Positions 1 through 64,000 of a stretch of DNA of 64,000 nucleotides are shown piece by piece. Below the pieces are notes generated by a model. It saw nothing but the letters and a program-made list of their open reading frames with translations, had not been told where the DNA came from and ran no database searches. The stretch lies in assembly GCA_963980225.1 (NCBI GenBank), contig CAXBYW010000001.1, forward strand, positions 35,301 through 99,300. The letters are read 5' to 3'. This stretch comes from an uncultured bacterium. Its GTDB lineage: Bacteria > Patescibacteriota > Microgenomatia > UBA1400 > MFAQ01. How positions within the stretch are numbered: position 1 is the first letter of the stretch; the number at the start of each line of letters is the position of its first letter. The translations under genes were made by a program, and so were the position numbers.

Positions 1-2
1 GT

Positions 3-674
3 TTTTCTGTCTCTGTAAACAAGGGTTTTAAAGCTTCTGACTCAGACTTTGTCCTACTTTTAAACAACGACGTTTACCCCACTAAACCCTATCTAGAAAA
101 AGCTTTAAAACACTTTCAAGACCCAAAGGTTTTTGCCGTCACCTTAAACGAAAAAAACTCTTCTTGGCCAAAAGTATCTTGGAGCAAGGGTAAGTTTCAG
201 TACACTCAAGGGGAAGACAAAACAAAAGTTCGCCACACACCTTGGGCTTCTGGTGGCAGCGCCATATTCAAAAAATCAATCTGGGATGAGCTTGGTGGTC
301 TAAACGAGATCTACTCACCCGGTTACTGGGAAGACATCGACATCGGTTGGCGAGCTTGGAAACAAGGCTACAAGATTATCTGGGAACCAGACGCAACCGT
401 AGTTCATCAACACGAATCTTCTTTTAAAAAACTAGATCAAAACTGGCTTAATCTAATAAAACAAAGAAACGAGCTGTTATTCATCTGGCAAAACTTCTCC
501 AACCCTAAATACGTTCTGTCTCACCTGTGGTTTTTGCTCTCCTACACCCTAACTCATCCAGGATTTTCAAAGGTTATTTTTGCAGCCACCAAAAGTCTTT
601 CTCAGTTCAAGCGTATAAAAAATGCTAAGCTCTCAGATACAGAGGTATTAAAAATAAGTAATCAACTCCTATGA
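3..674 (+). CDS. Glycosyltransferase family 2, C-terminal part; the 5' end is cut by the window edge
   Basis: Frame-3 ORF is open from the window start to TGA at 672-674. The translation (…WASGGSAIFKKSIWDELGGLNEIYSPGYWEDIDIGWRAWKQGYKIIWEPDATVVH…) is typical of the GT2 catalytic domain C-terminal region. The stop overlaps the next ATG (ATGA). Confidence 0.6.
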   Translation, partial: FSVSVNKGFKASDSDFVLLLNNDVYPTKPYLEKALKHFQDPKVFAVTLNEKNSSWPKVSWSKGKFQYTQGEDKTKVRHTPWASGGSAIFKKSIWDELGGLNEIYSPGYWEDIDIGWRAWKQGYKIIWEPDATVVHQHESSFKKLDQNWLNLIKQRNELLFIWQNFSNPKYVLSHLWFLLSYTLTHPGFSKVIFAATKSLSQFKRIKNAKLSDTEVLKISNQLL

Positions 675-1477
675 AGTTCGACATCTCAATAATTACTATC
701 CCTTACAAGTCAGAAAAACACATAGGTCCCTTACTGGACTCCATAAAAAAGTCTAAAGACGGTTTGAAAAAACAAGTTATCGTTATCGACAACTACGGCC
801 AAGAGGACAAATCAGCCCAGATTGCCAAAGACCATCCAATAAAACCCATTGTTTTAGAGCCAGGAGCAAACCTTGGTTTTGCTAAAGGAGTCAATCTAGG
901 TTTAGAAAAAGCTACAGGTAAGTACATATTTCTAATCAACCCAGACACCACCTTAGTCGGAAACGCTCTTAAGGATCTATATGATTTTGCTGAAAAGCAG
1001 GAAGTCTTAGGTGCCGTAGTTCCAAGTTTAGTTTTCCCAGACAACAAAGCTCAACCATCAGTCATGAGGCTCCCTAATATAGGAAACGCTTTTAAACACT
1101 ACTTCCTAGGTTACAAAAACCATTTCGGTAAATACTTGCCAAAGGGAAAAGTCGCTAAGGTAGAAGTGGCTGTCATGGCTGCCTTCCTCATACCTGCAAA
1201 GGTGATTAAACAAATAGGTGAGTTAGATAAACGGTTTTTTCTTTACTACGAAGATGTAGAATTTTGCCACCGACTTTTAAAAGCCAATCTACCAATCTAC
1301 TATTTATCAAAGGCCAAGGTAAAACATGTCCATGGTGCTAGTGCTAACTTTGTCAGTCACTTAAAAAGCCCACTAGCCAAATCTGCCCAGATCTACCACG
1401 GTAGAGTAGGGTCCTTCCTTTTAAATTGTGTTCTTTGGTCGGGTCAAAAATGGCAAAAGTTCATATTACGTAAATGA
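671..1477 (+). CDS. GT2 glycosyltransferase (WbbL/rhamnosyltransferase-like)
   Basis: 268 aa. N-terminal ISIITIPYKSEKHIGPLLDSI…VIDNYGQED and LGFAKGVN motifs of the GT2 nucleotide-sugar-binding fold. ATGA overlap with upstream gene. Confidence 0.7.
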   Translation: MKFDISIITIPYKSEKHIGPLLDSIKKSKDGLKKQVIVIDNYGQEDKSAQIAKDHPIKPIVLEPGANLGFAKGVNLGLEKATGKYIFLINPDTTLVGNALKDLYDFAEKQEVLGAVVPSLVFPDNKAQPSVMRLPNIGNAFKHYFLGYKNHFGKYLPKGKVAKVEVAVMAAFLIPAKVIKQIGELDKRFFLYYEDVEFCHRLLKANLPIYYLSKAKVKHVHGASANFVSHLKSPLAKSAQIYHGRVGSFLLNCVLWSGQKWQKFILRK

Positions 1478-2610
1478 AAACCATCCTTAGTAAGCTTGCT
1501 TCAATCAAGTACTTGCTTCTTCTAGCCTTCTTTGTAAGATTATTTTTTATATATTTCCAGTACTCTGGTGATGTAGGTAATCATCTAGTGTGGGGTAGAG
1601 GAGCACTAGAAGGGACCTTAGGTTTCTACAATAAATCCTTTTCTGGTTTCAATCAGCCAAACTATCCACCTCTCACCATTCTTTTATTTTCTTTCTCGGC
1701 CTGGCTTTACCAGCTGTTTCAAAATTTAATTCTTTTCATAAACCAGGCAGTTCCCCTTTTTCCTTCGAAAATCGTTCCTCTCATGGAGACTCTAAATATG
1801 CAGGCTGCCTTTTTAAAACTACCAGCTATCTTAGCTGACCTAGGTATCGGCTGGTTAATTTACAAGTTAGCTCCCGTTAAAAAAACTGGCACAAAACTTC
1901 TACTATCCAGTCTCTACCTCTTTAATCCAGCCATAATTTATATAAGTACAATCTGGGGTCAGATAGAGTCAATTCCAGTTTTCTTTATCCTTTTATCTTT
2001 ATATCTTATTAAACGTAACTATCTTTACTCCCATGTTTTCTTTACCCTAGCCATCCTTTCCAAGCAAACCGCTCTTTGGATTCTACCTGTTTTTCTCGTT
2101 TTATGGTTAAAAAATAAACCTCTAAAAGTCTTTTTTAAAGGAATCCTTCTGCAGGTCATAGTCTTCATCTTGTTATATCTTCCCTTTACTTTAAGTCTCA
2201 CAGAACCATTTAAACTATATCTTGAAACTTTATCCGGTTCTTCTGCCTTGGTTTCAGATGCCGCTTGGAACATCTGGTATTTTATTTATCCACCTCAAAC
2301 CCTAGACTCTACTTTGTTGCTAGGGTTGTCCATTCGTCTCTGGTCGATTTTACTTATCCTGTCTTCTGTTGTTTTTATAGTCTTCAACTTACTTAAAAAA
2401 AAGATCTCCCTTTATCCATCTCTATTTTGGCTTTCCATGGTTGCCTTTTTCTTACAGACCAGGGTTCATGAACGCCATCTATTTCCAGCTCTTGTCTTCT
2501 TGTTACTAATTAACTTTAAAAACAAAAATTATCTTTATTTATCTTTTACTGGTCTAACCTTGTATCATATGTTTAACCTATACCAAAGCCTAGCACTACC
2601 GTTCATATGA
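1474..2610 (+). CDS. Polytopic membrane protein, candidate GT-C glycosyltransferase (DUF2029/GT87-like)
   Basis: 378 aa with about 9 predicted TM helices. N-terminal loop GDVGNHLVWGRGALEG…FY…NYPPL resembles the first-loop motif of GT87/DUF2029 membrane mannosyltransferases. Translationally coupled to flanking GT genes. Confidence 0.4.
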   Translation: MKTILSKLASIKYLLLLAFFVRLFFIYFQYSGDVGNHLVWGRGALEGTLGFYNKSFSGFNQPNYPPLTILLFSFSAWLYQLFQNLILFINQAVPLFPSKIVPLMETLNMQAAFLKLPAILADLGIGWLIYKLAPVKKTGTKLLLSSLYLFNPAIIYISTIWGQIESIPVFFILLSLYLIKRNYLYSHVFFTLAILSKQTALWILPVFLVLWLKNKPLKVFFKGILLQVIVFILLYLPFTLSLTEPFKLYLETLSGSSALVSDAAWNIWYFIYPPQTLDSTLLLGLSIRLWSILLILSSVVFIVFNLLKKKISLYPSLFWLSMVAFFLQTRVHERHLFPALVFLLLINFKNKNYLYLSFTGLTLYHMFNLYQSLALPFI

Positions 2611-4244
2611 TCTATTTAATACTTACCCTTGCTGCTTTCCTAAGACTTTTTCAACTAGGAGGTCTCCCTATCTCCCTTTTTGGTGATGAAATCGACGTGG
2701 GCTATCACGCTTGGTCTTTAGTCACCACAGGTCGTGACTACATGGGTAACTTGCTCCCAACCTACATCCAGAGCCTGGCAGAATGGCGTGCACCTCTTTT
2801 AATGTATGTCACCGCTCCATTCATCAAATTACTAGGCCCCACACCTTTTGCTGTTCGTCTGCCCGTAGCTCTTCTGGGGGTTCTCAACATCTACCTTATT
2901 TACTTATTAGCCAGAAAGCTATTTAAAAGTAAGTATGTTGGTCTTCTGTCAGCTCTAATTCTTGCTCTCACACCTTGGCACATCCATTACTCTAGAGCGG
3001 CTTTCGAGTCCACCCTTCTTCTCACTCTTCTTCTGTCCGGCACCTTGTTTTTTGTTGTTAAACGTTACTCCTTATCAATATTAAGCTTCATTCTTACTTT
3101 ATATACCTACTCAACCGCTAACCTCTTTACTCCGCTACTTGCCCTATCCTTGTTTTTAATCTACAAAAGTAAAGATACAACTGCCAAGCTTTTTAAGAAG
3201 TCATGCCTACTTCTTTTACTACTACCCATCGCTTACCACCTTACTCTAGGTCAAGCGGCCGGTCGCTTCAGTCTCGTTAGTGTATTTAAAGATAAAGAAA
3301 TAACCTACGACATAATCAACCAACGCACCTCACCTTGGGTTGACCAAAATGATGTTGAAGAAAAAATATTCCACAACAAGGCCATCTCTTATGCTGGCAA
3401 AGTGGGCTCAAACTACCTATCTGCTTTTTCTCCTCAGTTCTTGTTCATCTCTGGTGACCCTAACTTCAGACACTCAGTAGGTAGATTTGGAGAACTTCTC
3501 TGGGCCACCGCACCATTTTTACTTCTTGGGTTTGTTATTTTAGTTAAAAATATCAGAAAGAAAGAAAACAAATTGATCTTGGCTTGGCTTTTACTATCTC
3601 CCATCCCTTCTGCTCTTACTTTTGATGGCGCTATGCACGCTACCCGCTTAATTCTTATGCTTCCACCTTTAGTCATGATCACTGCCTTGGGTATAAAGCA
3701 CATCTCTGCTTTGGTAACCAACAAAAAGATATTCAAGGTCTACGCCTTTATATTCTTTCTCATCTTAGCTCTAAGTTCTAGAGCCTACTGGCATCGCTAC
3801 TCATTCCACTACAAATTTGAATCAGCTCGTCACTGGCATGATGGTTACCAAGAAATCGGTAACAAGCTAGCACCAAGGTTAGAATCAGCCGGGAGAGTTT
3901 TTATAAACAACACCTACGAACCATCACTATTAAAGTTTGCCTTTTTTGCCAAGTATCCACCCGTCAAGTTCCAGCAAGATTTTACAGGAGATGTTCCAGA
4001 AGAAAACATAATACCAGGCTTTGACGGTTTCAAGTTTGCAGACAAGTACTACTTTGGTAATGCAAGAAACTTAAGCGACCTATTTAAAATTCTAGAGCCA
4101 GGTGATATCTACTTAGCCGTTCAAAGCAAAGAAGTGCCAGGGGACTGGGACTGGTCAAAGGAACCACCACAAGAACTAAAGGTTTTAGACTACACTAAGG
4201 ATGTATTTAACTCTCCGCTTTTTTATCTAGTTTCTCCTCGATAA
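2607..4244 (+). CDS. ArnT/PMT-like GT-C glycosyltransferase (GT39/83-like), tandem paralog 1 of 5
   Basis: 545 aa. N-terminal LRLFQLGGLP…DEIDVGYHAWSLVTTGRD, the DE loop motif of PMT_2/ArnT-like enzymes, and AVRLPVALLGVL. Polytopic membrane domain plus C-terminal soluble domain of about 200 aa. Confidence 0.75.
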   Translation: MIYLILTLAAFLRLFQLGGLPISLFGDEIDVGYHAWSLVTTGRDYMGNLLPTYIQSLAEWRAPLLMYVTAPFIKLLGPTPFAVRLPVALLGVLNIYLIYLLARKLFKSKYVGLLSALILALTPWHIHYSRAAFESTLLLTLLLSGTLFFVVKRYSLSILSFILTLYTYSTANLFTPLLALSLFLIYKSKDTTAKLFKKSCLLLLLLPIAYHLTLGQAAGRFSLVSVFKDKEITYDIINQRTSPWVDQNDVEEKIFHNKAISYAGKVGSNYLSAFSPQFLFISGDPNFRHSVGRFGELLWATAPFLLLGFVILVKNIRKKENKLILAWLLLSPIPSALTFDGAMHATRLILMLPPLVMITALGIKHISALVTNKKIFKVYAFIFFLILALSSRAYWHRYSFHYKFESARHWHDGYQEIGNKLAPRLESAGRVFINNTYEPSLLKFAFFAKYPPVKFQQDFTGDVPEENIIPGFDGFKFADKYYFGNARNLSDLFKILEPGDIYLAVQSKEVPGDWDWSKEPPQELKVLDYTKDVFNSPLFYLVSPR

Positions 4245-4653
4245 TCTTAATAGTCATCGGAAATCCAGACGGTGTTATATTCATTCCTGCTACCAAGTCA
4301 CTATCATCAACAATCTCTCCGTTAACTGGGCTCACCAAAGTTAATTTATCCATCATGTATTTTTGTTTCTCTACTTTTTTTACTGCTACATCTAGTTTTG
4401 CCTGAGCAATTTCCTTGACACCTTTTTCCTCCTCATTTTGGGGACTAGGTAGCTTCCTGGCTACATCTTCAAACTCTGCTCTAGCTCGTCGATAGTTAGC
4501 CAGGTCAATATCGAGGTCAATTTTATCTAGTTTGTCATCTAGTTTAGCCAGTCCTTGTCCTTTTTTGACAATATCTCCTTTTTTTACACCTACCCACACT
4601 ACAGTTCCTCCTTGGTAAAACCTCATCTTGATCTTTTTGTATTTGGTCGCCAT
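4207..4653 (-). CDS. HlyD/membrane-fusion-protein-like fragment (lipoyl-hairpin region only); probable gene remnant
   Basis: 148 aa. GGTVVWVGVKKGDIVKKGQGLAKLD, then a coiled-coil segment, then LTLVSPVNGEIV, which is the classic periplasmic adaptor lipoyl-domain split motif. It lacks the N-terminal TM anchor and the C-terminal beta-barrel/MP domains. It overlaps the 3' end of the upstream GT39 gene by 38 nt in antisense. Confidence 0.4.
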   Translation of the reverse strand: MATKYKKIKMRFYQGGTVVWVGVKKGDIVKKGQGLAKLDDKLDKIDLDIDLANYRRARAEFEDVARKLPSPQNEEEKGVKEIAQAKLDVAVKKVEKQKYMMDKLTLVSPVNGEIVDDSDLVAGMNITPSGFPMTIKIIEEKLDKKAES

Positions 4654-4731
4654 ACATCCAGCTTATCACAAAATATTATTTGTCAAAACAAACAACTTCC
4701 CTCAAGCTTTATTTTAGTACAATAAGCATAC

Positions 4732-6378
4732 ATGATAAAAAAGGGTTTAATCATAGTTTTAATTTTGGGTGCAGTTTTAAGACTGGTATCTTTGGGACAG
4801 GTCCCCGCAGGCATCTCTCCGGATGAAGTCTCTCAAGGATACAGCGCCTACTCTCTTTTAAAGACGGGTCAAGACGAATGGGGACTATCATGGCCCTTAA
4901 CCTCCTTTAGATCGTTTGTAGACTACAAGGCTCCTCTACAGACCTATTTAATGATCCCTTCAGTTGCTGTTTTTGGCCTAAATGAGTTTGCCGTTCGTCT
5001 CCCCTCAGCTATCTTTGGCATACTAGCCATCTACGTTGTTTACTTACTCACCAGTGAGTTGTTCAACAAAAAAACGGGTCTAGTCGCTGCCTTTCTCTTA
5101 GCCATCTCTCCTTGGCACATCCAGTTCTCTCGCACCGCTCTAGAGGTCAATCTTTCTTCCTTTCTTTTTCCCTTAGGTCTGTACCTTTTCCTAAAAGGCC
5201 TTAAAAAACCAAAGACCCTAATTCTTGCAAGTTTAGTCTGGGGATTAAACCTTTACTCGTATCACGCCGCTAAGTTCTTTCTCCCTCTGTTCTTAGTACC
5301 TTTAGTTCTCATCAATCTAGAATCGCTTAAAAAAATAAAGGTAAAACAACTCACCATTCCCCTAGCACTCCTTTTATTTTTCTTACTACCCTCTCTTTAT
5401 CTAAGTTTCTTTAGTCCCGTCGGTGCCAGAAACAAAGACTTAATCATCACGAACTTGAATCAATCCCAACTAGAGTCAATCTCAAGCGAGCAGTATCTCT
5501 CACCTTTAAATAAAATATCTCCTCAACTAACCCGAGTCTTTCACAACAAAGCGATCTACATAGCTGATCAGTTTGCCAGTAACTACCTGACCTACCTTAC
5601 TCCCACATTTTGGTTTACAGAAGGAGGCAGCGAAACCACCTACTCGATTATTCCTGGTAGGGGACTTCTATATCTCTGGCAACTACCATTTATTATCTTA
5701 GGTTTAGTAAGCTTGCTGTCCATAAAAAACAAAAAGACCAAAGCAATTTTACTTTCCTGGATCTTACTTGCCGCTATTCCGGCTGCTTTAACCAAAGAAG
5801 GCTATCGCCCCAACAGGGCAGGGTCATTCTTAGGATTATGGGAAATCATCACCGCTTTTGGTTTAGTCCAACTACTCAAACTACCAGCAAGATACAAAAA
5901 AGCTACCCATTACATATTAGGCATAGTCATCCTAGCCTCATCTGTTCTATATATAGAAGACTACTGGCTTGCCTCACCCATTAGGTTCCCCAACAGCCTA
6001 TCTTATGGCTACCGTGACTTGATGACTAAGCTAGTCCCCTTAGAAGAAGAATTTGACGAGATAATAATAAATAGGGGCACTCAGTCCCAGTCCTTTGTCG
6101 CTTTTTACAAGAAGCTAGATCCAGTTATTTTTCAAAGTTACTCATCTGATTGGTGGAAAAGGTTTGAAAAGACAGATCTTTTATACCTAGACATGTTAGA
6201 TGACTATCAGTTAGAGAATTACAGATTCAAGACAATCCACTTACCAGAGGACTTAGGGGAGCACACACTACTAGTCTTACCGGCCAAAACTTTAGATCAT
6301 CAGTACCTGCCTTTTGTCTTTGACACCGTCTTTTATCCCAACAGGGAACCGTTCCTTTATTTACTTAAAAGCAAATGA
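4732..6378 (+). CDS. ArnT/PMT-like GT-C glycosyltransferase, tandem paralog 2
   Basis: 548 aa. LRLVSLGQVPAGISPDEVSQGYSAYSLLKTGQDEWG, FVDYKAPLQTYL, AVRLPSAIFGILAIY. C-terminal motif YPNREPFLY. TACAAT at 4718-4723, 8 nt upstream of the ATG. Confidence 0.75.
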   Translation: MIKKGLIIVLILGAVLRLVSLGQVPAGISPDEVSQGYSAYSLLKTGQDEWGLSWPLTSFRSFVDYKAPLQTYLMIPSVAVFGLNEFAVRLPSAIFGILAIYVVYLLTSELFNKKTGLVAAFLLAISPWHIQFSRTALEVNLSSFLFPLGLYLFLKGLKKPKTLILASLVWGLNLYSYHAAKFFLPLFLVPLVLINLESLKKIKVKQLTIPLALLLFFLLPSLYLSFFSPVGARNKDLIITNLNQSQLESISSEQYLSPLNKISPQLTRVFHNKAIYIADQFASNYLTYLTPTFWFTEGGSETTYSIIPGRGLLYLWQLPFIILGLVSLLSIKNKKTKAILLSWILLAAIPAALTKEGYRPNRAGSFLGLWEIITAFGLVQLLKLPARYKKATHYILGIVILASSVLYIEDYWLASPIRFPNSLSYGYRDLMTKLVPLEEEFDEIIINRGTQSQSFVAFYKKLDPVIFQSYSSDWWKRFEKTDLLYLDMLDDYQLENYRFKTIHLPEDLGEHTLLVLPAKTLDHQYLPFVFDTVFYPNREPFLYLLKSK

Positions 6379-8048
6379 AGCTTTTAAAAAAACCTTGGGT
6401 TGCCTTACTACTAATTACTTTCTTTGCTTTTGGTCAAAGGTTTTTTAATATATCCTCAAATCCTCCAGCTTTAAACTGGGACGAAGTCAGCCATGGCTAC
6501 AACGCTCTTTCAATCTTAAAGACGGGTGCAGATGAATGGGGTGTAAGGTTTCCCTTAATATTTAAAGCCTTCGGTGACTACAAACTTCCTTTATATATCT
6601 ATCTAACCGCCATCCCAGTATATTTTCTAGGGTTAACTACCACCGCCGTCCGTTTAGTTTCTGTTTTAGCCGGCACCCTAGCCATTCCTGGTATCTATCT
6701 ATTAACCAATCAACTATTCCCTAAGAAAAAATCACTACCCTTTTTGGTCGCCTTCCTTTTAGCTATCAATCCTTGGCACTTCTTTATATCAAGACCTGCT
6801 TTAGAAGCCAATCTAGCTTTAACCTTAATCATCTTTGGTTTTTACTGTTTACTTAAGGCTTTTAAAAATCCTAAGTTCTATTTACCGTCATCTATCTTGT
6901 TAGGTCTGTCTCTTCATACATACAATGTCTCTCGTGTCTTTGTTCCCCTCCTTCTTATTATCTTCTTTATCATCTACCGTCCCAAGTTTAAATTTGACCT
7001 AGTCCGCACCATCTCAGTCGCTATCATCACTCTTTTCTTCTCCATAGTCGCTTATCAAGTTTTTTCTGGCAGTGGTACTGCTCGCTACTCCAAAATATCT
7101 ATTCTCTCAGACTCAGCCGTTTATCAGTTAGGTTTATCTAGAGCAGACAGTTCTCTACCTCCACTTTTGGCTAAACTTCGTTTTAATCGCCCAATTTATT
7201 TTTTATCCGAGTTTGCTAAATACTACCTATCTTACTTCTCTCCAAACTTTATCTATCAATCTCAAGGTGCTCAGTATCAGTTTGCCATCCCGGGTAAAAA
7301 TCTATTCACCTTACCAGTCAGTATCTTAAGTTTAATTGGCGGGCTCTATCTACTGCTAAAAGAAAGATCTAAATCTACCTATCTTTTGTTCTCCTGGCTT
7401 TTACTATCTCCAGTCGGGGCCGCTCTAACAGCTGACCCGCCTCAAGCCATACGTCCAAACCCCATGATTCCAGCAGTTATAATTCTTGCTAGCATTGGTT
7501 TTTACTGGGTAGTTAGTCTTTTTAAAAAGCGTCGTTGGGCACAAGTTGCTATATCAGTATCATTAATTTTAAGCTGCTTACTAGGCTATATCCGCTATCT
7601 AGACTCTTACTACCAAGAGTATCAAACCAAATATGCCTGGTCCTGGCAGTATGGTCATGAAGAGACGCTAGAGTACATAGAAGAAAACAAAGATGATTAC
7701 GACAGGGTTATCTTTACCAAGTACTACGGTGAGCCTCACATCTTCTACGCCTTTTTCACCAATCTTGACCCTAAAAATCTCCAACCTGGTGGTGACAACA
7801 TTCGTTTCAAGAAAACAGACTGGTTCTGGACAGATAGAGTAAATACCACCTACTTTGTTAATGACTGGGAGATTCCTAAGCTACTAGAAGACACCCTTCC
7901 TCTAGAAAGTGGGGGACAAGTAGCTTTAGAAGATAGTCTATTGGTTTTCTCTCCTCAGAGTCTCCCCCAAAACGTAAAGATCTTAAAAACCATCAGCTTC
8001 CAAAACGATCTACCGGTCTTCTATATAGCTATCCTTGACAAAGACTGA
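6375..8048 (+). CDS. ArnT/PMT-like GT-C glycosyltransferase, tandem paralog 3
   Basis: 557 aa. NWDEVSHGYNALSILKTGADEWG, FGDYKLPLYIYL, AVRLVSVLAGTLAI. ATGA-coupled to paralog 2. Confidence 0.75.
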   Translation: MKLLKKPWVALLLITFFAFGQRFFNISSNPPALNWDEVSHGYNALSILKTGADEWGVRFPLIFKAFGDYKLPLYIYLTAIPVYFLGLTTTAVRLVSVLAGTLAIPGIYLLTNQLFPKKKSLPFLVAFLLAINPWHFFISRPALEANLALTLIIFGFYCLLKAFKNPKFYLPSSILLGLSLHTYNVSRVFVPLLLIIFFIIYRPKFKFDLVRTISVAIITLFFSIVAYQVFSGSGTARYSKISILSDSAVYQLGLSRADSSLPPLLAKLRFNRPIYFLSEFAKYYLSYFSPNFIYQSQGAQYQFAIPGKNLFTLPVSILSLIGGLYLLLKERSKSTYLLFSWLLLSPVGAALTADPPQAIRPNPMIPAVIILASIGFYWVVSLFKKRRWAQVAISVSLILSCLLGYIRYLDSYYQEYQTKYAWSWQYGHEETLEYIEENKDDYDRVIFTKYYGEPHIFYAFFTNLDPKNLQPGGDNIRFKKTDWFWTDRVNTTYFVNDWEIPKLLEDTLPLESGGQVALEDSLLVFSPQSLPQNVKILKTISFQNDLPVFYIAILDKD

Positions 8049-8062
8049 AAAACACCTATAAT
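8035..8062 (+). promoter_or_regulatory. Near-consensus sigma70-type promoter (TTGACA-N16-TATAAT)
   Basis: TTGACA at 8035-8040 lies inside the last codons of GT39 paralog 3. TATAAT is at 8057-8062, giving a predicted TSS near 8069. It sits upstream of the 60-aa ORF, which has its own GGAGG Shine-Dalgarno site. Confidence 0.55.
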
Positions 8063-8113
8063 ACGGGATACACCTTAAAAAGTTAAACTATAGAAATCTT
8101 AGAGGAGGTTTAA

Positions 8114-8296
8114 ATGCGCAAGTTCTTGCAGACATCTTTTGGCGAGTTCCTTATGCTTGTTCTATTTATTGCGCTCGCAAGTATTTTGATGTATGTGTGT
8201 AATGCTCCAACATCTTTAAATATCACATTCGTCATCGTTTTTTCAGTTTGTGGGGCAATAGCCTTCTTCATGACTCATACAAAACCTAAAGGCTAA
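8114..8296 (+). CDS. Small hydrophobic protein, 60 aa, two predicted TM helices
   Basis: MRKFLQTSFGEFLMLVLFIALASILMYVCNAPTSLNITFVIVFSVCGAIAFFMTHTKPKG. GGAGG Shine-Dalgarno at 8104-8108 with a 5-nt spacer. Dedicated promoter upstream and intrinsic terminator downstream. Confidence 0.6.
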   Translation: MRKFLQTSFGEFLMLVLFIALASILMYVCNAPTSLNITFVIVFSVCGAIAFFMTHTKPKG

Positions 8297-8322
8297 ACCA
8301 ACTCCACAATCTTCTTCTTCAC

Positions 8323-8353
8323 AGCTCTCGCTTATAATAGCGAGAGCTTTTTT
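8323..8353 (+). terminator. Rho-independent terminator
   Basis: Perfect 9-bp stem AGCTCTCGC / GCGAGAGCT with an 8-nt loop TTATAATA, followed by TTTTTT. It sits immediately 3' of the 60-aa ORF and abuts the ATG at 8354. Confidence 0.75.
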
Positions 8354-9997
8354 ATGGTCTCTTGGTATACTTACTGTATGTTATCCAAGAAAACTAAGAC
8401 ATCAATCTTGTTGCTCGTAGCAATCTTAACTCTAGGCTTCTTGCTTCGCTTTTACAAACTCTCCACTCTTCCTCCAGGTTTAACTTGGGATGAAGCCGGT
8501 CTAGGTTACAACGCTTACTCAATTTTAAAAACTGCTAGAGACGAACATGGCACTTTCTTGCCTTTAACCTTCAAGTCCTTTGGTGACTACAAGCCCGGCC
8601 TTTATGTTTATCTAGCCGTGCCATTTATAGCTCTTACAGGGCTTACAGAAGTAGCTGTACGTCTTCCTTCAGTCATTGCCGGCACCTTAGCCATCTTTGG
8701 GGTATATCTTCTAGTCAATCAGTTGTTTGACAAAAAGAAAGCTCTCTTAGCAGCTCTCGTTTTAAGTCTCTCTCCATGGCATATTCATTTCTCCCGTGGT
8801 GCTTGGGAGGTTAACATATTTACAACAGTTCTCCTTTTTGCTATTTACTTTTTTATAAGGAGTTTGAAAAACTCAAGATACTTTATTCCTTGGGTTTTAT
8901 TGGCAGCTTCCACCATATTTATATATCAAGGAGCAAAAATGCTTACCCCTCTTATATTTTTAGGTCTTCTTGTAATCTACTTCCCTCAAGTCAAAAAAAG
9001 TTTTTCAAGCTGGTTAATACCAAAAAGCCACAAGGTTGTCGCTATTTTTTCCAGTCTTTTACTATCATTCTTCTTTATTCTTAACTTAACCGGCCCTGCA
9101 GGTAATCGCTTGGCTCGTCTAAGTATCTTTGGCTACAAGCCACAATTGTCTGGTGACAAGCTATTTCACAACCAGCCCTTGCTAACATCTCAGTTAATTG
9201 CATCAAGATATCTTTACCATTTCTCTCCAGAAGTTTTGTTTTACCAAGGTTCGACCATAACAGAAAGAGGTAACCTGCCCAAGCAAGGCATGCTTTATAT
9301 CACCGAGGCTTTTTTCTTACTCTTGGGTTTTGCAGCTCTAGCTAAGTTGAAAAACAAACAGTCACGGAACCTGGTTCTCTCACTTCTTTTTTTAAGTCCA
9401 ATACCAGCCTCCATGACCCTGGCAGAGTTTTCTACCTTTAGGGCTTTATTCATTGTCATACCTTTAAGTATTATTTCTGCTCTAGGTTTGCATTATTTTT
9501 TAACCAAATATAAAAAAATCATCACTCTTCCCATCCTTTTCTTTGTCATTTTAAATATTGTTTTGACTATAAATATCTACTTTAATCACTCATTTGAAGG
9601 TCTGGCCCCAGAGTTCAACTATGGTTACAAGCAGGCCTTTGATCAGATAAACACACTACCAGAGGCTAACAATATTATTTTTACCGACGTTTATGGTCAA
9701 CCTTATATTTATTACCTATTCTATAACCAATTCGACCCCGCAGCTTACCAAAAAATCAATTCATATCAAGGCCAAGGTATCGATGTTGGTAAAGTAGATA
9801 GGGTGGGGGATAAAATAGAGTTCCATCAGTTCAGCCACACAGAGATCTTTAACCACGCAAACACTTGGTTTGTTGGCACTAGAGGAAACATTCCTGACGA
9901 ATTTAACATAAATGACGGTAGGGTAGAGTACTATAGTGAAATATCGATACCCAACAGGGAGCCTGCATTCAGGTTAGTAAAGACCTCCAAGTTATGA
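8354..9997 (+). CDS. ArnT/PMT-like GT-C glycosyltransferase, tandem paralog 4
   Basis: 547 aa. LRFYKLSTLPPGLTWDEAGLGYNAYSILKTARDEHG, FGDYKPGLYVYL, AVRLPSVIAGTLAIFG. C-terminal IPNREPAFRLV. The true start may be the internal ATG near 8378. Confidence 0.75.
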   Translation: MVSWYTYCMLSKKTKTSILLLVAILTLGFLLRFYKLSTLPPGLTWDEAGLGYNAYSILKTARDEHGTFLPLTFKSFGDYKPGLYVYLAVPFIALTGLTEVAVRLPSVIAGTLAIFGVYLLVNQLFDKKKALLAALVLSLSPWHIHFSRGAWEVNIFTTVLLFAIYFFIRSLKNSRYFIPWVLLAASTIFIYQGAKMLTPLIFLGLLVIYFPQVKKSFSSWLIPKSHKVVAIFSSLLLSFFFILNLTGPAGNRLARLSIFGYKPQLSGDKLFHNQPLLTSQLIASRYLYHFSPEVLFYQGSTITERGNLPKQGMLYITEAFFLLLGFAALAKLKNKQSRNLVLSLLFLSPIPASMTLAEFSTFRALFIVIPLSIISALGLHYFLTKYKKIITLPILFFVILNIVLTINIYFNHSFEGLAPEFNYGYKQAFDQINTLPEANNIIFTDVYGQPYIYYLFYNQFDPAAYQKINSYQGQGIDVGKVDRVGDKIEFHQFSHTEIFNHANTWFVGTRGNIPDEFNINDGRVEYYSEISIPNREPAFRLVKTSKL

Positions 9998-11616
9998 AAA
10001 ATAAAATAGCCATACTTCTAATAATTATCTTAGCCTCTATTCTTAGGTTGTATGCCTTAGATAAATTCCCAGCTGGTTTAAACGCTGATGAAGCAGCCAT
10101 AGGTTACAATGCCTACTCACTCTTAGAGACCGGTAAAGACGAACACAGTGCCTCCTGGCCCTTAGTTTTCAGGTCATTCGATGACTATAAACCACCTCTA
10201 TATTTCTACCTCGTTCTTCCGTTTGTAAAAACCTTAGGGTTAAACGTTTGGTCGGTACGTCTTCCGTCCGCTATTCTAGGTGTTGCTTCCGTTTATCTCA
10301 TCTATCTTCTCACCAATCAACTTTTTAAAAAGAAAGGTGTGGGGTTGCTTACAGCTCTATTGCTTACAATCTCTCCTTGGCACTTACACTTCTCTCGTGG
10401 TGGCTGGGAGGCAAATTCGGCTACATTCTTTCTTTTGCTGGGTGTCTGGGCATTTATCAAAGCTTTAAAGGAATCAAAATACTTTTTTCTTTCAAGCACC
10501 TCTCTAGTAGCTTCCTTATACGCCTATCACTCCATGAGGTTGGTTGCCCCGCTTGTAGTCCTATCTCTTCTATATATATATCGCTCCAAAATTAAGATAG
10601 ACAAACACATGGTTATTTCAGCTATTCTAGGCATCGTCTTGTTTTTGCCTGTAGGCAAGCAAATGTTTGGATCAGAAGGTACATCGCGTTTTTCTGGAGT
10701 CTCAGTATTTTCAGATGAGGGTCCATTATGGGAGGCCTTAGAAAGACGTAGACAGTCACCTAATCCTAATTCCATTTCAACTAGACTTATCCACAATAAG
10801 TACCTAACTTACTCAAGACGTTTCCTGTCAAACTACCTATCTCACTATTCACCTAGGTTTTTGCTTGTTACTGGTGATGAAATTGCTAGAAGTAAGGTGC
10901 CTGGAATGGGACAGTCTTACCTATTCTTAGCACCATTTTATGTATTAGGAATATTTAATTTACTCAAAATGAATACTAAGGGTAAAAAAGTTGTTCTGTT
11001 TTGGTTTCTAATAGCTCCATTGGCCGCCGCTCTTACTTTTCAGTCACCTCATGCCTTAAGGGCTCAAAACATGGTGATTCCCCTTACTGTTCTTTCTGCT
11101 ATTGGAATATACGAATTCTTCAACTTTTTAAAGAAAAACAAAGTGGTGTCTACGATATCTGGTCTTTTATTTATTGCCCTACTAACTTACAGCAGCACCC
11201 GTTACCTGCATCAATACTACACCCATTATCCTCAGGAGCTCCCCTTTGCCTGGCAGTACGGTTTTGATCAGGTGGCCGATTACATTAAAAAGAATGGAGA
11301 CAAATATGATTCCATCATCATTTCCAACCGTTATGATCAACCCTACATAATCATGGCTTTTTTCTTACAGTACCCACCAGATAAATTCCAACAGGAAATA
11401 AAACTAGAACCAAGAGACAATTTTGGTTTCTCCACGGTAAATGCCTTTGGCAAGCTCAAATTTAAAGCCATAGACTGGGGAGAAGACAGTAAAGCAAAAA
11501 ATACTTTAATTATCACGACAGAAGAAGGTGTTGACGAAAAAGAAAAAACTATTTACGAGGTATTGTTCCCTAATAAAGAGCCCGCGTTTAAGTTTTACGA
11601 GACCAGTCGTATATAA
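9994..11616 (+). CDS. ArnT/PMT-like GT-C glycosyltransferase, tandem paralog 5
   Basis: 540 aa. LRLYALDKFPAGLNADEAAIGYNAYSLLETGKDEHS, FDDYKPPLYFYL, SVRLPSAILGVASVY. C-terminal FPNKEPAFKFY. ATGA-coupled to paralog 4. Confidence 0.75.
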   Translation: MKNKIAILLIIILASILRLYALDKFPAGLNADEAAIGYNAYSLLETGKDEHSASWPLVFRSFDDYKPPLYFYLVLPFVKTLGLNVWSVRLPSAILGVASVYLIYLLTNQLFKKKGVGLLTALLLTISPWHLHFSRGGWEANSATFFLLLGVWAFIKALKESKYFFLSSTSLVASLYAYHSMRLVAPLVVLSLLYIYRSKIKIDKHMVISAILGIVLFLPVGKQMFGSEGTSRFSGVSVFSDEGPLWEALERRRQSPNPNSISTRLIHNKYLTYSRRFLSNYLSHYSPRFLLVTGDEIARSKVPGMGQSYLFLAPFYVLGIFNLLKMNTKGKKVVLFWFLIAPLAAALTFQSPHALRAQNMVIPLTVLSAIGIYEFFNFLKKNKVVSTISGLLFIALLTYSSTRYLHQYYTHYPQELPFAWQYGFDQVADYIKKNGDKYDSIIISNRYDQPYIIMAFFLQYPPDKFQQEIKLEPRDNFGFSTVNAFGKLKFKAIDWGEDSKAKNTLIITTEEGVDEKEKTIYEVLFPNKEPAFKFYETSRI

Positions 11617-11626
11617 TTACCTTGCT

Positions 11627-12478
11627 ATGAAAAAGCAGACCCTTTCGGTGGTTTTAGCCACCTACAATGAAGAAGAAAACATTGCTGACTGCATAAAGTC
11701 GGTTAGTTCGGTGGCGGATGAAATAATAATTGTAGACGAGTCTTCAACAGATAAAACCAGAGAGATAGCCAAGAAGCACGGCGCCTTAGTTTACAAAGTA
11801 AAGCACGAACCAATTTTCCATGTTACTAAAAACAAGGCTATTAAAAAAGCCAGCAAAGATTGGGTTCTCCAAATGGACGCCGATGAAAGGCTTACCTTTA
11901 AGATGGCAAAAGAAATTTCCGGGATACTATCAGGGGAGTACTTTGGGGTAGATTCTTGGCTTTCACCCATCAAGCGATCTTTATTGTTTTTTCCTAAGCC
12001 TAAAAAGTTGATTCAACCAGCTGCTGCCTACTGGTTACCTAGAAAAAACCTATTCCTAGGTAGATATCTAAAAAACACTGGTCAGTACCCAGATCCAGTC
12101 ATCAGACTTTTCCAAAAAGGTAAGGCAATCTTGCCTGCCAAAACAGTACACGAACAACTAGATGTGTCTGGTACAGTCGGATGGTTACAGTCAGACCTAG
12201 ACCATTTAGCTACTCCCAAGTTTGAAAGGTATCTAGAGCGCGAAAATCGTTACTCTGATCTAGAGGCCAAGCTTCTACAAGGTAGGGGAGTTAAAATCAC
12301 AGTTTTAAACACTCTAACTTACTTATTTTTTAAACCCACAAAAACCTTCCTTTCCTTATATATCCGCCACAGAGGTTTTTTAGATGGTTTCCCTGGGTTT
12401 GTTTTCTCTCTCTACTCGGGTTTCCACCACGCCTTCTCCTACATGAAGCTTTGGGAAATATATAAGAACAAGTCATGA
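11627..12478 (+). CDS. GT2 glycosyltransferase (WaaE/KdtX-like subfamily)
   Basis: LSVVLATYNEEENIADCIKSV…IIVDESSTDKT, and C-terminal RHRGFLDGFPGFVFSLYSGFHHAFSYMKLWE, typical of this GT2 subfamily. The start was chosen at the first ATG after the upstream stop codon; the ORF-track start at 11528 overlaps the previous gene. Confidence 0.7.
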   Translation: MKKQTLSVVLATYNEEENIADCIKSVSSVADEIIIVDESSTDKTREIAKKHGALVYKVKHEPIFHVTKNKAIKKASKDWVLQMDADERLTFKMAKEISGILSGEYFGVDSWLSPIKRSLLFFPKPKKLIQPAAAYWLPRKNLFLGRYLKNTGQYPDPVIRLFQKGKAILPAKTVHEQLDVSGTVGWLQSDLDHLATPKFERYLERENRYSDLEAKLLQGRGVKITVLNTLTYLFFKPTKTFLSLYIRHRGFLDGFPGFVFSLYSGFHHAFSYMKLWEIYKNKS

Positions 12479-13494
12479 ATAAATTAAGGATTCAACTAAA
12501 CTCAGGTGAACACTCCAAGGGTAGGGGAGTAGGAAACTACGCTAAAAACCTTAAAGAAGCTCTAAGAAAAAACCAATCTATAAAATTGGTCACTAATGAT
12601 CCAGATATTGAGCATTACACTTTTTTCGATCTTTTTTACCCTACCCTACCTCTCAAAAAAAAATACCCCACAGTAGTTACTGTTCATGATTTAACCCCGC
12701 TAGTCCTTTCACATTTGTATCCAAAAGGCCTTAAAGGAAGTATTAATCTATTAAGACAAAGATTGTCTCTGGTAAATGTTTCAGCTATCATCACTGATTC
12801 GGAAAACTCAAGAAGAGATCTAATAAAAATCTTTCTTCTTCCTCCAGAAAAAGTTTTTGTGACTCCCCTAGCAACAGATAAAATTTACAAAACTCAACCT
12901 TCTCCAATTTCGGTGGGAAAAATTAAATCAAAATTTGATCTACCAGAAAAATTCATTCTTACTGTAGCTGGTGGGCCCAACCCTAATAAAAACCTTCCTG
13001 CTTTAGCAGAAGCAACCAAGGTTTTAAAAATCCCTTTAGTCATAGCTGGTGGTGGTGTGGCTAAAAAAGCTCCTCAAGGTAAAGTTCATAAGGAGTTGCA
13101 AGATTTAGTTAAATTAAGAGGCTACTCTCATGTCATTACTCCCGGATTTATTACCAACAAAGAGCTTCTAGCCTTCTATTCACTAGCCACCCTTTACTGT
13201 CAACCTTCCTTGTACGAAGGCTTCGGTCTACCTGTACTAGAGTCCATGCATGCAGGTTGTCTAGTCGTATCAAGCGACACTAGTAGTTTGCCAGAGATCT
13301 ACGCTCCTGGAACCATTACTTTTGATCCACAAAGTCAAGATAGTTTACAGAATGCTCTCCAAAAAGCTCTTGACCTCTCTGATAAAGAAAAGAATCAACT
13401 TATTAAAGAAGCCAAAGAGGTAGCTAAGCAGTTTACTTGGAAACAGACAGCTGATCAAACAGTAGAGGTTTACACCCAAGCACTTTCATTATGA
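12475..13494 (+). CDS. GT4 glycosyltransferase (GT-B fold)
   Basis: C-terminal EGFGLPVLESMHAGCLVVSSDTSSLPEI (EX7E-type GT4 motif). Confidence 0.75.
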   Translation: MNKLRIQLNSGEHSKGRGVGNYAKNLKEALRKNQSIKLVTNDPDIEHYTFFDLFYPTLPLKKKYPTVVTVHDLTPLVLSHLYPKGLKGSINLLRQRLSLVNVSAIITDSENSRRDLIKIFLLPPEKVFVTPLATDKIYKTQPSPISVGKIKSKFDLPEKFILTVAGGPNPNKNLPALAEATKVLKIPLVIAGGGVAKKAPQGKVHKELQDLVKLRGYSHVITPGFITNKELLAFYSLATLYCQPSLYEGFGLPVLESMHAGCLVVSSDTSSLPEIYAPGTITFDPQSQDSLQNALQKALDLSDKEKNQLIKEAKEVAKQFTWKQTADQTVEVYTQALSL

Positions 13495-14567
13495 AGAAAA
13501 TCTTTTTAGTATTTTTTGTTTGGGTAATCACTATCTATGCCTTTACTTTTTTAAGTTCAACCCCTGCTTTCTTTGATTACTCATACGAATCAACTTCAAT
13601 GATTAAGGAAAATATTCCCAGCATAAGGCACTTGCTGAACTTTGACGGTAGTCATTATCAAAACATTGCTCACTTTGGCTACATCAAGAAATTTCAAACA
13701 GCTTTTTTTCCGCTTTTCCCAATAATGATAAACTTCGTAAGTTTTATGACTCAAAGTCATCTAATTTCAGCTCTCCTTATTTCCTTGCTTTGTACTTACT
13801 TATCAGTTTTAGTTATTGTTAAGCTTTTTAAAAAACCAACGGCGGCTATTATCTTGATATTTTTTCCTCTCTCTTTCTTTTTTCTGGCAGGTTATACAGA
13901 AAGCCTGTTCCTTTTTCTGTCTCTGTTGTCTTGGCATTTCTTTAAAGAAAAAAAATATTTACTTTCAGGTGCATTAGGTTTCTTGACCTCTCTTTCAAGG
14001 TTCTATGGAATTCTACTTTTCCCCTCACTCCTACTAGAGTTTTTTCTAAAGCTACCAAAAAACAAAAGATTAAAACTTATCTCTTATAAACCCGTTGTCC
14101 CGCTCTTGCTGATTCCTTTAGGTTTAGGTAGTTACATGGTCTACCTACAATTAATTTACCAAGATCCACTCGCCTTTTTTACCGCTCTTTCTCTTTGGGG
14201 TAAGTCAACTATTACTTTTCCTTTACAGACCATCTATCGCTACTTTAAGATTATCACTACTGTATCACCCACTATTATTCAGTACTGGGTAGCTCTACTA
14301 GAGATACTAAGTCTAGTAGTAGGTCTCTTGGCATCTCTTATTCTTTACAAGCAAAAACAATTCTCTTACTCACTTTATGTATTCTTAGGCTCGATCATTC
14401 CTTCCTTTACAGGGACTCTTCAGTCACTTCCAAGGTACTTGCTAGTTTTGTTCCCAATCTACTTTATTAAGTTACCAGTCAAACTTCATTTTCCTATCCT
14501 TGCTGCAAGTTTTACTCTTCAACTTGTACTACTCACCGCATTTTTAACAGGCCACTTCATTGCCTAG
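13491..14567 (+). CDS. PIG-V-like (GT76-like) membrane mannosyltransferase, paralog A
   Basis: 358 aa, polytopic. LNFDGSHYQNIAHFGYIKKFQTAFFPLFP matches my recollection of the PIG-V family loop motif (WDxxHYxxIAxxGY…AFFPxxP). Confidence 0.5.
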   Translation: MKKIFLVFFVWVITIYAFTFLSSTPAFFDYSYESTSMIKENIPSIRHLLNFDGSHYQNIAHFGYIKKFQTAFFPLFPIMINFVSFMTQSHLISALLISLLCTYLSVLVIVKLFKKPTAAIILIFFPLSFFFLAGYTESLFLFLSLLSWHFFKEKKYLLSGALGFLTSLSRFYGILLFPSLLLEFFLKLPKNKRLKLISYKPVVPLLLIPLGLGSYMVYLQLIYQDPLAFFTALSLWGKSTITFPLQTIYRYFKIITTVSPTIIQYWVALLEILSLVVGLLASLILYKQKQFSYSLYVFLGSIIPSFTGTLQSLPRYLLVLFPIYFIKLPVKLHFPILAASFTLQLVLLTAFLTGHFIA

Positions 14568-14599
14568 TGCAAATCGTGTAAAATCAACGAACCCTTAAA

Positions 14600-15739
14600 A
14601 TGAAAGTGAAAAAATTTCTTTACCATCTTTTAACCTGGAGATTTTCTCTTTTAGCAATCGCGATACTCGCGATTTTTTTTATTCCTCTTCGCTCTGGCTA
14701 CACTCTTCAGTCTGGCACATTTTCATTTAGTGACCTGTCTACCATGTGGGCTAACTTTGACGGTCTAACTTATCTCAACTTGGCAGAGAATGGTTACGAA
14801 AATCTACACTCTCAAAATCAGTATGCTTTTTTCCCAGTATATCCTTATCTAATAAAGACATTCTCATTTTTAGGATCATACCTTGCTAGCGCCTTAGTTG
14901 TCTCCCATCTTTCATTTATTTTAGGTCTATATGTTTTTTACAAGTTAGTTCTACTAGACTTTCAAAAAGAGGTAGCTTTAAGGGCTGCTTTTTTATTGCT
15001 CATATTTCCCACATCATTTTTCTTTGGTTCGGTCAGCCCAGAATCTTTATTTTTTCTTCTTGCGGTCTCGGTCTTCTACCTGATTAGAAAAAAACTATTT
15101 CTACCGGCAGTCTTGCTGGCTACTATCGCATCTGCCACTCGTTTTGCAGGTATTTTTCTTTGGCCCGCCATAATAATCGAACTCTGGCAACAAAACAAAA
15201 CAAATTTAAAGAAAACACTTAGTGATCCTCGTTCCGTACTCATGCTTCTGCCGCCACTGGGATTACTATCATTCATGCGTTTTCAATTTTTGCATACAGG
15301 TAAATGGATTAATTTCATTAGTACTCAACCAGGCTTTGGGGCCAATAGGGTGGTCAACAAGTTAATTTTATTACACCAAGTTTTTTACAGGTACTTTAGG
15401 ATGTTGACTCAGCTAAGTCTCTTTACTGATCCAATATATTTCACCATCGTCTTGGAGCTAGTGATTATGGTGTTTTTTTTGGGATTGGTCTTCCACGCTT
15501 TCAAGAAAACCAGGCTTAGTTATGCAGTCTTTGCTACTCTATCACTGCTGGTCCCTACGCTTGCAGGTACTTTTTCTTCAGTACCTAAATATGTACTAAC
15601 TATTTTTCCAGCCTTTATTGTGCTGGCTCTATTTTTTAATAAAGCTCCTAAAAAATATCAAAATCTCTATGTTCTAGTCTCAGTTATTCTATCTATTGTT
15701 TCGATCGCTCTCTGTACTCGAGGCTATTTTATATCCTAA
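14600..15739 (+). CDS. PIG-V-like (GT76-like) membrane mannosyltransferase, paralog B
   Basis: 379 aa, polytopic. ANFDGLTYLNLAENGYENLHSQNQYAFFPVYP, the same motif as paralog A. Confidence 0.5.
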   Translation: MKVKKFLYHLLTWRFSLLAIAILAIFFIPLRSGYTLQSGTFSFSDLSTMWANFDGLTYLNLAENGYENLHSQNQYAFFPVYPYLIKTFSFLGSYLASALVVSHLSFILGLYVFYKLVLLDFQKEVALRAAFLLLIFPTSFFFGSVSPESLFFLLAVSVFYLIRKKLFLPAVLLATIASATRFAGIFLWPAIIIELWQQNKTNLKKTLSDPRSVLMLLPPLGLLSFMRFQFLHTGKWINFISTQPGFGANRVVNKLILLHQVFYRYFRMLTQLSLFTDPIYFTIVLELVIMVFFLGLVFHAFKKTRLSYAVFATLSLLVPTLAGTFSSVPKYVLTIFPAFIVLALFFNKAPKKYQNLYVLVSVILSIVSIALCTRGYFIS

Positions 15740-15864
15740 AAACAATCATTTTAATCTCATAATAATCTATTAAAGGAATTTTCGTGTTACAATTCAAATT
15801 CTAGATAAAACATATCAGCACTTTCACAAATGTTTTTTAAATATTTTTCCAAAAGGAGGAAAAA

Positions 15865-16716
15865 ATGATGAACAGCATGGCGATCGACATGGGTACAGTT
15901 TTTCACGCTATAAACAGACTAGAAAAAAATTACTCAGGTAAAAATCAATACTGGAAAGCAGTAAACCCAGAACAAGCAGTTGCTTTGGAGTTTTACAGAG
16001 TCTTCCATGACATGCTCTCCAGGTCTGAAGGTTTCAAGGGAAAAGCCTCTCCAGACTGGGAAGTTCTCAATGAATTTCTAGAGGCAAATGATCTCGGTAA
16101 AATGTTCGACAGGTCTCTTAATGGGATTGGTATCATATCAATTCTTGACGAGTTGATACAGTATTCTGAAGAAGTTTCTCTTTGTGAAATCTACGGTGGT
16201 GATTACAACAATCATGCTGGTGTCAAAATTCCCGAAGGTTCTTATTTTGTCAGTCATATTCAAAGTTTAGACAATGAATTGATATGCATACACACCAAAG
16301 ACAACAATTCTCTCTGGCTTACCATGCCAGATTCACCTCCTAAAAATCCAGTTGATCTACTGCAAATTGTTTTCAACACAATGATGTCTCCAGGTACAGG
16401 CTCTCTTATCGGACCTTTTGGACATATCAAAGTCCCCCAAATCAGGTTAGATCTTAAGCCAGACATTAGTTTTCTCTCTGGAGCTTACACTTACGATCAA
16501 AATTCAAATAAACGATGGGTTATTTCCCAGGCATATCAACGATTCAAGTTGAGAACAAATCTCGAAGGACCCAGGGTAATAAGAAGGGGTACGTCTCCAG
16601 ACGAAACGGAAATATTAGTCTTCGACAGACCTTTCATTGGCTGGTTGGATCATCCAGGATCAAATTTACCCGCTGCCATTTTTTATGCGGATTACGATAG
16701 CTGGAAAGCACAATGA
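15865..16716 (+). CDS. Hypothetical soluble protein (orphan, 283 aa)
   Basis: Strong GGAGG Shine-Dalgarno at 15855-15859 with a 5-nt spacer. A 125-bp AT-rich non-coding stretch lies upstream and an intrinsic terminator follows directly. No TM segments and no recognisable family. Confidence 0.55.
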   Translation: MMNSMAIDMGTVFHAINRLEKNYSGKNQYWKAVNPEQAVALEFYRVFHDMLSRSEGFKGKASPDWEVLNEFLEANDLGKMFDRSLNGIGIISILDELIQYSEEVSLCEIYGGDYNNHAGVKIPEGSYFVSHIQSLDNELICIHTKDNNSLWLTMPDSPPKNPVDLLQIVFNTMMSPGTGSLIGPFGHIKVPQIRLDLKPDISFLSGAYTYDQNSNKRWVISQAYQRFKLRTNLEGPRVIRRGTSPDETEILVFDRPFIGWLDHPGSNLPAAIFYADYDSWKAQ

Positions 16717-16741
16717 TTTAAGATAAAAATAACTTCACCCC

Positions 16742-16771
16742 CCCCCACAGATATCCTGTGGGGGTTTTTTT
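16742..16771 (+). terminator. Rho-independent terminator
   Basis: 9-bp GC-rich stem CCCCCACAG / CTGTGGGGG, loop ATATC, then TTTTTTT. Confidence 0.75.
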
Positions 16772-16799
16772 ATTAAAAAAAATATACAATACCCATATC

Positions 16800-17456
16800 A
16801 TGACATATCTAATTATTCCTACTTTTAACGAAGGTAGTCGCTTAACCAAGACTTTAAAGGAAGTTAAAAAACATATAAACGAAAAAAATATAGTTGTAGT
16901 TGATGATGGTTCAAGTGTTCCTGAAAGTTTACCCAAAGACTCTAAAGCTACTTTAATTCGCCACCAGATAAACCTGGGTAAGGGTATGGCCATGAAAACA
17001 GGCGCAGACTTTGCTTTTGGAAAAGGTGCTAAAGCAGTTATCTTCATAGACGCAGACCTCCAACATGATCCCAAGCATTTACCTAAATTTAAAAAATTAC
17101 TTAGAAACAATGACTTGGTCTTTGCATCAAGAGTGCCCAGCCTTAAGGCACCTCTAGTTCGCTTGCTGGGAAACAAGTTTGCCTCCATATACATAAATGT
17201 CCTTTTTGGGGTATATATCTCGGACATCTTGTCTGGTTACCGAGCTTTAAACAAAAAAGCCTACAACCTACTTAAGTGGACATCACCTCGTTATGGTGTA
17301 GAGACAGAAATTGTTGCCAGGTTAGGGAAACACACAGACAAGCTAAAATGGGTAGAATTCCCCATAGAGACAATTTATATAAATAAGTACAAGGGTGTTA
17401 CAATCATAGATGCAATTAAAATTTTACAAAAATCAATATGGTGGAAGCTTTCTTAG
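16800..17456 (+). CDS. DPM1/GtrB-like polyprenol-phosphate sugar synthase (GT2), no TM segment
   Basis: LIIPTFNEGSRL…VVVDDGSSV…GKGMAMKTGADFAFGKGAKAVIFIDADLQHDP. The start was moved to the ATG at 16800 because the 16758 start would overlap the terminator. TACAAT at 16785-16790. The antisense ORF 16718..17227 is judged spurious. Confidence 0.7.
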   Translation: MTYLIIPTFNEGSRLTKTLKEVKKHINEKNIVVVDDGSSVPESLPKDSKATLIRHQINLGKGMAMKTGADFAFGKGAKAVIFIDADLQHDPKHLPKFKKLLRNNDLVFASRVPSLKAPLVRLLGNKFASIYINVLFGVYISDILSGYRALNKKAYNLLKWTSPRYGVETEIVARLGKHTDKLKWVEFPIETIYINKYKGVTIIDAIKILQKSIWWKLS

Positions 17457-17782
17457 GTATTCAAATAATCTCAATTTCTTTTGCTGGATTTATGCTTTAC
17501 ATAACTTTTTTACACAGCAAGAGAGGTAGTCTAAATAAGATAGAGTTTTATTCATGGGTTTTTCTATGGCTAGCTTTTATTTACTTTGCTCTTTTCCCCA
17601 AAGTACTAGACCCAATTTTGGCTCAACTTTTTGTTGCTCGTACAATGGATCTTCTGATGATTGCTGCCTTTATGATTTTGGCTTATCTTGGATTTCAAAA
17701 TTATATTGAAATAAAAAATTTACAAAAACAAATTAGAAGAATGGTCAGTCAAAAAGCTATCAAAAAAGCCAGTAAAAAATGA
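17438..17782 (+). CDS. Small 3-TM membrane protein with charged C-terminal tail (DUF2304-like GT2 partner)
   Basis: 114 aa with three hydrophobic helices, then NYIEIKNLQKQIRRMVSQKAIKKASKK. Overlaps the GT2 by 19 nt and the downstream ferredoxin by ATGA. Confidence 0.45.
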   Translation: MVEAFLGIQIISISFAGFMLYITFLHSKRGSLNKIEFYSWVFLWLAFIYFALFPKVLDPILAQLFVARTMDLLMIAAFMILAYLGFQNYIEIKNLQKQIRRMVSQKAIKKASKK

Positions 17783-17973
17783 AAAAAGTAATAGTAAGTA
17801 AAAACAAATGTATCGGTTGCTTTGCTTGTGAGGACGCAACGGATGGGCTATTTAAAGTAACAGACGGTCTTGCTAGAATCGACCAAAAAGCAGACTTAAA
17901 AGATCCCAAAATACAAGAAAAAATAAAACTGGCAATCGAAGTTTGCCCCACGAGAGCCATAAGTGAAGAATGA
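17779..17973 (+). CDS. Small single-cluster ferredoxin (4Fe-4S, Fer4_13-like)
   Basis: 64 aa. CIGCFAC…CP (C11, C14, C17, C56-P), the canonical CxxCxxC…CP arrangement, with the same length and layout as Thermotoga/Pyrococcus-type ferredoxins. Confidence 0.65.
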   Translation: MKKVIVSKNKCIGCFACEDATDGLFKVTDGLARIDQKADLKDPKIQEKIKLAIEVCPTRAISEE

Positions 17974-18728
17974 AGTTATCAATAATCACTCTTTCCTTTA
18001 ATCAAGCAGAGTTTTTAGAGCAAACCATCAAGTCAGTTGTCTCCCAAAACTATAAAAATATTGAGTACTTGATTTTTGACGGTGGTTCAACAGATGGGTC
18101 TGTAGAGATAATAAAAAAATACGCCAAAAAGTACCCCAAAATAATTAAATGGCAATCAAAAAAAGATAAAGGTCAAGTAGATGCCTTAAATAAAGCTCTA
18201 AAAATAGTAACAGGGGATGTTATTGCCTATATAAACTCAGATGACTATTATTTACCAGGTGTGTTTCAAAAAGTGGTTAAAACCTTCAAGAAAAATCCTA
18301 AGACAGAATGGTTAGTGGGTAATTGTCAAGTTACCGAGTCAAGATTGAAGTGGACATTTACTATTAAACATTTAATTCCAATTCATCAGGCAAAGTTTTG
18401 GTTGAATTTATTTAATTGGATAAACCAACCGGCTGTTTTTTTAAGAAAAAGTTTGTTTGATCAAGTGGGATTATTCAACCAAAAATATCATTATGCTTTT
18501 GATTACGATTATTGGCTTAGGTGTTCTAAAATGTCTCTGCCCGTTCGTTTAAAGCAGGACTTAGCAGTCTTTAGAGTACATCCAAATTCAAAGGGTTCTA
18601 GAGGTTATGATAAACAGTTTATAGAAGACTACCAAATTCATGTAGATAATAATAATAAAATAATCTGGAGAGCCTTACATTGGATATTATGGAAAATAAC
18701 CATGATAACTTATTTCTTTCTTAAATAA
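17970..18728 (+). CDS. GT2 glycosyltransferase
   Basis: LSIITLSFNQAEFLEQTIKSVVSQNY…FDGGSTDGS…INSDDYY. Confidence 0.7.
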   Translation: MKLSIITLSFNQAEFLEQTIKSVVSQNYKNIEYLIFDGGSTDGSVEIIKKYAKKYPKIIKWQSKKDKGQVDALNKALKIVTGDVIAYINSDDYYLPGVFQKVVKTFKKNPKTEWLVGNCQVTESRLKWTFTIKHLIPIHQAKFWLNLFNWINQPAVFLRKSLFDQVGLFNQKYHYAFDYDYWLRCSKMSLPVRLKQDLAVFRVHPNSKGSRGYDKQFIEDYQIHVDNNNKIIWRALHWILWKITMITYFFLK

Positions 18729-18805
18729 GTATAGTCTAGATTTTCATCAGTAATTATAATTTTTTGTGGCTACGAACCAGCAAATTATTCAGTATAATGC
18801 ACAAT

Positions 18806-19564
18806 ATGTCGAAAAGCATGAATGAAGGATTACTTGAAAAATTTAATAAAGTAGAACAGATCCATTGGTGGTGGGAAGGAAGAAAAGAAATCTTGAAGCA
18901 ATTTATTGGTAAATCAAGACCTAAGAAAATTCTAGACGTCGGGTGTGGTACAGGAGAAACACTTTCATTTCTCCAAGATACCTATCCAAACACTCAACTT
19001 TTCGGCATCGATTCCTCAAATAAAGCAATAAGTTTTTCAAAAAAGAGAGGTCATAAAAATATCTTTAAAGCGAGCGCTTTAAATCTTCCATTTGATGATA
19101 ATTATTTTGACATTGTTCTTTTTCTTGATGTCCTTGAGCACATAGGAAATGATGCAAAGGCAATAAGTGAAGCAAAAAGGGTCTTGAAAAAAAATGGAAG
19201 AATAATTTGTACAAATCCAGCCTTAAAATTTATTTGGTCAGAACACGATTCAAACCAAGGACATAAAAGAAGATATTCAAAAAAAGATGTAGTCAATCTA
19301 GCAAAAAACTCAAATTTAAAAGTCGAGAAAACAGCTTACTTTAATTTTCTTCTGAGCCCAGCAATAATCTTAATAAGATTGTTAAGTAGAGTACGTTTCT
19401 TCAAGCATTTTACGAGCTATGATAATAGTTTGAATTATGATATTGCCAACATGGGTGTGATCAACTCTATTTTAAAATTCTTATTTACCAAAGAGATACA
19501 AGCCCTAAAGTACATAAGATATCCTTTTGGTATATCAATATCTGCAGTTTTTAGAAAAGCATGA
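18806..19564 (+). CDS. Class I SAM-dependent methyltransferase
   Basis: ILDVGCGTGETLSFL (motif I) and DIVLFLDVLEHI. The start was chosen at the ATG at 18806 because TATAAT at 18793-18798 lies inside the longer ORF that starts at 18764. Confidence 0.7.
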   Translation: MSKSMNEGLLEKFNKVEQIHWWWEGRKEILKQFIGKSRPKKILDVGCGTGETLSFLQDTYPNTQLFGIDSSNKAISFSKKRGHKNIFKASALNLPFDDNYFDIVLFLDVLEHIGNDAKAISEAKRVLKKNGRIICTNPALKFIWSEHDSNQGHKRRYSKKDVVNLAKNSNLKVEKTAYFNFLLSPAIILIRLLSRVRFFKHFTSYDNSLNYDIANMGVINSILKFLFTKEIQALKYIRYPFGISISAVFRKA

Positions 19565-20322
19565 CATCCATAAAATCCAAAAATGAATTGACGGAAAAAG
19601 AACATTTCAATAAAATGGCTTCTTCATACGACACTAACTACGGATACTCGGACTCTTTTACTGAATATAAGCTTAATAAAAAAACAACAAGTTTCGTCAA
19701 CCTTATTAAGCCATACATAAAAAATAAGAAAAACCTCAAGATATTAGAAGTTGGTTGTGGGACAGGAGAGTACACAATGAGAATCGCAAAACATTTTCCA
19801 AAAACTAAAATAATAGGACTTGATATCTCAAATAACATTCTTAAGGTCGCACGCAAAAAATGTAAGACACAAAAAAATGTATCATTTACCGCACAAAGCG
19901 CCTATAAAACAAAATTGAAAAACGACTCAGTAGATGTTGTCTATGGATTTTATGCTCTACACCATTTAGATATTAAAAAATTTAAACAAGAAGCACTTAG
20001 AATTTTAAAACCAAACGGAGTAGTATATTTTTATGAACCTAACATATTAAATCCGGTTGTATTTTTGATTAAATCAAATAAATTTCTTAAAAGTAAGGTT
20101 GGGGATTCTCCAGATGAATGGGCTATTAACCCAATTGGCATCAAGAAAGAGTTCACAGGGTTTAACAAAGTAGATATTTTGATGTCAGAGTATGTTTGGC
20201 CGCTAAAATTCATACCATCAGAAGTTCTCATTTTAATTGACAAGACCATAAGTCCAATGAATAAAATTCCAGTAATAAAATATCTGGGTGGTTCTGTACA
20301 AATATTTTTTCAAAAAAAATGA
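19561..20322 (+). CDS. Class I SAM-dependent methyltransferase
   Basis: ILEVGCGTGEYTMRIAKHFP and VVYGFYALHHL. ATGA-coupled. Confidence 0.7.
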   Translation: MTSIKSKNELTEKEHFNKMASSYDTNYGYSDSFTEYKLNKKTTSFVNLIKPYIKNKKNLKILEVGCGTGEYTMRIAKHFPKTKIIGLDISNNILKVARKKCKTQKNVSFTAQSAYKTKLKNDSVDVVYGFYALHHLDIKKFKQEALRILKPNGVVYFYEPNILNPVVFLIKSNKFLKSKVGDSPDEWAINPIGIKKEFTGFNKVDILMSEYVWPLKFIPSEVLILIDKTISPMNKIPVIKYLGGSVQIFFQKK

Positions 20323-21926
20323 AACAATTCATTAAAAAAAATATTTTATTAATTGGTATTATTACCGCGGTATATTTTTTATATTCTTCAGTGTTCTTAA
20401 AACCTCACAAAATAAATAGTTTTTCTTTAGTTGATGATGGTCAAGTTTTGGTTCAAAGCTGGTCATATCTAAAAGACTGTGTTCAAAAAAAAGATTGTTC
20501 AGTTTTTGTTGATCAAACTTTCGAATTTGGTGTAAGCAGATTCAGACCTGCTTATTGGTTAATAAATAACACAATCTATAGTTTCTTCGGAGATAATGCT
20601 CAGGCCCATCATATTTTTAGGGTCTTTGCCACGGGGTATGCCACTGTTTTTCTTCTTGCACTTATACTCAGGGATTTGGGCATAAACTCGCTATTTACGT
20701 TGTTGGGTACTATTCTATTTTTTACAAATTATTCATTCACTGAAAATGTTATTCGCCTAGGAACAAACGAACCGTACCAAGTAATATTTCTCGCTATTTT
20801 TTCCTACCTTTACTTAAACAGAAAAAAATCACAGAAGAAAAGTTCAAAATCATTTATTTTCTTAACACTTCTGCTTGTGTGGACAATTTTAATAAAAGAG
20901 TCAAACATTGCCATCATACCAACACTACTATTGTTTGAATGGTATTTTTCTGGCAACAAAATACCCAAAAAAACAATGATGATGTTTTCCATACCAGCAA
21001 TAATCTTGTTATTGGGAATAGTTTATTCAAAAACACTTTTGACACAAATATCACTAGACATACCAATATACGCAAGTAACTACATGATCTCCCCATTATC
21101 TATGCTCCGAAATCTCATGTTCCATACTAAGCTTTTACTAAATTCTCTATCTCCTTTCTTGAAATTATCAATCGTTATCATCTTCGCAATCTTCATGCTA
21201 AGAAAAAAGATAAAAAATATTTTAAAGGCTCCCAAACTGTCCTACTGGTTGATTTTCACAATATCTTTTATTGGAGTTTTGCTACCATGGAGGTATGTGC
21301 TTGATAGGTATCAATTAATAGTGGTGTTTGGGTTAATTATTCTTATCATGGCTTTATTTCAAGAGTTCTACAAATATCTAAAAACAAGACTAGTTAAAAA
21401 AAACAGCTTGTTACAGAAACACATATTCAATGCGGTATCGATAATAGTGGTGGCGAATCTATTTTTTCATGGATTCCCTCTAAATCTTGCCAAAACAATC
21501 AATTATAGTAACTGGTTCTATGGTTTTAATAAATACGAGGCGGATCAAATGCAGGTTATTGCCAAATACGCAAACCAAGAGCTATATGTAAATGGTAAAG
21601 ACAATATTAATAATTGGGAGTTTCTATATGAAATACCGATTCATTTAAAATATTTATTTGGCCAAGATACAGATGTCCAAAGGATTACTGATCAAATACC
21701 ACAAAATGGTTATCTATTTTCTAAGACACCCTTTGATTCTCAGGTGGAAATCAGTGAGTTAGCTGACAAAGGTTACGAGCCAATAGACCAAAAAACATAC
21801 TCAGTTGATCGAATAGATCCGATAAAATTCAAAGAAAATTTTGTCATGAAACCGATTAGGACAGTGATAGATCCTCCACTGCACCCTGACAAGCATGTAT
21901 ATTACTGGGAGATACGAAAGCTATGA
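20319..21926 (+). CDS. Polytopic membrane protein, candidate GT-C glycosyltransferase
   Basis: 535 aa with about 11 TM helices and a soluble C-terminal domain of about 150 aa, an architecture like the ArnT/PMT-type enzymes. No confident motif match. Confidence 0.35.
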   Translation: MKQFIKKNILLIGIITAVYFLYSSVFLKPHKINSFSLVDDGQVLVQSWSYLKDCVQKKDCSVFVDQTFEFGVSRFRPAYWLINNTIYSFFGDNAQAHHIFRVFATGYATVFLLALILRDLGINSLFTLLGTILFFTNYSFTENVIRLGTNEPYQVIFLAIFSYLYLNRKKSQKKSSKSFIFLTLLLVWTILIKESNIAIIPTLLLFEWYFSGNKIPKKTMMMFSIPAIILLLGIVYSKTLLTQISLDIPIYASNYMISPLSMLRNLMFHTKLLLNSLSPFLKLSIVIIFAIFMLRKKIKNILKAPKLSYWLIFTISFIGVLLPWRYVLDRYQLIVVFGLIILIMALFQEFYKYLKTRLVKKNSLLQKHIFNAVSIIVVANLFFHGFPLNLAKTINYSNWFYGFNKYEADQMQVIAKYANQELYVNGKDNINNWEFLYEIPIHLKYLFGQDTDVQRITDQIPQNGYLFSKTPFDSQVEISELADKGYEPIDQKTYSVDRIDPIKFKENFVMKPIRTVIDPPLHPDKHVYYWEIRKL

Positions 21927-22954
21927 ACATAATTAACCGACTAGAGAAAATAATTAAGCAGCCCATGACGCTGCTTGTCACTTGGGCCGCTTTCCTTTTG
22001 TCTCCGTTACTAACGGTCCTAAGAATTGAGTACATCAAGGGCAACATTAACTTAAACTTCAGTATTCATGGAATGTCTACAGTACTATTATATCTACCAC
22101 TCTTTCTCTCCTTTTTAGCATTTGTAATTTTTACCTCTTGGTACGATGATTTTTTAAAGTCTAAATTAAGAAAAGCCCAATACGTGGTAATTTTTTTGAT
22201 AACTATTGCCAGTTTGATGTTCATTCTGTCATCTGCCAAACTTATCAACCTTGAAAAAACGTTTTATCCAAACTACGTATATGAGCATTACGGCATCATT
22301 CTTACTCACTTGAGCATAATGTCATTCATTGCAGGCTATCAAATAATTACTTCCTTAATTTTAATAATCAACAAGTTGAGCAACCTAACCTCAAGTAATA
22401 CCAGCAAGTCTATCTATGACAAAAATATTGGTCTTTTTAAAAACAGATATATAATAAAACCTTATGTTAGCGGTACTTTCCGCGGAAAAACATCATTCTT
22501 TTTATGTGTAGTAGGGTTTCTAACATTAATAATGGCAGCCTTCTACCCATTCATTAACTGGTCAAAATTGGTGGTAGAATCTCATGAAAGTTATGAGGCC
22601 AAAGTCGGTTCTAGGCACAAGTATCTTGATGCGCTTGCAACAGATACTCCAGAAGATTCCACAATCATTCATCCTCCACAAGGAGACAATTGGCCCGCAA
22701 TAGGCAACCAACCGTTAATCCGCTTCTTCCTTTTCCCAAGACCATTAGTGAGTGGTGCCTTATTTGTTGATCAAGAGTTTGCAGGGCAATTTGAATCAGC
22801 ATACTTTACTAAGATAATTGACAAAGTAAGTTGGCCAATCATTGACCTCACTAGAAAAGTTATAGTTTTTGATGAAACAACAGAGATATTCTACAAGTCA
22901 TTAAGTGTCAGCTCCATGAGTAATGGGGTCGAGATTAATAAAATTACTTTTTGA
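21923..22954 (+). CDS. Polytopic membrane protein, unknown function
   Basis: 343 aa with multiple TM helices. ATGA-coupled on both sides. Confidence 0.4.
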   Translation: MNIINRLEKIIKQPMTLLVTWAAFLLSPLLTVLRIEYIKGNINLNFSIHGMSTVLLYLPLFLSFLAFVIFTSWYDDFLKSKLRKAQYVVIFLITIASLMFILSSAKLINLEKTFYPNYVYEHYGIILTHLSIMSFIAGYQIITSLILIINKLSNLTSSNTSKSIYDKNIGLFKNRYIIKPYVSGTFRGKTSFFLCVVGFLTLIMAAFYPFINWSKLVVESHESYEAKVGSRHKYLDALATDTPEDSTIIHPPQGDNWPAIGNQPLIRFFLFPRPLVSGALFVDQEFAGQFESAYFTKIIDKVSWPIIDLTRKVIVFDETTEIFYKSLSVSSMSNGVEINKITF

Positions 22955-24249
22955 ACATGCTTGAATTTATACTCTCAACACTAATGATTATCACCATGAT
23001 CGCGGCGAAAATGTTCTTTATTTTCAATGAAGGTAGTTTTTCAAACACCGGACTTGAGGTGGTAAATTTGATAGGTTTGCTTCTGCTAATGTCGGTTGGG
23101 GTTATCGCATACATCAAATTACGCAAATCGAAAAAACACATAAAAACAAAGAAAAATCTTAGCATCACAACAATATTTTTGTTTGTCATCACGGGGCTGG
23201 TGGTGGCTTTCTCTTTGTACCTAAACTCCATCAAGATATCACTTCATTGGGATGCAATTGCACTATACGAAGCCAGAGCAAAATTCCTTGCAATAGGGAT
23301 GAAGTTTTCAGACATGTCAAATCTCTCAAGTTTTGATAATCTAAACAAGCATTATTATTTACTATATCCTCCTTTCACTTCTATAATCCACTTCCTTTGG
23401 GGTAAGCTTCTTGCTATACCGATTAGCATATATTACTCAATAACCTTAGCAACGTTACTTTTTTTGTCATTTTCAGTTTCAAGATATTCGTTAGGCACAA
23501 AAGGGGCTGCATTATTGGTCGCGCTTGTTGCTGCAAATGGGAGTATTTTTAACGTTGCAATAAAAGAATATACAAATCTTCCCTACGATCTATATCTAGT
23601 TGGTGGAATCTTATTATTACTATTGCACTTAAAAACTCACAAGTTATGGAGCTTTGCCTATGGTACTCTACTTCTTTCTACTTCTACGTGGATAAGACAT
23701 CTGGAGCCAATGTGGTTAGCTATTGTCATTGCCTATTCCATAACAATACTCTTCAAGGACAAATTCAAGCACAAAATAATTTACATATTAGTTCTTACCG
23801 GTTACTGTGTGTCAGAGTATTTTATATGGAATCACTTTGCCATAGCTGTTGGTGGTCGTCCAGAAGCAATCCCGACCTCGATATTGGGGTATGTGGAATC
23901 GGTTCTAGGCATATTTACAGGGGCACCTCTCGTTGTGGCTAAGTTGATGGTCGAGTCATGGTCTATTCCCTTTGTCATACACTCCACGGCTCTTCTTGCT
24001 GCCATTCTAAATTGGAAACACACCATAAAAGATAAGGCGATCCTATTTCTCAGTTTAATCCTGGCCATAAGCATCACATTCTACTTTGCGGGACTATATA
24101 TCTGGTCTTTTCAAGTAGATTGGTGGAACATTATCGTCAAATCACTCGATAGGTCATCTGGTTTCTTAATTCCAGTTTCTGCATACATAATCATTAAAAC
24201 GCTTTTCTTCTCAAATCTCTACTTCAAAAAAACTACTTTGAAGAAGTAA
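22951..24249 (+). CDS. Polytopic membrane protein, candidate GT-C glycosyltransferase
   Basis: 432 aa. HWDAIALYEARAKFLAIGMKF…YPPFTS resembles the GT-C first-loop D-x3-Y-x3-A … (H/Y)PP motif. Confidence 0.4.
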   Translation: MNMLEFILSTLMIITMIAAKMFFIFNEGSFSNTGLEVVNLIGLLLLMSVGVIAYIKLRKSKKHIKTKKNLSITTIFLFVITGLVVAFSLYLNSIKISLHWDAIALYEARAKFLAIGMKFSDMSNLSSFDNLNKHYYLLYPPFTSIIHFLWGKLLAIPISIYYSITLATLLFLSFSVSRYSLGTKGAALLVALVAANGSIFNVAIKEYTNLPYDLYLVGGILLLLLHLKTHKLWSFAYGTLLLSTSTWIRHLEPMWLAIVIAYSITILFKDKFKHKIIYILVLTGYCVSEYFIWNHFAIAVGGRPEAIPTSILGYVESVLGIFTGAPLVVAKLMVESWSIPFVIHSTALLAAILNWKHTIKDKAILFLSLILAISITFYFAGLYIWSFQVDWWNIIVKSLDRSSGFLIPVSAYIIIKTLFFSNLYFKKTTLKK

Positions 24250-24922
24250 TTTCCTTAAACAAATATTTTATTATCACTATTCCAAAAGGAATTGTCTTAA
24301 AATGGGTCTCTCCAGAAATGCGTGGGTTTTCTTTGGTAGGAAACTCTATCCTTTTGATATTATTTTTATATACCTTCACTACCCCATTAATATCGATTGT
24401 GGGACCATCAGTGAATGAAGGGTTAGTTTTCTTGAAAGTCTCTAAAGTCATTCCACGAAAACCATGAAGAACATCCCAAATCACATTTCCTTTTTTTCGC
24501 CACAATAAAGAAAGTAATCCTCCCAGACTTAGTACAAGCCACTTACGAAGTTTAATGAAACTATCATCATCTTCATTCTTTCCCCCCTTCATCATTCTGC
24601 TTGCAACAATAAACTGATAACCTTTTTCAAAAAATTTATGAAACTTTAATGTATCTGAAACTGGTACTGTTCCTTTCGGGTGAAAAAATATAATAGCATC
24701 CGACTTACACTTTTCTACTCCTAATATGTGTGCAGCATTAAGGCCTTTTTTAGATTGAATATGAACAGGAATTTTATTTTTTCTTAAGTACTCAATGGTG
24801 CCATCTTTACTTCCACCATCAATCGCAAAGACTTCATTGAAAGCATTTTTTTTAATCAAGGGGACATCATGTTTACATCCATCAAGCTCATTCCATGTAA
24901 TAAGACAAAGCGCAATTTTCAT
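24233..24922 (-). CDS. GT2 glycosyltransferase
   Basis: MKIALCLITWNELDG…AIDGGSKDGT. AAGGAG about 11 nt upstream of the ATG on the minus strand. Confidence 0.65.
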   Translation of the reverse strand: MKIALCLITWNELDGCKHDVPLIKKNAFNEVFAIDGGSKDGTIEYLRKNKIPVHIQSKKGLNAAHILGVEKCKSDAIIFFHPKGTVPVSDTLKFHKFFEKGYQFIVASRMMKGGKNEDDDSFIKLRKWLVLSLGGLLSLLWRKKGNVIWDVLHGFRGMTLETFKKTNPSFTDGPTIDINGVVKVYKNNIKRIEFPTKENPRISGETHFKTIPFGIVIIKYLFKEITSSK

Positions 24923-24928
24923 AATAAG

Positions 24929-27900
24929 TTAATCTCCTTTTCTAATAAATGCTTCTACAATTTCTATTCTACTAGATGGAGAAAGAATAACCTCATCAAT
25001 TTCTTGTTTCATCCAACAGTATTGGGCGCTAATCCTTACGAGATACTCTGTAGCCGTATCAGAAGGCACTAGATCAATCAGGATATTAGATTCTGGAGTT
25101 TTACAGTAGTTAATCTCAAGCTTGCCAATGGCGTCTGATTTTAATTTGAGATGAACATAATTACCTGTGGTCTTATCAAGACCATTCTCAACCAAGAGTC
25201 TTGCAGAACTACTTGCATTTATCACTGTTCGTTCATCAATAAGTGCGGCAAGTATTTTTGTATTTTCACTTGCATTCTTTTCATCAAACGTACCCCACAC
25301 ATATGGCAACTTCTTAAAATCAAACTCTTGGCTCAAAATAGTTTGAGGAAGTAGCCCATTGGCATTTAAAGCAGAGAATCTTTCTGATTTCCATAATAAA
25401 TATCCGTCTACATATCCAAGTGGAGTATAGTTGTCATAAATAAATTCATAAATTTTGTAACTTCTTATTTCATTTGGAACACCATCAATGCTATTAGCGT
25501 GTGTAATCGGTTGCCTAAAGACAACAATAGGGATTTCATTTTTATCATATGCTTTTTTAATTTTATCGAGTGAAAAATCTTGGATAACATCTGACGTCCA
25601 ATATGCACTAGGTATAAAATAATTTACGAACTTTTTATCCGTCACGACATACAACATCGGCGAGCTCGTCATGTCTAAAAACGTCTGTTCACCCTCTAAA
25701 TTATCAACTAAAAAACTAGCTATTTCTTTATATTGTGAATCATTAACTCTCACCCTACTTTCTTTGTTCTCCCAGTTATATAGATTAACAAGTCTAGTGT
25801 CTTTTAGCAATGCTGAACTTGAAGGGGAGAAAAGCTGATAGGCAAACAAAGCAACTGAAAAGAAAATCATTGCCCCTTCTTTTGAAAAAGACTTAACATA
25901 AAAAGGAATAGCCATCCCTAGGAAAATAAATAAATAAGGATTAAACCCAAGTACGAACAAGGACTGTCGTTGAACTGAACGTAAGGACATAACTAAAGAA
26001 AAAATCGCCAAGAAAAGAAGTAGATATTGGATTGATGTAAACCGGTGAAGGTTTTTTTTCAGAGCACTAACGGTGAAGAATAAGACATAAAATACACCAA
26101 TCAGTGGAAGTAAAAAATACTGGAAAATAGCCACTGGTGAATACGAGGCGGCAATGTTTATTAATCCTTGTGCTTGAGCTTGAAACTTCACAAATTCAAA
26201 CGCTTGTCCAATTAATCCAGAAAGAGACTCATTTCCTATATAGCTAGCAAAAGCTCCAAGTGAGGCGGTGAATATTCCCACGAGAAACAAAGATGATAAG
26301 ACTTGCTTAAAATTTATTACTGATACACGCTTGTCAATAAGTTTAAAAAGATTTTGAACCATGAGTATAAAAATGGCAGAAACAAAACAAGCAATTCCAA
26401 AATCGACTCTCCATGCGGTGAAAAATACACAGGCAAACCAGTAGGCAACCAACCGACGATAACTTGGTTTTTTAACGAGCCAAATAAACGAAAGGGCCAT
26501 GGCAAACGAAGACAGATAATATGTGTTTGCAAGAGACGTACTATGTCCATAAATAAAACGCGTACCTCCAAAAACACCCAGTAAAGGAAGGAAGAGTAAA
26601 GATAGTGTGGCAAAAAACGAATTAGTAAGCGAGTAAGTGACAAAATACAAAAAAACAATCTCAAAGATTTTAATGCCCCATTCCCACAACCAAGGTTCAA
26701 ACGCTTTGTAACCATTTACTACTGAGTATAAAAACTGACTAACTAAACTGGAAATGCCATGGGTGGGATAAATATTAACAAAGGGTATGCTTCCATGCGA
26801 AAAAAGTTGTTGTATTGTGATCAAGTCTTCTCCTTGGTGGAACATATCAAGATGGATGGGAATATTGATAAAGTTTTTGTATTCGTTGAATACCACAACC
26901 GAAACAATTAGTAGTGGAAAATACACGTACGAGGCAATAGGAAGTGGTCTATCTTTCCATGTGCGTTTTGTTCCTAAGAAAAACATCACTAAAGATAAAA
27001 AACTCAAAGTAGACACCGTAAAGATAGATACACCTCTAGCAGAAAAATTATATAAACCAGATAGTGAGAACTGGATTTCGTTTGAAATAGGTATTGAAAC
27101 TGGAATTAAAAGTAAGGGAATACTCGCAAACAATATACTGTTTAGGGTTGATTTTCGTTTGGCAAGCACCACCCCCTTTGTCAGTAAATAACATCCGATC
27201 CAAAAAAATACTAAAAAGATAAAATGTAAGGGAAAATATTCATATGTAAACATAAAACTACCTTTCACAAGTAACCATCTTGTGAAAAAAGGCACAAACG
27301 GAAGAATCAAACTAAGAACAATTAAGTTGTAATTATTTAATAATTTAGAAAGTATCCGGTTAGACGAATAAAACATCTTGATTCCAAGCATCACATATGT
27401 GATCGAGAACAAATATAAAAGCATGTGAAGAATGTTTACATATATCATCGCACCATTTAGATAGTGAAGAACAAACACAATTATGGAGACCAAGGAGATA
27501 GAAAAGAGCATACGCCGTTCATTTGCTAGTAACCGAGGCCCAACATACCTGGAAAGAACAATGTCAGTCTTAAAAAAGACGTAGTACAAAAAAGAAAAAA
27601 TCAAAATGAATAACGCAATTATCGAAACATACGACCAGGATCTCAATGAAATGTCTACTCCTTCAAGCACAGCGATACCAATCGTTCTTTCTGTAAAGTT
27701 TTTTAGGCTGTAATTGATGTTTTCAAATTTATATTGTATGGCCAACAAACTAAAGAGAGCACTAGATAGAGGGATCCATAAACCAGAAGCTACTTTACTA
27801 TCTCCAGAGTTTTTGGGTGGTAGTTTAAGTCCAAGGTAGGTATAAGCAGTAAAGGCAATTAAAAAAGACGAGAGTATTAATATAATCCCATTAACATCCA

Positions 27901-28003
27901 GGACCTTACTTAAGACAACTAAGCTAACAAAAAAATAACTTAGCGAAACAATAATTTTATCAATAAAGGAAACATGTGTACCTGTCTTTGTTTTAGTATG
28001 CAT
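24929..28003 (-). CDS. Giant polytopic membrane protein (1024 aa), candidate GT-C/YfhO-like glycosyltransferase
   Basis: More than 25 hydrophobic segments and a C-terminal soluble domain of about 250 aa. It sits between a GT2 and a TM-less DPM1-like GT2, with 6-nt and 27-nt intergenic gaps, all on the same strand. Confidence 0.4.
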   Translation of the reverse strand: MHTKTKTGTHVSFIDKIIVSLSYFFVSLVVLSKVLDVNGIILILSSFLIAFTAYTYLGLKLPPKNSGDSKVASGLWIPLSSALFSLLAIQYKFENINYSLKNFTERTIGIAVLEGVDISLRSWSYVSIIALFILIFSFLYYVFFKTDIVLSRYVGPRLLANERRMLFSISLVSIIVFVLHYLNGAMIYVNILHMLLYLFSITYVMLGIKMFYSSNRILSKLLNNYNLIVLSLILPFVPFFTRWLLVKGSFMFTYEYFPLHFIFLVFFWIGCYLLTKGVVLAKRKSTLNSILFASIPLLLIPVSIPISNEIQFSLSGLYNFSARGVSIFTVSTLSFLSLVMFFLGTKRTWKDRPLPIASYVYFPLLIVSVVVFNEYKNFINIPIHLDMFHQGEDLITIQQLFSHGSIPFVNIYPTHGISSLVSQFLYSVVNGYKAFEPWLWEWGIKIFEIVFLYFVTYSLTNSFFATLSLLFLPLLGVFGGTRFIYGHSTSLANTYYLSSFAMALSFIWLVKKPSYRRLVAYWFACVFFTAWRVDFGIACFVSAIFILMVQNLFKLIDKRVSVINFKQVLSSLFLVGIFTASLGAFASYIGNESLSGLIGQAFEFVKFQAQAQGLINIAASYSPVAIFQYFLLPLIGVFYVLFFTVSALKKNLHRFTSIQYLLLFLAIFSLVMSLRSVQRQSLFVLGFNPYLFIFLGMAIPFYVKSFSKEGAMIFFSVALFAYQLFSPSSSALLKDTRLVNLYNWENKESRVRVNDSQYKEIASFLVDNLEGEQTFLDMTSSPMLYVVTDKKFVNYFIPSAYWTSDVIQDFSLDKIKKAYDKNEIPIVVFRQPITHANSIDGVPNEIRSYKIYEFIYDNYTPLGYVDGYLLWKSERFSALNANGLLPQTILSQEFDFKKLPYVWGTFDEKNASENTKILAALIDERTVINASSSARLLVENGLDKTTGNYVHLKLKSDAIGKLEINYCKTPESNILIDLVPSDTATEYLVRISAQYCWMKQEIDEVILSPSSRIEIVEAFIRKGD

Positions 28004-28030
28004 CTATCATCTAGTAGCCCGGGCAATAAG

Positions 28031-28843
28031 TTATGTTCTAAGTATTTTACCCTTTTTGCTTCTAAGAATCATTAAACTTGTGAGGGCTTTGATTACAGTT
28101 TTAGCAGGAAGCGTTACTGGTTCTTCCATTCTGTCTGTCCCCCAAACTATTGGCAATAACTCAAATGAATGTTTTCTCCATATCACCAAGGTTCTCATTT
28201 CGGTTTGATAAAAATGACCAGGCCCTCTTTCAACAGAGATCCAGTTTTCAATCGGATATGTCTTAAACACATCTTTTAGTACAGAGGAATTAAAGGCTTC
28301 ATATCCGCTTGTCATATCATCAACCCATCCCGTTTCAAGACCAAGGGTGATGTTTGCTAAGAATGTTCCCGTTTGACTGATCAACTTCCTTTGAAGAGGG
28401 TACTGATTGATCCCTCCTTTATCAGAAAACCTTGAAGCAAAAACAGCAGAGTCTTCATCTTTACTCATTCTTTCAATAAACTCCGGGATATATCCAGGAT
28501 CATGGGCTCCATTTGCGTCCATCTCAATAACCATATCTGCACCATTAGAAACAGCATGATTAAGACCATGAAGGTAAGCATAGGCTAATCCTCTAGGGTC
28601 AGGAGCCCCTAAGTCTATCAAGTCCACTCGATCATCTTGGGTCGTAACATCGTCTACAAATTCCATGAAATCTGGTGTTGCATTGCTTGCACAAACATAG
28701 ATCTTTGGAACATAACCATCTGGAATCTCCTCAAGTATTCGCTCAAGAAGGCGCCCCTCCCCAAGAGATTTAGTCTCATTTTTTGCGGGCATTACGACAG
28801 CAACTCTTTTTTCCGTTCTCATTCTATGAATAATATCAGGCAA
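28031..28843 (-). CDS. DPM1/GtrB-like polyprenol-phosphate sugar synthase (GT2), no TM segment
   Basis: VAVVMPAKNE…MVIEMDANGAHDPGYIPEFI…VFASRF. Confidence 0.65.
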   Translation of the reverse strand: MPDIIHRMRTEKRVAVVMPAKNETKSLGEGRLLERILEEIPDGYVPKIYVCASNATPDFMEFVDDVTTQDDRVDLIDLGAPDPRGLAYAYLHGLNHAVSNGADMVIEMDANGAHDPGYIPEFIERMSKDEDSAVFASRFSDKGGINQYPLQRKLISQTGTFLANITLGLETGWVDDMTSGYEAFNSSVLKDVFKTYPIENWISVERGPGHFYQTEMRTLVIWRKHSFELLPIVWGTDRMEEPVTLPAKTVIKALTSLMILRSKKGKILRT

Positions 28844-28900
28844 GAGGTATTAAAACAACTCCAGTACAACTCAAGCAAACCTTAGATATAATAGTAAATA

Positions 28901-30394
28901 ATGATTACTCAGCACCTGACCTTCTCAGATTCAGCTAAGTTTGCCCAGTCCGCTACAAGTCTTGTTAAGGGTCAAGGGTTGCAAATTTCCCATTCATTCT
29001 TTAATCCTGAGTTAATCACTTCTTTTTCTTCAGGTACCTGGTTTCCAGCTAACTTTCTTCCACTACCTTCTTGGATCCTGTCTTTTATTTTTAGGTTTTT
29101 TCCAGCAACAGATACAACAATAGCTTTCACTGGACTATTATTTTTCATACTTTCCACACTATTAATCTTCTCTATTGGTAAAAAACTTCATTCAGTTAAA
29201 GCTGGTTTAATTTCTGCTCTTTTGTTTATCTCAAGTATGTTTTTTCAAGAATATGCCCTTAACTTTGCTAGCGAGATAGTCTTTATTCCTCTTATTCTTT
29301 TGTTTATTTACTTGATGCTGTTGCCTAAAAAACTTAAACTGATGTCCCTTATACCTTTGCTGCTTATGTTTATTACTCGACAACAAGCCAGTGTTTTTCT
29401 GGGTAGTTTTCTACTTGCTTTCCTGGCTATTTTTATTACTGGCAAAGCCAACAAAAAAAAGAAAGGTCTGGTCTTGTTAGCACTAGCCCTCTCTGGTCTC
29501 TTATTTGTTATTATCAGCAATTTTACTGCTAACTCCATCTTCTCTCCCGCTAAAGTATCCATTAGTTTCAATATCGCCGCTGGAAGTAATTTTGGTTCAT
29601 ACATTAGAGGAGGGGAGTATCAGGTCTTAAGTCTGCCGGGACTAGCCAGTAAGATTTTCTACAACTTCTACAACTTTGTTAAGGCCCCTGAAAGACTAGC
29701 CTTTCCTCCAATCTTCCTTCTCTTTATATACTCGCTCTTTATTAAGAGTAAGAAAAAAGAACTAAATTACTTTAAGCTCTTTACGGCTGTTTCTTTCTTC
29801 TTCTTTCTCTTGGCTGCTTCTGCCACCCTACCTAATGCCCGTTATGTTCATCCCATCATCCCACTGATAATGATTCTTGCTGGTATCGGCTTAGTTAAGT
29901 TAGCCGAGAGTCTTCCGTCTAAATTACAAAAGCTTGTCTTAGTTGTCATGGTTCTCTTTATTCTTTTTCCCACCTTCAAACATTTCACTTTTGATGCTCG
30001 CTCTCGTACTCAACAGTTCAATGTTGACAAACCTATTGCTGGTAAGAAGATAGCCGGTGTTATGGCAGAAAATATTCCTAAAGGACAGCTGACCATTACC
30101 AATCTAGACGCCTGGGCCGCTTGGTATTACGACCTAACCACCATGTGGTTCCCTGTTGAGGTAGACATGTTAGAAGGATATCAAGATAAAGTGGACTACA
30201 TTGTTATTACCAACTACAAAGAACACGATGGTGATTTTGCTTTAGGAGAATGGGAAGAGGTTGTTTACAAACCAGAAGATATTCAAAATCAATTTTTACG
30301 ACAAAATTACCAGATCTTGAAAAAATTTGAAATTACTCCAGAATCTAATTACGAAAACAAACAGTTTATTGGTACTATTCTAAAAAAGAAATAG
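28901..30394 (+). CDS. Polytopic membrane protein, GT-C-like (degenerate ArnT/PMT motif)
   Basis: 497 aa. FSDSAKFAQSATSLVKGQGL (D-S-x2-F-x3-A-x2-L-x2-G instead of DE…), followed by multiple TM helices and a C-terminal soluble domain. TATAAT at 28887-28892, 8 nt upstream of the ATG. Confidence 0.4.
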   Translation: MITQHLTFSDSAKFAQSATSLVKGQGLQISHSFFNPELITSFSSGTWFPANFLPLPSWILSFIFRFFPATDTTIAFTGLLFFILSTLLIFSIGKKLHSVKAGLISALLFISSMFFQEYALNFASEIVFIPLILLFIYLMLLPKKLKLMSLIPLLLMFITRQQASVFLGSFLLAFLAIFITGKANKKKKGLVLLALALSGLLFVIISNFTANSIFSPAKVSISFNIAAGSNFGSYIRGGEYQVLSLPGLASKIFYNFYNFVKAPERLAFPPIFLLFIYSLFIKSKKKELNYFKLFTAVSFFFFLLAASATLPNARYVHPIIPLIMILAGIGLVKLAESLPSKLQKLVLVVMVLFILFPTFKHFTFDARSRTQQFNVDKPIAGKKIAGVMAENIPKGQLTITNLDAWAAWYYDLTTMWFPVEVDMLEGYQDKVDYIVITNYKEHDGDFALGEWEEVVYKPEDIQNQFLRQNYQILKKFEITPESNYENKQFIGTILKKK

Positions 30395-30410
30395 TCTTTA
30401 AGATTAGGAC

Positions 30411-31667
30411 TTGATATACAATAGGATCGTGGACAAAATAAAATCACTTCTTTCTTCTCAAACATCCAAAGATACTTTCATTAGCCTAGCTGGTAGTGGT
30501 GTGGTTGCCGTTGCTGGAGTCATCTTTACTATTCTTTTAGCTAGGGCTTTAGAACCAGAAAATTTTGGTGTCTATTCCTCACTAGCGGCCATAGTAGGCA
30601 TCGTCTCTGTCTTAGGAGACTTAGGAATTGGAGCAGCCTTGGTTAACTTCTTACCTAAGATGCCCAACAAGCGTCAGGTATTAGTGGCTACTAGTTTCTG
30701 GTTCCAGTCAATTATTGCCCTGGTCTTTGCCTTACTAGTCTCTTTATCAAGTTTTGCTAGTGATCTATTTGTGCCCGGATCAATTCCGGCTCATTTAGTC
30801 TTTGCTGGTTTGCTTACTGGGGTATATATCCTTAATCAATACGCCGTTGGTCTTTTGAAAGCAGAAAAAAAGTTTCTAGCTGCCTCTATAGTCCAGTCAG
30901 TCGATTCCATAGGTAAGCTTGCTCTTACCTCTCTTCTTTTTTACAACAGCCAGTTAACTATTGGCTTAGCTCTTCTAGCCAACGTCATCTCAGTCATTAT
31001 CTCTACCACCTATGCCATGCGTCAAGAGTTTAGGAAACTACCCTTAATTCTTCCCAAGCTGTATTTAAAAAAGATTTTTTCCTTTGCTAAGTGGATCGGC
31101 ATATCCAGGATCTTTGGTGTTGCCATTTCCAGAATAGACATAGTCTTGCTAAACATCATGCATTCTAGTTTTTCTGCCGGTATATTTGCCGCCGCCAGTC
31201 GTATTATCTTTGTCTTTGCTTTGGTCGTTTCCAGTCTCGGTTCCGTGGTGGCTCCACGTTTCTCGGGCTTTACCAAAAGAGCACAAACAATTGCTTATCT
31301 TAAAAAACTGTTTACCTTAGTGAGTTTAGTTTCGGTTGTTATGTTGCTGGTAGTTCTTTTGGCCAAGCCAATCATTCTGTTGGTGTTTGGTGCCAAGTAC
31401 TTAACTGCAATCCCGGTTTTCAAGGCACTTACCATCGCTCTTATACCTTTCTTGTTCTCGCTCGTAACCTCCAATCCTATTATCTACACTTACGGTCAAC
31501 CAGATTACTTTGCAAAAGTAACAATGGTGCAGGTAGTAATCCTGGTGGCCTTAGATATCCTCCTTATTCCTAAGTTGGGCGCAATGGCCCCTGCTGTCTC
31601 TATTGGTGTTTCAAACATGGTAATGCTTGTTCTTGGTGGAATGAAATTAAAGAAGCTATTAGCTTAA
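30411..31667 (+). CDS. MOP-superfamily oligosaccharide flippase (Wzx/Polysacc_synt-like)
   Basis: 418 aa with 12-14 TM helices. The N-terminus …ISLAGSGVVAVAGVIFTILLARAL… is typical of PF01943 proteins. The start codon appears to be TTG at 30411. Confidence 0.6.
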   Translation: MIYNRIVDKIKSLLSSQTSKDTFISLAGSGVVAVAGVIFTILLARALEPENFGVYSSLAAIVGIVSVLGDLGIGAALVNFLPKMPNKRQVLVATSFWFQSIIALVFALLVSLSSFASDLFVPGSIPAHLVFAGLLTGVYILNQYAVGLLKAEKKFLAASIVQSVDSIGKLALTSLLFYNSQLTIGLALLANVISVIISTTYAMRQEFRKLPLILPKLYLKKIFSFAKWIGISRIFGVAISRIDIVLLNIMHSSFSAGIFAAASRIIFVFALVVSSLGSVVAPRFSGFTKRAQTIAYLKKLFTLVSLVSVVMLLVVLLAKPIILLVFGAKYLTAIPVFKALTIALIPFLFSLVTSNPIIYTYGQPDYFAKVTMVQVVILVALDILLIPKLGAMAPAVSIGVSNMVMLVLGGMKLKKLLA

Positions 31668-31668
31668 A

Positions 31669-32493
31669 ATGCCAAAACCTAAAATAGTCGTTCACTGTCT
31701 AGTAAAAAACGAAGAACGTTTTGTCTGGTACGCTCTAAAATCGGTCTTACCTTTTGTAGATAAAGTAATGGTCTGGGACACCGGTTCTACAGACAACACA
31801 GTTAGGCTAATAAAATCAATCAACTCAAAAAAAATTAAACTTAAGATACTCAAATCTGTCGACGCCGTCCAGCACACTAATCTTCGTCAACAAATGCTTA
31901 ATCAAACTAACAAAGAATTTTCTTGGTTAATGATCCTAGATGGAGATGAGATCTGGCCAAAGTCCCAGATCAAAAAAATGGCTGATTACCTAAAACACAC
32001 CAAAGACAAGGCTATCGTGGTTAAAACTAGAAATCTTGTCGGAGACATATATCACCAATTACCAGAATCAGCCGGTAAGTACGAGATAGCCGGCTTTAAA
32101 GGCCATCTGGGGTTAAGGTTCATAAGTTTAGATCTTCCCAGTCTTAAGATCAAAAATCCTCATGGGGGTCAAACATATACGACAAAAAACACTCCTCTTC
32201 AGAAACTAGAAAAAGGTCTCAGGGTTTTACCTAATATCTATTACTTTCATGTTACACATCTTGAAAGATCCACCAAAGACAAAGACACCTTAAAAAGATC
32301 ATTTAAAAGAAAATTTGAAATAGGGGAGAAGGTCAATAAAAAAGACCTCCCAAAACTCTTTTTTGATAAAAGACCCACCTTTGTCCCAGATGTAACCCAG
32401 TCTATGAGTAAGTCTTTTTTCCTTACCTCTCTCATTCAGACTCCTTTAAGAAAAGTTAAGAGGACTATCTTCCCATCCAAATCAGGCTACTAG
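31669..32493 (+). CDS. GT2-like glycosyltransferase (Glyco_tranf_2_4/GT92-like)
   Basis: IVVHCLVKNEERFVWYALKSVLPFVDKVMVWDTGSTDNT. Confidence 0.55.
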   Translation: MPKPKIVVHCLVKNEERFVWYALKSVLPFVDKVMVWDTGSTDNTVRLIKSINSKKIKLKILKSVDAVQHTNLRQQMLNQTNKEFSWLMILDGDEIWPKSQIKKMADYLKHTKDKAIVVKTRNLVGDIYHQLPESAGKYEIAGFKGHLGLRFISLDLPSLKIKNPHGGQTYTTKNTPLQKLEKGLRVLPNIYYFHVTHLERSTKDKDTLKRSFKRKFEIGEKVNKKDLPKLFFDKRPTFVPDVTQSMSKSFFLTSLIQTPLRKVKRTIFPSKSGY

Positions 32494-32495
32494 CT

Positions 32496-33245
32496 ATGTC
32501 AGACCTAGACTACTACCAAATTGCCGCTGAAGCCAGTGGAAAGATAAATGGCCACCAAGCTCTTTTGTATATTCAAGAAAAAGCCAAGTACTCAAAAAAA
32601 ATCTTAGATGTGGGTTGTGGGGAAGGTACCCGCCTAAACACTCTTTTGCCTAAAAACAAAAAAGCTACTGGTGTCGACATCTCAAAACAGGCCATAAAGA
32701 AAGCCAAGGGACAATATCCAAACCACAAGTTCATCTCTCTTAATAATGAAACTCTTCCTTTTAAGGACAGTTCCTTTGATCTCGTATATACCGCTTTTGT
32801 CTTGGAGCACACAAAAAATCAAACAAAGTTTTTAAACGAGATGTTAAGAGTGCTGGATAATCATGGAGAATTAGTTATCATCTGCCCAAACTATGGCGCT
32901 CCCAACAGAAGATCTCCAAACTCAACTGAAAGTCCACTCCAAAAACTCCTTAAGGGTTTTCTAAATGATTTTTCTCTTGACGGTAGCTTGAACTGGACAA
33001 AAGTTAAACCAAAGAAAAAATATATCAACATAGATGACGACACTACCGTCGAGCCATATCTTAAAACGTTAGAAAACTTTTTTTTAAAAAATAATCTCAG
33101 GGTGATCAGATCAAGTTCGCTTTGGGGGCTAGAACCTTTCAGTTTAAATCCTCGAAAGCTTCTGTTCTCTTTTTTGGGTAAACTTAACGTCTCTCCATTT
33201 AAGTACTGGGGACCTCAATTATTCATTGTTGTCAATAAAAAATGA
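32496..33245 (+). CDS. Class I SAM-dependent methyltransferase
   Basis: ILDVGCGEGTRLNTLLP…GVDIS…FDLVYTAFVLEH. Confidence 0.7.
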   Translation: MSDLDYYQIAAEASGKINGHQALLYIQEKAKYSKKILDVGCGEGTRLNTLLPKNKKATGVDISKQAIKKAKGQYPNHKFISLNNETLPFKDSSFDLVYTAFVLEHTKNQTKFLNEMLRVLDNHGELVIICPNYGAPNRRSPNSTESPLQKLLKGFLNDFSLDGSLNWTKVKPKKKYINIDDDTTVEPYLKTLENFFLKNNLRVIRSSSLWGLEPFSLNPRKLLFSFLGKLNVSPFKYWGPQLFIVVNKK

Positions 33246-34267
33246 AAATAGCTTTCTTAAACTTCTATCAAGCCAATCGGGGTTTAGAAACGTTCGTCAA
33301 CGAACTTTCTACCCATCTTTCAAAGGACAACGAAGTTCTTCTTCTCGATGGTCAACAAAAGGAGGCTTCAACCAGAGATCCCATCACTCTACTCCAACGT
33401 CTTTTTTTGGACAGGGACAGTCTCAAGGTCTGCACCTGGACCTTCAAGCAACTTAAGTCATTAAAAAACTTCAAGCCAGATCTGGTCATCCCCACTAATG
33501 GTGGTTGGCAAGCTTTAATAATATCCATCTTTGGAAGACTCATCGGCTCAAAAATAGTTATCGCTGGTCAGTCCGGTCCTGGCTGGGACGATCGTTGGAA
33601 CCTACTTTGTAAACCCCACTCTTTTGTGGCCTTAACCCAAAGGCAGGCAAAGTGGGCTAAAAAAGCCACTCCTTGGCCCAGGCAGAACATAGCCAAGATC
33701 CCTAATGGGGTAGACATGACTAAGTTTAAGTCTGCGGGAAAAAAGGTAGAACTGCAACTAGAGAAGCCCATAACCCTTGTTGTGGCCGCTACCGTTCCAT
33801 ATAAGAGGGTAGAGCAGGGGATAGCCGCAGTCTCAAGGCTAAAACAAGGCTCTTTTTTACTACTGGGTAAGGGTCCTCAAGATAAAAGGACCGATAACTT
33901 AGGGTATAAGCTACTGGGTAAGGGTAGATACCAAAGGCTCACAGTTCCTTTTACTCAGATGCCAGACTACTACCGTTCAGTAGACCTTTTTAGCCTCTGT
34001 TCGGCATCTACAGAGGCCTTTGGCATCGTCTACCTAGAAGCAATGGCTTCTGGTCTAGCTTGTGTGGCTACAGACGATGAATCAAGAAGAGAAATAGTAG
34101 GTGATGCTGGAATCTATGTAAAAAATCCAGATGACGTGGTCGAGTACTCTAAAGCACTTGAAAAAGCTTTAAATAAAAACTGGGGGAGCATTCCACTGAA
34201 CCAAGCCAAAAAGTTTTCTTGGAAAAAATCCGCCGAAAGCTACCACAAACTCTTTAAATCTCTCTAG
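33242..34267 (+). CDS. GT4 glycosyltransferase
   Basis: EAFGIVYLEAMASGLACVATDDESRREIVGDAGIYV. Confidence 0.7.
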   Translation: MKIAFLNFYQANRGLETFVNELSTHLSKDNEVLLLDGQQKEASTRDPITLLQRLFLDRDSLKVCTWTFKQLKSLKNFKPDLVIPTNGGWQALIISIFGRLIGSKIVIAGQSGPGWDDRWNLLCKPHSFVALTQRQAKWAKKATPWPRQNIAKIPNGVDMTKFKSAGKKVELQLEKPITLVVAATVPYKRVEQGIAAVSRLKQGSFLLLGKGPQDKRTDNLGYKLLGKGRYQRLTVPFTQMPDYYRSVDLFSLCSASTEAFGIVYLEAMASGLACVATDDESRREIVGDAGIYVKNPDDVVEYSKALEKALNKNWGSIPLNQAKKFSWKKSAESYHKLFKSL

Positions 34268-35223
34268 CTGATTGCCTCCCAAGCAGACTTAATAATCTCT
34301 TCTAATTCAGTGCTTTCTAGTTTCCACCCTAGTATTTGTTTGGCTTTTTTAGAACTTGCCACTAATCTAGCAGGATCCCCTTCACGTCTTTCTGACTCGG
34401 TTACTTTAAAGTTCTTGCCGGATATTTTTTTAACAGCATCAATCACCTCTTTTACAGAGTAACCATTGCCACTACCTAAATTAAAAGCCTCATTAGGATA
34501 TTTATCTAAATGTTTAAGTGATAGTAGATGAGCTCCAACAATATCAGACACATGAACATAATCTCTAATACACGTTCCATCAGGAGTGTCGTAATCAGTT
34601 CCAAAGATATATATAGCGTCCCTTTTGCCTTGTGCTGCCTGCATGATTAGGGGAATAAGATGAGTTTCAGGTTCATGGAGCTCGTGTGACTTGGTCGTTG
34701 CTCCAGCAGCATTAAAGTACCTAAACGCATGGTACTTCAAACCATAAGCTAGGTGATACCTATTAAGCGCTTGTTCAAACATCCACTTAGCTTCACCATA
34801 TGGATTGATAGGAGCTTTAAGATCTGTTTCCTCTATTGGTACTCGCTTGGGTGTTCCATAAACAGCTGCCGTAGAAGAAAACACGATTTTTAACACATTA
34901 TGTTTCCTCATGCTGTTAAGCAAGGAAACTCCTTGCACAAAATTAGTATCAAAATATTTATCAGGTGTCTTTACAGACTCACCTACCTGGATTAGTCCAG
35001 CAAAATGAAACACAGCTTCGATATCATTTTCCTCAAATACCTTGTCCATCAACTTACTATCTCCGACCTTACCGTGATAGAAAGAAGCTTCTTTGTTTAC
35101 ATTCTCTTTGTGTCCGGTCTCTAAGCTATCAACAATTACCACCTTATGCCCGTCAGCAACAAGCTTCTCAACGCAAACACCTCCAATGTAACCCGCACCA
35201 CCTGTTACTAGTATGCTTCCCAT
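34264..35223 (-). CDS. galE: UDP-glucose 4-epimerase
   Basis: MGSILVTGGAGYIGG…; the YxxxK-containing short-chain dehydrogenase/epimerase fold; …RYFNAAGA…; length 319 aa. Its stop codon overlaps the convergent GT4 stop within the tetramer CTAG. Confidence 0.85.
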   Translation of the reverse strand: MGSILVTGGAGYIGGVCVEKLVADGHKVVIVDSLETGHKENVNKEASFYHGKVGDSKLMDKVFEENDIEAVFHFAGLIQVGESVKTPDKYFDTNFVQGVSLLNSMRKHNVLKIVFSSTAAVYGTPKRVPIEETDLKAPINPYGEAKWMFEQALNRYHLAYGLKYHAFRYFNAAGATTKSHELHEPETHLIPLIMQAAQGKRDAIYIFGTDYDTPDGTCIRDYVHVSDIVGAHLLSLKHLDKYPNEAFNLGSGNGYSVKEVIDAVKKISGKNFKVTESERREGDPARLVASSKKAKQILGWKLESTELEEIIKSAWEAIS

Positions 35224-35276
35224 TCTAAAAATTATACACAGTATATCAAGCAGTGTTTAATTAAACCTCTTTAATT

Positions 35277-35285
35277 TGCTATAAT
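35277..35285 (+). promoter_or_regulatory. Extended -10 promoter element (TGcTATAAT)
   Basis: TG at 35277-35278 and TATAAT at 35280-35285. It lies 78 nt upstream of the GTG start of the paralog-pair operon, which has an AGGAG Shine-Dalgarno site. Confidence 0.5.
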
Positions 35286-35363
35286 GCCATCACGTCTTAA
35301 CTATCCCGTAATATAGTAGTTCTTTTAAAATTAAACCAGTAAATAAAAAAAGGAGAAAAGCTC

Positions 35364-35921
35364 GTGAAGAAAACACTAACATTTATCGTTTTATTCTCAG
35401 TTTTGGTGGGTATGATCTTGTGGCTTCCATGGTACGTATTTGAAGACCAAGAATTAGTTCAGATTACCCATGAACTTGAGTATTTACCTACCAATGACGT
35501 CCAGATCGTGCTTCAAGCAGACGATATCTCATCTTTTGAGTTGTCTCTTGATGAGTTTAAAAACAGACAGTTTAAAGGTATCAGCAGCCTTGAGGTAAAG
35601 AGATCAAACAAGACAGGTCAAACCTCTACGGCAGAGGTCACCATGTACGCAAGTGAGTCGGGTACAACCTTTCATGTCCAACTAGAAAACATAGAAATGT
35701 CCAGGTGGTCGCTCTGGGGAGTCAACATGGGAAGCTACTTCATTGTTGATCAGACACTGGACGATGGTGTACTCACCTTGAGTCTCGAGCGCGATATGGG
35801 GCTCTTACTTCTCTTTATGATCGGGGGACTAGGCCTTGGGCTAATTCTTATCAGTACCCTTATAAATAGGATCTGGCCAGACGAGAAGAATGATCTGTCG
35901 CGCCCAACTCAACTATTTTAA
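35364..35921 (+). CDS. Hypothetical protein with N- and C-terminal TM anchors, paralog A
   Basis: 185 aa, GTG start. AGGAG Shine-Dalgarno at 35351-35355. TM at both ends with a central domain of about 120 aa. Shares HELEYLPTNDV, SFEL…DEFK, FHVQLENIE and DGVLTLSL blocks with the downstream gene. Confidence 0.55.
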   Translation: MKKTLTFIVLFSVLVGMILWLPWYVFEDQELVQITHELEYLPTNDVQIVLQADDISSFELSLDEFKNRQFKGISSLEVKRSNKTGQTSTAEVTMYASESGTTFHVQLENIEMSRWSLWGVNMGSYFIVDQTLDDGVLTLSLERDMGLLLLFMIGGLGLGLILISTLINRIWPDEKNDLSRPTQLF

Positions 35922-35945
35922 AATCTCAATTAAGAGGAGTTATTC

Positions 35946-36494
35946 ATGAAGAAAAAAATCATAGCATATGTCTTTGCCTACATACTTGTAATGTCTGTCA
36001 TAACTTACTTTGAATACAGTAGATACAACACACTTGGACCAATTGAGGTTTCACACCAATTGGAATATCTACCTACTGACGATGTGTCGCTAACAAGTAA
36101 GGTGGGTGGTGCAGAGTCTTTTGAACTACCCTTTGATCAGTTTAAAAAACTATCTTTTGAGGGGGCAACATACATTGTTTTTTCTCAAAATCTAGACACG
36201 GTCAAAGTCAACGCCACGGCCTTAAGCTCTGGTGTCATCTTCCATACAGTGATTGACGAGATAGAAATACCAACAGTTGTAATGGGGAAAATATTCCTTA
36301 CAAGATATGAAATCGTTGATAAAAAAATCACTGATGGTACCATCATCTTAAGCCTGACCCCGGACGATAGTGAGTTTTTAATGTTAAACATTGTGGTCTG
36401 GGTTGTTACAGGCCTATCCGCATGCTTGTTTGGCATGATATACACAGTACGACATATGATCAAACGAGGCACTCTCACTTGGGAAGAGACTTAA
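35946..36494 (+). CDS. Hypothetical protein with N- and C-terminal TM anchors, paralog B
   Basis: 182 aa. GAGGAG Shine-Dalgarno at 35934-35939. HQLEYLPTDDV, SFELPFDQFK, FHTVIDEIE, DGTIILSL. Confidence 0.55.
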   Translation: MKKKIIAYVFAYILVMSVITYFEYSRYNTLGPIEVSHQLEYLPTDDVSLTSKVGGAESFELPFDQFKKLSFEGATYIVFSQNLDTVKVNATALSSGVIFHTVIDEIEIPTVVMGKIFLTRYEIVDKKITDGTIILSLTPDDSEFLMLNIVVWVVTGLSACLFGMIYTVRHMIKRGTLTWEET

Positions 36495-36517
36495 AAGAAG
36501 CTTAACAAAAAACAAAT

Positions 36518-36550
36518 CCCTATCGGAATTAACCGGTAGGGTTTTTTTTA
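36518..36550 (+). terminator. Rho-independent terminator
   Basis: Stem CCCTATCGG / CCGGTAGGG (9 bp with one G·U pair), loop AATTAA, then TTTTTTTT. Confidence 0.65.
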
Positions 36551-36578
36551 TTTCCACCCTTGGTGGTATCATTATCTT

Positions 36579-37307
36579 ATGTCACTCACAGTAGTCATCC
36601 CCACCCTAAATGAAGAGAAAGACCTCCCCAGAACTCTAGACTCACTTATTGGTTTAACAAAAAACATCTTGGTTATAGACTCCGGCTCGACAGACAGAAC
36701 GCTTGAGATTGCAAAAAAATATAAAGCCAAGATAGTTAATCATCCATTTAGCTCATACTCAGACACCAGAAACTTCGGCAACGATCAAGCTAAAGGGGGC
36801 TGGATTCTTTCTTTAGAAGCCGATGTGGTCGTAACTAAAAAACTAGCCCAGGAGATTAAAGAGGCAACAAATAAAGATGTTGGCCAGTCCGCTTACTATA
36901 TTCCCAGGCAAAACATAATCTGGGGTAAAAAAATTGGCCATACCGACTGGGGTCCAAAAGACGATCTCCATATCTGGCTATATAAAAAGGGGAGTGGTTC
37001 TTGGCAAGGCGATGTCCACGAGGAATATATAGTTAAAGAGGGGACTGTCGGCACCTTAAAAAACCCGCTCATCCACTACAACTACGAAACAGTAAATGAA
37101 TTCATAGGTAAGATTAATAACTATTCATCAGTGGCAGTTACTAAAGGAAAACCTTTCCCTTCATACTGGCCTTTAAGAGACTTCTTCAAGCGCTTCATAT
37201 ATAAACGAGGGTTTCAAGATGGCTACCATGGTCTCTTTTTAAGTTACCTACAGGCAATCTACTATCACGTCTTAAAAGTTAAGTATCATCAAAATAAAAA
37301 TGTCTAA
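36579..37307 (+). CDS. GT2 glycosyltransferase (WaaE/KdtX-like subfamily)
   Basis: LTVVIPTLNEEKDLPRTLDSL…VIDSGSTDRT, and C-terminal RGFQDGYHGLFLSYLQAIYY. TATCAT at 36567-36572, 6 nt upstream of the ATG. Confidence 0.7.
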   Translation: MSLTVVIPTLNEEKDLPRTLDSLIGLTKNILVIDSGSTDRTLEIAKKYKAKIVNHPFSSYSDTRNFGNDQAKGGWILSLEADVVVTKKLAQEIKEATNKDVGQSAYYIPRQNIIWGKKIGHTDWGPKDDLHIWLYKKGSGSWQGDVHEEYIVKEGTVGTLKNPLIHYNYETVNEFIGKINNYSSVAVTKGKPFPSYWPLRDFFKRFIYKRGFQDGYHGLFLSYLQAIYYHVLKVKYHQNKNV

Positions 37308-38478
37308 GGACTTTAAGCTCTACTGGATCTCCCACCAAATACTGGATTATCTAGCTAGTATCTCCACCACCATCTTCATAAACTTCTACATCTGGGAAAC
37401 CACCAAAAATATTTCTTCAATTCTACAATTTAACTTAGGACTATTCTTAGCATATCCATTTGCGGTCCTCCTGGGTAGTGTTCTAGTCGAGATGATCTCT
37501 CTTAAATTTTCTCAGGTAATTACCAAACTCTCTCAAGTGGTTTTTGTCTCCCTACTACTTGTTTTAGGAACTAGATTGATTGAGGGACAGTTCATCTTTG
37601 GTCTCCTTGCCGGTTTGGTCTTAGGTACCGCCTTTGCTCCAGTAGACGTCATAGCAGCCAAGATATTGCCAGACCTAAGACTAGACATCAACGCAAAAAT
37701 CAAAGCCGGTACTATTATCGTTGGTATAGTCTTTCCACCAATCCTTTCGTTCTTGGTAGATGTAAATAAAGCCTTTACTATTCCCTTCACTCTTGCCTTG
37801 GTCACATATGTCTTTCTGCTCATCATTTCTCTTTTTACTACCTTCCCCGACGTGGACGGCGAGTTTAGTCTAGCCGAGGTATTTAAATTTCCCGGAACTA
37901 ACCCAGAAAAAAGTATTCTCTTAAAGTCTGCTTTTCTTTCTGGCCTTAAAGACTCCATCCATTACTCGCTTATTGGTGTTTTAACCCTTAACTTTATTGG
38001 CTCACTTACTGGTTGGGGTTGGTTCAACCTTGCTCTTTCTGTCTTCTCTCTTATCTTAGTCTTAATATACAAAGGTCTAAAGATATCCAAGCAGTCAATT
38101 ATCTCCTTAGGGTTAGGTGCCATTGTTTTCCTTGTCGGTTCTGCTTACTTTGCTTATGATTTTTCTCTTACTGGTATCTACGTCTACGCCGCCGCCGTTG
38201 CTATATTCGAAGTCTTCTATGGTTTTGGAATAACCGGCACAATGGCCAAGTTAACCGATCTAGACGTTAACGAGAAGGATCTGTCAGCAGAGTACACTTT
38301 TTTCACTACCTTGTTTACCTCGATTGGTTTAATCATACCCATAGCCTTTCTTAACTACTTCCAAGTAGACTTAAAAGACCCCGCAATGTTCTTAGGTGTT
38401 GTAATCTTCTCAGCCCTTGTCCCATTTACTATACTAAAGGTAATGAGTAAGTCATTTCATCTAACTCATCAAACATGA
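37300..38478 (+). CDS. Polytopic membrane protein (about 12 TM; possibly transporter-like)
   Basis: 392 aa and uniformly hydrophobic. No confident family assignment. Confidence 0.35.
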   Translation: MSKDFKLYWISHQILDYLASISTTIFINFYIWETTKNISSILQFNLGLFLAYPFAVLLGSVLVEMISLKFSQVITKLSQVVFVSLLLVLGTRLIEGQFIFGLLAGLVLGTAFAPVDVIAAKILPDLRLDINAKIKAGTIIVGIVFPPILSFLVDVNKAFTIPFTLALVTYVFLLIISLFTTFPDVDGEFSLAEVFKFPGTNPEKSILLKSAFLSGLKDSIHYSLIGVLTLNFIGSLTGWGWFNLALSVFSLILVLIYKGLKISKQSIISLGLGAIVFLVGSAYFAYDFSLTGIYVYAAAVAIFEVFYGFGITGTMAKLTDLDVNEKDLSAEYTFFTTLFTSIGLIIPIAFLNYFQVDLKDPAMFLGVVIFSALVPFTILKVMSKSFHLTHQT

Positions 38479-39896
38479 CAATTTTAATAATTACCTTATT
38501 TGGATTAGTCTTAAGACTCCTTCTTGCCGGCCAGAGCCTATGGTTAGACGAGGCCGCTTCGGTAGTAATTGCTTCCCAACCTTTAAAGGTACTGATTCCC
38601 AGCCTAGCTGGAGACTTTCACCCACCCCTCTACTATCTCCTACTTAAGCCTTGGTTAAGCTTAGCTGGCCAAAGCGAGTTCCTTCTTCGTCTCCCTGGTA
38701 TCTTAATCGGCACTCTAACCGTCCCTGCTCTTTTTCTTCTCGTAAAAACCGTCTTTGTCCCTAAAAAGAAGCTAAAGTTCGAGATAGCTCATCTGGCCGC
38801 TCTACTACTGGCTCTAAATCCACTACATATCTACTACTCTCAGGAGCTGAGGATGTACTCTCTCTCTGCTCTCTTGGCCACACTCTCTTGGTATTTCTTG
38901 GCTAAGTGGCTAAAGAAAGACAAGATCAAAGATCTTTTGTTCTTCACCGTTATCACCGTTATTAGTTTTTACTCCTTCTATCTATCAGTCTTCATCCTTA
39001 TCTCCCAGTGGCTTTTCTTGATCTTCTTCCACAAAAAGAAACTAAAACCATTCTTTGTTTCTAACTTAGCCTTTGTAATCTGTTGTCTACCTTGGTTGCC
39101 AACTTTCCTTGGCCAGTTAAAGGGCGGCGGTTATCTAACCAGCGCTCTTCCAGGTTGGGCTGCATTGTCAGGTAATCTTTCTCCAAAATCTCTTATGTTG
39201 ATTCCAACCAAGTTTAGTTTGGGTCGTATCTCCATTGATCCTCAAAACCTTTACTACTTAGTAATCGGTCTTGTCACCGCCTTTATCTCTCTGCTATTTA
39301 TCCTTACCTTAAGGGTCAAGCGTAGTAGATTGTTTTTATTCTGGTTATTCATTCCCTTAGGTCTGGCCATCTTAGTCAGTATCATTACTCCAATTCTTGG
39401 TTACTGGCGATATATCTTCCTGCTCCCCGCCTTCACCACACTACTAGCAATCGGTATCTCCTATCTACCTCCAAAAATGTTTAACGTAAATGTAAGTTTA
39501 GTGATACTGCTATTTTTATCTTCAAATCTATACTTTTTATCAAACCCTAGGTTTCATAGGGAAAACTGGTCCACACTAGCCGAGCTAGTCACTCAAAAAC
39601 AAGACACCTTACTACTAGTCAACTTTACCGATGCTTTTGCTCCATTAAAGTTTTACTTACCCGACACCAACGTCTTTCCTACTCAACTAAAGTTAGGCCA
39701 AACCAGACAAGACATAGATGAGAAGCTTCCCGAGTTAATAGGTAAGGACACAACGATTTACTATCTTGACTATCTATCAGATCTAACTAGTCCAGAACGG
39801 CCCATCTTAACCTGGCTAAAAAGAGCCGGACTAAAAAAACAAGCAGTTTATCAATTCACCGGTTTAGGTGCCGTCTATGAGTATCAAGCACCGTAA
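38475..39896 (+). CDS. ArnT/PMT-like GT-C glycosyltransferase (GT39-like)
   Basis: LRLLLAGQSLWLDEAASVVIASQ…DFHPPLYYLL…LLRLPGILIGTLTV (DE loop plus HPPL motif). Confidence 0.65.
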   Translation: MTILIITLFGLVLRLLLAGQSLWLDEAASVVIASQPLKVLIPSLAGDFHPPLYYLLLKPWLSLAGQSEFLLRLPGILIGTLTVPALFLLVKTVFVPKKKLKFEIAHLAALLLALNPLHIYYSQELRMYSLSALLATLSWYFLAKWLKKDKIKDLLFFTVITVISFYSFYLSVFILISQWLFLIFFHKKKLKPFFVSNLAFVICCLPWLPTFLGQLKGGGYLTSALPGWAALSGNLSPKSLMLIPTKFSLGRISIDPQNLYYLVIGLVTAFISLLFILTLRVKRSRLFLFWLFIPLGLAILVSIITPILGYWRYIFLLPAFTTLLAIGISYLPPKMFNVNVSLVILLFLSSNLYFLSNPRFHRENWSTLAELVTQKQDTLLLVNFTDAFAPLKFYLPDTNVFPTQLKLGQTRQDIDEKLPELIGKDTTIYYLDYLSDLTSPERPILTWLKRAGLKKQAVYQFTGLGAVYEYQAP

Positions 39897-41190
39897 ATCT
39901 TTTTTAGTCTTAACCATCGTTTTGGTTCATCTCTTCTTTATTTATCTAGGTGGTTACTTCCTGTCTCCAGAGTTCACTCTCTATCCGTATTTAACTTCAC
40001 TAGGTCTAAAACCATATCTAGATTTAATAGACCAACATCTACCAGTAGTCCTCTTTGGTCCACTTTCTCTTCCTTCGTTCCTCACCCGAAATCCTCAACC
40101 TCTCTTAGGGGTGTTCTTAAGTATGGTGGCCATAACAGACATCTTATTTTTTAAGCTTTTAGAAAAAAGAAAGGTCAAAAAACCTATTTTCTGGACGGCT
40201 CTTTTTGCCGTCTCCTTATTCGTCTTTTCAGGTAACACACTCTGGTTGGAAACCTTTGTCGCTCCAGTTCTCCTGATACTTCTTTTACTTAAAGACAAGC
40301 CACTAGACCAGTTGTTTATCGGCATACTGTCGACCACCGCCGTTTTAATAAGACCCACTCTAGCCCCCGTGATATTGCTCCTGCTTGTTTTTAAAAAGAT
40401 AAAGTTCTCAAGGTTTCTTCTTGCAGGGCTCTTAATCCCCTTTCTAGCTACTCTTACCTATCTCGTTTACCATCAGGTGCTTCCAAGTTTTTTCAACATC
40501 TTCCTCGGTTTCAACACCACCTATTACCCAAGCTTAGCAGGTAAGTTGCCCAGCTTAAGAGATCTCTTCCTTGTCGGTCTAATTACTCTCCCCACGTTGG
40601 TCGCCCTTCTTACGAAGAAAAAATATCTACCGATCTTTATAATCCTACTATCTCTTTTGCCAGCCTGGCCCAGATTTGAACTAACTCACTTGATTCCCAC
40701 AGTCATTCTGTCCATATTCTTTTGGGCTACACACATCTCTTCCAACCGCTCCAATCGGTCGATAGTTTCTAAGGCGTTGCTCCTTTTTCTGGTTCTTTTA
40801 TCCATTAAAAAAATATCTACCGTTAACTACGGTAATTTTTACCTGACCAATGAAGTTAAAGAGGTAAGTAGCTACCTAAAAAAACAAGATCAAAACCAAG
40901 TCTTTGTCTTAGGTGGCTCGGACTTGATTTATTCTCTATCAAGAAAAAATCCAGCAGGGGACTACTACCTACCATCCCTTCCTTGGTACTATCAAAACCA
41001 AGACTTTGTCACCAGACAACTACAAGCTTTAAGACTAAACTCCGATTCTTTAGTGGTAATTAACCACACTTCATCCATAAACAATGTACCAGTCAGCACC
41101 TTCGCTAAACCAGTCTTTGGGTATATACTAGAAAACTACTCAATCATACATACCGTTGGTCAGTATCAAATATATAAGATCAAACAATGA
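39868..41190 (+). CDS. Polytopic membrane protein, unknown function (possible GT-C)
   Basis: 440 aa with more than 10 TM helices. The start overlaps the upstream gene by 29 nt; the alternative ATG at 39877 is equally possible. Confidence 0.35.
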   Translation: MPSMSIKHRKSFLVLTIVLVHLFFIYLGGYFLSPEFTLYPYLTSLGLKPYLDLIDQHLPVVLFGPLSLPSFLTRNPQPLLGVFLSMVAITDILFFKLLEKRKVKKPIFWTALFAVSLFVFSGNTLWLETFVAPVLLILLLLKDKPLDQLFIGILSTTAVLIRPTLAPVILLLLVFKKIKFSRFLLAGLLIPFLATLTYLVYHQVLPSFFNIFLGFNTTYYPSLAGKLPSLRDLFLVGLITLPTLVALLTKKKYLPIFIILLSLLPAWPRFELTHLIPTVILSIFFWATHISSNRSNRSIVSKALLLFLVLLSIKKISTVNYGNFYLTNEVKEVSSYLKKQDQNQVFVLGGSDLIYSLSRKNPAGDYYLPSLPWYYQNQDFVTRQLQALRLNSDSLVVINHTSSINNVPVSTFAKPVFGYILENYSIIHTVGQYQIYKIKQ

Positions 41191-42284
41191 AAGTTGCCAT
41201 AGACATTTCTCAAAGTATTTACGGAACCGGCGTATCTGTTTACACCATAAACTTGGTATCAAGTTTGATAAGTCAGTTCCCCAACGACGAGTTCATCCTC
41301 TTCGGTGGTTCACTAAGACGTAAAAAAGAACTAGAAAAAATAGCCAGAAAATTAAAGGCGAAAAGTTATATTTACCCTTTCCCTCCTCGATTGATGGATT
41401 TTGTCTGGAATTCACTACACGTCTACCCAGTGGAAAAGATTGTTGGTAACGTTGACTTAATTCACACCGCCGACTGGACAGAGCCACCATCATCTATTCC
41501 TAAAGTAACCACAGTTCACGATCTTATTCCTTTCAAATTTCCTCAAACATCTCATCAGATGGTTAGAAACGCTCATAAAAAACGTTTAAGTTGGGTAAAA
41601 AAGGAATCAAAAGCTATTATCGCTGTTAGCCAGTCTACTAAAAAGGATTTAATTGATATCTTAAAAGTTCCAGAAGAGAAAATAACCGTCATCCCTGAAG
41701 CAGCTGGAAGACGTTACCACCCTCAGCCCCCAACAATCGTCAGTGCCATAAAAAGAAGATACAAGATATCTTCCGACTACATTTTCTCGCTCTCCACGTT
41801 AGAGCCAAGAAAAAATCAAGCGGGTTTAATCAAGGCTTTCATGTTAGTAAAAAAGACTCACCCCGATCTAAAACTTATCATTGGTGGTCGTAGTGGTTGG
41901 GGAGAGGGTCTACCAAAAGAAGAGGGTGTGATCTTCCCAGGTTTTATTCCCGATGCAGATCTACCCGCTCTTTACTCGGGCAGCTTGGTTTACGCTCTAC
42001 CAAGTTTCTACGAAGGCTTCTCTCTTTCTCAACTTCAAGCCATGGCCTGTGGAACTCCAGTAGTCACCTCAAATGTATCAAGCATGCCAGAAGTCGTGGG
42101 TAAAGCTGGCATCTTAGTCGATCCAAAAAGTGTGGAATCAATCGCCGCTGGTATAATAAAGGCAATCAAAATGAGGCCAGAGCTAATAGGAAAAGGGCTG
42201 ACTAGATCTCAAGACTTCAGCTGGGAAAAAGCAGCTAAGGAAACACATGAGTTATACGAAAAAGTTTTAAGTTCTAATAAATAA
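41187..42284 (+). CDS. GT4 glycosyltransferase
   Basis: EGFSLSQLQAMACGTPVVTSNVSSMPEVVGKAGILVDP. Confidence 0.75.
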   Translation: MKVAIDISQSIYGTGVSVYTINLVSSLISQFPNDEFILFGGSLRRKKELEKIARKLKAKSYIYPFPPRLMDFVWNSLHVYPVEKIVGNVDLIHTADWTEPPSSIPKVTTVHDLIPFKFPQTSHQMVRNAHKKRLSWVKKESKAIIAVSQSTKKDLIDILKVPEEKITVIPEAAGRRYHPQPPTIVSAIKRRYKISSDYIFSLSTLEPRKNQAGLIKAFMLVKKTHPDLKLIIGGRSGWGEGLPKEEGVIFPGFIPDADLPALYSGSLVYALPSFYEGFSLSQLQAMACGTPVVTSNVSSMPEVVGKAGILVDPKSVESIAAGIIKAIKMRPELIGKGLTRSQDFSWEKAAKETHELYEKVLSSNK

Positions 42285-42299
42285 TCAACTAAACATACA

Positions 42300-43418
42300 A
42301 TGACAATTGGTATAGACATCAACGAAGCTAATATTTCACAACGTGTGGGGGTCAACCAAGTTGCTTTTGCCGCTCTTTCTAACTTAGTTAAGCGCGTCTC
42401 TTCCCCAGACACAATTATTGCCTTAGGTAAAGAAGGTCCCTTACCAGACATGCCCCAGACATCAGAAAATTTAAGCTATGAAATCTTTGGACCCAAAAAA
42501 CTTTGGGTCTTAACTGGTCTTACTAAGAGGCTTCTTTTTGGCAAACCAAAAATCGATGTTTTATTTTCTCCCAGTCACTACACACCTCTAATCTCTCGTA
42601 CTCCTAGTTTGGTCTACATAATGGATATGTCTTACGAAAGATTTGGTACTGACTACTTTACAAGTGAGGACTTAAGTCAACTAAAAAAATGGACCCCCCG
42701 TTCAGTCAAAAAATCAAAGAAGGTCTTAACCATTTCCCAGTTCTCAAAAGATGAAATAGTTAAGTTCTACAAAGTATCGCCTGAAAAAATCAAGGTAGTT
42801 TATCCTGGTTTTAACAAAGATCTGTTTCACGGTAAAATTCCTATAACCAAGCAAAACCAAATCAAAAGAAAATATCAAGTCAATGGCAGCTACTTACTTT
42901 ATGTTGGGACACTCCAACCAAGAAAAAATCTAACTCGCCTAATCAAGGCTTTCTCAGAGTTAAATAGACCAAGATTAAAATTAGTCATCGGTGGTAAAAG
43001 AGGTTGGTTTTACCAACAAATTTTTGACCAAGTTAAAGATCTAAAGATAGAAGACAGGGTCATATTTGCCGGTTACATTCCAGATGAAGACTTACCAGGG
43101 TTAATTAAATCCAGTAGAGCCTACGTCTTGCCAAGCCTGTATGAAGGTTTTGGTATGCCTCCGGTAGAGGCACAGTCTGTTGGTGTGCCAGTTGTCGTTT
43201 CTAAAGTAAGCTCTTTACCAGAGGTTGTGGGAGACTCAGGGGTATATATAGAAGATCCTTACTCCATACCAAGTATTAAAAAGGCCCTAGAAGAAGTTTT
43301 GAGTATGTCGCTTGCAAAAAGAGCTGAGGTCATTGCCCAGGGTAAAGAGAACACCAAACGTTTCAGTTGGGAAGAAAACTCCAAGCAAATCTTAGAAACC
43401 CTAAAAGAAATAGCGTAA
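42300..43418 (+). CDS. GT4 glycosyltransferase (paralog of the upstream gene)
   Basis: EGFGMPPVEAQSVGVPVVVSKVSSLPEVVGDSGVYIEDP. Confidence 0.75.
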   Translation: MTIGIDINEANISQRVGVNQVAFAALSNLVKRVSSPDTIIALGKEGPLPDMPQTSENLSYEIFGPKKLWVLTGLTKRLLFGKPKIDVLFSPSHYTPLISRTPSLVYIMDMSYERFGTDYFTSEDLSQLKKWTPRSVKKSKKVLTISQFSKDEIVKFYKVSPEKIKVVYPGFNKDLFHGKIPITKQNQIKRKYQVNGSYLLYVGTLQPRKNLTRLIKAFSELNRPRLKLVIGGKRGWFYQQIFDQVKDLKIEDRVIFAGYIPDEDLPGLIKSSRAYVLPSLYEGFGMPPVEAQSVGVPVVVSKVSSLPEVVGDSGVYIEDPYSIPSIKKALEEVLSMSLAKRAEVIAQGKENTKRFSWEENSKQILETLKEIA

Positions 43419-43744
43419 TGGCAGGTGTCTGTTTTAACTCTGGTGTTTGTTGTAAGTTGTTTTTAATCAATCTAACAGAAAAAGAATACAATTCTGGGAA
43501 TTACAAAACCCAGTTTGGCAAATCAGTGGTTTTTAAAGATTTCAAAAAAGCTTACGCTTCTGGAGTTGCCACATTAAAGCAAAAAAAAGATGGTAGTTGC
43601 ATATATCTTAAAAACAACCTTTGTTCTATCCATCCTAGAAGACCACAGGTTTGTCGAAGATTTTTTTGTTCATCAAAGGAAAAGAAGTATCAATCGATGG
43701 TTACTCAAGTAAAAAATTATAAAACGGGTCTTCAAAAAGCCTAG
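43418..43744 (+). CDS. YkgJ/FliB-family cysteine-cluster protein (CxxCxxCC-type metal-binding)
   Basis: MAGVCFNSGVCCKLF … GSCIYLKNNLCSIHPRRPQVCRRFFC. The start was chosen at the ATG that overlaps the upstream stop (TAATG). Confidence 0.5.
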   Translation: MAGVCFNSGVCCKLFLINLTEKEYNSGNYKTQFGKSVVFKDFKKAYASGVATLKQKKDGSCIYLKNNLCSIHPRRPQVCRRFFCSSKEKKYQSMVTQVKNYKTGLQKA

Positions 43745-43764
43745 TTCTGATACAATCAAGGCAT

Positions 43765-44400
43765 ATGCAGATGGCAAATATGAACATAGACGGAAAAGGT
43801 ATTTACTTCACAGACAAGCAAGGTAAAAAATTAGATTTACCAAGTGCTGCAAAAAAAATTCTCAATCGATTTTATAATTACTATCTAGATGCAGCCTTAC
43901 TTTTTCTTTGGGTAGTAGGTTACATTCCCAGCCATTTAATTAGAAACTTTTTCTATCAACTTTGCGGTATAGAAATGGGTAAAGGTTCCACCTTCCATAT
44001 GGGTGCTAGGTTCTACCAACCAAGAAACATAAGCATAGGTGAGGGAACGATAATAGGCGATCACGCATTTTTAGATGGTAGAGCAAGTTTGAAAATAGGT
44101 TCCCACGTAGATATCGCCTCAAAAGTAATGATATATAACTCAGAGCACGATCTTAATAGTCCAACCATGAAGGCCAAAGAAGAGCCTGTGGTAATAGGGG
44201 ATTATTGCTTCATCGGCCCAAGAGCCATCATTATGCCGGGGGTTACTTTAGGTAAGGGTGCAGTGGTTGCTGGCGGGGCAGTTGTCACCAAGAGTGTCCC
44301 AGATGGTGTCATTGTGGGTGGAGTACCAGCTCAAAAAATAAAAGACAGGGGACTAAAGGAATACAGTTATCGTTTAGGTAGGCCCAGGTTATTTCAATGA
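43765..44400 (+). CDS. Hexapeptide-repeat (left-handed beta-helix) acyl/acetyltransferase
   Basis: IGEGTIIGDHAFLDGRASLKIGSHVDIASKVMIYN…VVIGDYCFIGPRAIIMPGVTLGKGAVVAGGAVV. TACAAT at 43751-43756, 8 nt upstream of the ATG. Confidence 0.75.
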   Translation: MQMANMNIDGKGIYFTDKQGKKLDLPSAAKKILNRFYNYYLDAALLFLWVVGYIPSHLIRNFFYQLCGIEMGKGSTFHMGARFYQPRNISIGEGTIIGDHAFLDGRASLKIGSHVDIASKVMIYNSEHDLNSPTMKAKEEPVVIGDYCFIGPRAIIMPGVTLGKGAVVAGGAVVTKSVPDGVIVGGVPAQKIKDRGLKEYSYRLGRPRLFQ

Positions 44401-44951
44401 AGGTAACATTCAAAATACTTTTAAGCTTAGTTTATCTACTAGGTGTTTTCTATCTAGTACTACCAGACCCTATTTACCCAGATCTATCCCTAGCGACACT
44501 GTCAGACGAACCAGGTGATACATGGCAAAATCCAGACCAAAAAGCTTTCTTCTCAGATAAAACCAGACAAGAAGTTTTAGAAGAATTACAGCAGTCATTC
44601 TCTCTATCATTTTTAAAAGGATATCTACCTTCATTTAGACTAAACTATCGTCCAGAAGAATCAACCCAGTTTGTTAGGGAACAGTTAAATAGTTACTATT
44701 TGGAAGAGATAGTACACCCTCTAAGAGAATCCTTATACGTAAATGGCTGGGAACCACAAAATGCTCCTTACTGGCAGACTGTACCAGAAAATAAGCGGCC
44801 CACTATTCAAATAGACGGTACTTACTACAACTCTAAAATCACCCTAAGGCCAGTTTACTCTCAAGTTTGGGCAAGAATACTTATCTGGTCATTAATCTTC
44901 CCTTTAAGTTTTTTAGTTACAAAATCACTTAAAAGAAGTTTTTTAAGCTAA
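44397..44951 (+). CDS. Hypothetical protein with N-terminal and C-terminal hydrophobic segments
   Basis: 184 aa. ATGA-coupled to the acetyltransferase. Confidence 0.4.
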   Translation: MKVTFKILLSLVYLLGVFYLVLPDPIYPDLSLATLSDEPGDTWQNPDQKAFFSDKTRQEVLEELQQSFSLSFLKGYLPSFRLNYRPEESTQFVREQLNSYYLEEIVHPLRESLYVNGWEPQNAPYWQTVPENKRPTIQIDGTYYNSKITLRPVYSQVWARILIWSLIFPLSFLVTKSLKRSFLS

Positions 44952-44964
44952 AATCTAAAATATA

Positions 44965-45951
44965 ATGAGCGACAAAAAAACCTCACCAGAAATCTCTTTA
45001 ATCTCAATCTCTTACAACACCAAAAAAATTACCCTAGATACCTTAAGGTCAATCTACAAGCACACTAAGGACGTTGATTTTGAAATCATTATGGTTGACC
45101 ATGACTCCAAAGATGGTTCAATTGAAGCCTTGGAAAAATTTGCTAAAACAAAAAAGAACTTTACCTTAATAGATACTGGGAAAAACCCAGGCTTCGGTGC
45201 TGGTAATAATATTGGTGCGAAAAAAGCCAAAGGAGAATATCTTCTTCTTATTAACACAGACATGGTATTCAAGACCAATGTCATTAAAAAGGCTTTGGAC
45301 TGGGTCAAAGATCACCCAGAAGTCGGAGCTTACTCATGTAAGTTATTAAACACAGATCTTACGGTGCAAGCCACTGGTGGTTACTTCCCAACTCTGTTTA
45401 GGGTCTTCGCTTGGCAGTTTTTTATTGACGACCTTCCTTTCATTCGTTCTCTCATAAAACCAATTCATCCCCACGAACCTCACTTTTCCATAATCGATCG
45501 ATTCAAAGGAAAAAGAAACAAAAAGATCGCTCCCAAATCATCCTTTTATAATAAACCTCAGTCGCCTGACTGGGTCACGGGTGCTTTTACCATTATCCCC
45601 AGAAAACTATTTGAAAGCCTAGATGGCTTTGACGAAAACATCTGGATGTACGCTGAGGAACTGGAGTTGTGTTATAGAATTAAGGCAAAAGGTTTTAAGG
45701 TTGCTTACCAACCCAAACCTTCCATAATCCATCTCGCGGGTGCTTCTTCCGGTGGTTCTCGTTTGGGTATCACTCAAGAAACCAAGAACTTGATTTACTT
45801 CTTTAAAAAACATAAGCCTACTTGGCAACTACCTGTTGTTAAGTTATTCTTTATCTTAGGATCGATTTTGAGATTTATTATTTTCGGAATTATAGGCAAA
45901 AATGAAACAGCTCGCAAAGCTTACCCAGAGGCCATTAAACTCGCTATTTAA
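44965..45951 (+). CDS. GT2 glycosyltransferase (WbbL-like)
   Basis: ISLISISYNTKKITLDTLRSI…IMVDHDSKDGS…PGFGAGNNIG…LLLINTDMVF. Confidence 0.7.
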   Translation: MSDKKTSPEISLISISYNTKKITLDTLRSIYKHTKDVDFEIIMVDHDSKDGSIEALEKFAKTKKNFTLIDTGKNPGFGAGNNIGAKKAKGEYLLLINTDMVFKTNVIKKALDWVKDHPEVGAYSCKLLNTDLTVQATGGYFPTLFRVFAWQFFIDDLPFIRSLIKPIHPHEPHFSIIDRFKGKRNKKIAPKSSFYNKPQSPDWVTGAFTIIPRKLFESLDGFDENIWMYAEELELCYRIKAKGFKVAYQPKPSIIHLAGASSGGSRLGITQETKNLIYFFKKHKPTWQLPVVKLFFILGSILRFIIFGIIGKNETARKAYPEAIKLAI

Positions 45952-47164
45952 ATACATAGGGGCAGCCCTATTGATTTTTATACCGCTTTATCCTAAGTTC
46001 CCCGTATTGTTTTTACCATCATCTACGGTAGCCCTAAGGGCTGAGGACCTACTAATTTTAGTGGCAGTTCTTATGCTTATCCTGGCTTACAAAAACAAAT
46101 GGGTAAAGTCACCGCCTGTTACTTACCAGATCCTTGTCTACTGGGCAGTAGGTCTCTTGTCCGCCATCTCAGCTATCTTGATTACAAAAAACGTTGATCC
46201 TCTACTGACTCTACTACATTTTGCCAGGAGAATAGAATACATGAGTTTGTTCTTTATCTTCTATTATCTAGGATCTATCAGTAAAGAAAACCGTAAGTTC
46301 TTTTTGCAGTTACTGATTTTGCCGGTCATTGGTGTTTTTCTCTATGGTCTGGCCCAAATCTATTTTAGTGCGCCAGTAATCTCCACCATGAATGCAGAAT
46401 TCTCAAAAGGAATAGCCTTAACTCTTCAGCCAGGAGTCCAACTTTCTAGTACTTTTTCTGGCCACTATGACTTAGCTGTGTACTTAAGTTTTATAATTTC
46501 CATACTTTTCGCCATCGCCGTCCACACCAAGAAAAAATACAAACTAGGAGCTATCTACTTGGCAATAATTCCTTTAATCTGGCTCTTTTCGAAAGCAGGC
46601 TCAAGAATGGGCTTGCTCGGACTATTCTCTTCCGTCGCGGCCATCGCTTTAGTTAAGAAAAAAGTATTCCTAGGTTTTATATTAAGCGTCCTGATTGGCA
46701 TAAGTGTATTGTTTAGCCCTCATTTAATGGGGCGTTTTGCATCATTTGTAAAGGTTTTTGCTCAAGAAGAAGTCCTGCGGCCAATTCAACAAGACCGTTC
46801 CACCAGTATCCGTATAGACGTAGAGTGGCCAAGAGCCATGAGATCTTTTTATAAAAACCCTTTCTTGGGTACAGGCTACTCTTCCTTGGGTCTAGCTACC
46901 GACGGTGACTATATAAGGTCAATAGGAGAAACAGGTTTACTTGGCCTTCTAAGTTTTCTTTCAATACTGGTTGCCCTTGCAAGGTCTATTTGGGTTCGTC
47001 TAAAAAAAGCTGCCAACATGACAGACAAGACGTTGATTGTGTCTAGTGTGGGAATCTTTGTGGCCATGACACTAGTGGCCATCTTTATAGATACCTTCGA
47101 GGCAAGTAAAATAGCAATTCTCTTCTGGAGTATTACCGGTTTATCCCTTAGTATTAAGTCATGA
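45902..47164 (+). CDS. O-antigen ligase/polymerase-like membrane protein (Wzy_C-like)
   Basis: 420 aa, polytopic. N-terminal …LLIFIPLYPKFPVLFLPSSTVALRAEDLLILV… and a large periplasmic loop. The family assignment is from recollection. Confidence 0.45.
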   Translation: MKQLAKLTQRPLNSLFKYIGAALLIFIPLYPKFPVLFLPSSTVALRAEDLLILVAVLMLILAYKNKWVKSPPVTYQILVYWAVGLLSAISAILITKNVDPLLTLLHFARRIEYMSLFFIFYYLGSISKENRKFFLQLLILPVIGVFLYGLAQIYFSAPVISTMNAEFSKGIALTLQPGVQLSSTFSGHYDLAVYLSFIISILFAIAVHTKKKYKLGAIYLAIIPLIWLFSKAGSRMGLLGLFSSVAAIALVKKKVFLGFILSVLIGISVLFSPHLMGRFASFVKVFAQEEVLRPIQQDRSTSIRIDVEWPRAMRSFYKNPFLGTGYSSLGLATDGDYIRSIGETGLLGLLSFLSILVALARSIWVRLKKAANMTDKTLIVSSVGIFVAMTLVAIFIDTFEASKIAILFWSITGLSLSIKS

Positions 47165-48576
47165 TTAAAAAATTCCTTAAAAACCACATTGCCTTTTTTC
47201 TAATCCTAGTAGTTGCTCTTGTCCTCAGGCTTTATAAAATAGATAATCCAGTGGCCGACTGGCACTCATGGCGCCAAGCAGACACATCTTCTGTCACTCG
47301 AGTTTTTGACCAAGAAGGTGTCAACATGTTTATTCCTCGCTACCAAGACATCTCCAACATCCCTTCAGGTCAAGACAACCCTAATGGATACAGAATGGTC
47401 GAGTTCCCTCTATATAACCTAGCTCACTTGGGTGTCTTTCGTTTAGGAAGTCTAAACCTAGAAACAGCCGGCAGATTAACCTCAATCATCTTGTCTTTAG
47501 TCTCCCTGTCTCTCATTTATCTAATAGCCAATAAACTTTCTGGTAAAAAAACTGCTTTATTCGCGTCTTTCTTCTTTGCTCTTTTGCCTTTCAATATATT
47601 TTATTCAAGGGTCATCCTACCAGAACCATTAATGACCACACTCTTTCTCTCATCCTTTTTCTTACTTCTTAACTCAAGGATCTTTCTCTCTGCCGTCTTT
47701 TTAGCCGGAGCTTTGCTAGTCAAGCCTTACGCCATCTTTTTCACTCTTCCATATTTGTTAATATTTTGGAAAAAATGGAGAAGTAAAAAAATAAATCTGG
47801 TACAAATTTTAATCTATGGTGCTGTGGCTCTTACCCCCTTTATACTTTGGCGTTTTTGGATAGCTAACTTTCCAGAAGGAATTCCAGCCAGTGGTTGGCT
47901 TTTTAATCAAAACGGGATTAGATTTAGACCTGCTTGGTTCAGGTGGTTATTTGCCGAGCGTTTGGGTAAGTTGATCCTAGGGTACTGGGCCAGTATTTTC
48001 CTGGTACTAGGTGTACTTAAAAAACCTCTTAAGAATTTAAGTTGGAGTTATTCCCTATTTGGGCTGGGGATCGTTGCCTACTTTAGTGTCTTGGCAAGTG
48101 GCAACATAACCCATGATTATTACCAAAGTATAATAATTCCTTTCATCTGTTTAATTCTTGGTAGGGGAGTGGACGCTCTTACCTCGCTTCCAAATAAAAC
48201 ATTTTCAAGACCTCTTCTTTGGGGATCCGCTCTGGTGGTTGTCGCTTTTAGTCTGGCATTTTCTTGGTACGAGATCAAGGGCCTGTACCAAATCAATAAC
48301 CCCAGCATCGTGAAGGCAGGTCAGGCAGTAGACAATCTGCTTCCTAAGGACGCCAGAGTCATTGCTCCATATATGGGAGATACCGCCTTCTTGTATCAAA
48401 CCAATCGATATGGCTGGCCTCTATTAACTTACGACTTAGACAAGTTAATAGACTTGGGGGCCACTCATTATGTCTCCGTCAACTACGACGATCAAACCAA
48501 CATAATATTAAACGATCCAAACTTTTCAGTCCTTCAGCAAGAAAAGGAGTTCGTCATAATTAAACTTCAAAAGTGA
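47161..48576 (+). CDS. ArnT/PMT-like GT-C glycosyltransferase
   Basis: LRLYKIDNPVADWHSWRQADTSSVTRVF. The HxWRQxDT variant of the PMT_2 first-loop motif. 471 aa, polytopic. Confidence 0.55.
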   Translation: MIKKFLKNHIAFFLILVVALVLRLYKIDNPVADWHSWRQADTSSVTRVFDQEGVNMFIPRYQDISNIPSGQDNPNGYRMVEFPLYNLAHLGVFRLGSLNLETAGRLTSIILSLVSLSLIYLIANKLSGKKTALFASFFFALLPFNIFYSRVILPEPLMTTLFLSSFFLLLNSRIFLSAVFLAGALLVKPYAIFFTLPYLLIFWKKWRSKKINLVQILIYGAVALTPFILWRFWIANFPEGIPASGWLFNQNGIRFRPAWFRWLFAERLGKLILGYWASIFLVLGVLKKPLKNLSWSYSLFGLGIVAYFSVLASGNITHDYYQSIIIPFICLILGRGVDALTSLPNKTFSRPLLWGSALVVVAFSLAFSWYEIKGLYQINNPSIVKAGQAVDNLLPKDARVIAPYMGDTAFLYQTNRYGWPLLTYDLDKLIDLGATHYVSVNYDDQTNIILNDPNFSVLQQEKEFVIIKLQK

Positions 48577-49772
48577 AGATATTAATGCTCACTCCCTATC
48601 TGCCTTACCCTGACTCTTCTGGTGGGCAAATAAGAACCTTAAATCTTCTAAAGCATCTTCATAAGGAACACGACATAACCTTGGTTTCTTTAATTAAAGA
48701 CAAAAAAGAGAATCAGTACAAAAAACATCTCTTAAAGTACTGTAAAAAAATCCTCACCTTCCAAAGAAGCCCTAATCCCTTTACGTTAAAAAACATAGTC
48801 CGCACAGGTTTTACTAGTCAGCCATTTTTAATTGTCAGAAACTCTGCTCCTGGTGTAAAAGCAGCCGTAAAAGAAGAATTAGATACAGGTAACTATGACC
48901 TTATCCATGCCGAGACCTTTTACGTAATGCCTAGTATTCCAGAGACAAGCACACCCATCGTTTTGGTAGATCAAACAATAGAGTATCTGGTCTATCAGCA
49001 CTATGTAAACAAAACGGCCCACAAATTAATAAAACCCCTACTTCGAATAGACGTGGCCAAACTAAAAAAATCCGAGAAATTCTACTGGCAGAAAGCCGAT
49101 CAGGTTGTAGCAGTCTCCCAGCAAGATAGACAAGAAATGAGAAAGCTGTTACCAGGCCTAGACGTTAAGATAGTTCCCAATGGAGTCAACCTAGACCTAT
49201 TTAAAGAAAAGAAATCTTGGAAGTCAAAAGATCCAACTATTCTTTTTGTCTCTAACTTTAAATGGCTACAAAACAAAGAAGCCGCCCACCTTCTTGTTAA
49301 AGAAGTTTATCCTTTGGTAAAAAAAAGTATTCCTCAAGCCAAGTTACATATAGTTGGTCAACACATCCCGGCAGACATATTAAAGTACAAAAGCAAATCA
49401 ATATCGGTAGACCCATTAGCAGAAGACGACATAAAAAGCCTAGTCAAAGCTTGGAACCAAGACACTGTCTTTGCTTCCACCATCCGTGGTCCTGGAGGAA
49501 CACGTTTGAAGAATCTAGCTGCCATGGCCAGTAAACAACCAATCGTCTCTACTAAAGTAGGTATCCAAGGTTTAGGTGCTAAACACGGTGTCCACGTACT
49601 AATAGGTAATACCCCACAAACTATTAGCCAACACATTATTAAACTGATAAAATCACCTAAGCTAGCTGAAAAGCTGGCAACCAACGCAAGAGAACACGTT
49701 GAGAAAAACTTTAATTATCAAAACATAGCTAAGAAACTAAGCGCCATATATTATCAGCTAAATAAAAAATAA
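48573..49772 (+). CDS. GT4-like glycosyltransferase (GT-B fold)
   Basis: [30 protein letters not shown]-terminal Rossmann half. Confidence 0.6.
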
Positions 49773-50683
49773 TGCCCAAAAAAAACGAGCTAGCCATTAT
49801 CATTGTCAGCTACAACACAAGTAAGCTTTTAGATGACTGTCTTACTTCTATTTATAAAGCCGAACAACCAAAAGGTGGGCTAGAAGTCGTCGTTGTCGAT
49901 AACGACTCAAAAGACGACAGTGTTGCAATGACCAAAAAGAAGTTTCCTCAAACAAAAGTAGTTGCCAGTAAGGAAAACCTAGGTTTTGCTAAGGGTAATA
50001 ACGTTGGTGTCGACAAAACAAACTCAGACTACATTTTGTTTTTAAATTCTGACACAGTCATCGAGAAAGATAGTTTAACCAGGCCTTTAAAGTATCTAAA
50101 AAGACATCCAGAGGTTGGCGCTGTAACAGTCAAGCTGTTTTTAGCCGACGGGTCGATAGATTACGATAACCACCGTGGTTATCCCGACCCTTGGACTTCC
50201 TTCTGTCACTTCACTGGCATCTCAAAGCTCTTCCCAAATTCAACCTTCTTAAATAACTATCATCTAGGTAGGAAGAACTTAAACAAGATTCACCAAGTCC
50301 CTATGACAGCTGGTTCTTTTATGATGATGCCATCCAAAGTATTTAAAAAAGTCGGCCGTTGGTGTGAAGACTACTTCTTCTATGGTGAAGATCTAGATCT
50401 CTGCCACCAAATTAACAAGGCCGGTTACAAGATAATTTACTACCCTAAGACCACAACACTTCACTTGAGAGGGGCTTCATCGGGTTTAAGGAAAGAAACA
50501 AAAAAGATTGCTAAGCCTCCTAAGGAAACCAGGATTAAAGTGGCAAAGTCTTCAATTAGCGCCATGAAAACTTTTTACAAGAAGTTCTACACCGATCAGT
50601 ATCCCAAGGTTGTTACCTGGGTCATTCTTAGTGGCATTACCATCATGGGTAAATTCAGGGTTTTAAAGCACAAGTTAACATAA
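49772..50683 (+). CDS. GT2 glycosyltransferase (WbbL-like)
   Basis: [21 protein letters not shown]…[12 protein letters not shown]…[10 protein letters not shown]…LFLNSDTV. Confidence 0.7.
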
Positions 50684-50692
50684 AGACATTTT

Positions 50693-51796
50693 ATGCGTAT
50701 AGGAATCGATGCCAGGCTTTACGGTAGTAAACACACTGGTATTGGTAGATATACTAAAAACTTGATTTTAGCTTTAGCAAAAAAAGACAGGAAAAACTCA
50801 TACGTCATATTTGGCAGTCAAGAGATTAAAGAGGAAATCGAAAGCTTAAAAAAATTTGAGTTTGTTAAATTAACTACCCCCATATATTCACTTGCTGAAC
50901 AGGTAATTAATCCGTTTGTATTTTCTCGCGCCAAGCTAGACATGCTGCACGTTCCCCACTTTAACGCCCCCATCTTCTATCCTGGCAAGCTTGTTATCAC
51001 TATTCACGATCTTATTAAGCATATCTCTACCGGTAAAGACTCCACCACCCACTCAACCGGCATCTACTGGATAAAACAATTAGCTTATCGTTTTATAGTT
51101 TTTGTAAATATTCACAAAGCTAAAGTTATCATTACTCCAAGTAAGTTCTGGCAAGACTATTTAGTCAATAACTACAATCTTAACTTTAAAAAAGTTCATG
51201 TAACTTATGAAGCTGTAGACAAAACACTAAAGTCGAAAAAAGGACAAAGCCCTAAAAACACCTTGAAAAAATACAATCTCGATAAGCCATTTATTATCTA
51301 CACTGGAAATCTATATCCTCATAAAAACATTAATTTCTTAATTAAAGCTGTGGGTGTATTTAATAATTCTCACAAACATCAGCTTACCTTAGCGATTGCT
51401 TGCGCTAGAAGTGTGTTTGAAAAAAGACTAACTAAAGACAGTGACATCCGTTATCTAGGGTACGTTCCAGACAACGATCTAGCCATGTTGTATTCCCAAT
51501 CACTAGCCTTGGTTCACCCCTCATTAATAGAAGGGTTTGGATTAACTGGCCTGGAGGCAATGGCAGCTGGGTTACCAGTTCTCTCTTCAGACGCAACCTG
51601 TCTACCTGAGGTTTATGGTGAAGCTGCTCTTTATTTCGATCCCTACAATCAAAAAAGCTTAATACTAAGACTAGAGCAAATAATGGAAGATAGAGACTTA
51701 CTAAAAGACTTAAAGGAAAAAGGCTACTTGAGGGTAAAAAGTTTTTCTTGGGATCGTACGGCCAAGGAAACCATTAAAGCCTATCAGGCCATATGA
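50693..51796 (+). CDS. GT4 glycosyltransferase
   Basis: EGFGLTGLEAMAAGLPVLSSDATCLPEVYGEAALYFDP. Confidence 0.75.
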   Translation: MRIGIDARLYGSKHTGIGRYTKNLILALAKKDRKNSYVIFGSQEIKEEIESLKKFEFVKLTTPIYSLAEQVINPFVFSRAKLDMLHVPHFNAPIFYPGKLVITIHDLIKHISTGKDSTTHSTGIYWIKQLAYRFIVFVNIHKAKVIITPSKFWQDYLVNNYNLNFKKVHVTYEAVDKTLKSKKGQSPKNTLKKYNLDKPFIIYTGNLYPHKNINFLIKAVGVFNNSHKHQLTLAIACARSVFEKRLTKDSDIRYLGYVPDNDLAMLYSQSLALVHPSLIEGFGLTGLEAMAAGLPVLSSDATCLPEVYGEAALYFDPYNQKSLILRLEQIMEDRDLLKDLKEKGYLRVKSFSWDRTAKETIKAYQAI

Positions 51797-52890
51797 AAGT
51801 AGCTTTAGTTTACGATCAAGTTAATAAGTTTGGTGGTGCTGAACGACTATTACTATCTTTACACAAGATATATCCTAAGGCTCCACTTTACACCCTAATT
51901 CACAACCCAAAGTCCTCTTCTTGGGCAAAAGGGTTCTCCGTTATCGCAAGTCCTTTAAATAAAATCAAGTTTCTCAGAAAACACCACCAATGGCTCGCGC
52001 CTATTGCCCCCATGATGTTTGAGACATTTAACTTTGACAACTTTGATGTGGTAATAAGCATAACCAGAGACAACGCTAAAGCAGTAGTCACTAAACCAGG
52101 AACACTACATATTTGTTACTGCCTGACACCAACGAGATACTTTTGGGGTGATGTAAGGGAGTATGATCACGACATAAAGATCAAAATCCTCCCAAATTTT
52201 TTAAAAAAATACTTTAAAAACATGGATTTACTCATTTCCAGAAGACCAGACCGATATATGGCGATTTCTAAAGAGGTTAAAAACAGAATAAAGACCCATT
52301 ACAATCAGGATTCATTAGTTGTCTACCCTCCAATAGGGGACAAATTTTACTCTAAATCCAAGCCAAAACCACTTAATAAAAGAGACTACTATTTATTAGT
52401 CGGCCGTTTGGAGTCTTACAAAAAAGTAGATCTAGTTGTTGACGCCTTCAACCAACTACCAAGCAAAACACTCAAGGTGGTTGGCTCAGGATCTGAAAGG
52501 AAAAAATTAAAAAAAGTAGCCGAATCTAACATAACGTTCTCTGGTCAAGTGACTGATCAGGAACTAATCAATCTTTATGCTAACGCTAAAGCCATTATCT
52601 TTCCTCAAATAGAAGACTTTGGTTTAGTGCCTTTAGAAGCCCAAGCATCAGGCACTCCTGTAATAGCTTTTAATAAGGGGGGCGCCAAGGAAACAGTCAT
52701 TGATGGTCAAACCGGTATCTTTTTTAACCACCAGACCGTCGACAGTCTATCAAGCGCTATAAAAAAATTAGAATCAGGAAATCATCAGATCACTCCAAGG
52801 CAATGTGTTCTCAATGCCGAGAAATTCGCCGAAGATAGATTTTTAAAAGAATTTCGTGATAAAGTAGATAAACTATGGTCAAAAGACTAA
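51793..52890 (+). CDS. GT4 glycosyltransferase
   Basis: EDFGLVPLEAQASGTPVIAFNKGGAKETVIDGQTGIFF. Confidence 0.75.
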   Translation: MKVALVYDQVNKFGGAERLLLSLHKIYPKAPLYTLIHNPKSSSWAKGFSVIASPLNKIKFLRKHHQWLAPIAPMMFETFNFDNFDVVISITRDNAKAVVTKPGTLHICYCLTPTRYFWGDVREYDHDIKIKILPNFLKKYFKNMDLLISRRPDRYMAISKEVKNRIKTHYNQDSLVVYPPIGDKFYSKSKPKPLNKRDYYLLVGRLESYKKVDLVVDAFNQLPSKTLKVVGSGSERKKLKKVAESNITFSGQVTDQELINLYANAKAIIFPQIEDFGLVPLEAQASGTPVIAFNKGGAKETVIDGQTGIFFNHQTVDSLSSAIKKLESGNHQITPRQCVLNAEKFAEDRFLKEFRDKVDKLWSKD

Positions 52891-54005
52891 AAAAACCTGA
52901 ATACCTAAAACACACTTACATCTGCCTTTTGGCTGGTGGCACAGGCACTCGACTATGGCCTAGATCAAGAAAAAAGACTCCTAAGCAGTTTGCTCCAATT
53001 TTAGGCAGACTCACCCTTTTTCAACAAACAGTCAAGCGTATAAGAAACCTAGTTCCTCTATCCAGGGTCTATGTCATAACCAACGAGCGTTACACTAAAG
53101 ACATCCAAAGACAGATACCGTTAATCCCTAACAAGAACATTATCGCTGAACCAGAAAAAAAGAATACTGCCATGGCAATGGGAGTAGCCGCTGCTTGGAT
53201 TCACAAAAAAGATCCGAAGGCTGTAGTCATCAATCTAGCTGCCGACCACTTAATTCAAAAGCCTAAAAAATATATCAAAGTCCTAAAGGGTGCCGCCAAA
53301 ACCGCTTTCACTCAAGATAAGCTGGTAGCTGTAGGCGTGGTTCCTACTTTCCCTCACACGGGCTTAGGATACATCCATTTTGGTAAGAAGATCCCGAGTA
53401 CGAGTTCTCTCCCAACTTACAAAATGAAGGGATTTACTGAAAAACCAAATCTCCCAACTGCCAAACGTTTTTTAAAGACCAAGCAGTATCTCTGGAATGC
53501 CAATAACTACGTCTACACCACCAAAAGAATAATTGAGGAGTTTAAAATCCACGCTCCAGACATCTATCGTCACGTCTACAACGTATACAAAGCCGTCGGC
53601 ACCAAGCAACAGAATAAAGTTCTAAAAAAAGAATATAGATTAGTAAGAGAAGACTCCATCGACTACGCCATCTCTGAAAAAACAAAAGAAATGATCGTAA
53701 TTCCCGGCGATTTTGGCTGGAGAGACATTGGTGACTGGAAAATAATCTACGACATATCTAAAAAAGACAAAAACGGAAATGTTGTTATTAATCACGGCTC
53801 CAACGGAGGTGAGCAAATAAACCTGGGTGCAAAAAACAATCTAATTCACTTTGACGATCAGCTTATTGCCACAGTAGGTGTCGAGAACCTAATCATAGTG
53901 GACACTGGCGACGCCTTGTTAATCTGCAATAAAGATAAAGCTCAGAACGTCAAAGAGTTAGTTAAATTACTAAAAGAAAAGAAAAACCTCTCAAAATACG
54001 TATGA
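52875..54005 (+). CDS. manC: Mannose-1-phosphate guanylyltransferase (GDP-mannose pyrophosphorylase)
   Basis: YICLLAGGTGTRLWPRSRKKTPKQF at the N-terminus (NTP_transferase). 376 aa. Confidence 0.7.
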   Translation: MVKRLKKPEYLKHTYICLLAGGTGTRLWPRSRKKTPKQFAPILGRLTLFQQTVKRIRNLVPLSRVYVITNERYTKDIQRQIPLIPNKNIIAEPEKKNTAMAMGVAAAWIHKKDPKAVVINLAADHLIQKPKKYIKVLKGAAKTAFTQDKLVAVGVVPTFPHTGLGYIHFGKKIPSTSSLPTYKMKGFTEKPNLPTAKRFLKTKQYLWNANNYVYTTKRIIEEFKIHAPDIYRHVYNVYKAVGTKQQNKVLKKEYRLVREDSIDYAISEKTKEMIVIPGDFGWRDIGDWKIIYDISKKDKNGNVVINHGSNGGEQINLGAKNNLIHFDDQLIATVGVENLIIVDTGDALLICNKDKAQNVKELVKLLKEKKNLSKYV

Positions 54006-54667
54006 GCTTAATCTATAACTCAACTAAGAGATTAATGGATATAGTCGCTTCCTTGATATTGGTAGTTCTATTTTTACCCATCTGGATAATAATCCCTCTT
54101 CTCATGAAGTTTGAGCATCCAGAATATCCAATTCTTTATACACCAGAGAGGGTAGGTAAAGATGGTCGTCTTTTTAAGCTTCTAAAATTTAGAAGCATGA
54201 TAATGTTAAAAGGAAAAAATGGCAACCTTGAACATGCGGTTAATGTCTGGAAAGACAACAAGGCCTTGTTTGAAAAATACAAAAAATCTGGTTGGAAGTT
54301 AGAAATAGACAGTGATCCGCGAATAACCAAGTTAGGCAAGTTCTTGCGTCAAACGTCAATTGATGAAATGCCACAAGTCTTTAATATCTTAAAAGGGGAC
54401 ATGAGCTTGGTCGGCCCTAGAGCTTATGTGCAACCAGAAATAGATGACGCCATAAAAAGATTTGGTAAGGAAAATATCGGTCCTTTTATAAAATCCAGCT
54501 ACAGCGTTAAACCTGGCTTGACAGGGCCGTGGCAGGTTTCCGGCAGAAATAAGATATCTTGGAACAAGAGAGTCAAGATGGATGCCGCCTATGCAAAACG
54601 ACACTCAATACTAGAAGATTTGTTAATCATTTTAAAAACACCGTTTGCCATGATCAGTAAGTGGTAA
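54002..54667 (+). CDS. Polyprenyl-phosphate phosphoglycosyl transferase (Bac_transf 'sugar transferase', initiating enzyme)
   Basis: KRLMDIVASLILVVLFLPIW… FKLLKFRSM… DEMPQVFNILKGDMSLVGPRA… GLTGPWQVSGRN. Confidence 0.8.
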   Translation: MSLIYNSTKRLMDIVASLILVVLFLPIWIIIPLLMKFEHPEYPILYTPERVGKDGRLFKLLKFRSMIMLKGKNGNLEHAVNVWKDNKALFEKYKKSGWKLEIDSDPRITKLGKFLRQTSIDEMPQVFNILKGDMSLVGPRAYVQPEIDDAIKRFGKENIGPFIKSSYSVKPGLTGPWQVSGRNKISWNKRVKMDAAYAKRHSILEDLLIILKTPFAMISKW

Positions 54668-54679
54668 ACTAAATAAAGT

Positions 54680-56629
54680 ATGGATCTGCCTAAAAAAACA
54701 ACGATTAACGAAGCTTCCACCCCGGAAGAGAAGCAACAGCCTCCAGTAGAGGAAAAAGTTTCTAATTCAGATACTTCAAAAAAGAAATACCTAAAAATAG
54801 CTAAAAAGGTAGGTCTTGGTCTTTTGATCTTTGTCTTAGTTGGTGGTCTTTTTGGAGCCTTGGCGGGCTTCACTTTAAGGTCTCCGGTCAAAGCGACTTT
54901 AGAGAGTGTCAATAATCTGATGACAGATTTCCAAAATAAAGATCTTGTAAGTGCCAAAAGCTCACTTGAAGTAGTAAAAGCAGACATAAAAGTCTTAGAC
55001 AGTAAATACAAGCTGGTTGGCTGGACCAAAATAATTCCTTTCTTGGGGGGATACACCAAAGACGGTCAAAGTGTCATCACAGCATCAGACTCACTTGTCA
55101 AAGCAATAGACCTAACAATTATTGCCTTAGAACCATACTCTGACCTTTTGGGTTTCAAGTCGGATTCTGAGCAGCAACTAGATAAAACAGGGGATGAGTC
55201 AATCGAGAACAGAATCATCTTCATGGCAGAGACCTTAGATAAAATCTCACCAGAACTAGAAGGTATTACTCAAGAGCTATCCAAAGTTGGTGAAGAGATA
55301 CTCTCCATCAATCCCAAGAGATATCCAAAGAAACTTGCTGGTAAGGAAGTAAGGTCAAAGATTGTCTCAGTCCAGACTGCCCTAGGCGAGTCGGTCCAAC
55401 TTTTCTCTCAAGCCAAACCACTAATTAAATTACTTCCAACTCTTCTTGGTAACCCAGATGCAAAAACATATCTTCTTCTCTTTCAAAATGACGCCGAGAT
55501 AAGAGCCACAGGAGGCTTCTTAACAGCCTATGCTTATCTAGACATGGCTCAGGGAAAACTAAAACCAGGCAACTCATACGACATCTACAATCTAGATGCT
55601 CGTTGGGCCAGTAACCTTAAGGCGCCTGATCCAATCAAAAAATACCTAAAAGAGTCAAGTTGGAATTTAAGGAATATAAACATGTCACCAGACTTCAAGG
55701 TGTCCATGGATCAATTCTTGGAGATATATAGAGACATTCCAGGTACCAGACAAATAGACGGTATCATCGCCATAGACACTTCTGTACCAGTTGGTTTCTT
55801 AGACATCATTGGCCCAATTGGAGTTGGTGGTTGGGGCAACTTCTCCTCAGAAATCGACCCTCGTTGTGACTGTCCTCAGGTGGTCTACGCCTTAGAAGAA
55901 ATAGCCGACAGGCCCACTTATGAAATCAGACTAGATAGAAAAGCAGTGTTAGGTCCTTTAATGCACTCTCTAATGGCCAACGCCATGGGAAGTCCCAAAC
56001 ACATGTGGCCAGAACTTCTAAACTCACTTTTGACTTCAATCCAAGAAAAACACCTACTTTTCTACTTCCTTGATGAGGACTCTCAAAAAATAGCCGAGGA
56101 CTTCAACTCTGCTGGCAGAATAAAGGAATTTACTGGAGACTATCTTCACATAAATGACAGTAATTTTGGTGGCGCCAAGACAGATATGTTTCTAGAGAGA
56201 GAAGTGGAACAAGAAATAGAGATGGACGGAGACAAAATCATAAAAACAGTGACCTTAAGTTACAGTAATCCTCATAAGGGTTCCAACTGCAATCTAGAAG
56301 CCGGTCAGCTTTGTTTAAACGGTACATATAAAGACTGGGTTAGGATCTATGTTCCTCAGGGTAGTGAGTTAATTAGTGTTGTTGGTTCCGAAGATGAGGC
56401 AGAGACTGGTGAAGAACTAGGTAAAACTTATTTCTCGGCTTTCTTTACCATGAGACCTGAGTCATCAAGTAAATTAGTCTTCAAGTACCAGCTACCAAGT
56501 TTAAACACAGACGCTTATCAGTTGCTAATCCAAAAGCAACCAGGTAAGCCAACCATTAAACACAACATAATCTACAACGGGATACAACAAGAAATAGATC
56601 TCTCAACAGACACCACGCTTTCTCTTTAG
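54680..56629 (+). CDS. DUF4012 domain membrane-anchored protein
   Basis: N-terminal TM. LLLFQNDAEIRATGGFLTAYAYLDM matches the DUF4012 hallmark (N-x-AE-x-R-x-TGGF). Confidence 0.6.
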   Translation: MDLPKKTTINEASTPEEKQQPPVEEKVSNSDTSKKKYLKIAKKVGLGLLIFVLVGGLFGALAGFTLRSPVKATLESVNNLMTDFQNKDLVSAKSSLEVVKADIKVLDSKYKLVGWTKIIPFLGGYTKDGQSVITASDSLVKAIDLTIIALEPYSDLLGFKSDSEQQLDKTGDESIENRIIFMAETLDKISPELEGITQELSKVGEEILSINPKRYPKKLAGKEVRSKIVSVQTALGESVQLFSQAKPLIKLLPTLLGNPDAKTYLLLFQNDAEIRATGGFLTAYAYLDMAQGKLKPGNSYDIYNLDARWASNLKAPDPIKKYLKESSWNLRNINMSPDFKVSMDQFLEIYRDIPGTRQIDGIIAIDTSVPVGFLDIIGPIGVGGWGNFSSEIDPRCDCPQVVYALEEIADRPTYEIRLDRKAVLGPLMHSLMANAMGSPKHMWPELLNSLLTSIQEKHLLFYFLDEDSQKIAEDFNSAGRIKEFTGDYLHINDSNFGGAKTDMFLEREVEQEIEMDGDKIIKTVTLSYSNPHKGSNCNLEAGQLCLNGTYKDWVRIYVPQGSELISVVGSEDEAETGEELGKTYFSAFFTMRPESSSKLVFKYQLPSLNTDAYQLLIQKQPGKPTIKHNIIYNGIQQEIDLSTDTTLSL

Positions 56630-56634
56630 TTCAA

Positions 56635-57174
56635 ATGAACAAAACCTTTTCAGATATTGGTATCGTTATAAGAGTCACAGACTTTGGTGAAGCAGATCGT
56701 TTTGTAGACTTGGTAACCAAAAATCATGGTCTTGTTAACTTAGTTGCCAAAGGTGCAAGGCGCATCACCTCTAGAAAAGCTTCTCACTTAGACTTACTAA
56801 ATCTAGTTAAGTTTCAGGTTGCTAGAGGTCGCTCTCCACAAATACTGACTCAAGCAGAATTAATAGAACCCCATCTTGACTTGAAAAACAATCTTAAGAT
56901 GGCTCGCACCTCCTTTTATCTAGCCGAGATTCTAAACTCACTTTTAGCTGCAGAACAACCAGATCCTGAGCTTTTTGCTTCTCTCAAGAACTATCTATTT
57001 CACTTAAACAAAACTCCTTCTAAAGAAAACTCTCGCCAGCTATCAGTAGACTTCCAGCTCTATCTTTTACGTCACCTGGGTTTTCCTGAGCCAAAGATCC
57101 ACACTCCAGAGGCAATCATGAATCACCTAGAAAATATTACCAGCAAAAAAATCAAGTCCAGACACCTTTTATAA
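56635..57174 (+). CDS. recO: DNA repair protein RecO (short form)
   Basis: GIVIRVTDFGEADRFVDLVTKNHGLVNLVAKGARRITSRKASHL resembles the RecO N-terminal OB-fold signature. 179 aa. Confidence 0.5.
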   Translation: MNKTFSDIGIVIRVTDFGEADRFVDLVTKNHGLVNLVAKGARRITSRKASHLDLLNLVKFQVARGRSPQILTQAELIEPHLDLKNNLKMARTSFYLAEILNSLLAAEQPDPELFASLKNYLFHLNKTPSKENSRQLSVDFQLYLLRHLGFPEPKIHTPEAIMNHLENITSKKIKSRHLL

Positions 57175-57194
57175 TTTAAGTTACAATATTCCTT

Positions 57195-58502
57195 ATGGCA
57201 GATGAAAAGAAACTAGAAAAAATTATTGCCTTAGCTAAGCGCAGGGGTTTTGTTTATCCTTCATCAGAAATATATGGTGGTTACGCCAGTGTCTACGACT
57301 TTGGTCCAAGAGGTGTGGAGTTAAAGAACAACATTAAAAAAGCCTGGTGGAAAGAAATGGTTCATCAAAGAACCGACATAGTCGGTCTAGACTCAGCCAT
57401 ATTCATGCACCCTAAGACCTGGGAAGCATCCGGTCACGTAGAAGGATTTTCTGATCCCTTGGTCGAGTGTAAAAAATGCCATCACCGGTTTAGATCAGAT
57501 CACCTTAAAGAAGAAGGTAAAACTACCTGTCCAGACTGTAGCGGTGAACTAACAGAAGAAAAAAACTTCAATCTTTTAGTAGAAGCAAAAATGGGAGTTA
57601 CCGATGAGAAAAAGTCCAAAGCTTACTTAAGAGGAGAAACCTGTCAAGGAATCTATCTAAATTTTCAAAACGTCCTAAACTCCACCAGACAAAAAATACC
57701 TTTTGGTATTGCCCAAATAGGTAAGGCATTTAGAAACGAGATCACACCCAAGAACTTTATCTTCAGAACTCGTGAGTTTGAGCAGATGGAAATGCAGTTT
57801 TTCATCGAACCAAAAGAAAAAGAGGCAGACAAGTTCTTTGAGTACTGGAAAGAGCAAAGACTCAACTGGTACCTTAACTTGGGTATAGATAAAAAGAACT
57901 TAAGATTTAGAGCTCACGCAGAAGATGAGCTAGTCCACTACGCTAAAGCAGCCGAAGACATCGAGTACAACACTTCATTTGGTGGTTGGAAAGAGTTTGA
58001 GGGGGTACATAATAGGGGAGACTGGGATCTATCTCGCCACTCCGAATATTCTGGTAAGAATTTAGGTTACCTAGAGCAAGACGGTACTAGAGTGACTCCT
58101 TGGATCATCGAAACATCTGCCGGTGTAGACAGAGCTTTCTTAATGTTTCTTCTGGATTCATACAAAGAAGACAAGGAAAAGAATCGTACTTATCTAGCCC
58201 TTCATAAATCACTAGTCCCAGTTCAGGTGGCTGTCTTCCCACTTTTAGGTAATAAACCAGAGTTAATTTCAAAAGCAAAAGAAGTCTTCGACAGCCTATC
58301 TAAAGCAGGTCTAATAGTGGAGTGGGACCAAAGAGGCAACATCGGTAAAAGATACTATGCTCAGGATGAAATAGGTACTCCACACTGCGTTACTGTAGAT
58401 TTTGATACACTAGAAAAAGGTGAGGTTACGGTTAGAGATAGAGATACAGCCAGCCAAGAAAAAGTTAGCATTGATAAACTAATTAAATACCTAAAGAAAT
58501 AA
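57195..58502 (+). CDS. glyQS: Glycine--tRNA ligase (alpha2 dimeric type)
   Basis: RRGFVYPSSEIYGGYASVYDFGPRGVELKNNIKKAWW…, class II motifs, 435 aa. TACAAT at 57182-57187, 7 nt upstream of the ATG. Confidence 0.9.
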   Translation: MADEKKLEKIIALAKRRGFVYPSSEIYGGYASVYDFGPRGVELKNNIKKAWWKEMVHQRTDIVGLDSAIFMHPKTWEASGHVEGFSDPLVECKKCHHRFRSDHLKEEGKTTCPDCSGELTEEKNFNLLVEAKMGVTDEKKSKAYLRGETCQGIYLNFQNVLNSTRQKIPFGIAQIGKAFRNEITPKNFIFRTREFEQMEMQFFIEPKEKEADKFFEYWKEQRLNWYLNLGIDKKNLRFRAHAEDELVHYAKAAEDIEYNTSFGGWKEFEGVHNRGDWDLSRHSEYSGKNLGYLEQDGTRVTPWIIETSAGVDRAFLMFLLDSYKEDKEKNRTYLALHKSLVPVQVAVFPLLGNKPELISKAKEVFDSLSKAGLIVEWDQRGNIGKRYYAQDEIGTPHCVTVDFDTLEKGEVTVRDRDTASQEKVSIDKLIKYLKK

Positions 58503-59347
58503 TGAAAAAATTTGCTCCCTTATTAACTTTGTTTGTATTGTTATCAGTCTTTTTGGTCTTTATCTTTCAAAAAAAATCATCTAACCCCACCTCTCTAGAA
58601 GGCCAAGAATCAGCTGGTGCACGTCTGGTCATCAACCAACTAGATCAAAGCAAAAGACCTTTTACTCTACTCTCTCAACACTCAACCGGAAAACTGCTGG
58701 CTCTTTTCCTACAGAACACCTCTAGTCTAGAACAGGCCACCATAGACTTAGAATATCTCTCCGGTGATCTACTAAAAGGAGCACGAAGTACTCTAAAAAC
58801 TCCAATAGAAGACCCTTATGCCAAAAGTTTTCTTTTGGGAAGTTGTTCTGCTGGAGGTAAGTGTAGTTTTGATAGAGAGTTAATATCAGGTTCTTTAAAG
58901 TTAAAATTAAGAGTTAAAGACGAGTCAGAGATTCACGTCTTAAAAGGTGACTACTCTTTTGTGGATGGTGAGACCACCACCACCGATGGTCGTATAACTT
59001 ACACACCAGCCGGCAGTCCAACTGGTGAGATACTTCTTAACACTTTAGGATTACCAGAGACATTAGAAGGTAACATGGAGCTTTACCCAATTTCTATTAC
59101 CTCAACCAACAAACAGTCAATCAAGGGAGAACTGGAGATAAGAAAGAAGGGGATAAGTAAGGTAATGGTCTATGATGGTTCCGCATATCAAGACTTGGAC
59201 GCCGTTATTAGTGAAGACACCGTCACTATTACCTTAAATCATTCTCCAAGAAAAGAAACAGTTAAGATAATAAGAGACGACCTAAAAGAAACAGAAGAAA
59301 CTCATACCTTTTATGTCTGGGGCCCTATCATTCTATTAAGCCAATAA
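58502..59347 (+). CDS. Hypothetical secreted/membrane-anchored protein
   Basis: N-terminal hydrophobic signal/anchor MKKFAPLLTLFVLLSVFLVFIF. 281 aa. Confidence 0.45.
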   Translation: MKKFAPLLTLFVLLSVFLVFIFQKKSSNPTSLEGQESAGARLVINQLDQSKRPFTLLSQHSTGKLLALFLQNTSSLEQATIDLEYLSGDLLKGARSTLKTPIEDPYAKSFLLGSCSAGGKCSFDRELISGSLKLKLRVKDESEIHVLKGDYSFVDGETTTTDGRITYTPAGSPTGEILLNTLGLPETLEGNMELYPISITSTNKQSIKGELEIRKKGISKVMVYDGSAYQDLDAVISEDTVTITLNHSPRKETVKIIRDDLKETEETHTFYVWGPIILLSQ

Positions 59348-59358
59348 AGTTTCAGAAA

Positions 59359-60381
59359 CTAACTTAAGTTTTCAATAAGATCAGCCATTCTTTTCCTGGT
59401 GATTTCCATTATTTTTCCACTCAACTCGATGTCAGTTTTTGTACTTAAACCATCCAAGTTCAATCCAGCAGCAGCTCTTTCAAGGTAAGCTAACTTCAGC
59501 AATCTTTCTTCTTCTGGGGATTTTGGTAGATCGTCAATCTTTTCCCACCACAAACTCATTTGTTCTAGTACTTCCTTTTCATTCAATTCAGAATCCGCCA
59601 AATGGTAAAGAAACCAGTGTTGCCCAAAAATTGCATCATAAAACGGTTGTCGCCAAGACCAGTAAAGATTCGACAATAAAACAATTTGTTCACCAGAAAC
59701 ATGATAGAAATCTCCATCTGATAGATGTCCATGTTGAAACTCAGGTTCTATTCCTTGATACCCATGAACTAAAATTTCTACTGCTTTATCGATCAGTTTT
59801 TCATCACCACTTTCTCTAAAAGGATGATCAGGATACATCTTGTAAGCAATTTTTCTCCAATTGGCAAAATTATTTTTAATTATCTCTCCGATTTTCCCCT
59901 CAGGCTTATCAAGCCAGGGCTCTCCTACACACTTACTTTTGTATTCATCATAAAGCTCAAAAAATAGAGAGATTTCCTTTTTGTTGGTTGGAATATTAAT
60001 CACTCTTTTGTCTGGAATCCACTCCATTACCAGGGCTTCATAGTTTCTTTCATCGCTCCAAGGAATAGTTTTTATTAACTTAGGTGGTCTGATAATCAAG
60101 CTCTTGTTTTGTTTATCAAAACCATTAATCATATCTATCTCACTAGTTTTAGGTTTTACTCCTTGAATCTTAAGGGTAGCTTTGATTCCGTCAATCTCAC
60201 CTTCACTGTGGAAAGCTCCTATCTCACTGGATCCCCACCAGGCACTTTCTCCAAGATGTTTCGTGAGTTTGAACCCTGTCTCATCCTCAATCTCTTTGAT
60301 GATCTCTTGTTTTCTCTGTTTAAGGTTAGATCCTGTTAAAACGCCCTTATACACTTCATTCTGTTTTTTAGGTTTGTTCAT
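59359..60381 (-). CDS. Kinase-like-fold phosphotransferase (APH/choline-kinase-like), tentative
   Basis: …QHGHLSDGDFYHVSGEQIVLLSNLYWSWRQPFYDAIF… resembles the APH catalytic loop (HGDxxxxN) and the DxxxxxxxDLA region. TAGAAT lies 7 nt upstream of the ATG on the minus strand. Confidence 0.4.
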   Translation of the reverse strand: MNKPKKQNEVYKGVLTGSNLKQRKQEIIKEIEDETGFKLTKHLGESAWWGSSEIGAFHSEGEIDGIKATLKIQGVKPKTSEIDMINGFDKQNKSLIIRPPKLIKTIPWSDERNYEALVMEWIPDKRVINIPTNKKEISLFFELYDEYKSKCVGEPWLDKPEGKIGEIIKNNFANWRKIAYKMYPDHPFRESGDEKLIDKAVEILVHGYQGIEPEFQHGHLSDGDFYHVSGEQIVLLSNLYWSWRQPFYDAIFGQHWFLYHLADSELNEKEVLEQMSLWWEKIDDLPKSPEEERLLKLAYLERAAAGLNLDGLSTKTDIELSGKIMEITRKRMADLIENLS

Positions 60382-60423
60382 ATTTACTATTCTAAACCAC
60401 TCATCTCAGACAAATCAAAAATC

Positions 60424-60726
60424 CTAGCACATGTCATTTACTAGTGGTACAACCTCTATGCACGGTGTACCCCAACTATGGTTATCAAAGATGAAAGCGT
60501 GAATATCTGCAAGCTTCTTATTAGTAGTCTTTAAAACTATCACCACTACATCCTCACCCTCTATTTTTTCTTTTTCCGACCACATTAAGTGGACATTCTC
60601 AAAAATTTTAGCAGTACCGCACAGATCTTTTTTTAATAATCCTCGGCAAAGTTTTTCTGCCTCTTTCTTGGTTTCGCAGGGAATATTAACGAAAACTGTT
60701 TCTATATCATTCATATACCCAATCAT
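60424..60726 (-). CDS. cutA: Divalent-cation tolerance protein CutA
   Basis: 100 aa. …LCGTAKIFENVHLMWSEKEKIEGEDVVVIVLKTTNKKLADIHAFIFDNHSWGTPCIEVVPL has CutA1-like length and block pattern. Confidence 0.6.
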   Translation of the reverse strand: MIGYMNDIETVFVNIPCETKKEAEKLCRGLLKKDLCGTAKIFENVHLMWSEKEKIEGEDVVVIVLKTTNKKLADIHAFIFDNHSWGTPCIEVVPLVNDMC

Positions 60727-60798
60727 ACACCAAAACTAATAATTCCATGACAAGTTTATGTTTTTTCTGGGTTGCTTCCATGTTCGTGAAACTGGTCC

Positions 60799-60849
60799 TT
60801 GACAACGTGATTTCTTTTCACGATACTTAAAGGTGGTGACAAGTGGTGA
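60799..60849 (+). promoter_or_regulatory. Candidate mraZ promoter with two GTGGTGA direct repeats (putative MraZ boxes)
   Basis: TTGACA at 60799-60804, a 17-nt spacer, then GATACT at 60822-60827. GTGGTGA at 60833-60839 and at 60843-60849, a 10-bp periodicity around the predicted TSS. Confidence 0.45.
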
Positions 60850-60907
60850 AATATCTTAGTAAAAATACTATATCTTTCACCAATATATAACACCTGCCTT
60901 ATGCATT

Positions 60908-61336
60908 ATGTTTATAGGACGACATTACCATCAACTAGAAGCCAAAGGCCGACTAGCTATTCCTCAAAACTTCAGACGGGCTCTAAAATCTGGTGGCGTG
61001 ATAACTTGGGGGCTAGATGGATGCCTGTTTCTTTTCCCCGCCTCATACTGGCAAGAACTCTCAGGCAAATTAGCCAAGCTTCCTCTAACCAATCCCTCGG
61101 CCAGGCAATTCACTCGTCTTCTGGTCCAATCAGCCACCGAGCTAAATCTAGACAAACAAGGGAGAACCCTAATCCCAGAGCACCTAAGAATACAAGCCAA
61201 ATTAAAAAAACAAGTCGTGGTAGCTGGAGCTCTAACCCGGGCAGAAATCTGGGATAAAGACCACTATCACAAGCACCTTGAAAAAATAACGCGTCAAGTT
61301 CCAGTAGACCAGGAACTAGCCAATTTAGGTATATGA
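60908..61336 (+). CDS. mraZ: Transcriptional regulator MraZ
   Basis: MFIGRHYHQLEAKGRLAIPQNFRR…, duplicated SpoVT/AbrB-like halves, 142 aa. The overlapping ORF 60901..61257 in another frame is rejected. Confidence 0.85.
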   Translation: MFIGRHYHQLEAKGRLAIPQNFRRALKSGGVITWGLDGCLFLFPASYWQELSGKLAKLPLTNPSARQFTRLLVQSATELNLDKQGRTLIPEHLRIQAKLKKQVVVAGALTRAEIWDKDHYHKHLEKITRQVPVDQELANLGI

Positions 61337-62223
61337 CAATCAAAATACCAAGACACAATCCAGCTTACTCTGGCCTCATAGCCAAGCTATTTAATCTAAA
61401 ACCAGGTGACCTGTTTCTAGACCTTACTCTAGGAGACGGTGGGCACACCCAAGAAGCCCTTGAGGTGGGTGCAACAGTAGTAAGTCTAGACATCGATCCT
61501 GAGTCGATAGAAAGAGCCAAAGAATTCGTTCCTAAAGATCTTCAGAAAAACTGGACTGTTATTAACTCTAATATGACCAATGTTACTGAGACTTTAAACA
61601 AATTAGGCACTAACAAATTCAAGGCCATCATGGTCGATTTAGGTCCTTCACAGTATCAGGTATTATCTCCCGAAAGAGGCTTCAGTTTCTCATCCAACGA
61701 CCATCTAGACATGAGACTAGACAAAACACTAGGTGTAACAGCCAAAGACTTCCTAGCCGCCCTTGGTCAAAAAGAACTAGAACAAATATTTCATCTAGCA
61801 GACGAACCAAAAGCAAGACAAATTGCCAAGGCGATAATAGCTCAAAGAAAGGTCTCTCCAATCAATACTGGAGAAGAGTTGGCCAAATTAGTTACTAAGG
61901 TAAAAGGTGTTTTCAAGAAAACTCACCCGGCCACCCAGGTATTTCTAGGCTTAAGGATGGCAGTCAATCTAGAAAGAGAAGTAATTCTAGATACCTTACC
62001 TCAACTTCCAGATCTGCTAGAAACAGGAGGAACATTAGGAGTCATATCCTTCCACTCAGGCGAAGACAAACTGGTGAAACAGTTTGGTAAACAGCAGGAA
62101 GAAAAACAAACATTGCGCGTTATTTACAAGAAACCTCTAAGGCCCACAGCCGAAGAGATTAACAATAATCCAAGAGTCAGAAGTGCCTTACTTAGACTCT
62201 TTGAAAAAAATGATCAAAATTAA
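61333..62223 (+). CDS. rsmH: 16S rRNA (cytosine1402-N4)-methyltransferase
   Basis: HNPAYSGLIAKLFNLKPGDLFLDLTLGDGGHTQEAL…. Immediately downstream of mraZ with an ATGA overlap. Confidence 0.85.
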   Translation: MTIKIPRHNPAYSGLIAKLFNLKPGDLFLDLTLGDGGHTQEALEVGATVVSLDIDPESIERAKEFVPKDLQKNWTVINSNMTNVTETLNKLGTNKFKAIMVDLGPSQYQVLSPERGFSFSSNDHLDMRLDKTLGVTAKDFLAALGQKELEQIFHLADEPKARQIAKAIIAQRKVSPINTGEELAKLVTKVKGVFKKTHPATQVFLGLRMAVNLEREVILDTLPQLPDLLETGGTLGVISFHSGEDKLVKQFGKQQEEKQTLRVIYKKPLRPTAEEINNNPRVRSALLRLFEKNDQN

Positions 62224-62509
62224 ACAACTAAACTTCATACTATATCTTTGTATAACTGTCATGGCGGTTACTAATCTGATTAGTACTAATGCTCTGGCTA
62301 CCAAAGGTATCGAGATAAATAATCTTTACCAGAGCTCTCAGCTACTGGAAAAAAGTAATCAGCAACTAGAAGCTGAGATAAATAAGTACAACAACCTTTC
62401 ATACATACAAGAACTTGGTATAAGTAAGGGCTTCAGGCGTATAGACAACATCAGCGTAGTATCTGCATCTAGTTTGGTAGCCAACAAACCAGATACAATC
62501 TATCCATGA
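62210..62509 (+). CDS. ftsL: FtsL-like cell division protein (small bitopic, coiled-coil)
   Basis: MIKIKQLNFILYLCITVMAVTNLI (TM), then LEKSNQQLEAEINKYNNLSYIQELG (coiled coil). Its position between rsmH and ftsI is the conserved dcw order. The alternative start at 62183 overlaps rsmH further. Confidence 0.45.
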   Translation: MIKIKQLNFILYLCITVMAVTNLISTNALATKGIEINNLYQSSQLLEKSNQQLEAEINKYNNLSYIQELGISKGFRRIDNISVVSASSLVANKPDTIYP

Positions 62510-64000
62510 CCCAAGCTGATCAACAGCTCACTCGATTCCGTCTCAAGCTAATCACCAAACTATCTCCTTTGATATTCATCATTATATTAGTCCGTCTTTT
62601 TTACTGGCAGATAATTAAGGGCCCGCAACTAAGTGCTAGAGCAACCCAACAACACAGCTCAGTTAGTGTACTAAGAGCCCGTAGGGGAGATATATACGAC
62701 ACCAATGGAGAACTTTTGGCCGGCACCAACAATCTCTATCATCTCTATCTATACAAACCTCTAATGGAGGAAACAACAGGTGTTTTAGTAGATAAACTAG
62801 CTCCAATTTTAGTCAATGATCCGCCACCAGCAAGTCCAGGAGCTGAACCCATTACTCCTAAGCAAATGTTGGAAGAAATAGAAGACTTCCTGAAAGGAAG
62901 GATGGATCTGTCCTCTAACTGGATCTCGATCAAGCACTACTTAACCACAAAACAGAAAGAGTTAATAGACGCACAAGAACTAAAAGGTCTAGACTTTGAA
63001 CCAGAATATCTTCGTTATTATCCAGAAAGTTCCTTATCTGCTCACATACTAGGTTTCGTAGGCAAGGATCTAGCCGGCCAAGAACAAGGATACTTTGGTT
63101 TAGAGGGTTTTTTCGATCGTCAACTAAAAGGTCGCTCAGGTAAAGTTAGAAGTGAAAAAGACGCCTATGGAAATCCCATCTTAATTGGCAACTATCAACT
63201 TTTACAAAGTCAAAATGGTGATTCCATAACCACGACCATAGATAAGTCCAAGCAATTTTTAATGGAGAATCTACTTAAAGAAGGTATAGCTAGGTACAGT
63301 GCCCGTTCAGGTACTGCCATCGTCATGGAAACAAAAACGGGGAAAATCAGGGCCTTAGCCAGTTTCCCAAACTACGACCCAGGTAGCTATCCAGATTTTA
63401 ATAAAGACTTCTACAAAAACCCAGTAATTGCCAGTCTTTTTGAACCAGGTTCGGTTTTCAAACCACTAATCATGGCCTCAGCACTAGACAAAAAGGCCAT
63501 CCAAAAAGACTCAATCTGTGACATCTGTAATGGCCCTATTCACATTGGGGAGTTTAGTATTAAAACGTGGGACGAGACCTATCATCCAGGCTCAAGTATG
63601 ACAGACATCTTGGTTAACTCAGACAATACGGGTATGGTTTATGTATCAAGAAAGCTTGGTGAAGAGGGCTTTTTAGACACATTAGACAGTTTTGGTTTCG
63701 ATGTGCTTACGGGAATAGAGCTTCAAGAAGAAGTCACCAGTAAACTAAAACAAGGTAGTTCATTTAGAGAAATCGACCTAGCCACTAACTCATTCGGTCA
63801 AGGAATTGCCATAACCAGGCTTCAGCTGCTCACCGCCTTCAATGCCTTGGCAAACAGCGGTTTATTAATAGAGCCAACATTAATTGAGAAGATAGGTCAA
63901 AAACAAGAACGAACAAAGGAGTCGACTAGAATCTTAAAAGAAGAAACCACTAAAGATGTGACCGACATGCTCATCCAGGTGGTCGATCAAAGTAAAATAA
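62506..64000 (+). CDS. ftsI: Penicillin-binding protein transpeptidase (FtsI/PBP2-like); the 3' end is cut by the window edge
   Basis: N-terminal TM LSPLIFIIILVRLFYWQ. PBP dimerisation domain. GSVFKP (SxxK active site) and NSDN (SxN motif). The ORF is open to the window end and absent from the ORF track for that reason. ATGA overlap with the ftsL-like gene. Confidence 0.8.
   Translation, partial: MTQADQQLTRFRLKLITKLSPLIFIIILVRLFYWQIIKGPQLSARATQQHSSVSVLRARRGDIYDTNGELLAGTNNLYHLYLYKPLMEETTGVLVDKLAPILVNDPPPASPGAEPITPKQMLEEIEDFLKGRMDLSSNWISIKHYLTTKQKELIDAQELKGLDFEPEYLRYYPESSLSAHILGFVGKDLAGQEQGYFGLEGFFDRQLKGRSGKVRSEKDAYGNPILIGNYQLLQSQNGDSITTTIDKSKQFLMENLLKEGIARYSARSGTAIVMETKTGKIRALASFPNYDPGSYPDFNKDFYKNPVIASLFEPGSVFKPLIMASALDKKAIQKDSICDICNGPIHIGEFSIKTWDETYHPGSSMTDILVNSDNTGMVYVSRKLGEEGFLDTLDSFGFDVLTGIELQEEVTSKLKQGSSFREIDLATNSFGQGIAITRLQLLTAFNALANSGLLIEPTLIEKIGQKQERTKESTRILKEETTKDVTDMLIQVVDQSKI

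Follow-up and report, generated by a model that had tools for sequence, protein, structure and literature searches.

A conserved GT-C glycosyltransferase array in a large putative cell-envelope glycan island of a probable Microgenomates-type CPR bacterium

Introduction

Multi-component transmembrane glycosylation, as described for cell-wall polysaccharides, combines a GT-A enzyme with a separate transmembrane (TM) protein, a flippase of the Wzx type and a GT-C enzyme of the PMT_2 family; the targets of the experimentally characterised bacterial PMT_2 enzymes, GacL, GtsC, CsdD/F and YkcB, are cell-wall polysaccharides or teichoic acids rather than proteins (PMC8035078). The GacI/GacJ pair has been shown experimentally (10.1101/180810). 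Adjacent genes for a priming phosphoglycosyl transferase (PGT) and a DUF4012 protein also occur in a Bifidobacterium EPS locus (PMC5412050), and the DUF4012 family is enriched in CPR and Gram-positive bacteria (PMC6744442). Here we describe an island with the same set of components as the multi-component scheme. It places a large surface-glycan locus, with a core conserved gene-for-gene in related CPR genomes, in a tiny-genome CPR bacterium.

Results and discussion

Pfam and NCBIfam profile scans identified about 53 tightly packed genes in positions 1–56,629 of the window, the whole 64,000-nucleotide stretch of DNA that was analysed. Overlaps or gaps of at most 20 bp make up 42 of the 53 gene junctions, and the packing is operon-like. 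The 5′ coordinate of the island is set by the window edge; overlapping public contigs extend it by at least 9.3 kb upstream, where YfhO and an additional PMT_2 protein are encoded, and two of these contigs (L096/L098) carry the full 291-aa GT2 gene, with PF00535, whose 3′ part opens the window. Thus the island of about 56 kb reported by a first-pass annotation is indeed contiguous, and its true extent is larger, at least 66 kb in total. That annotation had also raised a chimeric mis-assembly of several contigs. This is ruled out by 19 contig stretches from about 10 independent public datasets (ENA, with MEGAHIT k141_ and SPAdes NODE_ naming styles, and Logan), which are 99.97–100% identical across the full overlap; a single 109-kb contig spans the window unbroken from its first position through all the DNA compared. 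The middle part of the island is low in GC.

The gene inventory of the first-pass annotation proved correct in these scans. Eight PMT_2 (PF13231) proteins score above the gathering threshold where at least seven ArnT/PMT-like GT-C enzymes had been named, and the estimate of about 18 GT2/GT4 enzymes is matched by 11 GT2, including the gene cut by the window start, and 7 GT4. The three methyltransferases, three TM-less DPM1-like synthases, two PIG-V-like proteins, acetyltransferase, DUF4012 protein, flippase, ligase (a marginal Wzy_C match), initiating PGT, ManC and GalE were all recovered, and two of the further GT-C candidates, g20319 and g24929, are backed by predicted structure, while the membrane proteins g1474, g21923, g22951, g37300 and g39868 stay putative GT-C candidates. 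The window encodes at least 12 GT-C-fold enzymes, with two more upstream.

Table 1 Genes of the island; names such as g2607 give the start coordinate
Feature	Position	Strand	Evidence or remark
GT2, 3′ part of 291-aa protein	3–659	+	gene start upstream of window
GT2, 268 aa	671–1477	+	PF00535, 63.2 bits
Polytopic membrane protein, 378 aa, about 7 TM	1474–2610	+	conserved first gene of GT-C array
GT-C (PMT_2), tandem paralog 1	2607–4244	+	PF13231, 41.1 bits
GT-C (PMT_2), tandem paralog 2	4732–6378	+	PF13231, 60 bits
GT-C (PMT_2), tandem paralog 3	6375–8048	+	PF13231, 28.8 bits
GT-C (PMT_2), tandem paralog 4	8354–9997	+	PF13231, 44.9 bits
GT-C (PMT_2), tandem paralog 5	9994–11616	+	PF13231, 46.9 bits
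GT2	11528–12478	+	PF00535, 66.3 bits; true start likely 11627 (283 aa)
GT4	12475–13494	+	PF00534, 89.5 bits
PIG-V-like polytopic protein	13491–14567	+	paralog of g14600, 33% identity, E 3.6e-29
PIG-V-like, GT-C-type mannosyltransferase homolog	14600–15739	+	PF04188, 24.0 bits (cut-off 22.4)
Soluble protein, 283 aa	15865–16716	+	no family assigned
TM-less GT2, polyprenol-phosphate sugar synthase-like (GacI/PpgS/DPMS-like)	16758–17456	+	PF00535, 76 bits
DUF2304 three-TM protein, GacJ/Rv3632-like	17438–17782	+	PF10066, 67.8 vs 25.5 bits
Single-cluster ferredoxin, 64 aa	17779–17973	+	Fer4_13/Fer4_15 in precomputed annotations
GT2	17970–18728	+	PF00535, 106.7 bits
SAM methyltransferases (two)	18764–19564, 19561–20322	+	Methyltransf_11/25, 75–81 bits
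Predicted GT-C-fold enzyme, 535 aa	20319–21926	+	AF2 model and Foldseek
Polytopic membrane proteins (two)	21923–22954, 22951–24249	+	no family
TM-less GT2, AglJ/DPMS-like	24233–24922	-	PF00535, 31.5 bits
Polytopic protein, 1024 aa, predicted GT-C fold, C-terminal CBM-like β-sandwich	24929–28003	-	predicted structure
TM-less GT2, DPMS-like	28031–28843	-	PF00535, 48.9 bits
GT-C (PMT_2)	28901–30394	+	PF13231, 33.8 bits
Wzx/MOP-family flippase (Polysacc_synt)	30411–31667	+	PF01943, 80 bits; PF13440, 61.3 bits
GT2	31669–32493	+	Pfam
SAM methyltransferase	32496–33245	+	Pfam
GT4	33242–34267	+	Pfam
UDP-glucose 4-epimerase GalE	34264–35223	-	PF01370, 192.6 bits
Small bitopic paralogs (two), 185 and 182 aa	35364–36494	+	28% identical, E 1e-19
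GT2	36579–37307	+	first of four-gene sub-module 36579–41190
10-TM protein	37300–38478	+	second gene of sub-module
GT-C (PMT_2)	38475–39896	+	in sub-module; Pfam
Membrane protein	39868–41190	+	C-terminal domain resembles that of g24929 family
GT4, GT4, CxxCxxCC (PF03692) protein, WcaF-like hexapeptide O-acetyltransferase (start 43765), small bitopic protein	41187–44951	+	
GT2	44965–45951	+	PF00535, 72.3 bits
Wzy_C-domain protein (polymerase, ligase or O-OTase family)	45902–47164	+	PF04932, 32.6 vs 31.7 bits, marginal
GT-C (PMT_2)	47161–48576	+	PF13231, 32.5 bits
GT4, GT2, GT4, GT4	48573–52890	+	Pfam
ManC, mannose-1-phosphate guanylyltransferase	52875–54005	+	PF00483, 130.5 bits; ManC beta-helix, 71.9 bits
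Small monotopic priming PGT (Bac_transf)	54002–54667	+	PF02397, 194.9 bits
DUF4012 protein, last island gene	54680–56629	+	PF13196, 76.7 bits

In four other CPR genomes the genes between 1.4 and 24.2 kb keep the same order. The first gene of this block, g1474, is without a match in the Pfam and NCBIfam scans and has a 46% identical ortholog at the equivalent position in L101. Orthologs of the tandem GT-C genes are 50–58% (g2607, which has an invariant D27-E28 after TM1; L100, L101), 50–51% (g4732; L101, L102), about 51% (g6375; L100, L101, order kept) and 47–49% (g8354) identical. The most conserved of the five paralogs is g9994, with more than 3242 relatives at E ≤ 1e-10; its 119 closest listed clusters are 53–76% identical, the named ones span several CPR lineages, and an AWQYGF motif is conserved after the last TM. 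Immediately 3′ of the array lie orthologs of g11528 (44–70%; L100, L101, L102, L105), and g12475 keeps its position in related genomes (38–58%), as does g17970 in L105 (37%). Two other genomes have 6–7 tandem GT-C genes. The conserved order, together with identities of 34–70% between orthologs versus 27–36% between GT-C paralogs, indicates that the array is ancient and lineage-wide, not an oddity of the source genome. The first-pass annotation called the number of GT-C enzymes extreme for one locus; this needs the qualification that the array is shared with related CPR genomes. The CPR origin proposed there also holds: the best GlyRS relatives are from Patescibacteria (up to 61% identity) and the GT-C orthologs from Collier-, Woese- and Wildermuthbacteria and the Microgenomates group, and the source is probably a Microgenomates-type member of the CPR (Patescibacteria).

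The PF04188 match of g14600, just above the cut-off, covers profile positions 60–205 of 443, and its L101 ortholog likewise has PF04188, while g13491 has no Pfam match of its own. The PIG-V/GPI analogy drawn earlier stands at the level of family and fold and goes no further. Although g20319 has no family in Pfam or NCBIfam, its AF2 model (pLDDT 90.7, pTM 0.91) supports a GT-C fold: the top 30 Foldseek matches in the PDB are all GT-C enzymes, including ArnT (2.7e-5), PglB, STT3, DPY19, ALG9, Pmt4 and AftA, and D39-D40 after TM1 is invariant. Directly 5′ of its ortholog in L105 are methyltransferase orthologs (57–59%), and downstream of its homologs there are 34% and 43% orthologs of g21923 and g22951, whose own Pfam matches lie far below cut-off (e.g. 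DUF1275, 16.7 vs 25.4 bits). Predicted structure likewise supports a GT-C fold with a CBM-like C-terminal domain for g24929, which is without a Pfam family. The C-terminal domain of g39868 resembles that of the g24929 family (BLAST E 6e-5; hhalign probability 88.8%, E 2.5e-6). Among the smaller genes, g15865 has no Pfam match even at E ≤ 5, the two bitopic paralogs have none, and the ferredoxin (CIGCFAC...CP) is translationally coupled to both neighbours.

The three TM-less GT2 enzymes all have Pyrococcus Dol-P-Man synthase (5mlz) as best PDB match, with E values of 5.4e-8 (g16758), 2.4e-3 (g24233) and 2.6e-8 (g28031). Together with the many GT-C enzymes they bear out the lipid-linked, extracytoplasmic logic proposed for the locus. 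The full-length match of g16758 to NCBIfam PpgS (73.7 bits) is under the cut-off of 370, and the DUF2304 gene directly 3′ of it reproduces the GacI/GacJ arrangement (10.1101/180810). A near-full-length match to AglJ (54.6 bits) was found for g24233, and its 54% ortholog in L103 directly follows the g24929 ortholog. GalE passes the TIGR01179 equivalog (388.8 vs 262.3 bits). ManC comprises the guanylyltransferase part only, without the isomerase domain (TIGR01479 positions 4–351 of 467), and because it is present mannose is a plausible lipid-linked sugar. The PGT, paired with DUF4012 as in the Bifidobacterium EPS locus (PMC5412050), aligns with no more than the catalytic C-terminal portion of the WbaP/EPS models. 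The window gave no Pfam match to an LCP (LytR-CpsA-Psr) ligase for attachment, to a Wzz/PCP protein for length control, or to a GtrA-type flippase for flipping the lipid-linked monosaccharides.

The first-pass annotation suggested protein O-mannosylation of the PMT/GT39 type and/or a lipoglycan pathway. A dedicated O-mannosylation system is disfavoured: the NCBIfam Pmt equivalog reaches 15.5 bits where 800 are required; Pfam scans returned no match to a C-terminal PMT domain model; PF02366 matches cover the N-terminal part only and are weaker than those to PMT_2; and by sequence the nearest solved structures are archaeal AglB and ArnT, over about 55–70 residues only. Protein O-mannosylation is thus not specifically supported by the sequences. 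A protein may still be the glycan acceptor, since g8354 is also above the cut-off of the STT3 N-terminal model (PF02516, 28.2 vs 24.5 bits) and the tandem GT-C profile has an archaeal OST as its best sequence match in the PDB. The Wzy_C domain, for which g45902 has no NCBIfam match, is present in protein O-oligosaccharyltransferases too. Speaking against protein O-mannosylation, the characterised bacterial PMT_2 enzymes act on cell-wall polysaccharides or teichoic acids (PMC8035078). The CBM-like domain of g24929 points to a carbohydrate acceptor, and homologs of this protein are encoded at polysaccharide loci, one of them a Paenibacillus locus that also has rml genes and an ABC transporter. 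We infer that the acceptor is a polysaccharide or lipoglycan rather than a protein, and with moderate confidence favour a mosaic cell-envelope glycan (glycopolymer or lipoglycan) locus over dedicated protein O-mannosylation.

The best reading of this envelope-glycan locus is a Wzx/Wzy-type pathway combined with GacI/J/K/L-type multi-component transmembrane glycosylation, in which the sugar identities and step order are putative. ManC and GalE would supply GDP-mannose and UDP-galactose, and the small PGT with its DUF4012 partner would prime polyprenol phosphate. Cytoplasmic GT2, GT4, methyltransferase and O-acetyltransferase enzymes would build and modify a lipid-linked oligosaccharide, to be flipped by Wzx and then polymerised or ligated by the Wzy_C protein. 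In a parallel branch, the three DPMS/GacI-like GT2s, one with its DUF2304/GacJ-like partner, would make polyprenol-phosphate monosaccharides, and once these are flipped the GT-C-fold enzymes would extend or decorate the glycan on the outside of the membrane. By inference g37300 is a flippase candidate, and the assignment of any protein to flipping the lipid-linked sugars is presumptive. That 5–7 old GT-C paralogs keep a fixed order suggests that they work in sequence as an assembly line, in the manner of the GT-C enzymes of mycobacterial LM/LAM/arabinogalactan synthesis or the ALG enzymes of the ER lumen; the product would be a glycoconjugate common to the source's CPR group. That all of the island serves a single pathway is assumed here; its GC content and synteny point to several modules, and the low-GC middle and the Wzx/Wzy part look like the more variable ones.

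A glycan gene island of at least 66 kb

We called open reading frames (ORFs) and scanned every plausible gene of the window against Pfam; genes are named by their lowest window coordinate. Positions 1-56629 hold ~53 genes, all but four on the plus strand, and packing is tight, with 42 of 53 gene junctions overlapping or spaced by 20 bp or less, many of them as 4-bp ATGA overlaps. Eight proteins pass the gathering score of the PMT_2 family (PF13231), in line with the at least seven ArnT/PMT-like GT-C glycosyltransferases claimed by the first-pass annotation, and they are accompanied by 11 GT2 enzymes (one truncated at the window start) and seven GT4 enzymes. The rest of the inventory comprises three SAM methyltransferases, a WcaF-like acetyltransferase, GalE, which passes its equivalog model, ManC, matched in its guanylyltransferase part only, a DUF4012 protein and a set of the Wzx/Wzy type. 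The latter consists of a small Bac_transf phosphoglycosyl transferase (PGT; PF02397, 194.9 bits), a Wzx flippase (PF01943, 80 bits) and a Wzy_C protein whose match is marginal (PF04932, 32.6 bits versus a cut-off of 31.7) and which matches no specific family. The inventory drawn up earlier from the bare sequence was essentially correct. Matches to the "GT4-conflict" family (PF20706), which could have suggested a defence system, were weaker than the ordinary GT4 matches, and that reading was rejected.

On its 3' side the island gives way to ordinary core genome (RecO, GlyRS, CutA1, MraZ, RsmH, FtsL and FtsI). In the other direction, a locus of the same sequence that extends upstream of the window (L096) contributes another GT2 gene, two genes for proteins without a family, a ninth PMT_2 gene, one further GT2 and one GT4 gene, a YfhO-family GT-C gene and the start of the GT2 gene with which the window opens. 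The first gene of this upstream stretch encodes a GT2 that runs off the DNA fetched; the island therefore measures at least 66 kb and probably reaches further upstream. No match to Wzz, PCP, tyrosine-kinase or LytR_cpsA_psr (LCP) families was found in the window or the fetched flanks, and these functions are possibly encoded elsewhere. GtrA (PF04138) had no match among the scanned proteins, and no candidate acceptor gene, for an S-layer protein or pilin, lies within or beside the island.

Positions of features in the window and in loci from related contigs (L096, same sequence extended upstream; L100 and L105, other genomes)
Feature	Position	Strand	Remark
YfhO-family GT-C, 772 aa	L096:1-9330		upstream of window position 1
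PMT_2 protein, 446 aa	L096:1-9330	minus
8-TM protein, 486 aa	L096:1-9330		without family
Secreted protein, 602 aa	L096:1-9330		without family
GT2, 291 aa	3-659		end of the gene, which begins in the upstream DNA
PMT_2 genes of the tandem array	starts 2607, 4732, 6375, 8354, 9994
ORF, 148 aa	4207-4653	minus	in the array's 487-bp gap
Hydrophobic ORF, 60 aa	8114-8296	plus	in the 305-bp gap between g6375 and g8354
Low-GC stretch	17400-27000
Ferredoxin, 64 aa	17779-17973	plus
g24929	24929..28003	minus
Other PMT_2 genes	starts 28901, 38475, 47161
Three ~183-aa proteins	35364-36494 and 44397-44951	plus
CxxCxxCC protein, 125 aa	43367-43744	plus
Extra modifying genes	L105:11713-13071
Extra modifying genes	L100:17729-19186

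The genes at ~17.4-27 kb have a GC content of 0.30-0.35 versus about 0.40 elsewhere; they include those for a DUF2304 protein, a GT2, two methyltransferases, the GT-C-fold protein g20319 and the minus-strand pair g24233-g24929. This dip is the single feature that speaks for a chimeric assembly joining the glycosylation genes of several organisms, a possibility that the first-pass annotation had itself named. Exact-protein look-ups retrieved 19 contig stretches from about ten public datasets in three naming styles (ENA k141_, ENA NODE_ and Logan). Over the whole overlap, each of them matches the window at 99.97-100% identity, and their breakpoints differ. One contig of 109,240 bp carries the window sequence unbroken from its first base through the whole of the fetched flank, and the same proteins are also present on contigs of 355 kb and 526 kb, the latter being the longest. 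These near-identical stretches rule out mis-assembly for practical purposes, leaving it a negligible probability, and the GC dip is a genuine feature of the genome. Differing gene calls among these contigs had also suggested strain variation in the GT-C array; given the 99.97-100% identity of the DNA, these are differences between gene callers.

The closest relatives of the GlyRS encoded in the 3' flank are from Patescibacteria, at no more than 61% identity (GTDB, one genome per species), and the named orthologs of g9994, a PMT_2 protein, come from Collierbacteria, Woesebacteria, the Microgenomates group and Wildermuthbacteria (53-76% identity). Both support the CPR-like origin assumed for the host. 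When GTDB loci were compared with GlyRS as anchor, the island adjoined GlyRS in none of 80; a single locus (L015) had two GT4 genes and a DUF4012 gene nearby.

An ordered array of GT-C paralogs is conserved among CPR genomes

Five of the PMT_2 proteins (g2607, g4732, g6375, g8354 and g9994) form a tandem array. They are 29-36% identical in pairs over their full length, and an alignment of the five reveals a common SPWH..SR..E motif and an invariant Asp-Glu (D27-E28) after TM1. Acidic motifs of the GT-C type are thus found in these paralogs and, as D39-D40, in the g20319 family, all with 7-10 predicted TM segments; by family or fold, the GT-C class takes in the eight PF13231 proteins, g14600 with a marginal PF04188 match, and g20319.

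The order of these genes is kept in other genomes. In a locus from the Microgenomates group (L101), orthologs of g1474 and g2607 are followed by an extra GT-C gene and then by orthologs of g4732, g6375, g8354, g9994, g11528 (GT2), g12475 (GT4) and g14600, each 46-66% identical to its window counterpart versus about 30% to the other paralogs. A Woesebacteria locus (L100) has seven tandem GT-C genes and then the same tail of GT2, GT4 and PIG-V-like genes, and a third locus (L102) keeps the order from g4732 onward. In a fourth genome (L105) the series runs GT2, GT4, PIG-V-like, GT2, GacI-like GT2, DUF2304, GT2, PMT_2, two methyltransferases and a g20319 ortholog, followed by a second g20319 paralog and orthologs of g21923 and g22951. 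Every tandem paralog has an orthogroup to itself, an argument for functions that are distinct and sequential. By its gene order, the window from 1.4 to 24.2 kb is a putative supra-operon conserved in a CPR group, and a recent or diversifying expansion of the array is rejected.

Within the same conserved block, L105 and L100 carry extra methyltransferases, a carbamoyltransferase, an FAD oxidoreductase or a radical SAM enzyme, a hint of lineage-specific chemical modification of a common glycan. In the window, the 487-bp and 305-bp gaps of the array bore no trace of a decayed sixth GT-C paralog, and the former no remnant of the extra paralog that L101 has at that position. The ORF in the 487-bp gap has weak, sub-threshold HlyD/biotin-lipoyl-like matches and is called as a gene in several assemblies; that in the 305-bp gap has two predicted TM segments and is called by some gene callers only.

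The limits of this synteny bear on whether the region might instead be several unrelated, adjacent glycan loci, namely a conserved core, an acquired low-GC module and an EPS or capsule locus, each with a separate product. The drop in GC, the strand switches at 24.2 and 28.9 kb, the differing content downstream of the syntenic 1.4-24.2 kb and the different contexts of the g24929-g24233 pair in two other loci (L103 and L104) are consistent with such a composite. Against this, part of the low-GC stretch (g16758-g22951) is syntenic with the core block in L105, the junctions between blocks are tight, and the priming PGT, Wzx, ManC and GalE are each present only once in ~66 kb, which makes shared precursors and carriers probable for the modules. 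We regard fully separate loci as quite unlikely; the idea overlaps with, and is partly absorbed into, the mosaic reading developed below.

The tandem GT-C enzymes are not specifically protein mannosyltransferases

The first-pass annotation had proposed a polyprenol-P-mannose-dependent pathway of protein O-mannosylation and/or lipoglycan assembly, the former with PMT-like GT-C enzymes that mannosylate Ser/Thr of secreted proteins. The island does resemble protein O-mannosyltransferase systems (GT39: PMT1/2/4 and Rv1002c, with DPM1) in the GT-C fold of its eight PMT_2 proteins, the invariant DE motif after TM1, DPMS-like GT2 enzymes and, through ManC, GDP-mannose supply. In addition, PF02366 is above its cut-off in g2607 (27.9 bits) and g9994 (30.3 bits), and Pmt4 and Pmt2 are among the fold matches of g20319 and g24929, two proteins outside the array. 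However, PF02366 is passed by those two proteins only, scores below PMT_2 and is matched only in its N-terminal part (175 of 245 profile positions; positions 3-176), the Pfam scan returned no match to the C-terminal PMT domain or to MIR, and the NCBIfam Pmt equivalog (NF058602) gave 15.5 bits against a cut-off of 800. No solved PMT was found by sequence: among solved structures, a profile of the five tandem proteins matched only short stretches of archaeal AglB (E 4e-5) and ArnT (E 0.03). The fold matches, moreover, are distributed evenly among ArnT, OSTs, ALGs and Afts. The bacterial PMT_2 enzymes that have been characterised use polysaccharides or teichoic acids as acceptors (PMC8035078), and one kind of protein mannosylation would hardly account for five to seven distinct, conserved paralogs. 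In sequence, the similarity to GT39 goes no further than the generic GT-C N-terminal module. On these comparisons the tandem enzymes are not specifically PMTs; the claim of a PMT/GT39 system in particular was not supported, and we consider protein O-mannosylation very unlikely.

A broader form of protein glycosylation, directed at S-layer proteins or pilins, deserves more weight but is still unlikely. In this reading the Wzy_C protein would be an O-oligosaccharyltransferase like PglL, and/or some of the tandem GT-C enzymes would be OST-like transferases, with the other genes building the lipid-linked glycan. The Wzy_C domain does also occur in O-oligosaccharyltransferases, and the match in our protein is the marginal one, to no specific family. 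AglB is the best PDB sequence match of the tandem profile and g8354 passes the STT3 N-terminal model, but the AglB match covers about 55 residues of the TM core and no match to the OST C-terminal domain was returned. In 120 aligned orthologs of g9994, an AWQYGF motif (g9994 residues about 417-422, about 25 residues after the last TM segment) is conserved to at least 95% at A, W, Y, G and F, roughly at the site where OSTs carry WWDYG. Nevertheless, it lacks the Asp of WWDYG and is variable among paralogs, being degenerated to x-x-[YD]-G-[YHF] in the other four tandem proteins. Finally, while the want of an LCP ligase for wall attachment among the genes found would suit transfer to protein, the island and its borders offer no acceptor gene candidate, and the CBM-like domain of g24929 points to glycan acceptors.

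Two GT-C-fold families lie outside existing family models

The first-pass annotation had counted two PIG-V-like genes. Of the two such genes here, g14600 has a marginal match, PF04188 at 24.0 versus 22.4 bits over profile positions 60-205 of 443. Its ortholog in L101 also has PF04188; a PDB sequence search with g14600 gave no match. The second, g13491, is PIG-V-like by paralogy only (33% identity to g14600, E 3.6e-29).

The 535-aa protein g20319 has no Pfam or NCBIfam match, and homologs were found in CPR-type metagenomes only. With its confident AF2 model (pLDDT 90.7, pTM 0.91) as query, the 30 best Foldseek PDB matches were without exception GT-C enzymes, ArnT, PglB and STT3 ranking first, and the Asp-Asp after TM1 (D39-D40) is invariant. 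For g24929 the predicted structure combines a GT-C fold with a CBM-like domain. This protein, too, is without a Pfam or NCBIfam match, and no Pfam match was found in any of nine scanned members of its family of ~1000-aa proteins (g24929 and eight others; P0203-P0347 set). A word-indexed search found only 20 relatives; searching exhaustively with a profile gave 2003 clusters at 50% identity, including 859 at E<=1e-30, and the family is a candidate for new curation. The g24929-g24233 pair is kept in L103, next to PMT_2, Wzx and methyltransferase genes, and in Paenibacillus alba a g24929 homolog lies among ABC-transporter, GT2, Wzy_C and dTDP-rhamnose genes; together with the modelled CBM-like domain, these polysaccharide contexts favour glycan acceptors. 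Although the architecture is similar to that of the emb/AftD arabinosyltransferases (GT-C plus CBM-like domain), no family model of theirs is matched, and g24929 would at most work like Emb/AftD, not belong to those families. Compared profile to profile, neither the g20319 nor the g24929 family was significantly similar to the tandem GT-C paralogs; the GT-C nature of both is visible only in predicted structure.

Counting PMT_2, PIG-V-like, g20319 and g24929 proteins, GT-C-fold genes are supported at 12 places in the window and 14 in the island. Among single sequences compared with in-house profiles by hhalign (g1474, g21923, g22951, g37300 and g39868), the sole positive was the C-terminal domain of g39868, which by BLAST and hhalign is similar to the extracytoplasmic domain of g24929 and its relatives. 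Searches of the PDB by sequence with the DUF4012 protein, g1474, g22951, g39868 and g37300 gave nothing useful, and a relaxed Pfam scan (E<=5) of ten unknown proteins gave nothing. By its position between a GT2 and a PMT_2 gene, the 10-TM protein g37300 is a flippase candidate.

Putative donor synthases and a DUF2304 partner

Three GT2 enzymes without TM segments (g16758, g24233 and g28031) had been labelled DPM1-like, which is right at the level of the family. The Pyrococcus Dol-P-Man synthase (5mlz) is the best PDB match of g16758 (E 5e-8) and g24233 (E 2e-3) and the sole match of g28031 (E 3e-8). The PpgS model aligns with g16758 over its full length at 73.7 bits, where the equivalog cut-off is 370, and the AglJ model aligns with nearly all of g24233 at 54.6 bits versus 325. 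The similarity of all three to donor synthases thus appears at family level and does not amount to equivalog membership.

The 3' end of g16758 is overlapped by g17438, a DUF2304 gene (114 aa, three TM segments), whose product is a partner through which g16758 could be anchored to the membrane; none was identified for g24233 or g28031. In S. pyogenes, the DUF2304 protein GacJ joins the Und-P-GlcNAc synthase GacI in a complex and stimulates its activity; the corresponding partner of M. tuberculosis PpgS is Rv3632 (10.1101/180810). Between the DUF2304 gene and the next GT2 gene, with 4-bp overlaps on both sides, lies the gene for a single-cluster ferredoxin (CIGCFAC...CP; Fer4_13/15); in L100 a B12-binding radical SAM gene takes its place.

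A probable mosaic envelope-glycan locus

In multi-component transmembrane glycosylation of Gram-positive wall polymers, a GT-A enzyme, sometimes with a separate TM partner, makes a C55-P-sugar, a GtrA or Wzx protein flips it and a GT-C enzyme transfers the sugar outside; the characterised GT-C enzymes are PMT_2 proteins (GacL, GtsC, CsdD/F and YkcB) or YfhO (PMC8035078). The corresponding parts are co-located in the island: g16758 with g17438, the Wzx protein g30411 and many GT-C enzymes. Bac_transf PGT and DUF4012 are a pair known from a Bifidobacterium EPS locus (PMC5412050), and the DUF4012 family is enriched in CPR and Gram-positives (PMC6744442). Taken with the Wzx/Wzy-type set, these features lead us to interpret the island as a mosaic locus for an envelope glycopolymer or a lipoglycan, in which the extracytoplasmic part driven by GT-C enzymes is unusually large; we judge this the probable, though by no means assured, best explanation. 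The parts of multi-component glycosylation occur many times over, side by side with the PGT, DUF4012, GT2/GT4, Wzx and Wzy_C of a Wzx/Wzy-type set, and the GT-C enzymes may act in series, in a logic akin to mycobacterial LM/LAM/AG assembly or the ER-lumen ALG series. We infer the pairing of flippase and donors, the sugars, the order of steps, the acceptor and a flippase for lipid-linked monosaccharides. Several points weigh against the mosaic reading, namely that LCP, Wzz/PCP and GtrA were not found, that Wzy_C is marginal, that g8354 passes the STT3 model and that g9994 carries AWQYGF; a protein-glycosylation role for part of the island therefore keeps a small probability.

Besides the GT39 systems, three known kinds of system come closest to the island. 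Like GacI/GacJ/GacK/GacL, B. anthracis GtsABC, L. lactis Csd and B. subtilis CsbB/GtcA/YfhO, it has a cytoplasmic GT-A/GT2 enzyme with a DUF2304 partner directly after it, a Wzx-type flippase in the locus and GT-C enzymes of the PMT_2 and YfhO types, all set within a polysaccharide locus. Those systems use one GT-C per decoration, whereas the window has 12 or more and the island, with its fixed-order array of five old paralogs, 14 or more. The island also differs in that no GtrA-type flippase or LCP ligase was found and in its CPR host, whose envelope is uncharacterised. With mycobacterial LM/LAM and arabinogalactan assembly (PimE, MptA/B/C, EmbA/B/C, AftA-D, Ppm1 and PpgS/Rv3632) it shares many GT-C enzymes, which in the island would work in series outside the membrane from polyprenol-P-sugars, and a PpgS-like GT2 paired with a DUF2304 partner. 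The mycobacterial genes, however, are dispersed and belong to an unrelated lineage, whereas those of the island are clustered, and no arabinosyltransferase or GT87 Pfam match was found among the window proteins scanned. Wzx/Wzy-dependent EPS/CPS loci of Gram-positives with the PGT-DUF4012 pair, such as the eps locus of Bifidobacterium longum 105-A, likewise have a priming Bac_transf PGT adjoining DUF4012, GT2/GT4 enzymes, a flippase and a Wzy_C-type protein; the island lacks a match to a Wzz or tyrosine-kinase chain-length regulator, has far more GT-C enzymes and is about three to four times larger.

Very little is known of the biochemistry of the CPR cell envelope. CPR organisms are thought to live attached to host cells, and in this reduced genome at least 66 kb are given over to assembling surface glycans. 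All component classes are already known, and polysaccharide loci of large size are nothing unusual. New with respect to the literature searched are an array of five to seven old GT-C paralogs whose order and GT2/GT4/PIG-V-like/GacI-J/methyltransferase tail are conserved in several CPR genomes, a pair of sizeable families with the GT-C fold (g20319 and g24929) that have no Pfam or NCBIfam model, and the share of a very small genome devoted to glycan assembly. Literature searches on GT-C enzymes, mannosyltransferases, ArnT or S-layer glycosylation in CPR or Patescibacteria returned no description of these arrays. The conserved array, which with its GT2, GT4, PIG-V-like, GacI/J-like and methyltransferase genes forms the core of the locus, points to one elaborate, conserved CPR envelope glycoconjugate, which could be sought directly in enrichments; it is a solid lead on CPR envelope chemistry and not a new kind of system. 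Labels such as "PMT" or "ArnT-like" on CPR proteins call for caution and are not to be read as protein O-mannosylation or lipid A modification. More tentatively, and with less than even confidence, we suggest that Microgenomates-type CPR make a conserved, complex extracytoplasmic glycoconjugate, for example a lipoglycan or wall polymer, through an ordered line of five to seven ancient GT-C paralogs, PIG-V-like enzymes and the g20319 and g24929 families, the latter counting 859 or more clusters at 50% identity and bearing a CBM-like domain. If so, such a line would correspond, in these bacteria, to the mycobacterial LAM/AG or ER-lumen ALG pathway, but in one supra-operon, taking up several percent of a genome assumed to be ~1 Mb, and its product could be central to the episymbiotic cell surface.

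Small side proteins

A CxxCxxCC protein (PF03692, putative zinc- or iron-chelating), encoded between a GT4 and the acetyltransferase gene, is the island's second metal or Fe-S protein besides the ferredoxin. The three ~183-aa proteins without a family each have a single TM segment at either terminus, and two are paralogous to each other (28% identity); an accessory or anchoring role is possible.

Follow-up and report, generated by a model that had tools for sequence, protein, structure and literature searches.

Glycosylation across the membrane by several components acting together has a precedent in described multi-component systems (PMC8035078). The Gram-positive examples GtlA/GtcA/GtlB, CsbB/GtcA/YfhO and GacI/J/K/L devote one GT-C enzyme to each decoration. 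Other relatives of the GT-C fold are the mycobacterial enzymes PimE, MptA/B/C, EmbA/B/C and AftA-D (lipomannan/lipoarabinomannan, arabinogalactan), and the eukaryotic lumenal mannosyltransferases ALG3/9/12 and PIG-M/V. ArnT (CAZy GT83; PDB 5ezm/5f15) is the product of a single gene in the lipid A pathway and has a small C-terminal periplasmic domain. Protein-modifying relatives include STT3/AglB/PglB (GT66) and Pmt (GT39). An acidic DE motif in the first loop is a GT-C hallmark; it is required in ScPmt1, and its Asp is required in ArnT (PMC8698208).

We analysed a window of 64,000 nucleotides (the whole stretch of DNA studied here) from a CPR genome of ~1 Mb, in which five neighbouring genes encode GT-C glycosyltransferases of one PMT_2 subfamily, previously uncharacterised; a literature search found nothing on this array. 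The five enzymes show no detectable sequence relationship to the mycobacterial or the eukaryotic ALG/GPI sets beyond the fold, and they differ from both in belonging to a single subfamily. The Gram-positive systems are alike in combining a PMT_2-type GT-C with a GacI/PpgS-like GT2 and its DUF2304 partner, and in a Wzx-type flippase, which is present in the window. Here, however, a group of five to eight GT-C proteins is conserved. We propose that five anciently diverged, non-redundant enzymes probably build one surface glycoconjugate stepwise.

All five genes lie where the first-pass annotation had placed them, on the plus strand, and their products span 540–557 aa: copy 1 (2607..4244, 545 aa), copy 2 (4732..6378, 548 aa), copy 3 (6375..8048, 557 aa), copy 4 (8354..9997, 547 aa, or 539 aa from an alternative ATG at 8378) and copy 5 (9994..11616, 540 aa), the most conserved of the set. 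Described at first as consecutive, they are neighbours on the same strand but not strictly contiguous, with gaps of 487 bp between copies 1 and 2 (containing a minus-strand ORF, 4207-4653) and of 305 bp between copies 3 and 4 (containing a 60-aa ORF, 8114-8296). Overlaps of 4 nt join the stop of copy 2 to the start of copy 3, the stop of copy 4 to the start of copy 5, and the start of copy 1 to the stop of the gene upstream. Each product passes the Pfam PMT_2 model (PF13231, gathering cut-off 26.1 bits), with scores from 28.8 (copy 3, the weakest match, yet a member of a tightly conserved clade) through 44.9 (copy 4) to 60 bits (copy 2). Pairwise identities of 29–36% over 460–560 aa (BLASTP, E 1e-48 to 1e-89) place the similarity far beyond chance and agree with the earlier description of the copies as only moderately similar, over nearly their full length. 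The best DNA match between copies is ~70% over 80 nt, at the stretch encoding DE..GY..TG.DE, and near-identical DNA is thus absent from the array. Two further genes of the window, at 38475 and 47161, had been listed as paralogs, but close kinship with them is not supported, as they match the five over local stretches and lack the DE..GY signature.

We surveyed 80 species-level Microgenomates loci from other species, all of which hold orthologous arrays. Each copy falls into its own clade of a neighbour-joining tree built without bootstrap support, with members in 41–79 of the 80 loci (41 for copy 2; 69 for copy 3, which never has more than one member per locus). Identity within clades is 36–49%, compared with 27–32% between them. 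All five clades are represented in 28 of the 59 loci with sufficient upstream sequence, and in every one of these 28 the order is 1-2-3-4-5; copies 3, 4 and 5 stand next to one another as a core in 58/65 loci, and a positional orthologue of copy 4 lies directly upstream of copy 5 in 58/65. The duplications are therefore ancient and have been retained, as the first-pass annotation had proposed.

The copies also retain putative catalytic residues. R13, P21, D27-E28, G32-Y33, A35, S37, T41 and D44 (copy 1 numbering) do not vary among the five, which upholds the core of the first-loop signature reported initially, although its second 'DE' reads DY in copy 1. Other motifs are looser than first described: the 'YK' second loop reads EWRAPL and DYKPGL in copies 1 and 4, respectively, and A-V-R-L-P-S is exact in copies 2 and 4 only (AVRLPV, AVRLVS and SVRLPS elsewhere). 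Across the orthologues, every one of the five clades shows at least 85% conservation of D32/E33, D49, R89, W129, S134, R135, R232, R356 and G423, with D32/E33 reaching 91–100% per clade and 100% in that of copy 2. No copy has lost the acidic pair and, to judge from residue conservation, all five would be catalytically competent.

Structure models predict ~12–13 membrane helices per copy and place the D-E motif in the first extracytoplasmic loop, where a short loop helix begins. In these models the membrane part closes with a helix that ends near residue 405-415, so that the soluble C-terminal domain would comprise ~125–140 aa rather than the ~200 aa first estimated, with one predicted topology common to the copies; this alpha/beta domain is expected to lie outside the membrane. 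A W-x-Y-G motif is conserved directly after the last helix. The terminal motif PN(R/K)EP is indeed present in copies 2, 4 and 5, but the proposed division of these from copies 1 and 3 fails in orthologues, where just 2/46, 1/100 and 1/84 members of the copy 2, 4 and 5 clades carry it; such rarity marks a lineage quirk, not a class. The EL4-like loop and the C-terminal domain are the regions least conserved across clades, and most clade-specific residues of copies 3 and 5 (nine are conserved in the copy 3 clade) map there. Together with the fixed gene order, this distribution is consistent with non-redundant copies specialised for different acceptors or substrates, as we infer.

The array is embedded in a conserved set of plus-strand neighbours. 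Upstream, U378 (1474..2610) encodes a 378-aa polytopic membrane protein of ~6 hydrophobic segments with no Pfam or NCBIfam match. Its homologues occur in 25/80 loci, always within or beside the array and frequently adjoining copy 1 or lying between it and copy 2. U378 may itself be GT-C-like, its match to a profile of the five copies being weak (hhalign E 0.03, probability 1.6%). Ten nucleotides past copy 5 begins the array's most constant neighbour, a soluble GT2 glycosyltransferase without a hydrophobic segment (GT2d, 11627..12478; Pfam Glycos_transf_2, 66 bits), which directly follows the copy 5 orthologue in 77/80 loci. A soluble GT4 glycosyltransferase follows (GT4d, 12475..13494; Glycos_transf_1, 89.5 bits), overlapping both flanking genes by 4 nt and directly downstream in 70/80 loci; the glycolipid-anchor synthases IagA/BgsA are among its NCBIfam matches below threshold. 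Next come tandem paralogues (33% identity, E 7e-31) that share the loop motif N-F-D-G-x-x-Y-x-N-(I/L)-A-x-x-G-Y: a 358-aa PIG-V-like polytopic membrane protein (U358, 13491..14567) and a 379-aa polytopic PIG-V-like protein (14600..15739) that passes Mannosyl_trans2 (PF04188, 24.0 bits; cut-off 22.4) and is a GT-C of another family than the five copies. A PIG-V-like homologue lies downstream of the GT4 gene in 61/80 loci.

A possible source of the sugar donor lies further along the same strand. The product of 16800..17456 matches the NCBIfam PpgS model over its full length (NF058614, 2-212 to 2-219 of 226; E 1e-20) but below the cut-off (74 vs 370 bits), and on this similarity is a candidate polyprenyl-phosphate-sugar synthase. 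It has homologues in 18/80 loci, where as a rule they come after the PIG-V-like gene. The adjoining gene (17438..17782) encodes a small DUF2304 membrane protein (PF10066, 67.8 bits); homologues occur in 11/80 loci and follow the PpgS-like gene in most loci showing both. GacJ is itself a DUF2304 protein, and by analogy the product is a candidate partner of the GacI/PpgS-like GT2. The principle that GacI works with the small membrane protein GacJ has been described (PMC8035078). The window also contains a second, AglJ-like GT2, as well as ManC, Wzx, Wzy and a phosphoglycosyl transferase. Beside the array, a GtrA-type flippase was not seen.

The conservation of soluble GT2, GT4 and PIG-V-like proteins in one operon favours stepwise assembly outside the membrane. 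On the proposed model, the soluble GT2 and GT4 would supply early cytoplasmic steps, possibly on a lipid anchor, and the GacI/PpgS-like GT2 with its DUF2304 protein, often in the operon, would make a lipid-phosphate-linked donor. Drawing sugar from this donor on the outer side of the cytoplasmic membrane, each copy would add it to one and the same cell-surface glycoconjugate as this grows, but at a position or stage of its own. The acidic pair of loop 1 would position or activate the acceptor, more plausibly a glycan or lipoglycan than a protein; one or two PIG-V-like GT-C proteins of the operon would accompany the five. Such logic would be akin to the mycobacterial lipomannan/lipoarabinomannan or ALG/GPI assembly lines. 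Against this model, the synthase pair adjoins the array in just 11–18 of the 80 loci, a minority that also sets it apart from the Gram-positive systems, and the core conserved across these loci has neither an initiating phosphoglycosyl transferase nor a flippase. Nor does sequence point to one type of acceptor, for the nearest solved folds mix protein-modifying enzymes (STT3, AglB, PglB, Pmt) with lipid- or glycan-modifying ones (ArnT, ALG12, ALG9).

Alternatively, the copies could be Pmt- or OST-like protein glycosyltransferases, each dedicated to its own class of secreted or surface protein (pilins, S-layer or adhesin-like proteins) and reading its acceptor through the EL4-like loop and C-terminal domain. 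We regard this as unlikely, although several observations speak for it. Copies 1 and 5 pass Pfam PMT (PF02366), and copy 4 alone passes STT3 (PF02516; 28.2 bits, cut-off 24.5); Foldseek ranks STT3, AglB and PglB highest, and AglB is the solved structure that comes closest in sequence (E 4e-5). W-x-Y-G, at the junction of membrane and C-terminal domain, recalls the OST motif WWDYG. GT2d finds its best sequence matches among solved structures in SunS, annotated as a peptide S-glycosyltransferase, and GmaR, a flagellin glycosyltransferase, a likeness that suits protein glycosylation equally well. However, the copies and their orthologues have Q, H, N or L in place of the Asp of WWDYG, and their C-terminal domain is far smaller than that of STT3/AglB/PglB. 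A Pfam search found neither PMT_4TMC nor MIR domains in the five copies, and the bacterial Pmt equivalog model gives 15.5 bits where 800 are required. With membership tests for Pmt, ArnT, OST and Agl23 failed or mixed, the original label 'GT39' is nominal. Furthermore, a Pmt-type system requires polyprenyl-P-mannose synthase alone, whereas GT4, GT2 and PIG-V-like genes are co-conserved here, and a fixed order of five paralogues suits sequential steps more than parallel acceptors.

The 4-nt overlaps coupling copies 2-3 and 4-5, and the strict co-occurrence in fixed order, would also suit hetero-oligomers resembling Pmt1-Pmt2 or EmbA-EmbB, whose solved complexes are among the structural neighbours, with some subunits catalytic and others scaffolds or Agl23-like flippases. 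TIGR03663/Agl23 is the best NCBIfam match of every copy, and Agl23 translocated lipid-linked oligosaccharide in reconstituted liposomes (PMC11182771). Nevertheless, these matches (24–52 bits) fall far under the 126-bit cut-off, and retention of the DE motif and conserved Arg residues in all five clades argues against dead subunits, making such complexes distinctly improbable.

That the copies are ArnT-like envelope modifiers, adding five parallel single-sugar decorations to membrane lipids or teichoic-acid-like polymers and so tuning surface charge or resistance, appears highly improbable. The source annotation reads 'L-Ara4N transferase-like', the copies approach ArnT in size (chain 5f15_A, 541 aa), and decoration of lipoteichoic acid is known from PMT_2 enzymes, GtlB among them (PMC8035078). 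Yet identity to ArnT is just 10–13%, only copy 2 registers any score with the ArnT equivalog, far below its cut-off (PRK13279, 17.7 vs 567 bits), and the array is one of five fixed paralogues outside any lipid A context, in a window where no arnA/B/C-type genes were seen. Optional decorations added in parallel usually differ from strain to strain, whereas this set and its order are conserved class-wide. Finally, an artefact of assembly or a recent amplification, suggested by the tandem arrangement alone, is ruled out for practical purposes by the protein and DNA divergence, the recovery of the identical array from independent samples and assemblies (at least 23 contigs), and the arrays of 80 other species.

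Stepwise assembly of one glycoconjugate is thus the reading that we favour, and the presence of the array in dozens of related ultra-small (Microgenomates/CPR) bacteria points to an uncharacterised multi-step surface-sugar pathway.

The five tandem paralogs occupy the forward strand of the window as copy 1 (2607–4244, 545 aa), copy 2 (4732–6378, 548 aa), copy 3 (6375–8048, 557 aa), copy 4 (8354–9997, 547 aa) and copy 5 (9994–11616, 540 aa), with two intergenic gaps interrupting the array. Pairwise BLASTP gives 29–36% identity between copies over 460–560 residues (E values from 1e-48 to 1e-89), and all five are PMT_2 proteins; the first-pass annotation had described them as moderately similar. 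The motifs it listed also held in substance, with small deviations between copies. At the DNA level, the longest similarity between copies is ~70% over 80 nt and encodes the DE..GY..TG.DE loop. The same identical array is found on at least 23 contigs from independent samples. Given this recurrence and the divergence of both protein and DNA, we conclude that the observation is real and reflects neither chance nor artefact; on the strength of the low inter-copy DNA identity and the independent contigs we rejected gene conversion as well as an assembly artefact.

All copies exceed the gathering cut-off of PMT_2 (PF13231; 41.1, 60.0, 28.8, 44.9 and 46.9 bits for copies 1–5 against 26.1), and the structures modelled for copies 1 and 5 have the polytopic GT-C fold. 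The GT39 label initially given to them reflects a database naming habit. Pmt (GT39) proteins carry a C-terminal PMT_4TMC domain, with MIR in eukaryotes, and neither gave a Pfam match in any of the five copies at E values up to 0.01; the N-terminal Pfam PMT model (PF02366) is reached by copies 1 and 5 (27.9 and 30.3 bits against 22.7) and has no match in copies 2, 3 and 4, while the bacterial Pmt equivalog NF058602 matches only copy 1, at 15.5 bits against a cut-off of 800. ArnT (GT83) is alike in fold, but its lipid A/L-Ara4N pathway context is absent within the window: no arnABC-type genes were found among the 60-odd window ORFs scanned with Pfam and NCBIfam, and the ArnT equivalog PRK13279 matches only copy 2 (17.7 bits against 567). 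STT3 (PF02516) is reached by copy 4 (28.2 bits against 24.5), with a sub-threshold match for copy 2 (18.8 bits) and none for the others, and the Agl23 model TIGR03663 covers only the N-terminal part, at 24–52 bits against 126.25. No copy reached the cut-off of any curated NCBIfam family.

Among solved structures, a sequence profile of the five copies detects AglB (E 4e-5) and ArnT (E 0.03) over ~60 residues; the narrower profile of copy 5 orthologues found no solved-structure sequence even at E 10, and copy 2 alone returned only noise. Foldseek searches with the copy 5 model place STT3, AglB, PglB and ArnT on top (E 8e-9 to 1e-6) and Pmt lower, and sequence identity to these structural neighbours is 8–18%. 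Given this low identity and the missed NCBIfam cut-offs, the five copies are GT-C-fold PMT_2 proteins without a close characterized relative. Three more PMT_2 genes in the window (28901–30394, 38475–39896 and 47161–48576), which bring the total to at least eight within 48 kb, belong to different subfamilies. Their similarity to the five copies is confined to the surroundings of membrane helices 3–4, and the DE..GY signature is lacking; we therefore rejected them as members of the same subfamily, and close kinship of the products at 38475 and 47161, which the first pass had called paralogs, is not supported.

AlphaFold2 models of copy 5 (45-sequence alignment; pLDDT 86.5, pTM 0.88) and copy 1 (pLDDT 78.5, pTM 0.84) show the same succession of ~12–13 membrane helices, with a first loop carrying a short helix that starts at the D-E pair and a long, partly helical loop at about residues 226–309 (here called the EL4-like loop). 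Both end in an alpha/beta domain whose elements run in identical order (helix, strand, two helices, two strands, helix, three strands). Since the last membrane helix is predicted to end near residues 405–415, this domain would comprise ~125–140 aa, shorter than the ~200 aa first proposed. In copy 1, residues 460–487 and 508–514 of the domain are of low confidence because the alignment contained no copy 1 orthologues.

The first loop carries the putative catalytic residues. D32-E33 (copy 5 numbering throughout) is invariant in the five copies and 91–100% conserved in each clade of their orthologues, and in the copy 5 model the pair sits at the N-terminus of loop helix 31–46; judged from the fold family, the loop would face outwards. 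Across ~350 proteins, the residues conserved at 85% or more in every clade are R18, P26, D32, E33, S42, T46, G47, D49, P56, Y72, G82, R89, W129, S134, R135, Y178, R232, R356, G371, G423 and P462. The loop-1 DE motif is a hallmark of GT-C enzymes; mutation of D77/E78 abolishes the in vitro activity of yeast Pmt1, and mutation of the equivalent Asp55 abolishes ArnT function (PMC8698208). Because no clade has lost the motif, the sequences support, rather than prove, the proposal that all five copies are catalytically competent.

Conservation differs from region to region. Averaged across all clades, the frequency of the top residue is highest in loop 1 (0.61) and falls to 0.38 in the EL4-like loop, in membrane helices 9–12 (residues 310–416) and in the C-terminal domain; calculated within clades, it is 0.41–0.60 for the EL4-like loop and the C-terminal domain, two regions that hold most of the invariant residues setting the clades of copies 3 and 5 apart. 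We infer that this concentration fits acceptor-side specialization of the copies. The PN(R/K)EP terminal motif is present in copies 2, 4 and 5 of this genome, as had been noted, but it is largely missing from their orthologues and was rejected as the marker of a subclass. Where the last membrane helix ends, all five clades conserve an immediately following W-x-Y-G motif (residues 420–423 of copy 5, window ~11251–11262), with Gly at 95–100%, Tyr at 38–91% and Trp at 63–100% (Met in clade 2, the orthologues of copy 2). In oligosaccharyltransferases (STT3/AglB/PglB, GT66) a WWDYG motif marks the start of the C-terminal domain, and we take W-x-Y-G to resemble it in sequence and position. Since the Asp of WWDYG is not kept, its position being occupied by Gln, His, Asn or Leu in the clades of the copies, we regard this likeness as a lead only.

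Hundreds of close relatives of copy 5, at 55–76% identity, come from Microgenomates of the CPR, Collierbacteria and Woesebacteria among them. Scanning one genome per GTDB species yielded 357 stretches encoding relatives, of which the best 80 were taken with 10-kb flanks and all their long ORFs compared with the window copies by BLASTP. Orthologous arrays are present across these 80 loci: the gene directly upstream of the copy 5 orthologue best matches copy 4, the next copy 3, and so on, with 35–58% identity to the positional counterpart against ~30% to the other copies. Each window copy falls into its own clade in a neighbour-joining tree of 362 PMT_2 proteins, computed without bootstrap support; the positional best matches agree with these clades. 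Members of clades 1 to 5, numbered by window copy, occur in 43, 41, 69, 70 and 79 of the 80 loci, respectively. Mean identity is 36–49% within clades and 27–32% between them. In 59 loci, the sequence upstream of copy 5 extends for at least 8 kb. All five clades are represented in 28 of these, in every case in the order 1-2-3-4-5, and the genes of the 3-4-5 core lie side by side in 58 of 65 loci. Separate clades, fixed order and higher identity within than between clades indicate that the duplications are older than the diversification of the class and that each copy has been retained separately, bearing out the first-pass view of ancient, retained duplications.

Turnover affects the outer part of the array and spares the 3-4-5 core. 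The closest relative (72–75% identity) lacks copy 2 and reads copy 1, an antisense ORF, copy 3, copy 4, a ~1.4-kb gap and copy 5; in the Collierbacteria loci L005–L011 and L013, three other divergent PMT_2 genes stand in place of copies 1 and 2. Many array-bearing public MAG records (L005, L011, L014, L017, L029, L038 and others) bear the title 'uncultured Pseudomonadales', 'Gammaproteobacteria', 'Spirochaetia' or 'Clostridia'. Arrays and flanks alike clearly belong to the Microgenomates type, and the stated taxonomy seems to be a placeholder or an error.

Together with GT2, GT4 and PIG-V-like genes, the array forms a larger conserved operon. On the downstream side of copy 5, homologues of a soluble GT2 (11627–12478), a soluble GT4 (12475–13494) and a PIG-V-like polytopic protein (14600–15739) occur in 77, 70 and 61 of the 80 loci. 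The last has a tandem paralogue of 358 aa, U358, at 13491–14567 (33% identity, E 7e-31); the pair share the loop motif N-F-D-G-x-x-Y-x-N-(I/L)-A-x-x-G-Y, and most related genomes hold a single copy. A 378-aa polytopic membrane protein with no assigned family, U378 (1474–2610), is encoded either ahead of copy 1 or between it and copy 2 in 25 of the 80 loci; its match to the five-copy profile (hhalign E 0.03, probability 1.6%) is too weak to call it GT-C. Four-nucleotide start/stop overlaps couple U378 to copy 1, copy 2 to copy 3, copy 4 to copy 5, and GT2, GT4 and U358 to one another. We rejected the soluble GT2 as a polyprenyl-phosphate-sugar synthase, since it lacks a membrane segment and best matches enzymes of SunS/GmaR type, over the N-terminal 115 residues. 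A PpgS/GacI-like GT2 (a full-length match, at 74 bits against a cut-off of 370) and a small DUF2304 membrane protein lie 5 kb downstream of the array, and occur in 18 and 11 of the 80 loci, usually after the PIG-V-like gene. GacI and the small membrane protein GacJ make C55-P-GlcNAc for the GT-C enzyme GacL (PMC8035078). In multi-component transmembrane glycosylation systems the synthase is encoded with the GT-C enzyme; the pair described here adjoins the array in only 11–18 of the 80 loci. Such systems also have a dedicated flippase of GtrA or Wzx type; in the window, a Wzx-like gene (30411–31667; PF01943, 80 bits) lies 19 kb off, outside the conserved core, and GtrA had no match near the array.

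Both intergenic gaps hold further features. Between copies 3 and 4, positions 8035–8353 form a self-contained mini-gene, with a perfect sigma-70 consensus (TTGACA, 16 nt, TATAAT; 8035–8062), a GAGGAGG ribosome-binding site, a hydrophobic 60-aa ORF (8114–8296) with no homologue in the 80 related loci, and a 10-bp GC-rich hairpin with a T-run (8323–8348) that runs right up to the ATG annotated as the start of copy 4. The mini-gene may split the array into two transcription units, and the true start of copy 4 may be the ATG at 8378. In the gap between copies 1 and 2, an antisense ORF of 148 aa (4207–4653, reverse strand) shares 38 nt with the end of copy 1 and has weak biotin-lipoyl/HlyD barrel-sandwich matches under the Pfam cut-offs. 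It is conserved only in the closest relative, L004 (81% identity), and many other genomes carry the U378 gene there instead. A ferredoxin-like gene of 64 aa (17779–17973; Fer4_13/Fer4_15 in the annotation of locus L001), between the DUF2304 gene and a GT2 gene, is an odd companion in a glycosylation operon and had no homologue in the related loci.

Up to ~56.6 kb, the window consists almost wholly of glycan genes by Pfam and NCBIfam scan. Positions 1–56600 hold at least ten GT2, at least eight GT4, eight PMT_2 and two PIG-V-like genes, Wzx, Wzy_C, a Bac_transf phosphoglycosyl transferase, ManC, an epimerase/dehydratase, an acetyltransferase and three SAM methyltransferases, and a second AglJ-like GT2 is also present. 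Housekeeping genes (RecO, a class II tRNA synthetase, MraZ and MraW) appear only from 56.6 kb on, and no tRNA or Rfam element was found in the 64-kb window. In mid-island, three consecutive polytopic membrane proteins of 535, 343 and 432 aa (20319–24249, forward strand) and a 1024-aa protein (24929–28003, reverse strand) have no Pfam or NCBIfam match and could be further unrecognized glycan-processing proteins. The island takes up a very large part of a genome whose size is probably ~1 Mb.

We consider it fairly probable that the five are non-redundant enzymes building one surface glycoconjugate. Fold, family, residue conservation, age, order and neighbours are observed; for this reading we also infer the donor class and topology, action in sequence, and an acceptor that is a glycan or lipid. 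All five would take their sugars from lipid-phosphate-linked donors on the membrane's outer face, each adding a different residue or linkage to the growing glycoconjugate; the co-conserved GT4 and GT2 would perform early cytoplasmic steps, and the PIG-V-like and U378 proteins other steps. Such a pathway would be alike in logic to mycobacterial lipomannan/lipoarabinomannan synthesis and to the lumenal ALG/GPI steps. A more ambitious version, which we think less likely than not, joins U378, the five PMT_2 proteins, GT2, GT4, one or two PIG-V-like GT-Cs and sometimes the GacI/GacJ-like synthase in a class-wide Microgenomates assembly line for a lipid-anchored glycan outside the membrane, with coupled copies 2–3 and 4–5 acting as hetero-complexes. 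It would be a bacterial counterpart, in logic, to lipomannan/lipoarabinomannan synthesis or the ER-lumenal ALG/GPI steps. Ultra-small bacteria of this kind are thought to live attached to host cells; if the assembly line exists, its glycan could be a major envelope component and mediate this attachment.

Other readings fare less well. That the copies are protein glycosyltransferases, each with a different protein acceptor, is suggested by their oligosaccharyltransferase and Pmt structural neighbours and by the SunS/GmaR-like GT2 next to the array, but several features of Pmt and oligosaccharyltransferase membership are missing and GT4 and PIG-V-like genes are co-conserved; we think it unlikely. 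Translational coupling would suit hetero-complexes in which some subunits are non-catalytic or, after the model of Agl23 (PMC11182771), flippase-like, a quite improbable arrangement given that catalytic residues are kept in all clades. Slightly less credible still are parallel ArnT-like decorations, which share fold and annotation with the copies but conflict with the poor ArnT equivalog match and with the class-wide conservation of both set and order. Recent amplification or artefact can practically be dismissed in the face of the protein and DNA divergence, the independent contigs and the orthologous arrays.

Microgenomates genomes are ~1 Mb, and to our knowledge their cell envelopes are almost unstudied. 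Across the class, a set of five to eight membrane glycosyltransferase genes is kept in fixed order; the five copies alone take up ~9 kb, inside roughly 55 kb of glycan genes. So large an investment of coding capacity in a small genome implies an important, conserved and undescribed surface glycoconjugate. The superfamily of enzymes is already known, and public annotation carries generic labels. Full-text searches of the literature on glycosyltransferases and lipoglycans of Microgenomates, CPR and Patescibacteria found no description of the array, and a separate PMT_2 subfamily with five ancient clades, its fixed gene order across a CPR class and the conserved operon with GT2, GT4 and PIG-V-like genes appear to be undescribed. 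The five clades, their invariant residues and the variable EL4-like loop and C-terminal domain offer targets for expression, mutagenesis and structure determination, and the operon is a marker by which the product can be sought in enrichment cultures. To glycobiology, the array is a natural test case of one GT-C scaffold diversifying its acceptor specificity; for the biology of ultra-small bacterial envelopes, it is a solid, testable lead rather than a mechanistic surprise.

Follow-up and report, generated by a model that had tools for sequence, protein, structure and literature searches.

Several very small membrane proteins, among them DPM2, DPM3 and OST4, work with membrane glycosyltransferases. 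Class II holins, which display an N-in/C-in two-TM topology, and type I toxins, which usually have a single TM helix, provide other examples of tiny hydrophobic proteins. In addition, the small polytopic membrane proteins GacJ/DUF2304 and GtrA/GtcA are found beside GT-A/GT-C enzymes that use polyprenyl-phosphate sugars (PMC8035078). The locus described here belongs to an uncultured, Collierbacteria-like CPR bacterium and lies in a 64-kb stretch of DNA (the whole stretch that was analysed, hereafter the window). This stretch is an extensive island of surface-glycan genes, among which are PMT_2, PIG-V-like, GT2 and GT4 genes, a GT2+DUF2304 pair and a Wzx-like gene. Between the third and the fourth paralogs of an array of GT39 genes sits a gene for a 60-aa membrane protein, flanked by its own expression signals.

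The cassette starts within the last codons of the paralog 3 gene (6375-8048, + strand, stop codon at 8046-8048), whose 557-aa product is of the PMT_2 family (Pfam) and shares 72% identity with its counterpart at 4926-6590 of L011 and 80% with that at 1697-3388 of L025. The C-terminal tail of this protein (ILDKD and the stop) is non-conserved and reads through the -35 hexamer TTGACA (8035-8040, +; identical in L025 at 3357-3362), which is therefore not explained by a protein constraint. With a spacer of 16 nt, the -10 hexamer TATAAT follows at 8057-8062 (+). The preliminary description had proposed a near-consensus TTGACA-N16-TATAAT promoter with its -35 box in the end of paralog 3, and the match is in fact exact: it is the sole 12/12 match on both strands of the window, the next best being 10/12, for 0.11 expected per 64-kb window. 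Nor are the hexamers unconserved chance matches, an outcome which that description had considered fatal to its claim, as the L025 cassette repeats the same 12/12 promoter with the same 16-nt spacer. Among the five lineages bearing a cassette (the window, L025, L029, L031 and L033), the consensus -35 box is restricted to the window and L025, and a perfect TATAAT is present in all of them. Hexamers, a spacer in the 16-18-nt range, a location upstream of a gene and conservation in relatives are thus all found, which points to a sigma-70-type promoter.

Furthermore, a leader motif, TACAC[CA]TT[AG]AAAAG, starts 6-7 nt past the -10 box in each of the five lineages. It reads TACACCTTAAAAAG in the window (8069-8082, +), where it includes the transcript start predicted from the sequence, and ATACCTTAAAAAA in L025. 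The resulting 5' UTR would be of about 45 nt and is unstructured when folded alone. The strong GGAGG Shine-Dalgarno site announced previously, with its 5-nt spacer, is likewise in place, as part of GAGGAGG (8102-8108, +; GGAGG at 8104-8108, ATG at 8114), and a site with a GGAG core (GGAGA, AAGGAG or AAGGAGG) occurs in 5/5 cassettes.

The ORF itself (MRKFLQTSFGEFLMLVLFIALASILMYVCNAPTSLNITFVIVFSVCGAIAFFMTHTKPKG; 8114-8296, +) encodes, as had been suggested, a 60-aa hydrophobic protein predicted to fold as a two-TM hairpin with an N-in/C-in orientation. Its hydrophobic segments span residues 12-28 and 37-53, Lys and Arg are confined to both ends (positions 2, 3, 57 and 59), and the outer loop is short in the predicted topology (NAPTSLN). 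In a metagenome-contig collection, 74 indexed blocks contain this exact protein, from which 23 contigs were read; all copies of the ORF are DNA-identical, with 11 loci being 100% identical across ~400 bp. A direct search with the 60-aa protein, word-indexed over 5.8 billion proteins, returned only itself, and full HMMER over 1.84 billion representatives added just two spurious TM hits. Searches for the family of proteins encoded at this position, hereafter slot proteins, gave no match in viral contigs or PDB sequences and none above noise in Pfam, PHROGs, NCBIfam or PADLOC.

Downstream of the ORF, 26 nt past the stop codon, is an intrinsic terminator (8323-8353, +) whose arms, AGCTCTCGCT (8323-8332) and AGCGAGAGCT (8339-8348), enclose a 6-nt TATAAT loop and precede a T5 run (8349-8353). 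The terminator with a perfect stem had been correctly recognized, the stem being of 10 bp rather than 9, and an ATG does lie immediately beyond, at 8354, but it is not conserved and the conserved start is ATG 8378. The predicted stability is -18 kcal/mol, a value reached by 0/200 shuffles. All five cassettes carry a stable hairpin followed by a U-run (-11.5 to -18 kcal/mol), each folded one by one because a joint RNAalifold analysis was compromised by misalignment. L025 has the same stem sequence as the window and those of L029, L031 and L033 differ, so that a stable GC-rich hairpin with its U-run is kept over three different stem sequences. The folding z-score of the whole window transcript is driven by this terminator. 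Rfam yielded nothing at gathering thresholds and one chance-level nematode snoRNA match in a permissive scan (E=0.61), and no tRNA gene was found.

The unit is therefore self-contained, as first described, since four further lineages have a promoter, a Shine-Dalgarno site, an ORF and a terminator at the equivalent position. In L025, where the flanking GT39 genes are 80% identical to those of the window, the 12/12 promoter and a Shine-Dalgarno site precede a two-TM ORF of 90 aa in the slot, and the terminator has the same stem. L029, L031 and L033 each have a TATAAT box and the leader motif, then a Shine-Dalgarno site, an ORF for a membrane protein and a terminator, after which comes the invariant TCTTGGTATACTTAC; a metagenome DNA scan with this downstream motif retrieved two loci only. 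Homologous small ORFs beside GT39 genes, which the preliminary description had advised looking for, thus exist as the 90-aa ORF of L025 and as longer ORFs in three lineages. The window and L025 are nearly saturated at four-fold sites (42-49% identity versus 32% expected at random). Their ORF interiors cannot be aligned at the DNA level and BLASTP finds nothing between them, which indicates a very low constraint on the protein sequence of the 60-aa ORF, whose interior changes much more rapidly than its flanks and the neighbouring genes.

The cassette is missing from close relatives with the same GT39 array, and in 15 related loci paralogs 3 and 4 are overlapping, abutting or 11 nt apart. The occurrence of the GT39 pair alone in these 15 loci upholds the view of an insertion inside the array and implies that the cassette is a derived, patchy insertion and not an obligate GT39 subunit. 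No mobile-element signature surrounds it, as neither terminal inverted or direct repeats nor a target-site duplication was detected. In a neighbour-joining tree of paralog 4, the cassette-bearing lineages are not monophyletic (9/100 bootstraps).

Examination of the slot in L029, L031 and L033 reveals membrane proteins of 143 aa, 232 aa or 230+229 aa (P0124, 230 aa; P0125, 229 aa; P0126, 143 aa; and the 232-aa ORF of L029), all of them unannotated hypotheticals. The full-length protein, of 230 aa, combines four TM helices with a C-terminal, beta-rich domain that accounts for about 90 aa. Using a profile of the N-terminal 72 residues of the long slot proteins, the 60-aa ORF is the sole match among 950 stop-to-stop ORFs (E=3.9e-4), with a score reached by 0/2000 shuffles, and a profile of their C-terminal half, used as a specificity control, does not match it. 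By hhalign, the 60-aa ORF and the long N-terminus align with E=0.0024 and a probability of only 12%. A Smith-Waterman score of 50 is obtained between the ORF of the window and the 90-aa ORF of L025, which 0/5000 full shuffles and 36/5000 segment-preserving shuffles reach. The long slot proteins and the 60-aa ORF have in common an [RK]K.F motif, TM1, a P-[TS]-S-L.[LI][TI][YF] loop and TM2. The ORFs of the window and L025 share the two TM segments, positive-inside ends, an N-terminal R.FL motif and an AP..LN turn. The genes for the long proteins lie in the same slot, bounded by the orthologues of paralogs 3 and 4, and their flanks are homologous to those of the 60-aa ORF, but TM3, TM4 and the beta-rich domain are missing from the 60-aa protein. 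Since the ORF ends after TM2 and is missed by the C-terminal-half profile, it is a truncated derivative and not a full member. On sequence grounds, the 60-aa protein thus appears as the shortest and most reduced form of an orphan family that evolves fast and occurs in only a few related Collierbacteria-like lineages. This family membership escaped the preliminary description, as did the promoter that paralog 4 possesses 3' of the terminator.

An internal duplication of the four-TM proteins, with the 60-aa form as a dimerising half, was considered and rejected, because N-terminal and C-terminal halves align poorly (hhalign E=0.27) and the C-terminal-half profile misses the ORF. An AlphaFold2 model of a 230-aa relative, based on a 4-sequence alignment, was unusable (pLDDT 45). 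The peptide repeats of L025 were not detected by TRF at the DNA level.

Beyond the terminator, the listed ORF of paralog 4 (Pfam PMT_2) begins at 8354, an ATG that reads ATA, ATT or GTT in relatives. With its start corrected to the conserved ATG 8378, the gene spans 8378-9997 (+) and encodes 539 aa, a version already called in some assemblies (P0006). The invariant TCTTGGTATACTTAC (8360-8374) contains an extended -10 promoter, TGgTATACT (8363-8371, +), at 6 nt from ATG 8378, an arrangement invariant in all five cassette lineages. This geometry predicts that the paralog 4 mRNA is leaderless and fired from its own conserved promoter past the cassette terminator. The same extended -10 motif is also present 8-12 nt upstream of other gene starts in related loci, and 10 of the 24 operon-first genes of the window have the same arrangement of box and start. 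Leaderless starts look common in this genome. Indeed, a Shine-Dalgarno motif is absent from 53 of the 58 annotated long genes of the window and present in five, to which the small ORF adds one, in agreement with the initial remark that the cassette differs from its neighbours in this respect. These counts support the view that the apparently leadered, Shine-Dalgarno-dependent design of the cassette is atypical for the genome. Literature searches on Shine-Dalgarno or leaderless usage in Patescibacteria, and on Collierbacteria glycosyltransferases, returned nothing directly relevant, only general background.

Taken as a whole, the explanation that we favour, and regard as reasonably probable, is that of a real gene for a small integral membrane protein, organised as its own unit, reduced from an orphan family and inferred to be an accessory of GT-C enzymes. 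The gene would form a monocistronic unit of about 285 nt, with a housekeeping-sigma promoter of consensus sequence, a leader of 45 nt that carries the strong Shine-Dalgarno site, and the intrinsic terminator, and may also be reached by read-through from the upstream GT39 genes. Its product would be a 60-aa helical hairpin with both ends cytoplasmic, in which the [RK]K.F motif at the N-terminus and the two helices TM1 and TM2, joined by the P-[TS]-S-L loop, are all that remains of the longer proteins. The insertion would have broken an ancestral translational coupling of paralogs 3 and 4, the latter now probably being fired from its extended -10 promoter as a leaderless mRNA. The sequences directly show the expression signals and how they are conserved, the kinship with the longer proteins and the patchy occurrence of the cassette, and from the conserved synteny we infer that the protein is abundant and serves the neighbouring GT-C machinery in the membrane, as an accessory that is dispensable and evolves fast. 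On the same basis, it might do so as a partner, an adaptor or an acceptor.

The alternative that best survives, although we consider it rather unlikely, is that the ORF is a functionless, decaying remnant of a 230-aa membrane-protein gene, in which selection maintains only the terminator of the GT39 operon and the promoter of paralog 4. Such a decay would accommodate the fall of the slot sizes in a series of 230+229, 232, 143, 90 and 60 aa, the fast evolution of the ORF interior compared with its flanks and neighbours, and the dispensability of the slot in many relatives. A remnant, however, needs neither perfect -35 and -10 boxes nor a strong Shine-Dalgarno site, and the window and L025 keep both at near-saturated divergence. 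Furthermore, both ORFs are still open, for which the chance is P=0.017 over 60 codons and P=0.002 over the 90 codons of L025, and both have kept the TM segments, the positive-inside ends, the R.FL motif and the AP..LN turn. The order 232 > 143 > 90 > 60 aa, which looks like progressive decay, nevertheless speaks against the favoured explanation.

A more specific proposal, of low probability in our estimation, would have the slot encode a lineage-specific, fast-evolving membrane protein that serves specifically the flanking GT39 enzymes (protein-O-mannosyltransferase-like) as an adaptor or acceptor, with the 60-aa hairpin as the minimal functional module. The best-conserved feature of the four long slot proteins is the P-[TS]-S-L motif of the predicted outer loop, with an invariant Pro and second Ser; it reads APTSL in the 60-aa hairpin and is reduced to AP..LN in L025. 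Pro-Ser/Thr-rich sequences are of the kind glycosylated by bacterial PMT-type enzymes. If this proposal were true, the hairpin would be highly expressed by means of the only consensus promoter and a rare Shine-Dalgarno site of the region, and the differences in gene number (0, 1 or 2) and protein length (60-232 aa) would represent a diversification of a surface antigen or phage receptor.

The type I toxin-like or holin-like identity evoked at first corresponds to a membrane-damaging peptide whose translation would be restrained either by an antisense RNA or by base pairing between the Shine-Dalgarno site and the 3' UTR, and it now seems very improbable. It would fit a small, very hydrophobic peptide with strong signals and, in the case of holins, the N-in/C-in two-TM topology, which resembles that of class II. 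A CU-rich 3' UTR (CTCC ... CTTCTTCTTC; 8303-8321, +) complementary to the Shine-Dalgarno site provides weak evidence in the same direction: in the minimum-energy fold of the window transcript the site pairs with CUUCUUC or CUCC just 5' of the terminator, and in L025 AGGAG pairs with CUCCU in the centroid fold, both with weak ensemble support. On the other hand, no anti-Shine-Dalgarno element was found in the 3' UTR of the three long cassettes, the 5' UTR alone is unstructured with a transcript z-score that comes from the terminator, and Rfam gives no match. The minus strand, inspected for an antisense promoter as had been recommended, offers only 9/12 chance-level hits in the window and a 10/12 hit at a different place in L025, so that no such promoter is conserved. 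No phage, lysis module or mobile element was found in the surroundings, PHROGs and PADLOC return no meaningful hit, and the cassette is stably syntenic over deep divergence. A toxin or holin also fits poorly with relatives that are membrane proteins of 143-232 aa, some with a soluble domain.

The strong promoter, short ORF and terminator directly 5' of a large gene also evoke a regulatory leader, in which controlled read-through of the terminator would feed paralog 4 and translation of the small ORF would set termination. This is highly doubtful, as 13-26 nt separate the stop codon from the stem, no alternative anti-terminator pairing is conserved, the supposed leader is a 143-232-aa protein or even two proteins in three lineages, and paralog 4 has its own extended -10 box, invariant and at a distance suited to a leaderless start. 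Finally, a chance ORF with fortuitous promoter-like and terminator-like matches, for which the AT-rich genome and the 35 weak promoter-like matches of the window (35.0 expected from shuffled sequence) might plead, is effectively refuted by conservation, that is, by the exact repeat in L025 of a 12/12 match expected 0.11 times per window, the recurrence of terminator and Shine-Dalgarno site in five lineages and the profile match of the ORF to its positional homologues.

The locus thus offers, in an uncultured CPR bacterium, a small-protein gene with clear boundaries, every expression signal of which has comparative support, and with it an orphan family of membrane proteins, not described before and linked to an array of GT-C glycosyltransferases. 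Within ~300 bp, a leadered Shine-Dalgarno gene adjoins a predicted leaderless gene in a genome nearly devoid of Shine-Dalgarno sites, and this natural contrast could be useful for testing the rules of promoters and translation initiation in Patescibacteria. The small gene alone reveals no new mechanism, and its putative function is deduced from context.

With regard to known systems, the 60-aa protein resembles type I toxins (Hok, TisB, AapA1) and class II holins in size and hydrophobicity, and a 5'-3' pairing could mask its Shine-Dalgarno site. It differs from the former by its two TM helices and its long homologues, and from the latter, whose topology it fits, by its glycosyltransferase neighbours and the lack of viral relatives or a meaningful PHROGs hit. 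The initial analogy with stabilisers and small subunits did not hold at the sequence level, no relation to DPM2, DPM3 or OST4 being detected in Pfam even at E<=10. Those proteins are comparable as tiny membrane proteins but are eukaryotic, and the cassette is not obligate with the enzyme; many relatives keep the GT39 pair without it, which excludes an obligate role of the 60-aa protein in stabilising these two enzymes. Compared with GacJ/DUF2304 and GtrA, the 60-aa protein has two TM helices instead of 3-4, matches neither PF04138 (GtrA) nor PF10066 (DUF2304) of Pfam, and is missing in many relatives with the same GT-C genes. Like the GacJ/DUF2304 and GtrA/GtcA-type proteins (PMC8035078), it is a small membrane protein encoded beside glycosyltransferases, an arrangement that the island also contains elsewhere as its GT2+DUF2304 pair (16800-17782, with the DUF2304 gene at 17438-17782).

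The junction between GT39 paralogs 3 (6375-8048) and 4, both PMT_2 (GT39-like, GT-C) proteins according to Pfam, harbors a compact transcription unit on the forward strand. The -35 hexamer TTGACA (8035-8040) lies within the final codons of paralog 3 (stop codon 8046-8048) and is followed, after a 16-nt spacer, by the -10 hexamer TATAAT (8057-8062). A 45-nt leader, which opens with a conserved motif of ~14 nt at the predicted transcript start (8069-8082), carries a Shine-Dalgarno site GAGGAGG (8102-8108) placed 5 nt ahead of the ATG (8114) of a 60-aa ORF (8114-8296), and an intrinsic terminator (8323-8332/8339-8348) with a 10-bp hairpin, a 6-nt loop and a T5 run closes the unit. The promoter, Shine-Dalgarno site and two-TM ORF were thus found where the preliminary description had placed them, as was the perfect hairpin, whose stem has 10 bp and not the 9 bp first counted. 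The promoter is the sole 12/12 match in the whole window on both strands (runner-up 10/12), for 0.11 expected, and the terminator fold of -18 kcal/mol was equaled by 0/200 shuffles. The protein has two hydrophobic segments (residues 12-28 and 37-53), and since every Lys and Arg lies at one of the two ends, an N-in/C-in hairpin is predicted from the positive-inside rule.

The nearest genomes are Patescibacteria/Microgenomates MAGs, the majority labeled Collierbacteria. Within the window, the Shine-Dalgarno motif is absent from 53 of the 58 genes, which bears out the earlier remark that the expression signature of the cassette is atypical for its surroundings. In ten of the 24 operon-first genes with an upstream gap, a hexamer resembling a -10 box precedes the ATG by 6-9 nt, the spacing of leaderless mRNAs, and most internal genes overlap their upstream neighbor. 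This genome thus seems to depend on leaderless starts together with coupling by overlap. With Shine-Dalgarno sites this scarce, it is unusual here for a gene to combine a strong one with a leader of 45 nt; three other window genes are similarly organized, at 4207-4599 (minus strand), 15865-16716 and 35946-36494.

In the metagenome-contig collection, 74 blocks list exactly this 60-aa protein (23 contigs read), and 11 loci show 100% identity with the window across about 400 bp, which makes within-population variation uninformative, including for dN/dS. Since direct protein searches recovered only the 60-aa protein itself, relatives were traced via neighboring genes by comparing the genomic contexts of paralog 4 orthologues (67-80% identity). 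In the closest case, the metagenome locus L025, paralogs 2, 3 and 4 are 80% identical to those of the window, and four-fold degenerate sites 42-49% identical (random expectation 32%). The same slot in L025 contains a TTGACA-N16-TATAAT promoter, also 12/12, then a 90-aa two-TM ORF preceded by the Shine-Dalgarno site GGAGA, and finally a terminator whose stem is that of the window and whose loop differs; in the DNA alignment, the flanks are about 85-90% identical and the ORF interior is near random. Longer proteins occupy the slot elsewhere: a 143-aa four-TM protein in L031, a 232-aa protein in L028/L029, and tandem paralogs of 230 and 229 aa, mutually about 40% identical, in L033 (3282-4684, minus strand). 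With this pair, and other loci being empty, the slot gene number ranges from 0 to 2 among lineages. All five cassette lineages possess a perfect TATAAT with the leader start TACAC[CA]TT[AG]AAAAG (ATACCTTAAAAAA in L025) 6-7 nt past it; a Shine-Dalgarno site and a stable hairpin plus U-run are likewise present in each. Terminator stems differ in sequence in three lineages (GCTCTCACC/GGTGAGAGC, CCTCAGCA/TGTTGAGG and CCTCTCCCA/TGGGAGAGG). Beyond the first ~14 nt, the leader varies among the five, and its start motif shows no enrichment in the rest of the window. The concern that the promoter hexamers were unconserved chance matches is therefore answered by their conservation in related lineages, and the suggested search for small ORFs beside GT39 genes in relatives revealed same-slot membrane ORFs in four other lineages.

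The 143-aa and 232-aa slot proteins are homologous (BLASTP E=6e-8). When a profile built on the first 72 residues of the four long slot proteins was searched against 950 stop-to-stop ORFs from the window and L025, the window ORF was the sole match (E=3.9e-4, 16.6 bits; next best E=0.22), with a score reached by 0/2000 composition-preserving shuffles, and hhalign aligned it with the long proteins in the same register (E=0.0024). Common to all are an N-terminal [RK]K.F motif, TM1, a loop motif P-[TS]-S-L.[LI][TI][YF] (APTSLNITF in the window) and TM2. The profile of the C-terminal half (TM3-TM4) did not match the window ORF, and an internal relationship between the two halves of the long proteins was rejected, the halves being unrelated; the N-terminal match is thus not generic transmembrane similarity. 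We conclude from these alignments that the 60-aa protein derives by truncation from a four-TM family of restricted lineage range, with the first hairpin alone retained. Between the window and L025 ORFs, BLASTP detected no similarity, and the Smith-Waterman score of 50 was reached by 0/5000 full shuffles and 36/5000 segment-preserving shuffles; the two-TM form common to both is probably older than their split. The L025 ORF opens (3447-3545) with three 11-residue basic repeats (EKIKKFLKATV, KKIKKFLKPII, EKIRNFLKDTM) that resemble the RKFL motif at the N-terminus of the window protein in triplicate; no tandem repeat was found by TRF at the DNA level. No further relatives of the slot proteins were retrieved among 5.8 billion proteins or in viral contigs, nor any match in Pfam, PHROGs, NCBIfam, PADLOC or PDB, and the AlphaFold model of the 230-aa protein (pLDDT 45) is too poor for use. 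By these searches, they represent a new orphan family, ordinary in kind.

In five related loci (L011, L027, L030, L034 and L035), the paralog 3 and 4 orthologues overlap by 4 bp and the slot is empty. In nine of ten more distant Collierbacteria loci, the gene at the paralog 4 position overlaps or abuts the upstream GT39 gene or lies 11 nt away from it; at the remaining locus, L020, the two ORFs overlap by about 180 bp. The tight junction seen across cassette-free loci is therefore ancestral, and comparison of the loci indicates that the cassette is an insertion, as initially proposed, and one that is derived and patchily distributed. In an NJ tree of paralog 4, cassette-bearing lineages are not monophyletic (9/100 bootstraps) and the window groups with L025 in 69/100, a scattering that makes losses, or allele replacement by recombination, likely. 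Furthermore, the cassette-bearing L028 (232-aa) and the cassette-free L027 (overlapping junction) come from the same sample, ERZ24794654. As relatives have the same GT39 pair without the cassette, the 60-aa protein cannot be an obligate subunit of these enzymes. The initial interpretation is thus supported in part: the transcription unit and its insertion are real, and the functional analogies first offered are unsupported or contradicted.

It is reasonably likely that the 60-aa ORF encodes a real, expressed membrane protein. Indeed, the perfect consensus promoter is kept in the window and L025 despite near-saturated synonymous divergence, and constraint on the paralog 3 protein does not explain the -35 box, because the tail of this protein is not conserved elsewhere. 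Both loci also keep a Shine-Dalgarno site at working distance, an open frame (chance 0.017 for 60 codons, 0.002 for 90) and two TM segments with basic ends. That the ORF is a relic whose flanks act as operon punctuation appears rather doubtful; the falling series of slot protein sizes, from 232 to 60 aa, and the very low amino-acid constraint are in its favor, and identical copies offer no variation for dN/dS, but a relic would hardly retain promoter, Shine-Dalgarno site, frame and two-TM layout together in both loci. A type I toxin or holin is improbable. A CU-rich stretch that lies just 5' of the terminator in both the window and L025 could pair with the Shine-Dalgarno site, recalling the 5'-3' masking of type I toxin mRNAs, but this pairing has weak ensemble support, the 5' UTR by itself is unstructured and the CU-rich element is absent from long cassettes. 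Moreover, the homologues are long proteins, phage or lysis context is absent, and the proposed minus-strand search for antisense RNA yielded no antisense promoter conserved between the window and L025.

An attenuator-type leader for paralog 4 is unlikely, since the supposed leader is a complete protein, or two, in other lineages and paralog 4 has its own invariant promoter. The ATG at 8354, described as adjoining the terminator and listed as the start of paralog 4, is present but not conserved, being replaced by ATA, ATT or GTT in other lineages. Directly after the terminator, TCTTGGTATACTTAC is invariant in all five cassette lineages, with an ATG 3 nt further on (8378 in the window) from which the N-terminus has the length of the orthologues; by this comparison, the conserved start is 8378, not 8354. 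An extended -10 box TGgTATACT inside TCTTGGTATACTTAC (8363-8371, forward strand) ends exactly 6 nt before the A of this codon, which predicts a leaderless paralog 4 mRNA. The TGGTATACT motif also occurs 8-12 nt ahead of other gene starts in related loci.

Taken as a whole, the window forms a large surface-glycan island, with five tandem PMT_2 genes and other GT-C genes (one PIG-V-like, one further PMT_2), many GT2 and GT4 genes, methyltransferases and a Wzx-like gene. GT39 paralogs 1 and 2 are separated by a gap of 488 bp that contains a Shine-Dalgarno-led 130-aa ORF starting from GTG (4207-4599, minus strand), with weak biotin-lipoyl/HlyD-like Pfam matches; this ORF may be a further accessory gene inserted into the array; L030 and L031 have a 175-aa minus-strand gene just upstream of the array. 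A second self-contained unit (15865-16764) comprises a 283-aa orphan ORF, unmatched in Pfam, the Shine-Dalgarno site AAAGGAGG ahead of it and a strong terminator CCCCCACAG...CTGTGGGGG plus T7 (16742-16764); near this position, L028 and L031 encode a Bro-N domain protein just past a 358-aa gene. The Wzx/MurJ-like flippase ORF (30660-31667, 335 aa) matches Pfam models from about position 75 and follows a 265-nt gap; either the gene is truncated or its start was set wrongly, as may be the case here. A 1024-aa ORF with no Pfam match (24929-28003, minus strand) lies among GT2 genes.

From conserved synteny alone, we infer a possible role of the 60-aa protein with GT-C enzymes. It is not a member of DUF2304, which is present elsewhere in the island, where a GT2 gene is followed by an overlapping DUF2304 gene (114 aa; 16800-17782). 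This pair resembles GacI/GacJ, for the synthesis of a polyprenyl-phosphate sugar, and DUF2304 is a kind of small membrane partner already known from islands of this sort (PMC8035078 for GacJ and GtrA-type proteins).
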